The notes: generated from the sequence alone by a model not told the origin. A stretch of DNA of 64,000 bases from a virus (IMGVR_UViG_3300045988_138996:96001-160000), one strand, 5' to 3'. Counted from the first letter of the stretch, positions 1-64,000 are shown. Program-made: numbers and translations.

Positions 1-1
1 A

Positions 2-1384
2 GGTTTAAATTTAGTCGAATCTTTGTACTATGCCTATTTAGCTACAAATGATAAGAAGCAAAAATTGAATTTCTTTTATTTGTTAATGGGCGCTATTAAA
101 TTAAATAATAATAATAATTTTAATAACAATATCGATAATAATAGTAGCTTATATATTTATGATTCACAGCGAGCATTAATGAATCCTGAATTGGCTAATG
201 CATTTTTATCAGGATCTATTAAGTTATATAAATTTACCGGCAAGTTTTATGAATATCAAGATACCGTATTCTTTGATAAAGAAGACGTCGATTTATCTTT
301 CTTAGATCGAGATTATTTATATCGATTAGATATCATTGTCGACAATCAATTAATTAATAGTTATTATACATTAAATCCTACAATTGATACGACTAAGCAA
401 GTATGGGATAGATTGTATAAAATAGTAGAGTCTATTAATAGTCGATTAAATGGACTTAGATATTTACCATTGGCTTATCATAAATTCGACGAGGAAACAC
501 AACTTGCTATTAGTTTACTAATGGATAAGAATGTCGATGCTCATTATTTACAACAACCAAGAATTGGTGTCGACGAAGAATATATCACGGCACATATCGA
601 AGGCGCTAATAAATATTCTGATTTAGACGGTGTATATTTCTGTATCACTGATGTCGAAGGCTTAGCATCTGATCAAATTTTATTTAAGAAGAAAGTCGAT
701 AATTTAATTGTCGATTTACCAATACAAGGTAATTCTATCTATGACGGCTGTTATTATTCTTTTTTAACAGACTCTAATAAAAGAATTATCTCGCCAGTAA
801 CATTGTTTAATATTAATGAAGATATTGAACATGATTATATAGAGGCAACGTTAAAAATATCTCAAAAACAATTATTAAATTTCTTATACGAAGAATTTGA
901 AGAAGAAGACGTTAATAAATATTATTATTTATTTACTGATTGTATTGGCAATAATGAAGTAACATTGTCTAATTATCTTGATAGAGTTATCGATCGATTC
1001 GTACAATCTAACTTTAACGAAGACTTCTTCGATTTAATTCATTATATTAATGTATATAGATTTAGTAATCAAACATATTCTAATCAAAATTTATTAGCTT
1101 ATAATGATGAACCTGCTCATAGAATTATAATGCCTAACGATGCTAACAAAGAATATATTATGCAAGCCGTTAAGTTTAAACGTGGCGAAAATTATAAGTA
1201 TGATTATAAATTAGTTAATGATAATGCTGATTATATAACATATGACGATGCAGATTATACAGTAATTTCTATATTCGAAAAAGATACGGCAATGCATTGT
1301 GGATTAATTACGATTAATCGAATTGGTTTTGATTATCGTATTAATACATGGAATATATCTGTATCTAATAAATTAGACATTTAA
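2..1384 (+). CDS. 5'-truncated structural protein; tail sheath candidate by position only
   Basis: The frame of ORF 23..1384 stays open back to nt 2, so the gene probably starts upstream of the window; the TTG at 23 is only the ORF-caller start. It lies directly upstream of the tube-like gene. No sheath motif was recognised. An Asn run is encoded by (AAT)n at about 100-135. Confidence 0.3.
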   Translation, partial: GLNLVESLYYAYLATNDKKQKLNFFYLLMGAIKLNNNNNFNNNIDNNSSLYIYDSQRALMNPELANAFLSGSIKLYKFTGKFYEYQDTVFFDKEDVDLSFLDRDYLYRLDIIVDNQLINSYYTLNPTIDTTKQVWDRLYKIVESINSRLNGLRYLPLAYHKFDEETQLAISLLMDKNVDAHYLQQPRIGVDEEYITAHIEGANKYSDLDGVYFCITDVEGLASDQILFKKKVDNLIVDLPIQGNSIYDGCYYSFLTDSNKRIISPVTLFNINEDIEHDYIEATLKISQKQLLNFLYEEFEEEDVNKYYYLFTDCIGNNEVTLSNYLDRVIDRFVQSNFNEDFFDLIHYINVYRFSNQTYSNQNLLAYNDEPAHRIIMPNDANKEYIMQAVKFKRGENYKYDYKLVNDNADYITYDDADYTVISIFEKDTAMHCGLITINRIGFDYRINTWNISVSNKLDI

Positions 1385-1405
1385 TGAAAGGTTTGTTATA
1401 ATAAT

Positions 1406-2044
1406 ATGAGACGTAAACGATATGATAATCACCTTTCTAGTCAATTATCTTATACGAATAAAGTTGTCGAACAAGATATAACAAGAACGTCGTCTGGATA
1501 TATTAAAAAGAATCCAGTATATAAACGTTATTTTTCTCAGATCGATGCAAACGTTTGGTTCGGTGATAAACTTGTAACCGATATACAAAATATATCGTAT
1601 GGATTACAGCAACACGATATGCCTTTATTCGGATATAATTCTTACATTTACGATGAATTAGCAATAGGTAATCGACTAGTACAAGGAACGTTTACTATTA
1701 ATTTTACGGCTCCGTTATATATTGAAACTATTATAGATAGTTATCAGAATATGACAACTAATGTTACTGATAAGACAACTGAAGACGATTATAATAAAGT
1801 CATAGCTCCGCATTATGCAGGAAATGTCGTTACGACGAATCCAGAGCATAATGCTATTTGGCGTAAAGGATTTGAAATCGATATTCTATATGGACAGGAC
1901 GATGATATCATTGGTCAACCTCTTCATGTTATCTTATTAGATTGTCATATTATGTCAGTACAAACAATACATGATTCATCTGGTCATCCTATACTAGAAC
2001 AATATACATTTATATCGAGAGACCGAAAAGTAATTAATAAATAG
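1406..2044 (+). CDS. tail tube protein candidate
   Basis: 212 aa, with RBS GAAAGG upstream. The central segment 'VWFGDKLVTDIQNISYGLQQHDMPLFGYNSYIYDELAIGNRLVQGTFTINF' has the alternating strand pattern I associate with phage tube-type proteins. It sits between the sheath candidate and the chaperone-like ORFs. Confidence 0.4.
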   Translation: MRRKRYDNHLSSQLSYTNKVVEQDITRTSSGYIKKNPVYKRYFSQIDANVWFGDKLVTDIQNISYGLQQHDMPLFGYNSYIYDELAIGNRLVQGTFTINFTAPLYIETIIDSYQNMTTNVTDKTTEDDYNKVIAPHYAGNVVTTNPEHNAIWRKGFEIDILYGQDDDIIGQPLHVILLDCHIMSVQTIHDSSGHPILEQYTFISRDRKVINK

Positions 2045-2053
2045 GCGGTTAAT

Positions 2054-2632
2054 ATGCAAAATAAAAAGAAACATAAATTCCAACAACAACGTGAAAAAAT
2101 TCAAATGCATGAAACAATCACGACACAAGATACTCCAGAAGTAACTGTTAAAGAAACGACTGAAGCCGATATAAAAGAAACGGTAAAAAAAAACGAAATT
2201 TCGGAAGAATCTACAAATTCTGTGAGTCAAGATTCTAATCTTGAATATGAATACGATCCAGCTGATGTTGAATATTTAACAATCGATAAAGCTAACGAAA
2301 TTCGTGAAGCATATCCTGGTCAATGTCGTCGATTTGCTTTTGATGGTGAACAAATGATTATCATTCGTAAAGTACAACGTGAAGAAGTACCATTGATGAT
2401 GAACTTAACACCGGATCAACAAGCATATATTAATTCTTTAGAAGATGAATATGAACAACGACGTGCTATCGAAGATGCTCGTAATTATAATTTAGTTAAA
2501 TATTTTATTCCGTTCCCATCTGCTGATCGTATTAATTATTTAATCGATAATTATGTTGGTTTTGTACCATTAGTATCTGATAGAATTTTACAAATTTCTG
2601 GTTTTACTGCATCTCCGATGGTGGAATTATAA
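2054..2632 (+). CDS. tail assembly chaperone candidate (position-based)
   Basis: 192-aa acidic protein immediately downstream of the tube-like gene and upstream of the tape-measure candidate. Its stop overlaps the next start (TAATG at 2630-2634). Confidence 0.3.
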   Translation: MQNKKKHKFQQQREKIQMHETITTQDTPEVTVKETTEADIKETVKKNEISEESTNSVSQDSNLEYEYDPADVEYLTIDKANEIREAYPGQCRRFAFDGEQMIIIRKVQREEVPLMMNLTPDQQAYINSLEDEYEQRRAIEDARNYNLVKYFIPFPSADRINYLIDNYVGFVPLVSDRILQISGFTASPMVEL

Positions 2633-3435
2633 TGGAAGAACGTTTTGATGTTATATATGATCAGTTAAAAAATTACTATAAACATATCTTTACTTATTCT
2701 TCTTATGAGTTTCCTATTATTTATATTCCGTTAACTAGGGCTCAATATTATGATTTGTTCGAGGATCCTAATATGATGGATATGGAACGTGAAGATATTA
2801 TATGTAAAACTTGTATCGTATATCCTGAAAATATTAATATAGAAAAAATGCCAGCAGGTGTTGTTTCTGATATTGCTGATAAGATTTTGGAAGCTTCTTT
2901 TATGAGCGAAAAAGGACGCAAGATGTTATTTGCAGCAGCTGCTAAAAAAATGCAAAACGTCGATCGTCAAATTTCTTGTATTATTCACGAAGCATTTCCA
3001 GAATATGATATCGAAGATATCGATAATTGGAATATGTTACGCACAACAGACTTCCTTATTAGAAGTGAATGGATTCTTCGTACGATTCAAGGTAAGCCAC
3101 CGCTCGATATCGAAAAGATATTAACACAAGGCAGTGATATTACTTTAAAACCAGAAGATCCTCGATTCTATAACGAAGAAAAAGCAGAGTTTGATCGTTT
3201 ACGAGAAATCAATACTCCGGCTGAAAATAATAAACCTGTTCCTAAAAAGAAAACGACATTAAAACGTCCTCAACGTCGACGCAATCAAGTATCTGAAGAA
3301 CAACTTGCAAGTATGTTCCCAGAAGCATTTGAAAATGCTGGCGATGAAAAATCTTTTAAAGATATGGCTATGGGTTCTAAAAATCCTAACGATATGACGT
3401 TAGCAGAACTTGCAGAATTAAGAAATAATAATTAA
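2632..3435 (+). CDS. second chaperone-like or hypothetical tail protein
   Basis: 267 aa, translationally coupled to the previous ORF. It has a basic patch, 'PKKKTTLKRPQRRRNQ'. No motif was recognised. Confidence 0.25.
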   Translation: MEERFDVIYDQLKNYYKHIFTYSSYEFPIIYIPLTRAQYYDLFEDPNMMDMEREDIICKTCIVYPENINIEKMPAGVVSDIADKILEASFMSEKGRKMLFAAAAKKMQNVDRQISCIIHEAFPEYDIEDIDNWNMLRTTDFLIRSEWILRTIQGKPPLDIEKILTQGSDITLKPEDPRFYNEEKAEFDRLREINTPAENNKPVPKKKTTLKRPQRRRNQVSEEQLASMFPEAFENAGDEKSFKDMAMGSKNPNDMTLAELAELRNNN

Positions 3436-3446
3436 AAGGACAACAT

Positions 3447-6400
3447 ATGGTAGATTACTTAAAAAATGGCAGTGATAATGATTCTGCCTTCGAAGGTATA
3501 TCTAATCTAGTTGATGCAGCAGCGGTCGCCGGCACTATTGTCGGCACCGCTTTTTTGCTATCTAGAACAAAACAAGGTGCAAAATTTTTATCGGAAGTCG
3601 ATCCGATTATCGGTAAGATGTCTGATCGTATTGCTAGTATTAGCGCAGACGGTAGTAATCGTTTATCGATTAGCGAATCTATTCGTGGCATATCTCATAT
3701 CGATCAGTTTAGAAAAATAGACGAAGCATTTGCTATTAATAATACGAGCAACGTAGGTTTATTTCGTAATCTTGCCGATGCAGCTTACGATGCTGCCGAT
3801 TGGGAAGAGCGTGAACTAGGTCGACAATATCAAGCTAAAATATTTGGAGATATTGGCGACGCATTAAAAACACAAGGTATTCAAGACGGACAAGTGCAAT
3901 CTCTTATGGAGTTTGTTAGTAGTCGTTCTACATCGACAGTCATCGATAAAAATTCTGGTAAATTACAAGAAAGTTTTATTGCCGACGTTGAAAATCATTG
4001 GCATGATTTCTTAGAAGAAAAAGATGCTAAATTTAATGAGACAGTCGATCAGTCTATTCAAGCCTTACAAAATATTTCTAATCAGACATTCGACACGTTT
4101 AGTGATTTTAAATCATTAGATGAAAATATTATAAGAGCTCGTGAAGCACGTCAAGATTTTATTCAAGAAATTAATAGAAGTGCTCAAGAGGCATTAAAAA
4201 AACAAAAGAATGATATTACGTATCATACGATTGGTGACGTATTAGATAAAGATGAACTAAATCCAGAATTCGATTTTATTGTTCATGAAAAAGGTCAGAT
4301 GGCTCCTCTTGACGGGAGGACTGTATCCGATCGTTTATATGCACAAAATGACGATATCGTTACGCAAACTCTTGATACGATTAGACAATTAAGCGCTACA
4401 AAAGATGGTTATTATGTTGAAGGTCAAAAATTAAATACGCCTAATATTAATAAAATAATAGGTGGAGCTAAAGATTTATGGCACGAGACATTACCATACG
4501 CATTATCACATGCTGCAGATTTTAAAAATGTCGACAACTTAAAAGTCGAATATTTAAATAAATATGACTTTAAAGGCGTATTGGGCGACATCGTCGGCAA
4601 AGATAGTATCGTTCAAAGAATTGGCAATCGATTGTTTGAATTAAAATCTGACGGTACTCGTAATGAATTAGATACGAGTGATATGCGTTTTGTTCATGAA
4701 GATTCGTATGTCATTAAAACATCTAAAGACTTTTCTAATTATGGAAAAGTTAATTTTGATAATGGCAAGCAAAGAATCTTTGGAGAGACAAGTCGTAAAC
4801 GTACGTCTGATGTTTGGGGTAATAACTATCATACATATCTAAATAAAGATATAAACGAAATTGCAAATCATCCTGAAGAAAAAGCGATGATGGGTATTCG
4901 TAATCATAGTTTTAAACGTAGTATCGATTCATTAGATATTAAAGTAAAGCTAGACGATAAACTTCGATCTGAATTACTAAAGGCATCTGAAGATAATCCT
5001 GAATTAAGATATAAAATAGAAAGTATGCTCGATGTTATCGACGCTAAAACAGAGTCAGAAAAACGTAGAGTATTAAGGGATATCTCGACAGAAGGTACTA
5101 AATCATCTGAATTTCAACGGTTACAATCAGCAGCTATTCGTGGCCGTTCTATTAAACCTAAACTAATCGATGATTCTACATCTATTACACAAAAAACATT
5201 ATATGCTAAATTAAATAAATCACAGTCTATTGATGAAGCAGCTATTAATGAAATAATGGCATCACTTCCTGCTGATAGAGATAAAGCATTAGCATTTATT
5301 AATAAATTAAATGTACCAGAAACTGTTAAGTTAAATTTAAGAGATCGATATAATGTCGAACAGTTAAAAATTAGAACTAACTTAAATGAAATTACTGGCG
5401 AAAATCATGTCGATGCAACTGGTAAAGATTTAAGTATTGAAGACGCCAAGAGGATTCAGAATGAAATCGTAAGCAATCCTGAATTACAAAGAACATTAAA
5501 TCGTTATTTAGGATCAGGTAAAGATTATAAAGCTCGTTATGAATCTAAAAAAAGTTCATCTCGCTTAATAGCAATTAATAAAGGATTTGACTTAAAAGGT
5601 ATTATGTCAGACCTAAATAAGATGAACTATAATGGCATTAATAATCGTATAGGTCAAGGTCTTCGAGGTATGTTTTCCAATACAAACCTCGATCATTTTG
5701 CGTTTAGTTCTATCTTTGATAATAATGTAAACTTGCCGACAGCAAAACATCATGGACGTGATTTATCGATTGGTGGCAGCTTATTATATAAGATGCCAGA
5801 ACGTCTTAATGAAGGCTTAAATAATGGCTTCATAGACCAAGCTCTTGGTTTTGTTCATCCAATATTTGGCGAACGATTATCAGCTTATTTTAAAACCGGA
5901 TTAAGTCTTGGTTTTCATGAAGGCGATACGAGAAGTTTTGCGCAATTAAGTTATAACTTATTATTTAAACGTGTATTACCAGCATCAATTGCGTTAACTC
6001 AATTAGATTGGGCTAACGATACATTCGGAATTAATAAAAACTTCCAAATTGGCTTAGCTAATATGGATTTAGGTTTTAGAAAATTCACGGATGCTACCGG
6101 CTTAACAGATGTATTTAAGTTAGCTAAAATGGCTAACCCTGCCGCTCAATATATTAGTGGTGATTATCGTCCTTATCAGTCTTATGAAGAACGTTTAGAT
6201 TATTATCAAAACGGTAAGGATCCTATTAGATCTGGACGTTATTGGGTATGGGGTTCTTCAAATGAATTTCGTGGTTCTAGTATTTCATATTGGGAAGATA
6301 ATAGTTTAAAATTAGCACAATCTGATTATTATAATAAATCAGTATATGGTGGCTATTGGTCTAAATGGGCACATAGTCCTATTCCGACATTAACAAATCC

Positions 6401-9400
6401 TTTCTCTCCATTAGTATATGCTTTTAACCCATACTGGTTAGAAGAAAAACATATGGAGGATCGCCCATATCCATTATCAGCTCCTTTATTTGAACAAGGT
6501 ACATTACAAAGTTTAGTATTAAATCCAACGCTTGGCGAAATTATTAAACCACAACGTCGTTATCATGAAGATCGTATGTGGTTTGGTAAAGACGTTAAAG
6601 CTATTATGTACCAAATGAATCAGAAAATTCAACAAACTGCCGATGAAGATAGTCGTTATATTATTTTCCAAAATGGTCGTTTGGGCGTATATGATTTTAG
6701 AGCATTTGGTCATCCGACAGATACAGAATATGTACAAGGTCAAGAACAAGAATATACTGGACAAGCTCCGGCGTTTGCATCGGCTAGAGATTATTCTAAT
6801 TATATTAATAGTGATGGTACGATAGATGCATCGGCATATGCTAGTTTGCAACCAATTTCTCCTGGTGCAGGTGCTGCCGTATCAGCAATGAATAGTGCTA
6901 TTCAATCAGGTAGTTCTCCTTATACGAATGCTTCGGGTATGTATATTCAACAACGTATACGTCGTACACGAAGCAATAAAGGCACTGTTCAAGAGATGCT
7001 CGATAATGCCGACATGTATAATAACTTGATGAATTCGAGTGGTGGTCGTAGTTATCTCGATGAATTAATGACGACATCTCGTTTGTTAACTGGTATTTAT
7101 GGTTATGCAGCATCATCAGTATTTGGTCGAGATGAATCTAAGTTTATTGCCGATGCTGGCGATATTAATTCGTTTACTCGGAGATTCTGGGATTCTGGTA
7201 TCGGCGGTGTCGGCGGTGAACAAATGGAAATTATTCGTCGTTTCTTGCCAGAATATTCAAGACGACGTCGTATTAATCCATTAATGAATAAAATGGCTGA
7301 AGACCATCCATGGCTTCCAGAAAAATTCTATACAGGTGATCCTTTTAGTTCCTTACCTATGGGTGAAGCTCGTTTACCTGGTGAAGGTTATGAAGCTATT
7401 AATCAATTACATCCAGATCAGTTTGCTTCCGATGGATATGGTGCTATCGATCGTTATAAAATATTAGCCGATATTGCTCCGAATAGTGCTGAGTATAAAT
7501 ACTGGAAACAAATCGTCAAGATGATGAATAATGACGAGGCGAAGAAAGTATTAAAAGATACCGAAGAAATGGTTAAACATCAAGGAAAGAAACATGATTT
7601 CTTTGATTATAAATTCTTAGGCAAAACTACGACAGCTCTCGATGGACATATCGAACAAATATTATCGAACGGTAAATTTAAGTTAGCAGGCGACGATAAT
7701 TTATATCAAATTGCCGGCATTAAATTTAAAGATAATGGTTATATGTCTAAGAATCAGTTAAAACAAGTATTAACTGAAGGTTCTCATGTAACGTTACGTA
7801 TTGACGATGAAGAGCATAATCCAGATATTAATGCACCGCAAGCTCCTAGAAAAGCTGCCGTATTTTTAGATGGTGAAAATATTTCAGATACATTACGGCA
7901 AGTTGGTTTAGCTGATTATGATATGGAAGATACTTCAGCAGCAGGTGCTTATGCGAACTATGGATTAGTCGGAAGATTATTTGGTACGGCTGCCGAAATC
8001 ATAGCGCATGCTCCAATTCCGATTATTCACTCACAATTGATGCGTGTTAATAGCCCATTAGAAGAATATCGCTCCGATCAATTATATGGTACAGGATTTC
8101 AATCTTGGGATAGTATGTTAGCTTCATTTATATATCCGACATTCGAACAAGCTAAAACAGATTTTATGCGAGATGTAATATCTGATTCATTGTGGCGATT
8201 CTATAAAGGATATGAATCTGGCGCTTTAACAGAAAATATTAGTAAGCGTTCGACAACGATATTAAAAACTATTGCGACGTATAGTAATGGCACTGCCTTA
8301 GCAGGGGAAATTGCTGGACGTTTTACATTTACTGGCGCTAATTCATCGACTCGTCGTGATCAACTTGCTAATGCAGGTCGACATATCGGTAATATCTATT
8401 CGATGGTAACTTCACTTCAAGATCCTATGTATGCTGCTTATGCATGGGGACGAATGGGCTGGGATTCTTCTAAAGTATATGATTTATGGAAAGATGTCGG
8501 AAATGTAAATTTCGATTCTGTTCTCGATTATGCTGAGCATATGAATATACTTAAACCAGCAAAACTATTAAGTGAAGAATCAGGTGTAGCAGTCGATGTA
8601 ATTCAAGCTGCTCGTAAATTTAAATTAGGACGTATTTCTCAGGCAATAGCATTTGCTGCTGCCGGTACGGCTTTAGCTGTCGGTGAAGATAATCCGCTTA
8701 CTCGATTATTCGGTAAAGAATCTCATGTATATACTCCTGACACAGTAAAAGAACGTTGGGATACTGAAGATTATTTCGATAGATTACGTTATATTAAATA
8801 TATGGCATTATACGAAGCAGCTAAAGAAAAAGCCAAATCAGAAGAAGGCGTCGATGTCGATAAATTATATAAACATCAAGAAACTCTTCGTGCCGAGATG
8901 AATGGTGATGTAAGCATAACCGATATGATGTCGGCAATTCTTACATCTGGTAAACCTGCCGATGATCCGATAGCTCAATGGGTTCAAAAAACATTCGGTC
9001 GTTTAAGCGACGATATGACGACATTAGTAGCTGGCAAATATACTGAACAAGCGATTATGTTCCATCAAGTTGCAGAGTCAACTGTATATGCTTTAAATAA
9101 AGATAGCGAATATTCTGATATTATTCGTGCTTTACCAAATACGGAAAAAGAATATTTCGTAGAATTTGCTAAAGTTACAGACGAACGTCGTCGTAGAGAA
9201 ATTCTTAGAAACGTATCGCCATCATTAGCAAAAGCTTTAAAGCTTGTTTGGTATCAAGAAGATACAGATACAGAATCGAACGAATCATTCTTTGAACGTC
9301 ATAATTTGCCAGATCCATTATGGGCTGGTTGGGATGCGTCTACTAATTTAGATAATATTAAAGCAAAAGTTATTTATAACGAAGGTATGCAATATGCCGA

Positions 9401-9650
9401 CTACGGTATTTATTCTTCTTCATACGAAGATCCTGAAGTTATAAATGCTCCGAATATAGATAATATTCATGACGGTAGTAATCCGTTATCAGTTCGTGTA
9501 AATTTAAATACTGTATTAAGTGGTATTGGTTTAACAGATAAACGTATTCAAGTTAATCCAACACAAGATGAAGGTGTCATCGATGTTGTATCTAATGTCA
9601 CTGCAGTATTAGGATATAAAATAGAAAAAGCACTTTCAATTTTTAGTTAA
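3447..9650 (+). CDS. giant tail-lumen protein; tape-measure candidate by position
   Basis: 2067 aa with RBS AAAGGA. It has an N-terminal Gly/Ala-rich hydrophobic segment, 'VDAAAVAGTIVGTAFLLS'. It occupies the tape-measure slot after the chaperone-like ORFs. However, the middle is rich in Trp/Tyr/Pro ('GRYWVWGSSNEFRGSSISYWEDN', 'NPYWLEEKHMEDRPYPLSAP'), which is atypical for a purely helical tape measure. Confidence 0.4.
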   Translation: MVDYLKNGSDNDSAFEGISNLVDAAAVAGTIVGTAFLLSRTKQGAKFLSEVDPIIGKMSDRIASISADGSNRLSISESIRGISHIDQFRKIDEAFAINNTSNVGLFRNLADAAYDAADWEERELGRQYQAKIFGDIGDALKTQGIQDGQVQSLMEFVSSRSTSTVIDKNSGKLQESFIADVENHWHDFLEEKDAKFNETVDQSIQALQNISNQTFDTFSDFKSLDENIIRAREARQDFIQEINRSAQEALKKQKNDITYHTIGDVLDKDELNPEFDFIVHEKGQMAPLDGRTVSDRLYAQNDDIVTQTLDTIRQLSATKDGYYVEGQKLNTPNINKIIGGAKDLWHETLPYALSHAADFKNVDNLKVEYLNKYDFKGVLGDIVGKDSIVQRIGNRLFELKSDGTRNELDTSDMRFVHEDSYVIKTSKDFSNYGKVNFDNGKQRIFGETSRKRTSDVWGNNYHTYLNKDINEIANHPEEKAMMGIRNHSFKRSIDSLDIKVKLDDKLRSELLKASEDNPELRYKIESMLDVIDAKTESEKRRVLRDISTEGTKSSEFQRLQSAAIRGRSIKPKLIDDSTSITQKTLYAKLNKSQSIDEAAINEIMASLPADRDKALAFINKLNVPETVKLNLRDRYNVEQLKIRTNLNEITGENHVDATGKDLSIEDAKRIQNEIVSNPELQRTLNRYLGSGKDYKARYESKKSSSRLIAINKGFDLKGIMSDLNKMNYNGINNRIGQGLRGMFSNTNLDHFAFSSIFDNNVNLPTAKHHGRDLSIGGSLLYKMPERLNEGLNNGFIDQALGFVHPIFGERLSAYFKTGLSLGFHEGDTRSFAQLSYNLLFKRVLPASIALTQLDWANDTFGINKNFQIGLANMDLGFRKFTDATGLTDVFKLAKMANPAAQYISGDYRPYQSYEERLDYYQNGKDPIRSGRYWVWGSSNEFRGSSISYWEDNSLKLAQSDYYNKSVYGGYWSKWAHSPIPTLTNPFSPLVYAFNPYWLEEKHMEDRPYPLSAPLFEQGTLQSLVLNPTLGEIIKPQRRYHEDRMWFGKDVKAIMYQMNQKIQQTADEDSRYIIFQNGRLGVYDFRAFGHPTDTEYVQGQEQEYTGQAPAFASARDYSNYINSDGTIDASAYASLQPISPGAGAAVSAMNSAIQSGSSPYTNASGMYIQQRIRRTRSNKGTVQEMLDNADMYNNLMNSSGGRSYLDELMTTSRLLTGIYGYAASSVFGRDESKFIADAGDINSFTRRFWDSGIGGVGGEQMEIIRRFLPEYSRRRRINPLMNKMAEDHPWLPEKFYTGDPFSSLPMGEARLPGEGYEAINQLHPDQFASDGYGAIDRYKILADIAPNSAEYKYWKQIVKMMNNDEAKKVLKDTEEMVKHQGKKHDFFDYKFLGKTTTALDGHIEQILSNGKFKLAGDDNLYQIAGIKFKDNGYMSKNQLKQVLTEGSHVTLRIDDEEHNPDINAPQAPRKAAVFLDGENISDTLRQVGLADYDMEDTSAAGAYANYGLVGRLFGTAAEIIAHAPIPIIHSQLMRVNSPLEEYRSDQLYGTGFQSWDSMLASFIYPTFEQAKTDFMRDVISDSLWRFYKGYESGALTENISKRSTTILKTIATYSNGTALAGEIAGRFTFTGANSSTRRDQLANAGRHIGNIYSMVTSLQDPMYAAYAWGRMGWDSSKVYDLWKDVGNVNFDSVLDYAEHMNILKPAKLLSEESGVAVDVIQAARKFKLGRISQAIAFAAAGTALAVGEDNPLTRLFGKESHVYTPDTVKERWDTEDYFDRLRYIKYMALYEAAKEKAKSEEGVDVDKLYKHQETLRAEMNGDVSITDMMSAILTSGKPADDPIAQWVQKTFGRLSDDMTTLVAGKYTEQAIMFHQVAESTVYALNKDSEYSDIIRALPNTEKEYFVEFAKVTDERRRREILRNVSPSLAKALKLVWYQEDTDTESNESFFERHNLPDPLWAGWDASTNLDNIKAKVIYNEGMQYADYGIYSSSYEDPEVINAPNIDNIHDGSNPLSVRVNLNTVLSGIGLTDKRIQVNPTQDEGVIDVVSNVTAVLGYKIEKALSIFS

Positions 9651-9667
9651 TAAGTTAAGAGGTAACA

Positions 9668-28422: not shown

Positions 28423-29418
28423 ATGAATTATAATCAGATCTTAGGAAAAATAAACGAGGAGACTCGTAAAAAAGTTGCTGATGAATATAATGAAATTCAT
28501 AAAAAGTATATTGTTCCTGAAGACTATTCTGGTTCTGTTAACTTAATTGATAGATTATTAAAAAATAAAAACATCAAAATTGATGATACTCTTAAAAAGA
28601 AACTTGAAGATTCTAAGAGTAAACTAACTGAAGCAATAAAAAATAAAGATTTTAAAGGGGCCGCCAAGATTGTAAAAGATCTTGACGGCCTTCCTAATAT
28701 CATTAAGGATGTCAATGCGCAAGATATTCTTAAGCTCGTCGACAAGCGAGATATTGCTTACTTAGCTTTTGATAAACTTATCAATAAAGAAATAACGAAC
28801 AAGATATTTAACACTCTTCATATAACGAGTAAGGAACAATTGCTACCAGCACTTCAAGATAAACGTAGTAAAATAATTGCGATTATTAAAACGTATAAGC
28901 ATATTAAAAATACAAACCCAGCATTAACAAATCAAATATTAAAAGATTTATCTGATAATGTTAATAAGCAACTCGATGAAGAAATTAAATATGCAACTAA
29001 TAAATATCAAGTATTAGCCGAACAACAAGCTGGTAAACGTATCGATGACTTATATACAAAAGCAACTGGATATATAGATTTTGCTAATAATTATACCAAA
29101 AATTATTTAGATAAAGCTCAGGCATTAGAAGATAAGCTAAATGGTGCGATTAGTAAACTCGACACAATTCAGCTTGGCGGTTTTGCCAAAACTATTAATA
29201 TGAATTTACAATTATCTAAAATAGATTTTGTAAGTAAAAATATTGAGCGTGTTAATAAGTATATGCAAAAATATACTGATCTCGCTCGTAAACATTTAGA
29301 TCGTGCTAAGAAATGGGCCACTGAACAAGTAACTAAGTTAGCATCTAAAGTTCTCGGCGCAGTTGGTAAGAAACTTTCTTCGTTGGGCAAAAGTGCTATT
29401 AGTAAAATTAAAATTTAG
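28423..29418 (+). CDS. hypothetical Lys-rich coiled-coil protein
   Basis: 331 aa with a weak RBS (GGTGA). The composition looks helical throughout. No motif was recognised. Confidence 0.6.
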   Translation: MNYNQILGKINEETRKKVADEYNEIHKKYIVPEDYSGSVNLIDRLLKNKNIKIDDTLKKKLEDSKSKLTEAIKNKDFKGAAKIVKDLDGLPNIIKDVNAQDILKLVDKRDIAYLAFDKLINKEITNKIFNTLHITSKEQLLPALQDKRSKIIAIIKTYKHIKNTNPALTNQILKDLSDNVNKQLDEEIKYATNKYQVLAEQQAGKRIDDLYTKATGYIDFANNYTKNYLDKAQALEDKLNGAISKLDTIQLGGFAKTINMNLQLSKIDFVSKNIERVNKYMQKYTDLARKHLDRAKKWATEQVTKLASKVLGAVGKKLSSLGKSAISKIKI

Positions 29419-29430
29419 AAAGGATATATA

Positions 29431-29970
29431 ATGATTGATTTTTTATTAAATTCTGATAAAGATGATATTATGATCGAACAAAGTAATCGGTCACGACAAT
29501 TAAAAATTCAATTTAATATTGCCGAATCATCTAAAAAATTAAAGATTCAATTCTTTGTCGAAACAATTGCTAGACCAAAACAAACGACACATCCTTTGAA
29601 AATTAATTTTACGATTCAAAATAAGAATAATCCTTATGCTAAACAAAATATATATGCTACTCCTATCTGTGCCGATAATGAGGCTTATACTATTCAACAA
29701 ATCATGATTAGGTTAAAAACTGAATTAGGCGAAGTATTACAGCGTCCTTTGTTAGGATCACGATTAGTAGAATATCGTCATAAAGATAAGTTCGATAAAT
29801 CCAATTTATTAGCTATTAAAGAAATAATAGAAGGCATTGTTAATAACGATAATTATACTATTAATGTGAGACCTAATGTTAATGAAAAACAAATTATGTC
29901 TTGGCATAATATACATATAGAAATTAAGCATAAAGAAACGAATAGAGTTTTAAAAGGATTTACAATATGA
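29431..29970 (+). CDS. baseplate wedge protein, GPW/gp25/XkdS-like
   Basis: 179 aa with RBS AAAGGA. 'IQQIMIRLKTELGEVLQRPLLGSRLVEYRHKDKFDKSNLLAIKEIIEGIVN...NIHIEIKH' fits the gp25/W pattern I..i...L.T..GE...rP..GS.l... followed by a helix and a terminal strand. Confidence 0.5.
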   Translation: MIDFLLNSDKDDIMIEQSNRSRQLKIQFNIAESSKKLKIQFFVETIARPKQTTHPLKINFTIQNKNNPYAKQNIYATPICADNEAYTIQQIMIRLKTELGEVLQRPLLGSRLVEYRHKDKFDKSNLLAIKEIIEGIVNNDNYTINVRPNVNEKQIMSWHNIHIEIKHKETNRVLKGFTI

Positions 29971-30758
29971 AAAATTTGAATGAAATTTATCAGTCAATAA
30001 AAACTTTCTTTGAAAGTAAAATTAAGAATACTGTAGAGCAAGGTTCTGTTCTCGATTTGTTTATGCTATCAGTTTCTAATGAGATGAATGATGCATATGA
30101 ATATATTGAGTCCAATAAAACACCTCATATATATACTTCGTTAAACGGACAAAATCTTGACGATATGGTTAAATTCTGTGGCTTTACTCGTCGTGAAGGA
30201 GAGAGCGATCAGAATTTATTGTATCGTTTAATTAACTGGTCTTTAATTAATGAAAAGTCTAATACGATTGCTATCGATGCTGCTTTATTAGATTTAAAAA
30301 ATGCATCGAATGTTACGTATGTACCTATGGTATATGGTACAGGTACAGCTATTTGTTATGTAATTCCGACAGAATATACTGTCGAAAAAATAGAAGCTGC
30401 ATTAGAAGAAGCTAAAGATCGTTTAAAAAATGTCATAAGTCCTTCATTATATATAGAGTACGTGACACCAGAGTTAAGAGCCGTAACATTAAGTATTAGT
30501 ATTTCTAATAGCGATTCTAATCTTGCTGACATTAAACGAAATCTCGAAATAAAATTAGCAGAATATATTAATGCTATTCCACCAAAAGAAAGTTTAGATA
30601 TTGGATATATTAATAAACTTGGGATTAATGAAACTGGCGTAAGTTATTTTAATGTATCTGGATTATTTGTCGATGGCGTATCAGTTACTAATTTAAAAGT
30701 ACTACAAGATATTAAATCTAAGATGTTACTCGATACGATTCAATGGGTCGAGGTATAA
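29967..30758 (+). CDS. baseplate J-like protein (short)
   Basis: 263 aa with an ATGA overlap. 'EQGSVLDLFMLSVSNEMNDAYEYIE...LNGQNLDDMVKFCGFTRREGESDQNLLYRL' resembles the N-terminal J/XkdT pattern (eGS..d.l...a.e....y..i....a.G..LD....G..R..gEsD..lr.R). Synteny after the gp25-like gene fits. Confidence 0.5.
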   Translation: MKNLNEIYQSIKTFFESKIKNTVEQGSVLDLFMLSVSNEMNDAYEYIESNKTPHIYTSLNGQNLDDMVKFCGFTRREGESDQNLLYRLINWSLINEKSNTIAIDAALLDLKNASNVTYVPMVYGTGTAICYVIPTEYTVEKIEAALEEAKDRLKNVISPSLYIEYVTPELRAVTLSISISNSDSNLADIKRNLEIKLAEYINAIPPKESLDIGYINKLGINETGVSYFNVSGLFVDGVSVTNLKVLQDIKSKMLLDTIQWVEV

Positions 30759-30761
30759 TAT

Positions 30762-33700
30762 ATGGATGTTATTACGAATAAAAATTTTATAAAAGCTTTA
30801 CAATATTTCCCTAAGTGGATGCAAATTCGTCGTCGTCCATACAAATCTAATGCCGGCTATCTATTAATGTCTATCATCGAAGAAATGACAGATATTTGGA
30901 AAGAAGTCGATGAATATGCTAAAGATTTTTTTCTCGTAAATTATGCCGGCAGAGAAGATACTATTATTAGTAAAATATATAAATGTGCGATTGGTGAATT
31001 AAATCCTAAGTTAAAACTAGATAATGAATTTACGATTACACAAAGTTTAGCTGAATTTTATAAGCATAAAAAATATGCATATTATGAAAACGGTTATTTA
31101 TATTTTAAAATAGACGAAATTGAAAATAAACCGATTGGCTATTCTATTAATAAATTTCATTATACGGCTAATATCGAAATAGAACCTATTTGGAATATCT
31201 TCGATGAATTTGCATGGTTTGCTGGTATCGATCGGTTACCAGATGAATCGAATTTAAGTCTATCTAATAGAACATACGATGCATTACGAACTAAGAATAA
31301 TAAAAATAATAATATACTATTCGATGATAAAAGTATTCTCGACGTATACAAACATCGTTTTAATTCGACAGAATTTGGTATCAAATATTTAATTAAAAAC
31401 TTATTATCGGCATATGCTGGTATTGCTTTTAAAGATATTCATATCGAAAAATTAAATGAAATTAATATTCAAGATGTCGTTAATGATCAAAAAGTTTACG
31501 ATTATATTTCTGAATTAAATAAAGATATTGCTCGAGAAAAAGTATGGGATTTAACATTTTGGGAAAATCAATTTAAGAAAATGGATTATTCTTCTCATAC
31601 TTGGGATCAACCTGTCGAATACTATCAACAAGGTGTCGGTTATTACGATAGTTTAAAAGTTATTACGTCTAATGAAATTAACTCTTCTGATTTTACCGAT
31701 GTAAATATTATTGGTTATAAAAAATCTAAACAAAAGATTAGTCAATACTTGCTTAATAGTAATAAGTCTTTTAATATCGATATCGGTTTAAAAAAATATG
31801 GATTAGATTTAAAACCGCTCGACGTTCAGTATAGTTTGAAAGCTACGTCTGCTGTTAATATTAATCCTGAAAGTATTGTATTTAATACGTATAATACATA
31901 TGATGGATTATATACATTACCAGTCGAAAAGTTTGTCGATGAAAATGCTCCGCTAACAGGTATAACAGTATCTAATAAAGGGCATTTAATTAATAATACG
32001 AATCAAGATATAACATATAAAGTTGTTGCACAACCTAGTAAAGAAGGCGGCAATATTTATATCGACTCATTTAAGATTGGTAATGAGGATATCGTAACAA
32101 ATTATTATAATAATAATTATTTTAAGAAAGAAAATAATAGTATTTCTTATGTCGACAATTATTTCTATGGTACACAAATTCGAGATTTTGCATCGACTAC
32201 AAATGTATACGATACTAAAAAAGGTGTAGCGCTCGATATTACAAAATCTACGATCGGCACATTTACAATTCCGTTAACTGCCGATATGGAATTTAAAACT
32301 ATTAACTATAATATTATCGATAAGCCTATTAATATTATTAACAGATTTGATTTAATTAAGTTAAATAACTTTAAATATAATTCTGATGATAATACATTAT
32401 ATATTGATTCTAATGCAAGAGGTTCTGTTAGTATCGAACAAATTATTACATCGTTAGAATTTGAAATTGATAAATTAGATTCTGAGCAAAATACAGGATC
32501 TTGTCAAATTGTAATTACCGATGATAATAATAATATTTTAGTTCAAGAAGAATTAAATACTTCGACAACAAATAAAAAATTTAGTTATACTGCAGATGAA
32601 TCCTCTAAAAAGAAAATTACGATATATAAAATTGGCCAGGTTGGTTTTAAGATTAAATTTATTAAAGCGTCGGCTAACGGAATTATCTTTAGTATTAATG
32701 GTAATCGGATTCCTAAAACATTAAATTCATATTCATTACCAGATAATATTAATAACAAATTATTAACTGTTACGTTATATTCTTATCTCGGAATATCTTC
32801 TCCTGTATTAGAATATATTTCGATTGCTGGAGAATTTTCTAATTTTAAATTCTTTGAAAAAGAAATTGTCGTACCGGCTAATACGACTAAAGATATTAAA
32901 ATAGAATCTCGAGAAGCTAAGTTATTATTATATAAAAATAATAATTTAATCGACGATAATTTTGATACGTATAATACATATTCAGGTATTGGTAAGTTAC
33001 CACTATCTCTTAATAGTTCTAATTTAAGTCTTGTTAATAATGAACTTAAAACAGGTACTATTAATGGAAGAAACACTTCTTATATCGATATCGATTCTGA
33101 TACTAAATATATCGATATTAATTTTAATAAGTATGAAGAACTAGTTGAATCTTTAAAATTGTCTCAGATTTTAATTAATGATTATGAATATGATCATACT
33201 AAAGAAAGTGTGTTCGTTACATATAATGGTAAAATAATTATTTATAATAATTCTGGTAAGATTGAACCGTTTAAAGAAGTAACGATAGAACGTTCTGCAT
33301 TTTCTAAAAATTATAATTTAATTAAAGCTGTTATTCCTGATCCAGTATTAATTAATTTTATTCATGATAATAATAATGTTGTTACGACGAAAGAAAATTC
33401 CGATGTTAATAAAATTATTAAAATATCATTAGCAACTAAGAATTCTTCGACTCATGTTTTAAATAAATCTGACAAGATTGTTCAAAATCAAAAAGATTAT
33501 AATATTGATTTAGAATCTTTTGTTCCTAAGTTATCTCAAGATCAAGTATATTATCTCGAAATTAATTTACCTGATAATTATGATAAGACAACACAATATA
33601 TTCGATATACTTATGATACACATGAATCGCTAGAAAAAAGTTGTTTAATCGGAAATAATATTAATATCGTAACACCTGTTATTACAGTATTTGCTAATTA

Positions 33701-35846
33701 TTGGAATAATAATGAATCGAATTATAACGTATCGTTACGGAAAAAGTTCGAGACGACGTTATTCTCTTCTGAATTTAATTTAAATGAAACTGTTGATATA
33801 GACGGTACGTCTTATAATTTGTCTGAGTATTCTTTAACAGTTCCTTCGTATTTATCTATTACATATACGAATAAAACATATACGGAAGATGTTGAATTAA
33901 CAGAAGATGGTCTCGGCAAATTAAAATATTCTAATGTGTTGTCTACTGATGCAGTCGTAAAGATTGGAGACCATACATTAACTAATAAAGAATATGCTAT
34001 TTATTCTGAACCAGGTATTATATTAATCGACGATATTTTTGAATATAATTCTTTAACAGCAAATATTACATATATATATAAAGCTCCGATTAAAATAAGC
34101 TTTAATTCATTAGATAAACTATATGAACTTGTTGAATACAATATCGATGCTTACGATATTGAAAACTTATTAACCGTTAAAGATATGAAAGATGGCGAAA
34201 GTCGAATCGTAACAATTGCTAATAAAGATATCGATAAATTATATGCAACTTCAACAAATAGTAATTTCACTTCCGTTATTATTAATAATAAAGTAACGGT
34301 ATATCGTAATAATACTGATAATAGAATAGCAGTTAAAGCTGGTTATTATTATGAAAATGGTAAAGAATACTATTTTGGAATTAATGAATCGACAATACGT
34401 CATCATCGTGATCATCATGTCGATTTTAATAATACGAAAAAACAAGGTAGTTTACTTGTATTAAATTCTAAAAAGCAAAACTTTATCCCGAATAGTTTAA
34501 TGGATATGAAAATTTTAAATCCATTATGTTATGTAAATTTTAAAGAGCAAAAAGAAATATCTGAAATATCTTCGCTTCATTCACTAACAACAGCTAATAC
34601 GTTTAATAACTGGACGTTTGATAAATGTGATCCGACACTTCTCGAAGAAAATAAAAATTATATTATTAATTTTAACTTCGATAAAAATGGCTATGCTATT
34701 TTTAGAATCGATAAATATATTTATGATAATACATTTATTAATATCAAAATGTCGGGCAATCTTATTATTAGATTATTTAGCGAACGCAAGCTTAATGGAT
34801 TTAGATTGCAAAAGAAGCCATTATTAAAATTTGAAAAAGATTTTACAATAGCCGATGGTTCTGCTGCAATTAATTTTACACGTGAAAACGATTTGTATTA
34901 TTATATTGTTGTTACAGGTACACAAGGATCGATAGAAGAAATAGTTATTTCTGATAAAGAAATTGAAGCGCCTCATAAAAAGAATATCGACAAACTTGGT
35001 TGGGATATCACTGAAAAGAAATTAAACCCAGATTTATTTATTCATTACGATAACTTTAATGCGTCGACAACGAATTTAGATATCGATGACGATGGTCGTA
35101 TTGTATACGGTACAACAATGGATTATGATGCGACATTAATCGGCACGTCTGATTTAATGCGTTGCCAATTAGATAAAGTATTGTATCGTAATAATAAACT
35201 AATTACACTCGATGAGTTAGGTGTCGTTACGACAGAAATATTCGATTTAATCGGAAAACATTATGAAGCATCTAGTGATGAATATTATAAATATATGAAT
35301 AATATATTATATTTCATTGGTAAGATTAATACCTTGTCTTCTGACATATTTAAAATAACAGTTTTAGGTTCTGATAATTATTATGGTACGTTCTCGACAA
35401 TTGGTGTTATTGAAGATAGTTGTTTTACATTAATCAATAATGAAAAATTAACACAGTATATTCGATTAAGAATTGATATGCCTGCTAATACAGAAATATC
35501 TTCGATCGATATATATAATATATTTAATGAAACTGACGATGTAAAAATTCCGTCTTTAATAGAAACCTCTGGAGTTTTAATCTCGAGACTATTAATGGTG
35601 TCAGATAAAAATAGTTACAATATAGATTCTATTGATGGAGATATTAAAGGCGACGTTAGAATTAGCGTACGAACACTTCGTAAAAATGGTATCGATTCTA
35701 ATTTTACACAGTGGAAAGAATTATATAAAAATGGTAAAATAATACCAGTAGCTGTTAACAATACAGATACGTTCCAGTTTAGAATTGAATTGTTGGCGCC
35801 AGATGCCTCAGTTCTTATTAATAAGATAGGATTAACAACTATATGA
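30762..35846 (+). CDS. giant baseplate/fibre protein with Mu gp48 / XkdU (DUF2313)-like N-terminus
   Basis: 1694 aa with RBS GAGGT. The N-terminus 'ALQYFPKWMQIRRRPYKSNAGYLLMSIIEEMTDIWKEVDEYAKDFF' resembles the 'YLPxyy....s.....l......e.......i.....ff' start of the gpI/gp48 family. Its position after the J-like gene fits. The remaining roughly 1500 aa are unassigned. Confidence 0.45.
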   Translation: MDVITNKNFIKALQYFPKWMQIRRRPYKSNAGYLLMSIIEEMTDIWKEVDEYAKDFFLVNYAGREDTIISKIYKCAIGELNPKLKLDNEFTITQSLAEFYKHKKYAYYENGYLYFKIDEIENKPIGYSINKFHYTANIEIEPIWNIFDEFAWFAGIDRLPDESNLSLSNRTYDALRTKNNKNNNILFDDKSILDVYKHRFNSTEFGIKYLIKNLLSAYAGIAFKDIHIEKLNEINIQDVVNDQKVYDYISELNKDIAREKVWDLTFWENQFKKMDYSSHTWDQPVEYYQQGVGYYDSLKVITSNEINSSDFTDVNIIGYKKSKQKISQYLLNSNKSFNIDIGLKKYGLDLKPLDVQYSLKATSAVNINPESIVFNTYNTYDGLYTLPVEKFVDENAPLTGITVSNKGHLINNTNQDITYKVVAQPSKEGGNIYIDSFKIGNEDIVTNYYNNNYFKKENNSISYVDNYFYGTQIRDFASTTNVYDTKKGVALDITKSTIGTFTIPLTADMEFKTINYNIIDKPINIINRFDLIKLNNFKYNSDDNTLYIDSNARGSVSIEQIITSLEFEIDKLDSEQNTGSCQIVITDDNNNILVQEELNTSTTNKKFSYTADESSKKKITIYKIGQVGFKIKFIKASANGIIFSINGNRIPKTLNSYSLPDNINNKLLTVTLYSYLGISSPVLEYISIAGEFSNFKFFEKEIVVPANTTKDIKIESREAKLLLYKNNNLIDDNFDTYNTYSGIGKLPLSLNSSNLSLVNNELKTGTINGRNTSYIDIDSDTKYIDINFNKYEELVESLKLSQILINDYEYDHTKESVFVTYNGKIIIYNNSGKIEPFKEVTIERSAFSKNYNLIKAVIPDPVLINFIHDNNNVVTTKENSDVNKIIKISLATKNSSTHVLNKSDKIVQNQKDYNIDLESFVPKLSQDQVYYLEINLPDNYDKTTQYIRYTYDTHESLEKSCLIGNNINIVTPVITVFANYWNNNESNYNVSLRKKFETTLFSSEFNLNETVDIDGTSYNLSEYSLTVPSYLSITYTNKTYTEDVELTEDGLGKLKYSNVLSTDAVVKIGDHTLTNKEYAIYSEPGIILIDDIFEYNSLTANITYIYKAPIKISFNSLDKLYELVEYNIDAYDIENLLTVKDMKDGESRIVTIANKDIDKLYATSTNSNFTSVIINNKVTVYRNNTDNRIAVKAGYYYENGKEYYFGINESTIRHHRDHHVDFNNTKKQGSLLVLNSKKQNFIPNSLMDMKILNPLCYVNFKEQKEISEISSLHSLTTANTFNNWTFDKCDPTLLEENKNYIINFNFDKNGYAIFRIDKYIYDNTFINIKMSGNLIIRLFSERKLNGFRLQKKPLLKFEKDFTIADGSAAINFTRENDLYYYIVVTGTQGSIEEIVISDKEIEAPHKKNIDKLGWDITEKKLNPDLFIHYDNFNASTTNLDIDDDGRIVYGTTMDYDATLIGTSDLMRCQLDKVLYRNNKLITLDELGVVTTEIFDLIGKHYEASSDEYYKYMNNILYFIGKINTLSSDIFKITVLGSDNYYGTFSTIGVIEDSCFTLINNEKLTQYIRLRIDMPANTEISSIDIYNIFNETDDVKIPSLIETSGVLISRLLMVSDKNSYNIDSIDGDIKGDVRISVRTLRKNGIDSNFTQWKELYKNGKIIPVAVNNTDTFQFRIELLAPDASVLINKIGLTTI

Positions 35847-37909
35847 TATTTTTTGATAATGCAAGAATAACTAAGAATAACGGATGTTATTTTTACGATC
35901 AAGATATTATTATTCTTGATTATACATATAGTGGCGATTCTAGAATTAAATTAAAATTAGATTATGTAAATCCAGGATTCGGAATTCTCTTAATTGAGGA
36001 TTCCGATTCTAAATTTAATTCTAAAAAACAATATATGTTTAAATTTGGTGATGATGATTATGCCGTTATCGAAAAGTTAGATGACGGACAAAATCAAGTC
36101 GAATATTCTACGATACAATTTAAGCATTTATTAAAAGATGCATATGTTGTTTTAGAATATGAAAATAATAAAGTTTCTTTTTATCTAGAAAAAAATAATA
36201 AAAAAGTATTAACGATTATTCAAGATTTTCCGATTGAATTTAGTTCATATCATATCGGCTTATATTCACAATATGGTAACACTGTCGAATCATTGCAAGT
36301 ATCTTCAGGATTACCTATTGGATGGGCAGCTAATGTTATTAGTACTGTTGGTGGTCGTTTATATTATTATGATAATACAATTAAGTTTGAAAATTGTACA
36401 TATGAAGCTCAAACAGAAACTGACTTTATTAAATTAAAAGCCGGTATTTATTATTTAAAATATAATGTTACTGGTGATATTAAAGCAGCTGCATTCGCTT
36501 CATCTGATCCGAGTATCGAATTAAATAAAAAGAATATTTTAAAAGACAACAAAATTGTTCTTGAAGAAGATTCATATGTATCAATACAATTTTATGGTAA
36601 AGATGGTATCGTATCTAATATCTCGTTACAAGAAACTGTTAACGGATCATATTTACCATCATCTGGCAATGGATCATTACAAGAAGGTAGTTATTTACAT
36701 TTTATATTAGATAATATTTCTTCGATTCATTTATCGGTGCAAATTACGGAACTACCAGAGTCTGAAAATTTAACATATTATTATTTTAAATTTGGTGATC
36801 GAGTGTATACACCTAAAGATTTCCCAATTGGTGAATATATCGATGTTGTGTATGATCGTAAAACATTAACGATAAAATATGCAGACAAAACAATTCGATT
36901 AAATCGATACGATAGCAACATTCTCGATATGTTTTATAACGTAAATGCTTATATTAAAAAACTTGTCATCATTAATAAAGATAATAAAGAAGAAAATCTT
37001 TTAAGCGTAAGCGAAACGTATTCACACATTACTAATGAATTAGATACGCCGATATTGTGTTTAGATGAAAACAATGAACCATTCGATTTAAGTTCTTCAT
37101 ATCGTGAAGTTATTATACCGACTGTTCATATCGATATGTTTAATAAGTATAATCCGATGAAATTATTTCATCAATTAAATACATATCAGTTAGATGATAT
37201 TCAAGTTATTGGTATTAAAGAACATTGTCAAATTAATCCGGATGCTAAAAACTTTAATGATTTTATTATCTCGGAAACAGGATTCCAATATATCGATTTT
37301 AATCCAGCTATTAATATTAATATCGATTTAAATTCTTTAGTTTACGATAAAGATATTCGTAATAAATATAAATATATAGCTATTATGTATTCGACTGCCG
37401 ATACGTATATGTATAAGTTTACGAATTGGTCTCGTGAATATTTCGATAATAAAAATAATGTATTGCAATTAGCGCATCCGATTCTTAACACATTTAATAA
37501 TATTAACATTTATGGTATGAATAAAGAACCTAAATTAGATTTATTCTATCGAGTTCGTCAAGATAAAGAAACATCTGATATTAAATTAACAGCTAATACG
37601 TATGATATTGTCGACAATGCATCATTCGATATCGACTTTAAGAAGAATCGTATCGAATTAAAAAACAATAATTATAAATATTATATTGTCGAATATCTTA
37701 AAAAAGATAGTTATTGTATTAACGATTTAAAATATAATATATTATTAAACAAAGATCCGTCTAATTTATACGAAGTTAAAATCTCGACTAATAAAGAAAA
37801 TTTTAGATTAATTTATGATCAAGATGAAAAGACTAAGACTATTAACAAGTATAAACTAACAGATATTAATTTAAATCCTAATCGGTATGTAACATTGAGG
37901 TCTGTATGA
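35843..37909 (+). CDS. hypothetical baseplate/fibre structural protein (N-terminal ConA/LamG-like jelly-roll suspected)
   Basis: 688 aa with an ATGA overlap. The N-terminal roughly 150 aa has a beta-sandwich-like pattern ('GFGILLIED...YMFKFGDDDYAVIE...VVLEYENNKVSFYLE...HIGLYSQYGNTVESLQVS'). This is a weak assignment. Confidence 0.5.
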   Translation: MIFFDNARITKNNGCYFYDQDIIILDYTYSGDSRIKLKLDYVNPGFGILLIEDSDSKFNSKKQYMFKFGDDDYAVIEKLDDGQNQVEYSTIQFKHLLKDAYVVLEYENNKVSFYLEKNNKKVLTIIQDFPIEFSSYHIGLYSQYGNTVESLQVSSGLPIGWAANVISTVGGRLYYYDNTIKFENCTYEAQTETDFIKLKAGIYYLKYNVTGDIKAAAFASSDPSIELNKKNILKDNKIVLEEDSYVSIQFYGKDGIVSNISLQETVNGSYLPSSGNGSLQEGSYLHFILDNISSIHLSVQITELPESENLTYYYFKFGDRVYTPKDFPIGEYIDVVYDRKTLTIKYADKTIRLNRYDSNILDMFYNVNAYIKKLVIINKDNKEENLLSVSETYSHITNELDTPILCLDENNEPFDLSSSYREVIIPTVHIDMFNKYNPMKLFHQLNTYQLDDIQVIGIKEHCQINPDAKNFNDFIISETGFQYIDFNPAININIDLNSLVYDKDIRNKYKYIAIMYSTADTYMYKFTNWSREYFDNKNNVLQLAHPILNTFNNINIYGMNKEPKLDLFYRVRQDKETSDIKLTANTYDIVDNASFDIDFKKNRIELKNNNYKYYIVEYLKKDSYCINDLKYNILLNKDPSNLYEVKISTNKENFRLIYDQDEKTKTINKYKLTDINLNPNRYVTLRSV

Positions 37910-39591
37910 AAATTTATTTAAATAAAAAAGAAATTGTCGACAAAACATTACTCGATGAAAATGACATACCATTGTCATATTTAAATAATTTATCAGTATA
38001 TAGTGATACGATTATTAAATACGGCGATAAGTTATTAAAGTTAAATAAAAAACGGGCTATTAATTTATATGAGAAAGTCGATAAAAATAAATTATTTTTT
38101 AAGGAAAATAATGAGCCGGCTAAAATTAATAAAGATTATCTTGTCGATATTGATGGCAAAATCGATCTTCTTAATAGTTCGAAAAAATCTTCTTATCGTC
38201 CGACTGTATTTGGATATAAATATGTATTAGAAAGAACGATACCGTTTCAATCTGATAAAGAATATATGATCAATATTGATTATACCGGTATGGAACACGT
38301 TAAAGAATTATTAAAAACAGTTACGTTGCCTAATAATTTACATTTGAATAGTGTTCAAAATAACCCTGATATTAAATATTTTTCAGATGAAAAAGCATAT
38401 TTAGAAAATATGAGAGATGGTGGTTATCAAGATAATTGCAATATTTATATCGTAAAATCATCGTATGCTAATAAGATTATATATAATAAACCTAAAATAT
38501 TTGATGTTGCTAAACCTGTAATATTCACACAATCTGAATATACGATCGAACCGTCTTGGGATATTTTTAATCATGATTCTGAAATGTCATTGTTCCCGAG
38601 AGTTACTTATGATTATATTAAATTAACGATTAATCATACACCAATATTAATCATGAGAGATCGTTTAAATTATAAATTAATCATGTTGTGTGGTAAAGAA
38701 ATTTTCACACAGGAACGATTAATTAAATTCTTGGTTGAAAATATAGTATATGCTTATACTGTAGGTTATTATAAAGTACCGGAAGCTTCTGGTGCTTATC
38801 TTAATAGTTTTATATCAAATAATATTATTGACTATTATTATAGTTTAAATAATAGAATGAATAGTCATCATCCAACTATTAATTTTAAAAAAGATATCGA
38901 GGCGTCTAATTTTAAAGATACGTCATATAAATTAGTCGATGTGTTTACGACAGATAGCAATATTGTATATGATTATACCGATTATTCTAACAACGTATAT
39001 TTTAAGAAGACTGTTAATAATGAGCCAGAAAAAAGTAATACGGATTCATTAATTTATACGACGAATCAAGAATTAAAATTTATCGACAAAGTTAATTATT
39101 CATTATACGATATTGAACAGTTACCAAATATTTCTTATAAATATAATAATGATAAATTAGAGATTGTTGTTTCGCCATATTATAGCTCTTCTCAAAATAT
39201 TGCTAAAAGTGAACAAACATATCTTACGATACATGATATTAATAAAAATTATGTACTGTACATGAGAAAGACTTCGATTATTGCCGATCAAGAATTTTAC
39301 ATATTAGAAGATACTGAACAATCTAACGATATAAAAATTGCCGATATTATAATTAAATTAAATAATAATATTGTGCCGACAGATGTTCGTGTAATCGGCG
39401 GTGGTTCTAGTAAATATGATAACTATGATTATATCGATACTGGTAATATAAACGGTAGACCATATAGAGTTGGTACATCGATGGTTATTACTTTGCCGAA
39501 ACGTTACGAGCCGTATCGAAACCAACTACAACAACAAATTAATAAACATATTTCATCGGCTGAAGCGGCAATTATTATTTTTAAGGACTAG
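37906..39591 (+). CDS. hypothetical structural protein
   Basis: 561 aa with an ATGA overlap. No motif was recognised. Confidence 0.6.
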   Translation: MKIYLNKKEIVDKTLLDENDIPLSYLNNLSVYSDTIIKYGDKLLKLNKKRAINLYEKVDKNKLFFKENNEPAKINKDYLVDIDGKIDLLNSSKKSSYRPTVFGYKYVLERTIPFQSDKEYMINIDYTGMEHVKELLKTVTLPNNLHLNSVQNNPDIKYFSDEKAYLENMRDGGYQDNCNIYIVKSSYANKIIYNKPKIFDVAKPVIFTQSEYTIEPSWDIFNHDSEMSLFPRVTYDYIKLTINHTPILIMRDRLNYKLIMLCGKEIFTQERLIKFLVENIVYAYTVGYYKVPEASGAYLNSFISNNIIDYYYSLNNRMNSHHPTINFKKDIEASNFKDTSYKLVDVFTTDSNIVYDYTDYSNNVYFKKTVNNEPEKSNTDSLIYTTNQELKFIDKVNYSLYDIEQLPNISYKYNNDKLEIVVSPYYSSSQNIAKSEQTYLTIHDINKNYVLYMRKTSIIADQEFYILEDTEQSNDIKIADIIIKLNNNIVPTDVRVIGGGSSKYDNYDYIDTGNINGRPYRVGTSMVITLPKRYEPYRNQLQQQINKHISSAEAAIIIFKD

Positions 39592-39594
39592 ATA

Positions 39595-41703
39595 ATGGCA
39601 AATAATTTTCTAAACAAAATCGACTTTACTAAAGGTGTAAAGGCAAGACCTATCAATGAAAATTTTGAAATGGTCCAAGATTGGATCGATCAGGAACGAT
39701 TACAATCTGCAGGCTGGGGCATTATCTCTGGTTTTGAATTTAGCCGACGTGGCGATGAGTTCATTATCGATATAACAGAAGGTGAACTTATTAATCGTGC
39801 CGGTCATAAAATTAAACTAGATCCGGCATTCGTAAATGTAGGTGAACCACAAGCTATTCAATATTTTGAAAAATTTACGCTTGATGCTACCGGTGAAATT
39901 ACGTTACGTTTCCCAGTATATGCTCCTTCACAATTAAAACAAGTTGTATATATTGCAGGTGTTCAAGGTGAGTTACCAGATACTAAAGAGTTTCGTGTAT
40001 ATGATTTAGAAACACAAGAAATTCTTCAAATCGCCTCTATTAATAAACAAACAATTCATATTGTCGATCCGGAAGGTAACGAAGGACGCAAAGTCGGTGT
40101 CGTATATAACTATGCATCATCTCATATTGATACGATTGTATATAATGAAAAAACTCCGGAATTATATCCTAAATATCATTATGGTATTTTCTCTGCGTCA
40201 CCGGCTTTTCCTGATTTAAATCAGTTTGAAGAACAAGGTGATATCATTCTTGGCTGGGTATATTGGACAATCGATGAAAACGGTATTTCTGTAAAATTCT
40301 TTTACGATAATAAAAATACTCGTCCAATTTATGTCGACAAACATGGCAATATTTATTTGTATGGTAAATTATATTCTAAGACGCAGCGCAAGTTTATTTA
40401 TTTCATAGAGCCAACTAATCCAGAACCAAATGATTTATGGTATGATAGTGATTCTAATATCTTATACATTTGGCGCCAATTTAATGGTGGCGATTACCAA
40501 TGGGTTCCAGTAAATGAACATAGTACGATGGATCTTCACGAAACGAAGTTGTTCATTCCAGATGAAAATTTAACTAACGAAGAAAATGAAAAACAAACGT
40601 TTATCTTTGACGAAGCCGATACGAATATGTTTTTCTTACCACGGTCTAATTCTTTAGACGTATATATCGATCAAGGATATATTATGAAAGACCAGTATGT
40701 CGAAATGGTCATGCTTAAAGAACAAGATCGGAATGGTGATCATTTAATCGTTCCTGATAATCCTAAATATAAGCTAAGCGATATTATTAAGGGCGTCGGT
40801 TTTAAATTAAACTATGCGTTAAATGAACCGACTGTTGTACAAGTTAACGTTCGTCATACTATTAAAAAGGGGAAGGAATCTGGTGTATTCCAACGTGCTG
40901 CTGTATTCGTCGAAGAAAAACGTATTATTTATAATGAAGATTCATATCCTAATAATACAAGAATTATTAAATTGCCGACGACATATGAATACGGTAAACA
41001 ACAACTCGAAGTGTTTTTAAACGGTATGAAACTTCATAGTGGCTCTTCTGACGAAGTAGATTTTAGTGAAGTGCTTCCTGTACCGACAGAAGATAATCCA
41101 AACCCAACACTAACTAATAAGTTTATTATTAATAATAATATTAACTTAAAATATGGCGATCGTATTATATATCGCATTTCTCATTATGTTTGGTCTTACG
41201 AACAATTAGAATCTATCGTTACAAATGCCCAAGAAGGCATTAAGGAAACAAAAGATTTAATTACGAATGTCGATAAAAAATATTCACGCATTGTCGATAC
41301 ATTTGATCCGGCATTACAATCGATTCAGAATATCATTACCGATTTAAAAGAATCGACTCTTAATACAGATAATTTTGTTAAGAAGACTGATAAGATTACA
41401 AAAGATATGCTCGATGATTCTGTTAAACATGGTTTGTATAAAGAACTTAAACAGTATGAAATTACGGTCGATCCGACGAATACGATTTATCCGTTACAAC
41501 ATACTGTACAACAAGATCAAATGTCTTTCGTATTATTAGATCAATATACAGGTAATAATAAAATCGATAATGCTAATATCAGTACGATACTTAATTATGG
41601 TACTGATTATGTATATATCGATAATAATAAGATTAAGTTATCTGCTGGTCTTATTAGAAATACAAGAAAACTTAAATTTATGGTTATTTCCTTTGGAGTG
41701 TAA
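39595..41703 (+). CDS. tail fibre / baseplate-attached fibre protein
   Basis: 702 aa with RBS AAGGA. It contains 'PEPNDLWYDSDSNILYIWRQFNGGDYQWVPV' (the P..dLWyd...L..w....W.pv fibre motif). It also has the 'LEVFLNGMKL...YGDRIIYRISHY' module shared with neighbouring fibre genes, and a C-terminal coiled-coil-like stretch. Confidence 0.5.
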   Translation: MANNFLNKIDFTKGVKARPINENFEMVQDWIDQERLQSAGWGIISGFEFSRRGDEFIIDITEGELINRAGHKIKLDPAFVNVGEPQAIQYFEKFTLDATGEITLRFPVYAPSQLKQVVYIAGVQGELPDTKEFRVYDLETQEILQIASINKQTIHIVDPEGNEGRKVGVVYNYASSHIDTIVYNEKTPELYPKYHYGIFSASPAFPDLNQFEEQGDIILGWVYWTIDENGISVKFFYDNKNTRPIYVDKHGNIYLYGKLYSKTQRKFIYFIEPTNPEPNDLWYDSDSNILYIWRQFNGGDYQWVPVNEHSTMDLHETKLFIPDENLTNEENEKQTFIFDEADTNMFFLPRSNSLDVYIDQGYIMKDQYVEMVMLKEQDRNGDHLIVPDNPKYKLSDIIKGVGFKLNYALNEPTVVQVNVRHTIKKGKESGVFQRAAVFVEEKRIIYNEDSYPNNTRIIKLPTTYEYGKQQLEVFLNGMKLHSGSSDEVDFSEVLPVPTEDNPNPTLTNKFIINNNINLKYGDRIIYRISHYVWSYEQLESIVTNAQEGIKETKDLITNVDKKYSRIVDTFDPALQSIQNIITDLKESTLNTDNFVKKTDKITKDMLDDSVKHGLYKELKQYEITVDPTNTIYPLQHTVQQDQMSFVLLDQYTGNNKIDNANISTILNYGTDYVYIDNNKIKLSAGLIRNTRKLKFMVISFGV

Positions 41704-41706
41704 TTC

Positions 41707-42141
41707 ATGCAAAATACATTGACATGGATGGTTCTCGATGAAAAAGAATTTAATATTTATAGTACTTATAAAGCCGGAGTTATTACTTCGGCTTCTCGTA
41801 CTGTAATCCCGATTCGTCTATATAATAATTATATGGGCGTTGAGAAACAGCCAGATTTAAAAAATTTCGGCATTAATTTTTATTTTACCGATATCGAAGA
41901 TTCTTCTTTATTAGATAATATAAAAATTTTAAATGCTGAATCTGTCGAATTACCAACGACTCGATTAAATGAAGTGTTAACAGTTAATTTAACGAACGAG
42001 GTAATTATTAGCGGCGCTCCAAATAAAGGAGATAGCAAAGATAATTATTATGATTTTAATATCGTAATAGAATTACCTAAAGACGTTAAATATAAAATTA
42101 ACGATCTTAAAGAATTAACTTGTGATGTTGTCTATTATTAA
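41707..42141 (+). CDS. small hypothetical beta-rich protein (fibre accessory?)
   Basis: 144 aa with RBS GGAGTG. No motif was recognised. Confidence 0.5.
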   Translation: MQNTLTWMVLDEKEFNIYSTYKAGVITSASRTVIPIRLYNNYMGVEKQPDLKNFGINFYFTDIEDSSLLDNIKILNAESVELPTTRLNEVLTVNLTNEVIISGAPNKGDSKDNYYDFNIVIELPKDVKYKINDLKELTCDVVYY

Positions 42142-42154
42142 GGAGGCCTATTAA

Positions 42155-45100
42155 TTGAAACCTACATGGGGCATTCGCAAATTAAATGAATATTCCGTCG
42201 ATAAAAATACGGCAATTATCATTACTGATAGCGAAAAAGATAATTACTATTGGGCCGATATTCCTGATGGCTCATTATTAGTTAATGATAAAACTGGTAA
42301 TCTTTCTATTAAATTAACAGGAGAATCTGATTGGGTACCGATGGGTATTCGTAAAGACGGTACTGAAAAATTAGTTAAAGATGCGATTATTAACGTCGAA
42401 TATTATACGATTGTTAAATTTGAATTAGAACATAATCGATTCTATTATCATGACCGTGAAGAAATTACTCGTATCGGTAAGTTAATTAACGGTAAAGCTC
42501 AGTTTAAAGTTGGTTCTGGTTTGTATTTACCAGGAACTAATCAACTTGAAGTATTGATTAACGATAGTATTCATCGTAATACAGTCGATGGTGGTCTTGA
42601 AGAAATTAATATGAAGTATTTCCAAATCGATGCCGACGATATTCGATTGGGTTCTACTGTTACGGTTCGTTATATTAATTACGAACGATTAAGTGAATTA
42701 TATCCATTTATCTATACACAAGAACAAGTTCCTTGGTTTTTTGAAGATAAAGACTTATGGATTAATCCATCTGACAACGTTGATATCAATGGATTAACAA
42801 TTACACCATTAAGTTATTATGTAAAATATTTAGATAATAACGAAGCTGAAGTTATTGTATTTACGACAAAAAATTCTCGATTAATTGCATCGAGAAAAAT
42901 GAACGAATATGTAAATAAAATTACGGATAAAAATATTAATCGTTTCAAAGTGACGAGAGAAAATAATAATTTCTATATTAATTTATTTTCGACATATCCT
43001 GGATATAAAACTTCGTTTGCTAAAGTTTTAATTAAAGGATTAATTTCTGACGAAGATAAATTAACACTCGATGTTGATTTAACGTACCCTAATAGTGGTA
43101 TGGCTAAGACATCTATTAAGACACAACTTGGTAATATCGTTACGATTAAACGTAATAATAAAAAAATCTATGCTGCACAAAATATCGGTATCGGTGTACA
43201 ACATACATTAGCTCGTGAGGATCATGATTATGATATTATAGTATTTGTTAAGAATCCGATAAATGGCTTAACTAAAGAAAAAGTATTAACTGTTGACCAT
43301 CGAAAAATTGTTTTAATGGCCGATATAAGCCATGAAACAACTAATACTGGAACGAACATAACAATATCGACAATATCAAATGCCGATGTGAAAATAGAAG
43401 TGTTAAATGATGTAACAAATCAATTTGAAGAGATTGTTTTAGGTCGCTCTAATGAGTCTGGGAAATATAATTTTATTGTTCCTATTACCACTGCAAAAAA
43501 AAGATATAGAGTAATTATTTCTAGCGATAAAGCAGATAACAAGATTAAAGAAGAATTTGATGTATTTTTACATCGTGGTTCTCCTGAGTTATCTGCATCT
43601 CATACAAGAAATAAAAACGACATTTCTTTAACGATAAAAACAGAATCTGGTTCTAGAGTTTTGGTTAAGTATAATGGAAACATTATTCATTCAAATATCG
43701 CCGATATTAATAATACTGATATTTATATGTTTGATGCAGATTATGAAAAAGATAGGGTATTCGTAATTGAGTCGACGAAAGAAAATAAGATTTTTGAAAC
43801 TATTAATTATACTATTCCAAAATCAGAAAAATATATTCCAGATATTCTGTTATCTTTAAAACAAATCCCTGCAAACTTTATTAACGAAACAAATACATAT
43901 CGATATGAAGGTAGTTTCCTTAATATAAAAACAGAATCTGGATCACTTATTACTGTATACAATGAAGACGGAACATTATATAAAGATAAATTTAATCCTG
44001 ACGGGATTGAAAATTTATTATCTAATAACTTCTCCGACGGCGGATTATCTTTAACAAATCTTCCATTAAATAGACGTAAGTATTTTTTGCCACAACGCAG
44101 AACAGATAAAGTATATAAATTAAAGTCTATAAAGCACGGAAAAATAGACGAAGAAATAACTTTTACTGTTTTAGGCTCTGGTCTTAATGAATACGAAGCA
44201 ACTTCTGATGACAATAGTTATGTATTAAATCCTTATATCGACCTTTATGAAAATTCTGATTCTTATAGAACTTTCAAAATTAAAATAATAAAAAGAGATG
44301 AGTTCTCTGAACCGTCTATTTATTCTCCATCTAAAGTTCAAATAAAAAATAAACCAGATACATTAATTACTTATAACAATATTGATGGTAAAGACTATTT
44401 TAAAGATCCTACGCTGTATGGTGGTCCTTCTTCATATAGTGTTTATTTTGATAAAATAAATAATACATATAAAGCCAATCAAAAACTTTTAAATCATTTT
44501 ATGAATTTAAGATCTGATAATTCTTTTGGTTTTTCCATTCCAGTTAAAATTAACAATATTGATGAATTAATAAAGACTCAAACATATACATTTGTTGTCG
44601 ATAATGATCAAGAATACACTTTTACATATTCTCCTGTAATGCTTCACTATAAGAATCTTGATGATTTATTAATTAGAGTATCTTCTGATAGAATGAATAA
44701 TTCTGAATATAAAGATATCATAAACAGCATTAGCAGAAAAGGATATGATTCCTCTGTTTATTTATCTGGTGCTGATTATGTTACAAAATATGCTTTAAAT
44801 TCAAATGTTAAAGTTATTCATCCATCTTTAATTCGTCATATATCTATTTCTACTGATAGAGGATATAATTTAGAAACAGAAAAAAATAGTTTAGTTTCCA
44901 AATTAAAAGAAAAAGAATACATCAAAAATGATGAGCAAGAAGTAGTTGTTGATAATTTTAATCTTTTTGGGAATCAAAAATTAATTAGAACAAAAGAAGA
45001 ACGTAACCATGTTTATGTTTTACAACTTTCTAATTCAATAGAATTATTTCCTCTTAATTTCCAATATGAATATGCAACAGCATTACTTAAAAATAATAAA

Positions 45101-47149
45101 AAATATGAAAGTCACGTTAATACAGATGCCTATTGTCCTAATTTTATTTTTGATTTAAGAAATATTAGCGAAGAATCAAAACAAATTTCTGTTCCGATAA
45201 AAATAAAAAGAAATAAAGTTTTCTTTGATACATTAAAGGAATTAGGATATTCTTCTAACGATTATCATAAGAGCAATGAAATAAATCAAATTAATCTTGG
45301 ATGTCGAAATTTATTAATTTTATCAAATAGAGAAACTGTTCCTTCTAACTATTATAATGCTGTCGACAATATAAATATATCTGGTATTTATTATATGCCG
45401 AATGTAACATCTGTAAAAGATGATGCATTAAGTATGTTATCAAGAACATTCGTTTATTTAAATTATCCAAAATTAAAACAACTTGGAAACGATTGTTTCT
45501 ACAATTTATATTTTAATGATGGATATGTTGGAAGTCTTTATGCAGAGTGTACGAATTTAGATAATGATAATACTATCACAATTGATAATACGAATTATCA
45601 GATTCTGGCGCGGCGCTCGCCATTCCCTTCGAACGGAAATAGTGATGGCAAATTTAAGCTAAAAATAATAGCAGATAATTGGTATCCAAATATTACAAGT
45701 ATCGATGATGTCGATAAAAAAATAGTAAATAAATTTGTATTTGTATTATCTGGTCTTGAAGAAATTATTTATGATAAGAATGATCTTACTTTTACGTATC
45801 CAATTTTAAACGGAAAAATTACGACACAAAATTGGGCAGTATCTTATTCTTATCCTCATATCGATTCTACTAAAGTTAAATCTAATAATATTTATAAAAA
45901 TAGTGCTAAATTCTTTAATTGTAGTTATTTAAAAAAAATAAACTTAGACTATTTTAAAAACTATTTTTCTGATTATGTCGATTTCCAAGAATGTCGAAAT
46001 GTTGAAACAATTATTATGCCAAAAAATTATTTGGTAAAAGGAACACTTTCTCGAACATTTGAATATTGTGGCGTTAGCACAATAGAAAACTTTGATAATT
46101 TATTAGTTTGTAACGAAAATTTAAATTCTACGTTTAGAGGATGTACAGAATTGAAATCTGATTTAAATATGAATTATTTAAAAGTTACAGATTCTTCTGC
46201 ATTTGAAAAGTGTGGAAAATTGTCAAATTTTGTATATCGAAAAGTAAATGTCAATGTTGATTGTGAAGGAAATATTGTAAATCTTGACGGATGTTTAGAG
46301 GCATCTGAGCGCGGAGAAAAAATAATACAAAATAATTATAGTTATTATTCTGACACTTCTATAACGCAAGAGTCTTTTGATAGAATTAAAAAGCATATGA
46401 AAAAGATGACAAGATCTCAATTTGCAAAATGTAAAAATATTAAAGAACTTGTTATCGATCAAAATTGCCCTCTTGTTTATTTTATGAATGCATTTAATAC
46501 ACCATTGAAAAAGATAGTCTTCGATAATAATACTATCGATTGGCTAGAAGTAAATGATGAAATGTTTAAGGATAACGATTTAATTTCTAACGCTCAAGCT
46601 TATAAAATAAATTCTAATAGTTTACGAATATTTAATGCCGGACAAAATAGTTTAGGTTTATATAGTTCTATTCATAGTTTAAATATGCCAAATTTAAAAT
46701 ATTCTTTTGTTGCTAGTCCGAATAAATTGCTTGGTGTATATCATGTCGATCAATTAGAAAGATCGTTGTTTACAAAGCATATTCCAGATACCGCTGGCAT
46801 AAATTCAGGTGTAACATATAGTGTTTTCAATAAAAGTAATTCTGAAAATGTTATACAAAATGAAGAACTTCAATTAATGAGTACTGCGTTCACATCTCAT
46901 TTCTTCGATGAAAGTATAAATAAAAATGATATTAAAATAAAAAAACTCATTTATATGTCAAAAGATTATAGCATATCAGAATATGATGGTATTATATGGA
47001 CTGATTCCGTATTTTTAAGTGATTATCATCTTAAAAAATGGGTTGAAACAATGAGATGGCCTGCATTGGAAGAAGTCGAAGTTAAGACAAATATTTTTTA
47101 TCCGGAAAAAACTGTTTTAGGAGTCAAAATTAAATATGTCCAAGCTTAA
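42155..47149 (+). CDS. large receptor-binding fibre protein: shared N-terminal anchor + tandem Ig-like domains + BspA-type LRR region
   Basis: 1664 aa with a TTG start after a strong RBS, AAGGAGG. The N-terminal roughly 200 aa are paralogous to those of the next two ORFs. There are 4-5 repeats of an approximately 85-aa Ig-like pattern ('ISLTIKTESGSRVLVKYNGN..', 'FLNIKTESGSLITVYNEDGT..'). The C-terminal half has 'aF..C..L' LRR_5-like repeats. Confidence 0.55.
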   Translation: MKPTWGIRKLNEYSVDKNTAIIITDSEKDNYYWADIPDGSLLVNDKTGNLSIKLTGESDWVPMGIRKDGTEKLVKDAIINVEYYTIVKFELEHNRFYYHDREEITRIGKLINGKAQFKVGSGLYLPGTNQLEVLINDSIHRNTVDGGLEEINMKYFQIDADDIRLGSTVTVRYINYERLSELYPFIYTQEQVPWFFEDKDLWINPSDNVDINGLTITPLSYYVKYLDNNEAEVIVFTTKNSRLIASRKMNEYVNKITDKNINRFKVTRENNNFYINLFSTYPGYKTSFAKVLIKGLISDEDKLTLDVDLTYPNSGMAKTSIKTQLGNIVTIKRNNKKIYAAQNIGIGVQHTLAREDHDYDIIVFVKNPINGLTKEKVLTVDHRKIVLMADISHETTNTGTNITISTISNADVKIEVLNDVTNQFEEIVLGRSNESGKYNFIVPITTAKKRYRVIISSDKADNKIKEEFDVFLHRGSPELSASHTRNKNDISLTIKTESGSRVLVKYNGNIIHSNIADINNTDIYMFDADYEKDRVFVIESTKENKIFETINYTIPKSEKYIPDILLSLKQIPANFINETNTYRYEGSFLNIKTESGSLITVYNEDGTLYKDKFNPDGIENLLSNNFSDGGLSLTNLPLNRRKYFLPQRRTDKVYKLKSIKHGKIDEEITFTVLGSGLNEYEATSDDNSYVLNPYIDLYENSDSYRTFKIKIIKRDEFSEPSIYSPSKVQIKNKPDTLITYNNIDGKDYFKDPTLYGGPSSYSVYFDKINNTYKANQKLLNHFMNLRSDNSFGFSIPVKINNIDELIKTQTYTFVVDNDQEYTFTYSPVMLHYKNLDDLLIRVSSDRMNNSEYKDIINSISRKGYDSSVYLSGADYVTKYALNSNVKVIHPSLIRHISISTDRGYNLETEKNSLVSKLKEKEYIKNDEQEVVVDNFNLFGNQKLIRTKEERNHVYVLQLSNSIELFPLNFQYEYATALLKNNKKYESHVNTDAYCPNFIFDLRNISEESKQISVPIKIKRNKVFFDTLKELGYSSNDYHKSNEINQINLGCRNLLILSNRETVPSNYYNAVDNINISGIYYMPNVTSVKDDALSMLSRTFVYLNYPKLKQLGNDCFYNLYFNDGYVGSLYAECTNLDNDNTITIDNTNYQILARRSPFPSNGNSDGKFKLKIIADNWYPNITSIDDVDKKIVNKFVFVLSGLEEIIYDKNDLTFTYPILNGKITTQNWAVSYSYPHIDSTKVKSNNIYKNSAKFFNCSYLKKINLDYFKNYFSDYVDFQECRNVETIIMPKNYLVKGTLSRTFEYCGVSTIENFDNLLVCNENLNSTFRGCTELKSDLNMNYLKVTDSSAFEKCGKLSNFVYRKVNVNVDCEGNIVNLDGCLEASERGEKIIQNNYSYYSDTSITQESFDRIKKHMKKMTRSQFAKCKNIKELVIDQNCPLVYFMNAFNTPLKKIVFDNNTIDWLEVNDEMFKDNDLISNAQAYKINSNSLRIFNAGQNSLGLYSSIHSLNMPNLKYSFVASPNKLLGVYHVDQLERSLFTKHIPDTAGINSGVTYSVFNKSNSENVIQNEELQLMSTAFTSHFFDESINKNDIKIKKLIYMSKDYSISEYDGIIWTDSVFLSDYHLKKWVETMRWPALEEVEVKTNIFYPEKTVLGVKIKYVQA
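45380..46530 (+). other. BspA-type leucine-rich repeat (LRR_5-like) region
   Basis: Repeated 'x(F)xxCxxLxxI' units: 'LGNDCFYNL', 'FQECRNVETIIMP', 'TFEYCGVSTIENF', 'STFRGCTELKSDL', 'SSAFEKCGKLSNF', 'SQFAKCKNIKELV'. Confidence 0.45.
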
Positions 47150-48995
47150 TGATTATTTTGAAAAAACAATAGGTCTTCCTATTATATATCATGACTATGA
47201 AACATATGATTGGAACTCCGCAAAATTTGGCACGATTGTTGTCGATCCTAAAGAAAACAATATTGGTATTAAGCTTCGTTATAATGTAGATCAAAGGGAT
47301 CCAAAAGATCCCTTCTCTACTTATGGACCTAGCTGGGTAGCTTTAAAAATTCGTGGCGATGAAACTGTTATTGTCGAAGAGTCTTCTAGGATGCTTGTCG
47401 ATAAAATTGTATATGTTAAATATGACATGGTTGAAGGTAAGCTTTATTATACTATTAATGGAAAAGATAAAGTATCGGATGCTACGCGTCAAAATAACTT
47501 TGTCTTTGAATTAGATAAAGGTGAATATATCCCTGGCAATCATCACATTAAAGCGTTAATTAATAACACGATCGAATGTTCGCCAGCAACTCGAACTCTT
47601 AAAGAATTAGATAGCAAACATATCGTATTAAATTCTACACAACTAGAACAAGGTTGCGAGATCGATGTATATTATATCGAACGATACGATATAAAAAATC
47701 CAGTACCTCGAATCTTTAATCAAGAAGCTGAGCCTGAAAATCCTGAATCTGGTGATTTCTGGATTACTAGCCATCCTAGTGAATCGATGAAGCAAAAGTT
47801 ACCGTTAAATCTATTTGTAAGATACGACTATAATTCTATGCAGTTATTGGTCTTATTAAAAACTATTATTGGTAGTACGATTAAAATTAACAAAGACGAA
47901 GTCGAACATGTTAATCAAGTCGTTAATCGATCTTGGTCAACATTTAGAATTCCGATTCAGTATAACGAAACATTTGATGTAACTGTCGAAGGTACTAATG
48001 ATTGGTATTTAGATAATTCTGTTACTAAACATATTAAAACAACTTCTAAAGTTAATATTGCTTTATTAAAACAAGAATTAGTTAAAGATACATCAACTAT
48101 TTATTTGCAAGGTGATTCTAAGTGTAATTTTATGATTATGTCGGCAGTCGATTTATCAGATATTAAATTTACTGAATATGAAGAAGGTAAATATAAGGCT
48201 ACGTTGCCACGGCAATTAAAATCTTACTTTATCGATATTGTTTCACGTAAAGCTGATAAATTACAAACGACTATTAAAAGTATTCTTATTAGAGCCAAAG
48301 ATCCTGTCGAGATACCGTTAGAAATAACTAATAAGGAAATTAAGCTCGAGTCTCTTTCTAGTCAATATGCTAATGTAACAGTTACAGCCACTTATAATAA
48401 AGAACCACATATGATAGTTAATTCTAATTATCCTGACGGTATTACATTAGTTAATAAGACTATTGATAACGATAAAGTTAATTTTAATTATCGTATTAAT
48501 TTAGATAATGGTCAACAATATCTTTCATTTATTGCCGACGATAAAAATGGTAATGCACTTTCTAGAGTCGTATCGACAAGACTTCCTAAGAAAAAAACTA
48601 AAGAAATTCCTCAAGATTATAGTTTTATTGAAAAAGATATTGCTAGCGGCTCAATTCCTGCTAATAAATATTATATTCTTAACGGAAACAAATATGTTAA
48701 AATGTATGTTATAGCATTAAGCAATTCTACGTTAAGACTTGAAAATTTAAATGAATATAATACTGCTAATATTAAATTTATAGGTCGATCTATTGTCGAT
48801 AGTAATGGATGTCGAAAATACAATTATTTAATTCCATGCGATACGCTACTTAGGAATTCAGATGGAACTCCAGCAGATCAAACAAACTGGTATTTAGATA
48901 TTCCATATGTAAAATTTAGTGTACATATTGAAGATCCTGATGCTGTCGATTTAGATTATGTTGCTATTAGCTCTATTCTCGGGAGTCATTTATAA
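47136..48995 (+). CDS. fibre protein paralog (shared N-terminal anchor + Ig-like domains)
   Basis: 619 aa, overlapping the previous ORF by 14 nt. 'FVFELDKGEYIPGNHHIKALINNTIECSPATRTLKELDSKHIVLNSTQLEQGCEIDVYYIERYD' aligns by eye with the N-terminal modules of ORFs 42155 and 48995. Confidence 0.5.
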   Translation: MSKLNDYFEKTIGLPIIYHDYETYDWNSAKFGTIVVDPKENNIGIKLRYNVDQRDPKDPFSTYGPSWVALKIRGDETVIVEESSRMLVDKIVYVKYDMVEGKLYYTINGKDKVSDATRQNNFVFELDKGEYIPGNHHIKALINNTIECSPATRTLKELDSKHIVLNSTQLEQGCEIDVYYIERYDIKNPVPRIFNQEAEPENPESGDFWITSHPSESMKQKLPLNLFVRYDYNSMQLLVLLKTIIGSTIKINKDEVEHVNQVVNRSWSTFRIPIQYNETFDVTVEGTNDWYLDNSVTKHIKTTSKVNIALLKQELVKDTSTIYLQGDSKCNFMIMSAVDLSDIKFTEYEEGKYKATLPRQLKSYFIDIVSRKADKLQTTIKSILIRAKDPVEIPLEITNKEIKLESLSSQYANVTVTATYNKEPHMIVNSNYPDGITLVNKTIDNDKVNFNYRINLDNGQQYLSFIADDKNGNALSRVVSTRLPKKKTKEIPQDYSFIEKDIASGSIPANKYYILNGNKYVKMYVIALSNSTLRLENLNEYNTANIKFIGRSIVDSNGCRKYNYLIPCDTLLRNSDGTPADQTNWYLDIPYVKFSVHIEDPDAVDLDYVAISSILGSHL

Positions 48996-49630
48996 TGCCG
49001 ATTAAAAATTCTAAAAAAATATCTTCTCGATTGTTATCTAATGGACGTACTACTTTTATATATTCTAATACCGATTATAAATGGGATATACTGCCTGATG
49101 GCACTCTGTTAATAGATGATGAAACTGGTAATATTAAAATTAAATTATATGGTAAAACTGATTGGACACCTCTTGAAGAGGTGTTCGATCAGGATAAAAC
49201 TTCTAATTTAATTATCCATGGTAATCGTATTATAAAAGAACCGTTCTTAGTATTAGATATCGATAAAGATAATAATACAATTACATATGTAAATCATCGT
49301 AATGAACGTCGTCATAAGTTTTTATATCCTGATCAAAAAGATACGTATGCCGTATTCGAACTCGACAAAGGATCGTATATCGAAGATAAAAATTTAATTT
49401 CGGCAACTGTTAATAATACGATAGTTTGTAATGAACAAAATTATAAGCTACAAGAATTAACTTCTAGACGTATCGGTATCGATATCGATTGTCTCGAAGC
49501 TGGTTGTTGGCTCGACGTTCAATATTATGATATCAACAAAATGACTCAAGCTGGTTATGAGATGTATCTAAATAAAGATATTTCTAAGTTAAAAGAAAAG
49601 TCATTCGGTGTAATATACGATAAGAAATAA
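48995..49630 (+). CDS. anchor-only fibre paralog (211 aa)
   Basis: TAATG overlap. 'YKWDILPDGTLLIDDETGNIKIKLYGKTDWTPL' and 'AVFELDKGSYIEDKNLISATVNNTIVCNEQNYKLQELTSRRIGIDIDCLEAGCWLDVQYYD' match the N-terminal modules of the two preceding fibre genes. It has no distal domain. Confidence 0.5.
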   Translation: MPIKNSKKISSRLLSNGRTTFIYSNTDYKWDILPDGTLLIDDETGNIKIKLYGKTDWTPLEEVFDQDKTSNLIIHGNRIIKEPFLVLDIDKDNNTITYVNHRNERRHKFLYPDQKDTYAVFELDKGSYIEDKNLISATVNNTIVCNEQNYKLQELTSRRIGIDIDCLEAGCWLDVQYYDINKMTQAGYEMYLNKDISKLKEKSFGVIYDKK

Positions 49631-49660
49631 CTATTATTATAACTATAATGGAGTTTTTAC

Positions 49661-51211
49661 ATGGCTAAAAAAATAGAAAAATTTATGTTGTCGAAAGAAC
49701 TTCAAGATCAAATTGATCAAGTAAGTAATCTTTCTCAAATACATTTGGATCAGTTAGATCCGTCATTAAAAACTTTGCTTACTAATATCGGTACGGCTTC
49801 TCAAGGCGTTATTTCTTATGACGATTCTGAAATACGAAATCGTGTTATTGCACTTGAGAAAAATTCAGCCACTAAAACTGGTTGGTTTAATAAAACATCC
49901 GATAAATTAGCAAAGTCAATGCTCGATGAAGAGCTTAGTAATCTTATTATCGAGATGCAAGATTTTTCTGATGCTTTATTTACTAAGTTAAATAAAACGG
50001 ACGCAGATTCTCGTTATCGATTGAAAGAAGATAAAATTCAATTAAGCGATTTAAGCGATGAATTTTCTAACAACGTTCGCAGTATTAATAATAAAGTGAA
50101 TGCTTTAAATACGACATTTGCTGGCATGCAATTCGTAGCGAACGATGTAGAGAATTTGAAAAATATTATTAACGATTTGCCGAACACAGCTATTACTCAA
50201 AGCGTAGCTGATTTGCGATATCGTAAACTCGACACCAAGATTAATCTTGGTGATTTAGGTACAGATCTTCAGCCTCATGTTCGTGAATTAGTTAATAATT
50301 CTCAGAAGTTAACAAACGTTGCATTAAAATCTGATGTCGACGCTTGTCGTAAAAAAGATACGAAAATTCAATTAAGTGATTTAGAAGATTCTATTATTGC
50401 TAAGATTAATATTGTTGACCAATTGTCTACTAATATTAATACTCGTATTACAGATCTTGTAGCTAATTCATTTGATACTGGATTTGAAAAAGCTCTCGTT
50501 AAGACATTTGTTGGTGAATATACAATTCTTAATAAACAAGAATTCCAAGATTATATTCAAAAAGTATTAACAGATAATCATACTGATATCATTACTAATA
50601 ATAGAGCAACATTCGGACAAATCTTTTTTGCAATTTATAAAGAATTAAATAAAAATAATGCCGATTTAACATTCTTATCTAATGCGCTAAACGGCATTAA
50701 TTCACAGTTTGCTAATATTCAAACACAGTTTGCTTACGTAACTGATTTAAAAAATAAAAAAGCAGCGACTCATATTACAACGTTAACTAACATCTTTGGT
50801 TTGCCAGAAAATGTAATCGATGATTATTCCTCCGTAGGAAGTGAAATTCAAGAAGTATCTTCTCCAGCATCGACTACTATTTTACAAGCCGATACTATTA
50901 AAGCAGATTTTACTCAAGATGGTGCTCGTACTGCCGATACATATATTGGTGTAGCTACAAATGCTATTCACGATTGTGATGTATTACTATATTTAGACTT
51001 AAAGAATGTAACGACTGTTAATGCTAATGCTGTTAAAACATGTCCTAATTTAAATACCGTATTGTTACCGTCTGTTAAAACAATTACGGCCGGTGCTTTT
51101 GTCGGCTGCGATAATATTGCTTTAATAGTTCTTCCGGAAGGTTATGTTATTACTCATAACGAAGGATTTCCAGCTATGGCTCGCGTTATTCGTGTAGTCG
51201 GAAAGGCATAG
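49661..51211 (+). CDS. tail fibre protein with helical repeat motif and C-terminal LRR_5-like tip
   Basis: 516 aa with RBS GGAG. Repeats: 'DSRYRLKEDKIQLSDLSDEF', 'DLRYRKLDTKINLGDLGTDL', 'DACRKKDTKIQLSDLEDSI'. The C-terminus reads 'VKTCPNLNTVLLPSVKTITAGAFVGCDNIALIVLPEG'. Confidence 0.5.
   Translation: MAKKIEKFMLSKELQDQIDQVSNLSQIHLDQLDPSLKTLLTNIGTASQGVISYDDSEIRNRVIALEKNSATKTGWFNKTSDKLAKSMLDEELSNLIIEMQDFSDALFTKLNKTDADSRYRLKEDKIQLSDLSDEFSNNVRSINNKVNALNTTFAGMQFVANDVENLKNIINDLPNTAITQSVADLRYRKLDTKINLGDLGTDLQPHVRELVNNSQKLTNVALKSDVDACRKKDTKIQLSDLEDSIIAKINIVDQLSTNINTRITDLVANSFDTGFEKALVKTFVGEYTILNKQEFQDYIQKVLTDNHTDIITNNRATFGQIFFAIYKELNKNNADLTFLSNALNGINSQFANIQTQFAYVTDLKNKKAATHITTLTNIFGLPENVIDDYSSVGSEIQEVSSPASTTILQADTIKADFTQDGARTADTYIGVATNAIHDCDVLLYLDLKNVTTVNANAVKTCPNLNTVLLPSVKTITAGAFVGCDNIALIVLPEGYVITHNEGFPAMARVIRVVGKA
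50970..51145 (+). other. BspA-type LRR (LRR_5-like) tip of the 516-aa fibre
   Basis: 'DCDVLLYLDLKNVTTVNANAVKTCPNLNTVLLPSVKTITAGAFVGCDNIALIVLPEG' fits the 'ip.sVtsIg..AF.gC..L..i.lp' pattern. Confidence 0.45.
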
Positions 51212-51220
51212 GTTAGTTCT

Positions 51221-51865
51221 ATGAATGTAAAAGTCTATGTCGATAAGATTAAAAAATGGGTGCAAATTTCTTCTGACGAAGTGCTCGATGTAAATAAAAA
51301 TCTTTCTGATCTTAAAGATAAAGAGGCTGCGATTACTAATCTCGGCCTCTATGAAAAATTTATTTCTAAAGAAGCTCTTGAATCTGGATTTTTACCGGAT
51401 GTATTTACACCAGATAATATTGTTACAGATTCAACTCATCAGTTTGTTACCGATGAAGAAAAAAATAAATGGAATAATAAATTAAATGCACCAGTCCCAA
51501 TGCAAGATCATTTAGCTAATAATCAAATTGGCTACGATTCTGTTAATTCTAAATTTTATATCGGATTAAATAATCAAAATGTATTGCTTGGTGGTTCTTC
51601 TTGCTTCGACAATATTATTGTCGTAAACGGATTCTTTTCTGGTAACTCTCAACCAACAGTCATTCGTAATAATAAATTTAACGAAGCTGGCCAATTAATT
51701 ACTCCGGTATTCGTCGACGTACAGTGCATCGAATATACTGCCGGTGATTTAGGCGAAGTATCTGTATCATATACAACCGATGCTATTAGTATTTACAATA
51801 CAGGTTCATTTACCGGCTCATTCCAATGTTTAATCGTATATCCGTTAGGAAGTGTTAACGAATGA
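51221..51865 (+). CDS. short fibre-like protein, tandem paralog A
   Basis: 214 aa. 'NLSDLKDKEAAITNLGL' is a common fibre N-terminal motif. It also has 'FVTDEEKNKWNNKL' and '...LLGG'. It is paralogous to the next ORF. Confidence 0.45.
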   Translation: MNVKVYVDKIKKWVQISSDEVLDVNKNLSDLKDKEAAITNLGLYEKFISKEALESGFLPDVFTPDNIVTDSTHQFVTDEEKNKWNNKLNAPVPMQDHLANNQIGYDSVNSKFYIGLNNQNVLLGGSSCFDNIIVVNGFFSGNSQPTVIRNNKFNEAGQLITPVFVDVQCIEYTAGDLGEVSVSYTTDAISIYNTGSFTGSFQCLIVYPLGSVNE

Positions 51866-52488
51866 AATGGGTCGTAAAATATAAAGATAAAGTTAGAGAT
51901 TTGGCGTATTCAACATACGCCAATATCTTTAATAATTTATCAGATTTAACAGACAAAGTTGCCGCTATTAGCAACTTAAAGTTGTTTGATAAACTTGCGA
52001 GTATTGAAGAAATAAAACGTACTCAGTTATATGCCAATGCTATTAAATCGACAAATTTAAAACGTTGGATAACTGATACTGAAAAAGAATTGTTTACTAA
52101 TAAGATTGATAATCCAGTCATTTCTAATACTAAGTTAGATAATACCAACGAGATTCAATTATATTATAATTCTAATCAAGGCCGATTTTATATTAAAATT
52201 AATGATAAGTATCGACAACTTGGCGGCAATATAATTTCTTATACCGTTGGTAAGGGAACTTTTTCTGGCAACGGAGAAGAAACACGAATTCAACATAATA
52301 TTCATGATTCTCGAAACGTTGGCGTAACGCCTTCGTTCGTATCGATTAAACCTTTACATTCTAGTAATCAAGGTAGAGTCGGAGACATGTGGGTTAAAAA
52401 AGATAATAATTTTATTTATGTTGGTAATACTGGTTCTCAAGGAATAGAATTTCAATATATTATTTTTGCTCCGAAAGATTTGGGTTAA
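51862..52488 (+). CDS. short fibre-like protein, tandem paralog B
   Basis: 208 aa with an ATGA overlap. 'NLSDLTDKVAAISNLKL', 'WITDTEKELFTNKI' and 'RFYIKINDKYRQLGG' are collinear with the motifs of ORF 51221. Confidence 0.45.
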   Translation: MKWVVKYKDKVRDLAYSTYANIFNNLSDLTDKVAAISNLKLFDKLASIEEIKRTQLYANAIKSTNLKRWITDTEKELFTNKIDNPVISNTKLDNTNEIQLYYNSNQGRFYIKINDKYRQLGGNIISYTVGKGTFSGNGEETRIQHNIHDSRNVGVTPSFVSIKPLHSSNQGRVGDMWVKKDNNFIYVGNTGSQGIEFQYIIFAPKDLG

Positions 52489-52491
52489 TAT

Positions 52492-55400
52492 ATGAAGAAA
52501 AATAGAACTTTTAAACAAGGTAGAGGATCTGAACAACTCTTTAATCAAGAGATGTACGATATTTTTCTCGCTGTAAAAGATATCAATCCAGATATGACTG
52601 AGCAAGAAAAAGTATCGGGTTCAAAAGCTGTGCCTGATAATATAACTCATGGTGCTTTGTGGCGTAACGATAGAACTAATGAGTTAAAATATTACGACGG
52701 TGTAAAAAAAGCTTGGGTTAATATTTATGATAATAAATTCCAGCTTATTACACACCTTATGGAAGAAACGACTCCGGCTAATCCTATTAAAGGACAGTTG
52801 TGGATTTATAACGGTATCTTATTATACTTTGATGGTCGTGAATGGAAACCGATTAAATCAATTCAAGCTGACGATGCACAATTTAACGAAGCGGCTTTCG
52901 CCGATTTTGCATTAGTTAGCCCGTTACTTTCTGTTGGTAACGTAACAGTTCCGTCTTTAAGAAACGAAGATTCTAAACGTTATGAAAATGAATTAAAGAC
53001 TGGCTATCAGGCTTCTAAAGATAATTATTCTGAGAAGACGACAGAATTTGATACAGAGTGGGGAGATCCATTTACTGCACCAAAACATGACTTATTAGTC
53101 GATCCTAATCATCGTACTCAATACGTTATTCCTAATGTGAATAACGATAGAATATTTATTGAAAATAGTTTAGTCGATGATTATGAAAAAGTTAATACTG
53201 TTTGCTTCCAATATCCGACTGTAAAAGCTCAAGATAAAAATTTAAGTGCATTACATATCAATGCACAAAAATTATCTAATATTACTAAACGTTTATTTAA
53301 GATTAATAAAGATGATAGCAATACAAATGCTATTATCGATATCAATCCTAATAATACAGAATTTTACGGATTCAAAGCTGGCGAATACAAAGGTGATCAT
53401 TTATATCCATATAGAGAATCTTTTGAGACTGGCATAACAAATAGCACAGCTAATTCTTTAAATAATACGTCTGGTGTTCCTGAAGTCGATGCAATTAATG
53501 CACGACTTCATCCTGAAATTAATTATAATAAACCTGATAAACCGACTGTTGATAAACTTGGTAAAAAACAAGATGTATCGATGAAAGATGATCCAGATAA
53601 ACGATTTGGTGATTATGTAATTATGCATAAGCAAATCGCATTGAATTATCGTACCGTTCAAAATTATGATTATATCTTAGCTGTAACGTATGATTTTAAC
53701 TGGATTAATTATACGGGTTCTCTTAAAAAATTAAATAATGGTAACTTGTTCCAAGGTTTCCATATTCCTGATTTGCCAGAATCTATTAATCTATTCTTCG
53801 ATGGCTTAATGCTCGAAGAACAATTTTACGATGTCGATTTAAAAAATCAACTCGTTAAACTCGAAGATAAAGTTTATAAAGAAGACGAAGTACATATATT
53901 TAAAAACTTCGTAAAAGACTCTGGCTATATTGTCGAAACTAATCTTGACAATCAAGGCATTATTCAATTACATAAAGAATTCAAATCTCCGTTAGTGTTT
54001 GTAGCTGGTGAATTAATTCATCCGACATTCGGCGGATTAATTTATCGTGATAATAAAATCTTTGTGCCTCGTGCTAAAGTAAATATGCCATGGACAGTTA
54101 TCGAAACATATGTTCCTGGTGAAGATAATGCATATGCTGCTGGTACTGTTAATTTTGATAATAATATTGTTGCCGGTACTAATCGTGTATTGAATACTGA
54201 GAATGGCAAACCAAATATCGATGCGACAGCTATTTATAATACTGGTGATCAATCATTAATCGTTCAACAAGGTCAAATAGGTCATAGTGGAAATAATATG
54301 ATTTATTATGATCCTCGTGTAATTACGGATACCGACGAAGTAATTTTATTCTTAGATGGTATGTTAATTAATCCTAAGAATATTATCTGGAATAAAGATT
54401 ATCATTATTTAACATTAAAAGATGGTTTATTCCCTGGTCAAGAATATTTACTATTAAGAGATCCTGACGACAGATTATTCGATGGCGCTAGTGCTATGGA
54501 TACATATTATGTCGGAGCTCTTAGCGATAGTCTTGTATACCATAACGGCAAATTATTATGTAACCAACAACCATTAATTTCTCCAGTATCTCCTAAAGAT
54601 CGTCAACCAAGTACTGCCGATGGCGAAGTCGTATTATTTATGCCAGATAATTTAACTGATGCGGCAACGGTTCAAATTTATGATGATTATAAGAAGTTAT
54701 GGCGATTAGCAAACGAAAAAGAACTTAAAGATATCAAACGTATTGTTACGTCTTATGAAAATACCGTATCTTCTGTTAAGATGAATATTCCGGTATTACC
54801 TGAAGATTCTATTAATATCTTTGCATATAAGTTTGCTAGCGATACAGAAAATGCTATTAAGATTGGCGATTTTATGTTGGATTCTACTGATCCGACTAAT
54901 CGTACATATCATATGCAATACGATAAATATTTGCCACGCGTTAATTCTTTAACAGTTTTCCGTAACGGTGTTCGTCAAATACTCGATGTCGATTATGTAG
55001 AATCTGATGACGGTACGACAATTACGTTCTTATGTCCGGCTAATGATATTAAGATAGGTGAAAAGATTCATTATACTATCGAACAGTTAGAAGTTGGCGC
55101 TTCTAAAGTAATGGATGTTATTACGTTAGATAATACAAATTCAATCGGTACGAATGTATACGAAATTCCTACACAAACAGAATTATATTTGTATCCTGGT
55201 CGATTAGTTGTATATCGTAACGGTGTTCGTTTACCAAAAGATGATTGGACATTAATCGGTAATAAGACAATTCAGATTATTAAATCTGATCGTCCTTATA
55301 TCGGTACGACAGCAAGTAACTATCCTAACGAATCTTTCTATAAACGTGAAACAGATTCTTCGTATACTGTACATCATAATTATCCAGATCGAATTACGAT

Positions 55401-55770
55401 CGAGATTCGTCAAGACTATAAACGTAAAGAAGAAACGTTTAAAATGAAATATAATCGTATTCCAGAATTTCCGATTAATGATTATGATATCGATCCTCAA
55501 GTTCTCGAAACAAAAGACGAAGTTTTATTTTATATCAACGGTCTGTTTACAGGATTAAGTCGTAATATAGTAAATGGATACGTTTTAAATAAATATAAAA
55601 GTTGTATTACGTTTAATGATCGAAAAGTTGCAGCATTGCTTGCTAACGATCCTTTATATATAGACTTGTATGAAAATCCTGATAAAATGGAAGCTTGGAA
55701 AAAACGTACAGGTAAATCTGAATATACAACGAGTATAAAACATTATATCACTTATGATTATCGTGTTTAG
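52492..55770 (+). CDS. large tail fibre protein with reiterated beta-sandwich modules
   Basis: 1092 aa. N-terminal fibre motifs are 'HGALWRNDRTNELKYYDGVKKAWVNI' and 'PIKGQLWIYNGILLYFDGREWKPI'. There are at least 5 copies of the 'l.vf.NG.....dy......i.f' module ('LTVFRNGVRQILDVDYVESDDGTTITF', 'RLVVYRNGVRLPKDDWTLIGNKTIQI', 'ILFLDGMLINPKNIIWNKDYHYLTL', and others). Confidence 0.5.
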   Translation: MKKNRTFKQGRGSEQLFNQEMYDIFLAVKDINPDMTEQEKVSGSKAVPDNITHGALWRNDRTNELKYYDGVKKAWVNIYDNKFQLITHLMEETTPANPIKGQLWIYNGILLYFDGREWKPIKSIQADDAQFNEAAFADFALVSPLLSVGNVTVPSLRNEDSKRYENELKTGYQASKDNYSEKTTEFDTEWGDPFTAPKHDLLVDPNHRTQYVIPNVNNDRIFIENSLVDDYEKVNTVCFQYPTVKAQDKNLSALHINAQKLSNITKRLFKINKDDSNTNAIIDINPNNTEFYGFKAGEYKGDHLYPYRESFETGITNSTANSLNNTSGVPEVDAINARLHPEINYNKPDKPTVDKLGKKQDVSMKDDPDKRFGDYVIMHKQIALNYRTVQNYDYILAVTYDFNWINYTGSLKKLNNGNLFQGFHIPDLPESINLFFDGLMLEEQFYDVDLKNQLVKLEDKVYKEDEVHIFKNFVKDSGYIVETNLDNQGIIQLHKEFKSPLVFVAGELIHPTFGGLIYRDNKIFVPRAKVNMPWTVIETYVPGEDNAYAAGTVNFDNNIVAGTNRVLNTENGKPNIDATAIYNTGDQSLIVQQGQIGHSGNNMIYYDPRVITDTDEVILFLDGMLINPKNIIWNKDYHYLTLKDGLFPGQEYLLLRDPDDRLFDGASAMDTYYVGALSDSLVYHNGKLLCNQQPLISPVSPKDRQPSTADGEVVLFMPDNLTDAATVQIYDDYKKLWRLANEKELKDIKRIVTSYENTVSSVKMNIPVLPEDSINIFAYKFASDTENAIKIGDFMLDSTDPTNRTYHMQYDKYLPRVNSLTVFRNGVRQILDVDYVESDDGTTITFLCPANDIKIGEKIHYTIEQLEVGASKVMDVITLDNTNSIGTNVYEIPTQTELYLYPGRLVVYRNGVRLPKDDWTLIGNKTIQIIKSDRPYIGTTASNYPNESFYKRETDSSYTVHHNYPDRITIEIRQDYKRKEETFKMKYNRIPEFPINDYDIDPQVLETKDEVLFYINGLFTGLSRNIVNGYVLNKYKSCITFNDRKVAALLANDPLYIDLYENPDKMEAWKKRTGKSEYTTSIKHYITYDYRV

Positions 55771-55779
55771 GAGAACATA

Positions 55780-57837
55780 ATGGCACAAGATTTAACTAAA
55801 GTTACAATAAATCAGATCGATATGGATGCTGTGACCGAGACAGTCATCGCAAAAGGTAATCTGGTTTATCGTACAGATCATAGTGATACTAAAGCAGAAG
55901 ATGTAGATAAAGTCGGCAGTATTCCTGCCGACCACATCGCTGTAAGTATTGACGGTGATCGAGAAACTGTAAATAATGCTCTTAAGTTAGGCGGTAAACC
56001 TGCAGCTGATTATATGACAGTTACGAAAGGTAATAGCTTAACGACAAGAACTGAAAATATTAAGAAAAAATTTGGCGACGATATTTTAGCTCTTCGTGAT
56101 GAATTGTATCAGCTTCGTGGTCAACTTGCCAAAAATGGTTACGTAAAAGACATCGGTTATTACGATGGTTATTACGATTGTTTCCATAATTTTAATCAAG
56201 TACATTTAAATAAAGAATTAGCTAATACTAAAAATACTGTACAAACAGATCGTAAGTCTTTGATCTTCCCGGCTAATACTGATATGGATCAATTCTCTCA
56301 GTATGATTTTATTGCGATTGTTAATAGTGTTACAGGATTGCAATGCGTACGTCAAGTCGCAGCTGTCGATAAAGCTAATTTTAAATTAACGTTAGATCGT
56401 AATATTGCTAATAGCGTTATCCTTCAAAATGCAGAATACTATCAAGTATTTAAATCCTATGGTGCTGTATTTAATGGTGATTTTTTGTTCGCTCGACCAT
56501 TAGAAACAGTAATGGGTGATGAAGAATATGCATCTGGTGAAACTGACGATACGAACCGTGAATTTGTTAAAATGATGAAACCTGGATTTGGTTATGCTAC
56601 AACTCTTAAGTTTAGTGAAGGTAAAGCTGGCTTCTTAAAAACTGTAGAATTGTGTATTAAAGCATATGGTAATCCTGGTCCTATTAATTGTTATTTAATC
56701 GATGCTCGAGATGTCGATTTATTCAAGAATGGTCAGCAAGCGGAAGCTGTCTATAAATCTTCTCAAGCTAATAACGACGATAAATTTAAATTCTTTGCTA
56801 AGACTCAACCTAAAGCAGTCAGTGCTACAGTCGAACGTCAATACGTAAAATTTAGTTTCCAACAAGATGGTAAATATCCTATCATCCCAGATAATTACTA
56901 TCAAGATCCTACACGTTATTGTTTGATTGTAGAATTCATGGAAGTTAATACAGAAAATTATTATGAAATCGAATTAATTAATCATAATAAAAACGATCTT
57001 CAGTTAAATAATATTTTCTATAACTACGAACGCAAATCTGACGTAGCCGTAGCTCATGCTCTAACAGAAAGTGACGAAACTAAGAAATCTGATTTATATT
57101 TCTTATTTAGAACACAACAAAAATTAATGAATCAACCAAGTCCTGTTAACGAAGGTTTATATTCTGCTCATATATACAATCGTCGACTTCAACATGCTTC
57201 TAAAGCTAGAGTCGAATTAAGAATTAAACGTGAAGGTTTATACGAAGCAAGTACATTAAGCTCTCCGTCATTATTTACGACCGATGCTGTAAACTTGAAA
57301 CGAAATGCAAAAAATGTTACAATTAATTCAGTGCATGAGTTAAGTCTTAAGACTGAAATTAACAAACCGATGGAACTTCGTCGTGGCGATCAAACAGATA
57401 TTTCTATGCCAGTCGATGTTGTTATCGGTGAAAACATTTCTAAGGTTAAAGGCTTTAATAATGAAGACGTAACATTTACAACTCCGGTTCTTGTAAATAA
57501 TAACGATCCGATTTATCGTATCGGTTATGTCGTAGCTATTAAAGCAAGAGAATATAAGTTTAAAGATGGTATTATTACCAAAGGTCAATTTAAACGTTTT
57601 ATTCTTCCATTAACAGAAGTCGTTAAAGATGTCCACTCTTATGCCGACGGTGTAAGCGATCGACTTATCTTTGAAGCTCCTTTATATGAAGAAGGTCAAA
57701 GCATAGTCGATTATAACGATTTCGAAGTACAAGTATACTGGGAAAATCCTGAATTAAGTAATAGTGATGTTACTAAACAAGAACAAATGGGCGCTCTTAA
57801 AGAGATTACAGTAAGCTTTGCTTCTGATTTCGAATAA
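55780..57837 (+). CDS. tail fibre-like protein
   Basis: 685 aa with RBS AGGAG. 'VNNALKLGGKPAADYMT' resembles the widespread fibre motif 'nA..LgGk.as.y'. It is followed by the coiled-coil-like 'ILALRDELYQLRGQLAKNG'. It is the last gene before a strong terminator. Confidence 0.45.
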   Translation: MAQDLTKVTINQIDMDAVTETVIAKGNLVYRTDHSDTKAEDVDKVGSIPADHIAVSIDGDRETVNNALKLGGKPAADYMTVTKGNSLTTRTENIKKKFGDDILALRDELYQLRGQLAKNGYVKDIGYYDGYYDCFHNFNQVHLNKELANTKNTVQTDRKSLIFPANTDMDQFSQYDFIAIVNSVTGLQCVRQVAAVDKANFKLTLDRNIANSVILQNAEYYQVFKSYGAVFNGDFLFARPLETVMGDEEYASGETDDTNREFVKMMKPGFGYATTLKFSEGKAGFLKTVELCIKAYGNPGPINCYLIDARDVDLFKNGQQAEAVYKSSQANNDDKFKFFAKTQPKAVSATVERQYVKFSFQQDGKYPIIPDNYYQDPTRYCLIVEFMEVNTENYYEIELINHNKNDLQLNNIFYNYERKSDVAVAHALTESDETKKSDLYFLFRTQQKLMNQPSPVNEGLYSAHIYNRRLQHASKARVELRIKREGLYEASTLSSPSLFTTDAVNLKRNAKNVTINSVHELSLKTEINKPMELRRGDQTDISMPVDVVIGENISKVKGFNNEDVTFTTPVLVNNNDPIYRIGYVVAIKAREYKFKDGIITKGQFKRFILPLTEVVKDVHSYADGVSDRLIFEAPLYEEGQSIVDYNDFEVQVYWENPELSNSDVTKQEQMGALKEITVSFASDFE

Positions 57838-57850
57838 TTTAATAATATAT

Positions 57851-57877
57851 GCCGGGGGCTATGCCCTCGGCTTTTTT
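57851..57877 (+). terminator. rho-independent terminator
   Basis: 'GCCGGGGGC tat GCCCTCGGC' forms a 9-bp stem (one G-U pair) with a 3-nt loop, followed by TTTTTT. It starts 14 nt after the stop of ORF 55780. Confidence 0.8.
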
Positions 57878-57895
57878 GCTGTCTAAGGAAATATA

Positions 57896-58762
57896 ATGAT
57901 CGTAGATAACAAAGATTTTCAAGAACAATTAAATATATTAAAAGAAGGTATCGATATTCCACAACTCGATCCTTCGAAGATTATGGATTCAGAAGAATTT
58001 AATACATTTTTTAATGGCGTCGAAATAGCATTAAATAATATCACTCAAAATATTAGAGTATTAGAAGACGCTAACGATTATTTAGTAAAATATGTTAACG
58101 ATACTATAGATAAGAAATATAAAGATATTAATGATAAGTTATTAAACTTAGAAAAGAATTATTCGTTATATCAAGATAAAAATTTTATTACATATAATGT
58201 AGAACTAGATTCTAGTAAAGATATATTAGATCGAACTGGCAATGCAATTAGTACTGTCGATTATGTTACGATGCAATCTGGCACAATCGATTTATTTAAA
58301 AATATCTCGGCGGTCGAACCATATTCTGTTGATATTGATAAAGAACATGGGTCTGCCGTTATTTGTTTTTCTAAAAATGCAATTACGCAAAACAATACAA
58401 AAGTCGGTACATTTATTATTAAATTATTAGAACCGATTACTCTTAATATCGTAACATGCGATTTAATAAATTGTGTCGGTAGTTTTACGATTAATAACTC
58501 GATTCAAGAATATCAGTTTAATTCATATTTTAAACCACAAGAAGTTTCGTTAATAGTCGTTACGTTAAAATCTGGAAACCCTTCGACTGAATTTAAATCT
58601 GTAAGAGTTAATCATTCGAAAGGATTTATGGATAATGATTTTTACGGAGATTTTTCGATTAGTCAAAATTCTGAAAAAGCAAAAGAACAGCAAATGGCTG
58701 AAATTTATTACAAAAACGATGTTACGAAATATTTAGGAGAAAACGATGGCCGAAGAAACTAA
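57896..58762 (+). CDS. hypothetical protein (N-terminal helical region + beta-rich domain), post-terminator module
   Basis: 288 aa with RBS AAGGA. No motif was recognised. Confidence 0.6.
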   Translation: MIVDNKDFQEQLNILKEGIDIPQLDPSKIMDSEEFNTFFNGVEIALNNITQNIRVLEDANDYLVKYVNDTIDKKYKDINDKLLNLEKNYSLYQDKNFITYNVELDSSKDILDRTGNAISTVDYVTMQSGTIDLFKNISAVEPYSVDIDKEHGSAVICFSKNAITQNNTKVGTFIIKLLEPITLNIVTCDLINCVGSFTINNSIQEYQFNSYFKPQEVSLIVVTLKSGNPSTEFKSVRVNHSKGFMDNDFYGDFSISQNSEKAKEQQMAEIYYKNDVTKYLGENDGRRN

Positions 58763-59453
58763 GATTAGTCAAAAACTTACCGTTAAAGATATCGGTATTG
58801 TTTTAGACGATAAAGATACAATTAGTACTATTAGCCATCCGATTCCAGCTCGTAAAGCTAATCAATCTGATATTATTAATACACAAATTACGAATTATAA
58901 ATTTGGTATCAATAATTTAAATTTGAAATACGATAATGCTACACTAACATCTGGCACAATATCTAAGTTAATTCAAATAGGTAAATGTGATTATGTTACA
59001 TTAAATACATCGTTACATCAACAACGTAAAGAAGATTATTATGGCGTTGAATTTTCTATTATTGATAATAATAAAGAAAAGCCTATTATCCCATATAATC
59101 AATCACAAGTGATATATGAAAAATTATATTTAAAACTACCGTTACGTTTTCAAGCTAATAAAACAACTCCTATTATTGTTAACGAAGTAACGAAAGATGG
59201 TATAGTATTATATAATACATATAATACGTTATCAGATTTTGAAAATGATCGTAATGTAATCGATAATCAGATTGCTAGTAATAAAAAAGAATTAGTTGTA
59301 TCTTATGTACCGATTAAAGGAAAACGCATTGCAGTCGATAGCGATAAGATTTATTTGAAGATTATTAAACATGTATATGTCGGTAATATGCCTGTGAAGA
59401 TTGAAAATATTATTATTAATGCTCATGGAGGAAAACTCGAATGGAAGATTTAA
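58746..59453 (+). CDS. hypothetical protein
   Basis: 235 aa with a 17-nt overlap with the previous ORF. No motif was recognised. Confidence 0.6.
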   Translation: MAEETKISQKLTVKDIGIVLDDKDTISTISHPIPARKANQSDIINTQITNYKFGINNLNLKYDNATLTSGTISKLIQIGKCDYVTLNTSLHQQRKEDYYGVEFSIIDNNKEKPIIPYNQSQVIYEKLYLKLPLRFQANKTTPIIVNEVTKDGIVLYNTYNTLSDFENDRNVIDNQIASNKKELVVSYVPIKGKRIAVDSDKIYLKIIKHVYVGNMPVKIENIIINAHGGKLEWKI

Positions 59454-60820
59454 AAAATACGACTGTCCGACAAGCCTATCTTCAAGCATTAGCCGACGAT
59501 AAAAAATTTGATGTATATAAAAAGAAATCGTTATTAAGTCCGAATCAACCATTATTCGAACCTCATTATATTAATGACGAAGAAGAAATATCTTACGATA
59601 ACGTTAACCAGAACGTTCTTGAAACGTCGTTCGATATTTTAAATCTTAGTATGAATGTCATCGATAACGTAAGCGAAATTGAAAATTTAATGTACGATGT
59701 CGATGAGCGTATTAAAAGTATCGACGAAAAGATTCAGGCCGAAGAAGAACGTGTTAAAGACGTTAATATGATTTGCGGAAATATAACAGACTTCAATACG
59801 ATCATCCCGTTAACAGTTAATAACTTTTCAATTAAATCTACATTATATCAATATCGTAATTGTATAACAGCTTCTCAAGTTAATGAGAAAAAAGCTACTT
59901 TACGCTTAATTAATATTAATGGTAATGGTTTTGTCGGTAACGATTATATCGTATCTAAACAATCTGATTTAGTTATGCAAAAAGATTTAATGGATATGTC
60001 TAACGAATCGTATATGTATGATACAATCGGCAATTTATTTTGGGAATATAGCCGATTGTTTAGTTATGATTCTGTTAATAAATCTGATATTGTAAATATC
60101 GATGATTTGCCAGTTCAAGTTCAACTTACATTTCAGTCAATATCTAATGATGGCGTAAATGAAATCGTATTCTCTGATACAAGTGAAGTTCATATTACGG
60201 CTATCGAAATATCTGACGATAACGTAAATTGGCATACGACGTTCGAAGGCGATATCATTCCGAATAAGCAAGATAATAGTTACTCTGATTTTACATATAT
60301 ATATGGTACTGGTGCTTTAGTATTTCCGACAACACAATTCGTAAGACTATCGATGTATAGCCATAAGATTGACGATAATAAAATTAAGATTAATAATACG
60401 ATTAATCCTAATATTTCTCGTAAAGTTATTCGTATCACGTCGGTCGAAGGTCGTCGAACAGAATTTAACAACGGAACTGGATTGACTCCAAACTTAATCG
60501 AATCTGGTCGTGCGATTGCTGTCGGTATATTCTGTAATGAATATGTTCCGGATTTTATTAGGAATAATTTACGAAACGAAGTTACGTATACATTAATTAT
60601 TAATGGTAAACAATATAATGTCGTTCCTATTAATAGTAATCGACGCGGAATTAAATTTATTAAATATTCGAAGACATCATTAAAAGAAAATTATGTCGAA
60701 TATATTAATGAGCCAATTTCAAGTATTCAAATTGGTTTAACAATTCCGACAACATATAATTATTCTCCATATTTAGCTAATTTTAAATTGTGTTTAGGAA
60801 AGCAGGTGTCTAATGTATAA
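59441..60820 (+). CDS. hypothetical protein (helical N-terminus + jelly-roll-like domain)
   Basis: 459 aa. The coiled-coil-like 'IENLMYDVDERIKSIDEKIQAEEERVKDV' is followed by 'VNEIVFSDTSEVHITAIEISDDNVNWHTTFEG', which has a discoidin/galactose-binding-like flavour. This is weak. Confidence 0.55.
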   Translation: MEDLKNTTVRQAYLQALADDKKFDVYKKKSLLSPNQPLFEPHYINDEEEISYDNVNQNVLETSFDILNLSMNVIDNVSEIENLMYDVDERIKSIDEKIQAEEERVKDVNMICGNITDFNTIIPLTVNNFSIKSTLYQYRNCITASQVNEKKATLRLININGNGFVGNDYIVSKQSDLVMQKDLMDMSNESYMYDTIGNLFWEYSRLFSYDSVNKSDIVNIDDLPVQVQLTFQSISNDGVNEIVFSDTSEVHITAIEISDDNVNWHTTFEGDIIPNKQDNSYSDFTYIYGTGALVFPTTQFVRLSMYSHKIDDNKIKINNTINPNISRKVIRITSVEGRRTEFNNGTGLTPNLIESGRAIAVGIFCNEYVPDFIRNNLRNEVTYTLIINGKQYNVVPINSNRRGIKFIKYSKTSLKENYVEYINEPISSIQIGLTIPTTYNYSPYLANFKLCLGKQVSNV

Positions 60821-61985
60821 AGATCAAGTTTATAAGTTAGAATATTATAAACAAAAATTGATTAGTCAATCACTTTCTCTCGGTGAGTTTTTAAATGAAA
60901 GCTCATTAGATTCTGCGCTCGAAGATTACGAAACACAATTTGCTTTATTTAAACATCGATATATTCAAAAAGGATCGAAACTCGACGTAAAAGATTTTAA
61001 TAATGAATTAGCTATTCTCTATCAAGATCTATTAATTTTATATCAAGTTATGTATGATATAACGATTAAGAGATTTAATAAAACTAAAGAATTAGTATCG
61101 ATTAAATTAAATGATTTAGAACGAATAGCCGATCAATATTATAGTCGTTGTAAGCTCGAAACGATTGCTATATTTGGTGATACGTTAGTATATCAAGCTG
61201 ATAATTTTGACATAACGAATAAAAATGGGAAAAGTTATATTAAGTTACCTAGTTTTACGACGTATGAAGGCGCTACGTTAGCATTTTTAGCAAGTGTCGA
61301 TAACTTAGACAATGCTAACGTTATTTTAGAATTAAATCCTAGTCAGAATATTCAGAATTATGAATCGAATGAAAATTTATTTGTCGTTCCTGGCGAACCA
61401 GAAATTACGACTAAATTTTTTGAATTAGATTCTAGCAACAAATATAACGGCAGTTTTATACTTGAACACAATCCAGATAATGCTTATCAAAGTCAATATT
61501 TTATTTATAGTGGTAAAGATATGATTAATATTGACGGACGCTATATTAGTATTAGTGAGTATAATAAAACTGATTTTAGTACAGAATATAATATCGAGTT
61601 ATATATTTATAATGCAACACAGGCCGATTTTAATTTCTCGTTAGAACCATTACGATCTAATATTGATAATCATTATGTTACGATTAAAGATCGAGTTCAA
61701 AAGTTTACGTTTAAAATGGCACCGTATTCTCATTTATCAGTTAATACTAATGGTATTGTATTTTGTGCTGTCGACAAATGTCGAGTAAAGGATAATCGAT
61801 TATACTCTAGAACGTTTTATAATAATGTATATAGTTATATGTTAGAAACAGTTAGTTATAATAAAGAAGTAATATATACTAATCCAGTAGCTGTTATCGA
61901 TAATCCAATAAATAAAGAAATCAAAATTAAATCGTTAGCTGTTAAACAAAATAGGTATAGTGATTATGATCAAGTACAATATTAG
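60813..61985 (+). CDS. hypothetical protein (helical N-terminus + beta-rich domain)
   Basis: 390 aa with an 8-nt overlap. No motif was recognised. Confidence 0.6.
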   Translation: MYKDQVYKLEYYKQKLISQSLSLGEFLNESSLDSALEDYETQFALFKHRYIQKGSKLDVKDFNNELAILYQDLLILYQVMYDITIKRFNKTKELVSIKLNDLERIADQYYSRCKLETIAIFGDTLVYQADNFDITNKNGKSYIKLPSFTTYEGATLAFLASVDNLDNANVILELNPSQNIQNYESNENLFVVPGEPEITTKFFELDSSNKYNGSFILEHNPDNAYQSQYFIYSGKDMINIDGRYISISEYNKTDFSTEYNIELYIYNATQADFNFSLEPLRSNIDNHYVTIKDRVQKFTFKMAPYSHLSVNTNGIVFCAVDKCRVKDNRLYSRTFYNNVYSYMLETVSYNKEVIYTNPVAVIDNPINKEIKIKSLAVKQNRYSDYDQVQY

Positions 61986-62175
61986 AAATAACGGGCCGTG
62001 GGAATACGATAAATTTGTTCTAAATTATTATAATCTTCACAATGAAATTATGCTTAATAAAATTAAGTTAAATATTGAAGAATCTAGAAATAAACAGATC
62101 GACGATATTTATAATCGTACGTTAGAACAAAATCAAACGGCTAAGTTGTATCGTAAAATAAATTATACAGTCTGA
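61960..62175 (+). CDS. small hypothetical protein
   Basis: 71 aa. The start is GTG at 61960 or ATG at 61966. It overlaps the previous ORF by up to 26 nt and has a poor RBS. Evidence for coding is only its length and its fit into the gap. Confidence 0.35.
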   Translation: MIMIKYNIRNNGPWEYDKFVLNYYNLHNEIMLNKIKLNIEESRNKQIDDIYNRTLEQNQTAKLYRKINYTV

Positions 62176-62183
62176 GGTTATTA

Positions 62184-63326
62184 ATGGAAGTAAAAAAGAC
62201 ATCTAAATATTTTGTTGATTTAGTCAAATCGATGAAAGAAGATTATACGAATTTACAATCTTCTATTAATAATCAACATAATAGTTATAATAAGAAATTA
62301 GAAATAATGAATGCGATGTTAGAATATAACAATTCATTATCTTCTCGTCTCGAAAAAGATTTCGATGCATTGCGTGAAAATAATCGTATAGTCGAAGCGA
62401 TGTACGATGGAAATGCTATGCATCGTAAAAATATATTTAATAGTAACAAAGTATTATTTGTTGATAGCAATAAGATATTAAAAAATAATTCTTCTTACGA
62501 CACATATGGTAATTGTGTTCATCCTAAAATTATCGGCAATCTAGAAAATGTTTTGAATTTTAATAGTTCTGTCGGTTATATTTTTAAACCATCAGCAACT
62601 GTTTCTATTAACGGTGAAAGTAATTCTGAATATGTAAATATTTTGAAGCACGATACAATTGCCGATAAGGCTCCTGTGTTCGATCAGTATACGAGTAATG
62701 TATTAACTGTTACGATTGATTTTCCAGATAATCCATTAGTCGGTGCTACGAATTGTAATGCTATTGAATTATCACCATTTTTAGCTGGTGCTGCCGTATT
62801 AAAAGCAATTACGATTATTACGACACCTGGTACTCAGTTGTCAAACGATGCGATTATTATGGATTACGATCAACCATTAGAAGATACAAGGATTTTGTTT
62901 GATAGCATATATGCTATCAAAACTTTAACGTTATCTTTTGATTTAACATTTACTAATAATTTAGGTTTATATCCATTCGGATTGCGACATATTTATTTGT
63001 ATAATGCTAATTTCGATACAGAACGTAGCAATATCGTTATTCGTAACGATTATCAAAATCTTATTAAATATATTGACGATGGTATTATTATTTCTAATCA
63101 AGACGGTAGTAATACATCGAATAAATATTCGGCTCATGAAACTACATGCAGCGAACAAGGTATTAAATTATATAGCTATTATGCTAATAATAATTTATTA
63201 TATCAAATCGAAACCCATACACGAGATTTAGCAAATCAATTATCTAGGAATACGAAAGTATTTTATGCCGATATCCCTGTAAAGAAAGCAATGTATTCTA
63301 TTGAGTTTAAGAAAGTCCGTACTTAG
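62184..63326 (+). CDS. hypothetical protein (helical N-terminus + beta-rich domain)
   Basis: 380 aa with RBS GAGGT. The stop codon TAG lies in the loop of the downstream terminator hairpin. Confidence 0.6.
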   Translation: MEVKKTSKYFVDLVKSMKEDYTNLQSSINNQHNSYNKKLEIMNAMLEYNNSLSSRLEKDFDALRENNRIVEAMYDGNAMHRKNIFNSNKVLFVDSNKILKNNSSYDTYGNCVHPKIIGNLENVLNFNSSVGYIFKPSATVSINGESNSEYVNILKHDTIADKAPVFDQYTSNVLTVTIDFPDNPLVGATNCNAIELSPFLAGAAVLKAITIITTPGTQLSNDAIIMDYDQPLEDTRILFDSIYAIKTLTLSFDLTFTNNLGLYPFGLRHIYLYNANFDTERSNIVIRNDYQNLIKYIDDGIIISNQDGSNTSNKYSAHETTCSEQGIKLYSYYANNNLLYQIETHTRDLANQLSRNTKVFYADIPVKKAMYSIEFKKVRT

Positions 63327-63340
63327 TACGGGCTTTTTTT
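63315..63340 (+). terminator. rho-independent terminator
   Basis: 'GTCCGTAC tta GTACGGGC' forms an 8-bp stem with one G-U pair, followed by TTTTTTT and then aTTTTT. Confidence 0.75.
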
Positions 63341-63362
63341 ATTTTTATTCTTATGGTATAAT
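63334..63362 (+). promoter_or_regulatory. sigma70/sigmaA-type promoter candidate with extended -10 (TGgTATAAT)
   Basis: TG at 63354-63355 and TATAAT at 63357-63362. The -35 region is only a T-tract. It lies 42 nt upstream of the ATG at 63404, which has a strong RBS, AAGGAG. Confidence 0.45.
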
Positions 63363-63403
63363 AATAAAGAACAATGTAAAAGTCCACGAAGGAGAAATAA
63401 CCT

Positions 63404-64000
63404 ATGATTGATGCTATGTGGTACGAAGCCAATATTCTTGGTCATTCTACCGATAAGACATATATAACTCAATATACAATCGATTATCTATATGATAATG
63501 ATATGAACGATTACGATATCATAAAGATTCTGTCCACGTTTAAAAAAGAATCGATTAAATATTGTGATCTGCCTAATTCTTTATGGAATGATAGTTTACT
63601 TAAACGTGATACTTATTATTTCAACTCTAAACTGCAAATTCTATCGAAGCCACCAACTCTTTCGATAGATGCTAATATCACGCCTAAAGATATTAAATTT
63701 TTTAAAGAAATGAAAATTTCGTTTACGAAGGACGATTTACTACGTTTCTTTTATTCAAAATCTAATTCTTTAATCGTAAAAGATTATAATCGTGATATAG
63801 GTGCTATCGATTATTTGTTAAATCGATATAATAATCAACTTATGGAATCTGTCGACATTTGTTTATATTTAATAGATGAATACTCTTATTGCGTAAGTTC
63901 ATTATTAAATTTAACAAATTACGAAGTCGATATTCTCGATAAAGTAAATACAATATATTATGATAACTATAGATCAGGCACAAATAGAATTATATACAGA
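63404..64000 (+). CDS. 3'-truncated hypothetical protein (start of a new transcription unit)
   Basis: Not in the supplied ORF track because there is no stop before the window ends. My own translation gives 'MIDAMWYEANILGHSTDKTYITQYTIDYLYDNDMNDYDIIKILSTFKKESIKYCDLPNSLWNDSLLKRDTYYFNSKLQILSKPP...', 199 codons open to nt 64000. RBS AAGGAG sits 8 nt upstream. No motif was recognised. Confidence 0.6.
   Translation, partial: MIDAMWYEANILGHSTDKTYITQYTIDYLYDNDMNDYDIIKILSTFKKESIKYCDLPNSLWNDSLLKRDTYYFNSKLQILSKPPTLSIDANITPKDIKFFKEMKISFTKDDLLRFFYSKSNSLIVKDYNRDIGAIDYLLNRYNNQLMESVDICLYLIDEYSYCVSSLLNLTNYEVDILDKVNTIYYDNYRSGTNRIIYR

Follow-up and report, generated by a model that had tools for sequence, protein, structure and literature searches.

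The DNA analysed here (the window) is a stretch of 64,000 nt from a contractile-tailed jumbo phage of human-associated metagenomes, also termed oral, which has an AT-rich (~31% GC) genome of ~230-236 kb. The phage has its own replication genes, among them those for a DnaB-like helicase, RecJ and a polymerase of the DnaE type. Searches for homologues pointed to no host, and scans of genome collections gave no match. The tetranucleotide TCGA marks the window, where it occurs 529 times, or once every 121 nt. The features considered are the following.

1-64,000, no strand: whole-window compositional signature (CpG rho 1.57; 529 TCGA, 2.9x the mononucleotide expectation, 2.0x the synonymous shuffle, 1.02x the Markov-2 expectation)
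1-1000, + strand: densest bin, 16 TCGA per kb, which make up half of its CpGs; Asp/Glu-rich ORF at 23-1384
6001-7000, + strand: bin with zero TCGA and 35 CpG (rho 1.09), within a 2067-aa ORF; a local fluctuation, density being non-uniform
20,001-21,000, + strand: second densest bin, 15 TCGA per kb, within a 3176-aa ORF
44,400-45,000, + strand: patch lacking the signature (C before G in 1/31), within a 1664-aa ORF

TCGA as a word, and CpG with its flanks

TCGA has the highest observed/expected ratio (O/E, 2.91) of the 4-mer palindromes. Other palindromes of the window are depleted (CTAG 0.40, ACTAGT 0.09, GTGCAC 0 copies). The mononucleotide expectation, 181.7 TCGA per 64 kb or one per 352 nt, agrees with the one per 300-350 nt estimated in the preliminary description. 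Hand counts given there were reproduced at nt 1-720 (25 CpG, 14 in TCGA) and nearly so at nt 20,040-21,000 (14 TCGA, reported as about 15). The stretches chosen fall in the densest bins (16 and 15 sites, against a mean of 8.2 per kb), and the density of one per 50-70 nt read from them does not hold across the window. Nor do most CpGs sit in TCGA, as had been stated: the share is 529 of 2,420 (22%), that of WCGW 61%. Sites are spaced near-evenly (variance/mean of 1.39 in 1-kb bins). ATCGAT and GTCGAC, singled out as frequent forms, are over-represented as claimed (111 copies against 21.5 expected, and 24 against 4.4), and show no 6-mer excess under a Markov-4 null (1.04 and 1.06, respectively).

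In a synonymous-codon shuffle, which keeps the protein and codon usage of each gene, the 517 genic TCGA compare with 257.7 +/- 12.5 (2.0x, z 20.7). The transition neighbours TTGA and TCAA stand at 0.63 and 0.73 in the same comparison, and are depleted on both strands. A k-mer odds-ratio check had been proposed for the excess, which stands when codon usage is controlled, is reduced to 1.54 once dinucleotides are taken into account (Markov-1), and is gone after trinucleotides (Markov-2, 1.02). The TCGA tetranucleotide is therefore not special as such; what stands out is CpG, along with the trinucleotides TCG and CGA. Phase-aware Markov-2 models yield O/E values of 1.09, 0.96 and 0.98 across the three codon phases, and the word is thus not in excess of the prediction from its sub-words, as a restriction-modification target would be. 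A small but significant extra preference for the full TCGA was observed where codons meet (phase-aware O/E 1.09, z 3.6; log-odds interaction ~1.6x).

CpG is enriched in each codon phase (1.77, 1.59 and 1.87), and at codon junctions reaches 1.82x the synonymous shuffle (z 27.7). The frame-independence attributed to TCGA holds in this respect, but not for the tetranucleotide itself, as 353 of the 517 genic copies (68%) lie in the xTC-GAx phase (O/E 2.74; 1.39 and 1.19 in the remaining two). At silent C/T third positions the fraction of C is 0.31 before G, 0.10 before A or C, and 0.17 before T. In the CTY family it measures 0.47 before G and 0.03-0.15 otherwise; the Leu codon CTC, correctly described as otherwise rare, is used almost solely before G. 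All NCGN contexts are favoured, except GCGN/NCGC. Odds ratios at the 5' flank of CG follow the order T (~5), C (3-4) and A (3), G (1.4-1.8), and those at the 3' flank the order A (~5-6), G (3.3), T (1.8-3), C (1-1.3). The hierarchy is the same whether C or G occupies codon position 3, and is its own reverse complement. Context dependence is accordingly strand-symmetric, with mirror flanks in two codon phases, and both TTGA and TCAA depleted. In a strand control, avoidance of SD-like motifs was found on the + strand only.

Distribution among genes and relatives

The bias is spread across the window and its genes. CpG rho exceeds 1 in 63 of the 64 1-kb bins (0.84 in the exception), and the odds ratio for C before G exceeds 1.5 in 90% of the 53 genes of at least 200 aa, with a median of 3.5. 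It is weakest in genes with selected-looking codon usage: the capsid gene has an odds ratio of 1.6, and a conserved block of four genes that favour C-ending codons 0.4-1.4. Among genes, the fraction of C before bases other than G and the log odds ratio are negatively correlated (Spearman -0.82). Ordinary intergenic DNA, which amounts to 0.5-3 kb per strain and is short and visibly functional, has a CpG rho of ~0.96-1.3 (1.68 in one 450-nt set) and a TCGA O/E of 0-1.5. The largest ORF-poor region owes its high CpG (1.44) to GCGA-rich repeats, and has TCGA at 0.57. Where codon choice or a non-coding role prevails, the bias thus appears to be weak or absent.

The signature is clade-wide. The 33 relatives first fetched, which extend down to ~63% protein identity, all carry it (CpG 1.23-1.74, TCGA 2.2-3.4x), as do ten further relatives sampled at the replication region (CpG 1.14-1.60, TCGA 1.7-2.8x). 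None of six other phages is CpG-enriched (CpG 0.03-0.91, TCGA 0.04-0.71). Three distant jumbo relatives, which share the DnaB-sigma-RecJ-DnaE synteny, have CpG values of 0.28, 0.85 and 1.40, and TCGA values of 0.17-0.93; the TCGA excess is absent also from the one with CpG at 1.40. The signature is hence common to the relatives, and sets them apart from unrelated and distant genomes.

Polymorphism and turnover of sites

Silent-site polymorphisms were analyzed in strains at least 88% identical, and polarised by the minor allele; dating of the variants is imperfect, and singletons are not strictly young. Gain of C depends on context, loss does not. T>C rates are 0.28 in TTGA, 0.23 when GA follows, 0.20 for GG, 0.16 for GT, 0.13 for GC, and 0.115 before bases other than G; C>T rates are flat across contexts (0.27-0.36). 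No 5mC-type excess of C>T changes was detected at these silent sites in TCGA or CpG (0.28-0.32, with TCGA at 0.28, against 0.31 elsewhere), which argues against 5-methylcytosine. Gain and loss of CpG are balanced (621 and 539); outside CpG, rare T>C changes number 1065 and C>T changes 400 (Fisher p 4e-24 for the contrast with CpG). The pattern recurs in nearly every strain. Equilibrium C fractions predicted from the rates of rare variants span 0.27-0.50, a range narrower than the 0.12-0.64 observed, and some fixation bias or selection would therefore have to act on top of mutation input.

Sites turn over by lineage. Between sub-clades, no positional conservation of TCGA was found beyond that of control silent C/T sites: over seven loci (~6,800 aligned codon pairs) the co-occurrence odds ratio is 1.7-7.6 for TCGA, and 2.5-5.3 and 2.6-4.0 for two control classes.

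Origin of the signature and known systems

The TCGA excess is real, and is the extreme of a preference, shared by the clade and the same on both strands, for placing C before G at silent positions. With moderate confidence, this preference can be ascribed to a lineage-specific substitution bias, shared by the whole clade, which acts at the DNA level on weakly constrained sites, and is neighbour-dependent and strand-symmetric. A context-dependent mutational process was one of three causes offered in the preliminary description, and is the one favoured by the data. C:G pairs would be retained when they form CpG, mostly in T-C-G and C-G-A contexts, while C and G outside CpG would be driven towards T and A. 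Because TCGA is the palindrome of the two most favoured half-contexts, it would receive the effect from both strands and become the most conspicuous word, and nothing would recognise it as a 4-mer. The cause may lie in the spectrum of mutations that the replication and repair enzymes (the phage DnaE replisome, host factors, or both) introduce, or of mismatches that they correct, to which a general pressure against C and G outside CpG may be added. Either mutation input or fixation bias could be the driver. Pure mutation bias should mark neutral non-coding DNA too; the low CpG and TCGA values of ordinary intergenic DNA count against it, but these stretches are short and visibly functional.

A link with methylation is unlikely. 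A CpG or TCGA methyltransferase of phage or host, possibly assisted by a Vsr-like T:G endonuclease or by a glycosylase, would lift counter-selection and turn TTGA and TCAA into TCGA. The rise of TCGA at the expense of both neighbours on the two strands fits this scheme, as do the effect graded over partial sites, a mode of action known for Vsr, and the balance of CpG gain and loss while C is otherwise being lost. The flat C>T rates and the intergenic DNA, which lacks TCGA enrichment, do not; moreover, there is no 4-mer-specific excess, and nearly every NCGN context is favoured. Pfam and PHROGs gave no match to a methyltransferase, Vsr or base-modification domain at contig positions 98.9-230.5 kb, that is in 131.6 kb of the ~236.5 kb genome (56%), and a regular-expression screen of the same positions for motifs including PCQ...ENV was negative. 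The TCGA-specific methyltransferase, or hypermodified base, proposed earlier finds no support in these data, there being no excess beyond TCG x CGA, no C>T hypermutability, and no such gene in the part searched. N6-adenine methylation, or modification genes in the other 44% of the genome, may be compatible with the data.

Dinucleotide signatures of phages are generally close to those of their hosts, and this phage could have inherited the mutation, repair and dNTP environment of a host with the same CpG- and TCG-rich signature. The wide variation of CpG among the distant jumbo phages of the same family would be expected if they track their hosts; the phage, however, uses DnaE, DnaB and RecJ of its own for replication. 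Imitation of the host, improbable to a similar degree as the link with methylation, is a variant of substitution bias, with the same process belonging to another owner, and not a true alternative.

Slightly less probable is that the clade or its host has an active DNA-level mechanism favouring CpG, either correction of T:G mismatches in YG contexts without 5mC, or base modification in a CpG context. Cytosines forming CpG would then be the sole ones exempt from a strong genome-wide purge of C and G, and CpG-rich DNA would be a maintained trait, for instance a self-mark or counter-defence, and not the outcome of passive drift.

Translational selection on codon pairs, by which NNC-GNN (ATC-GAT, GTC-GAC) would be decoded better than NNT-GNN, and C chosen before codons starting with G, is equally doubtful. 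Enrichment is centred on silent third positions, most TCGA span a codon junction, and ordinary intergenic DNA has no TCGA excess, all as translational selection would have it. The effect is nevertheless not specific to junctions: the same hierarchy recurs within NCG codons as well as over the junction 3' of them, and NCG codons followed by A, G, T or C, which involve other tRNAs and the other phase, have similar, reverse-complement symmetric flank odds ratios. The capsid gene and the genes that look most selected also show the weakest bias, or a reversed one, expression being here inferred from gene function and codon usage, and CGA, ACG and TCG codons fall from 21, 21 and 11% to 2, 2 and 3% in the four-gene C-ending block. 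The earlier view of a bias at the level of DNA, and not of translation, is borne out by the hierarchy shared by two phases, by its symmetry and by the correlation among genes. It is highly improbable that TCGA, or its longer forms ATCGAT and GTCGAC, serves in nicking or packaging, or is bound by a protein of the virion or of replication; a functional use of the motif had also been proposed. Raw over-representation and the small synergy at junctions are the sole points in favour, against near-even spacing, 6-mers without excess, free turnover at ordinary C>T rates, sub-clade co-occurrence not above control sites, and rarity in the ORF-poor regulatory stretch, which would be expected to contain binding sites.

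Substitution bias at weakly constrained sites can be compared with known systems. Dcm methylation and Vsr very-short-patch repair reportedly leave a footprint on the oligonucleotide frequencies of E. coli, in which, as here, the target is enriched, both strands are poor in its T-containing transition derivatives, and partial sites are affected in a graded way. In the phage, searches of 56% of the genome revealed neither a C5-methyltransferase nor a vsr gene, C>T changes show no excess of the 5mC type, and the excess is fully explained by trinucleotides and missing from intergenic DNA. Phages are said to avoid short palindromes that are restriction sites; TCGA is such a palindrome, of the TaqI/ClaI/SalI type, and other palindromes of the window are depleted as usual. 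The sign is here the opposite, and framing the excess in terms of restriction sites is misleading, as the relevant unit is CpG with its flanks, not the palindrome. Codon-pair, or codon-context, bias reportedly occurs elsewhere, and resembles the present case in that the choice of C or T in third position strongly depends on the base with which the following codon starts; it differs in that the bias of the phage is phase-independent, reverse-complement symmetric, and negatively correlated with the strength of codon selection.

The TCGA excess is best read as an unusual compositional signature, and not as a restriction, methylation or binding motif. Like the genome signature of Karlin and co-workers, it is uniform in most genes, strand-symmetric, and shared down to ~63% protein identity; it shows up chiefly at silent sites under weak selection, and deviates in genes that look strongly codon-selected. 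Its direction is unusual for an AT-rich phage, as CpG is 1.5-1.6x over expectation, whereas AT-rich comparators are depleted (0.03-0.62). Further peculiar traits are the strong dependence on flanks, TCG and CGA being favoured ~5x in odds, and a polymorphism pattern which suggests fixation bias besides mutation input.

CpG excess and flank preference in the window

The 529 TCGA copies of the window compare with 181.7 expected from base composition (observed/expected, O/E, 2.91), and the hexamers ATCGAT and GTCGAC are in excess 5.2- and 5.5-fold. In codon shuffles that preserve each protein sequence and the codon usage of each gene, the excess measures 2.0-fold for TCGA (517 copies against 257.7 +/- 12.5, z 20.7), 3.05-fold for ATCGAT and 3.7-fold for GTCGAC. 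The hand counts of the preliminary description (nt 1-720 and nt 20,040-21,000) are exact, but come from the two kilobases richest in TCGA (16 and 15 copies, where the average kilobase has 8.2), and the density of one copy per 50-70 nt drawn from them becomes one per 121 nt over the window. Overstated, too, was the share of CpGs residing in TCGA, said to be most of them and amounting to 22% of 2,420. Frame independence is preserved in part: TCGA is in excess in all phases, but 68% of the copies lie in the single phase xTC|GAx (O/E 2.74, against 1.39 and 1.19 in the others).

TCGA has an O/E of 1.54 under a Markov-1 model and of 1.02 under Markov-2 (1.09, 0.96 and 0.98 in the phase-aware version), and the Markov-4 values of ATCGAT and GTCGAC are 1.04 and 1.06. 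CpG is the primary feature of the signal, being in excess 1.57-fold in the window and, by codon phase, 1.77-, 1.59- and 1.87-fold; TCGA is the palindrome joining the two most favoured CpG half-contexts. Other palindromes are depleted in the same window: GTGCAC and CCTAGG are missing (4.4 expected for each), and ACTAGT, CTATAG and CTTAAG occur 2, 3 and 5 times, each against 21.5 expected. CTAG has an O/E of 0.40, CGCG of 0.32, and CCCC is found once.

The share of C at silent C/T third positions depends on the following base (0.31 for G, 0.17 for T, 0.10 for A or C), and CTC, GTC and ATC codons are mostly used preceding G. Sorted by the next two bases, the fraction is 0.42 before GA, 0.30 before GG, 0.25 before GT and 0.10 before GC. 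Relative to the non-CpG baseline, odds ratios for the base 5' of CG are about 5 (T), 3-4 (C), 3 (A) and 1.4-1.8 (G), and for the base 3' of it about 5-6 (A), 3.3 (G), 1.8-3 (T) and 1-1.3 (C). They are alike whether codon position 3 is occupied by the C or, in NCG codons, by the G. Reverse complementation leaves the hierarchy unchanged; such symmetry would be expected if the process works on double-stranded DNA, and not from tRNA-specific decoding. The 4-mers most enriched over the synonymous shuffle are CGAT, TCGA, GTCG/CGAC, ACGA and ATCG; the transition neighbours TTGA and TCAA are depleted (0.63 and 0.73). Internal Shine-Dalgarno-like words (AGGAGG, up to 1 mismatch), used as a control, show a depletion (O/E 0.56, z -6.6) that is restricted to the + (coding) strand.

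Avoidance of promoters (TTGACA -35 box, TG-extended -10) was rejected: the two strands alike are short of exact TTGACA (0.35-0.37), but not of full promoter-like combinations or of TGnTATAAT (1.03-1.28). Avoidance of off-frame stops and starts was discarded as well, as ATG-forming contexts are not the strongest, and there is no shortage of off-frame TAA and TAG. TTT is disfavoured before C and T, where TTC takes its place (C fraction 0.61 and 0.49), a sign that T runs may be avoided.

Source phage and distribution of the signature

The window has a GC content of 31.1%, is 98% coding, and carries every ORF on the + strand. Six ORFs are giant (2067, 2569, 3176, 1694, 1664 and 1092 aa). The first three lie in a row at 3447-26933, and lack family matches except in the 2569-aa ORF, whose residues 188-261 match an RNase_H_2-type exonuclease-like domain. 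Pfam and PHROGs scans of the window ORFs gave almost no matches, and no GenBank phage matched the window; IMG/VR holds many near-identical and diverged copies, in contigs up to 236.5 kb, from human-associated samples. One such contig, IMGVR_UViG_3300007996_000009 (236,501 bp; hereafter the contig), was walked for gene content from 98.9 to 230.5 kb (56% of the genome).

Genes identified in the contig walk, 98.9-230.5 kb
Virion: tail lysozyme, portal, major capsid protein, sheath-like protein (weak match)
Replication and transcription: DnaB-like helicase, sigma-70 region-4 protein (weak match), RecJ, 1115-aa DnaE-type polymerase
Other: YadA/Gp10-like fibre, single-domain amidase

This gene content marks a jumbo myovirus-like phage with its own replisome. 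Shine-Dalgarno sites and the standard genetic code are in use; an alternative code was ruled out, since stops are TAA (18), TAG (7) and TGA (5) and ORFs are contiguous. No tRNA gene was found in any stretch examined. DnaE matches (sequences L064-L107) differ in length between strains, measuring either 3,345 nt or about 4,540-4,745 nt, and the gene is in two pieces in the distant relatives L153 and L155, which suggests insertion of an intein or a homing endonuclease.

The bias marks 90% of genes of at least 200 aa (median odds ratio of C before G versus other bases, 3.5). It was found in all 33 relatives first fetched, which include sub-clades at about 63% protein and 74% DNA identity (CpG 1.23-1.74, TCGA 2.2-3.4x, about 1.0 under Markov-2), and in ten more members sampled in the replication region (CpG 1.14-1.60, TCGA 1.7-2.8x). 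A 1413-aa ORF of odd composition (L091:18757-22998; GC 0.38, GpC 2.03, CpG 0.99) still prefers C before G (odds ratio 3.2). The signature is not general among AT-rich phages.

CpG relative abundance (rho) and TCGA O/E in other phages
Staphylococcus phage K: 0.45, 0.18
Fusobacterium phage Fnu1: 0.16, 0.05
Bacteroides phage crAss001: 0.03, 0.04
T4: 0.91, 0.66
Moorella phage MTATph1: 0.81, 0.61
Campylobacter phage CP220: 0.62, 0.71

Three distant jumbo phages sharing the DnaB-sigma-RecJ-DnaE arrangement have CpG/TCGA values of 0.85/0.83, 0.28/0.17 and 1.40/0.93. The anomaly of crAss001 (MH675552, 60,000-100,000) is opposite in direction to the CpG excess of the clade and far more extreme: CpG is nearly absent, TCGA occurs 5 times in 40 kb, CGN makes up 1% of Arg codons, and silent-site C before G is 0.01.

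Genes and non-coding DNA of deviating composition

The signature is missing from a LAGLIDADG-like ORF, the capsid gene with its upstream neighbour, and a block of four genes. Along with an ORF-poor region, they map as follows in the fetched sequences.

L156:16677-20989 (contig about 214.9-219.2 kb): four-gene block, function unassigned
L222:5336-8158: capsid module (major capsid gene and upstream neighbour)
L038:6113-7618 (contig 114,850-116,355): ORF-free 844-nt stretch of higher GC, followed by the LAGLIDADG-like ORF
L196:13600-17800 (contig about 223.7-227.9 kb): ORF-poor region

Genes of the block and the capsid module have a GC content of 0.36-0.41. C-ending NAY, ATC and TTC codons are raised in the block and the capsid gene, and in the block the share of CGA, ACG and TCG codons drops to 2-3%. 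A recent horizontal acquisition of the block was rejected, as its 368-aa gene, the only one searched, is 80-93% conserved across the clade; AlphaFold2 gave no usable fold for the product of that gene (pLDDT 32). High expression is probable for the genes of the block. Across 60 genes, C before G keeps a constant fraction and C elsewhere a variable one, and the context odds ratio correlates with the latter at -0.82; silent sites therefore display the signature when codon selection is weak. The LAGLIDADG-like ORF has a GC content of 0.25 and an odds ratio of 0.3, and its segment, located beside the sheath-like gene, could represent a mobile intron or a homing element.

For a reading by mutation alone, the chief caveat is the uneven signal in non-coding DNA. 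Intergenic stretches, which are few, short (0.5-3 kb per strain) and clearly functional, have CpG values of 0.96-1.3 and TCGA of 0-1.5x; CpG reaches 1.68 in one set, only 450 nt long. In the 4.2-kb ORF-poor region, visibly functional sequence as well, CpG is 1.44, TpG and CpA are depleted, TCGA is 0.57x, and CpGs reside in repeated GCGA-type elements. The region features arrays of about 9-nt GCGA-rich repeats (AGCGAGCGAAGCGAG), repeated TATATAGTATA-type elements, 122-nt direct repeats, and a full-length match to OTKONC RNA (Rfam RF03053, 157 bits, L196 15128-15288), and may be a regulatory or origin region.

Site turnover and competing explanations

Strain pile-ups (at least 88% identity, 82 kb) yielded 7,716 biallelic sites, polarised by the rare allele. 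Silent C>T rates are 0.318 at CpG, 0.309 elsewhere and 0.283 at TCGA; this equality denotes no 5-methylcytosine-type hypermutability at CpG or TCGA in strain polymorphism. Creation of CpG from TpG is context-dependent: silent T>C rates rank as the compositional hierarchy does (TTGA 0.28, GA 0.227, GG 0.197, GT 0.163, GC 0.127, non-G 0.115). Gains and losses of CpG are balanced (621 vs 539). Outside CpG, rare variants are T>C in 1065 cases and C>T in 400 (Fisher p 4e-24), a pattern repeated in nearly every strain, and the T>C excess is larger in singletons than in commoner variants (p 5e-4). Both the reliance on the minor allele for polarisation and the fact that singletons are not strictly young qualify these results. 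C outside CpG thus appears to be purged, a hint of fixation bias or selection on top of mutation input. Between sub-clades, both lineages have C at conserved xTY|GA sites no more often than at control sites (co-occurrence odds ratios 1.7-7.6, versus 2.5-5.3 and 2.6-4.0 in two control classes, across seven loci that supply about 6,800 aligned codon pairs), so TCGA sites are regenerated statistically rather than conserved.

A lineage-specific, neighbour-dependent substitution bias at the DNA level, that is, a genome signature, is the best supported reading, and we lean slightly towards it. Its source would likely lie in how DNA is replicated and repaired by a phage that carries a DnaE replisome of its own, by the host, or by both, and a general pressure against C/G outside CpG would be superimposed on it.

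Methylation, or a VSP-like process, would fit the depletion of TTGA and TCAA, but is unlikely in view of the Markov-2 O/E of TCGA (1.02), the missing 5mC footprint, the intergenic result, and the failure to find cognate genes in 56% of the genome. Host mimicry, which shifts the question to who owns the same kind of process, is similarly doubtful. No host was indicated by genome-collection scans, by tblastn against phages with DnaE and endolysin, or by tblastn of the block protein against plasmids, and none was named by homologue searches with endolysin, RecJ and one block gene, or by taxonomy and literature look-ups. The only named bacterial RecJ matches, at about 32-33% identity, were from Arcobacter, Ruminococcus, Caminibacter and a Campylobacterales MAG. 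Codon-pair selection is still less to be expected, given the mirror symmetry, the phase independence and the negative relation to codon selection; by far the least credible is that TCGA is a discrete functional motif.

In practice, even a conspicuous excess of one palindrome may arise from lower-order composition, and Markov-2 models, phase-aware nulls and codon shuffles are needed before restriction-modification is invoked. CpG of about 1.5 with TCGA of about 2-3x at 31% GC is a marker for binning the clade and testing host assignments. The clade is also a natural contrast to other AT-rich phages (CpG 0.03-0.6), usable to study the origin of dinucleotide signatures in phages with their own DnaE replisome. 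A CpG-directed repair or modification activity, if found in the rest of the genome or in the host, would add interest to the finding.

Literature searches turned up nothing specific on a CpG-rich phage signature. The phenomenon falls within a known class, comprising genome signatures and neighbour-dependent biases of codon context. It differs from restriction-site avoidance or enrichment, because the word does not deviate beyond its sub-words, and its likeness to a VSP footprint is limited to one respect. Unusual are its direction and strength, with CpG of about 1.5 and odds raised about 5x for TCG/CGA at 31% GC, as is the hint of fixation bias.
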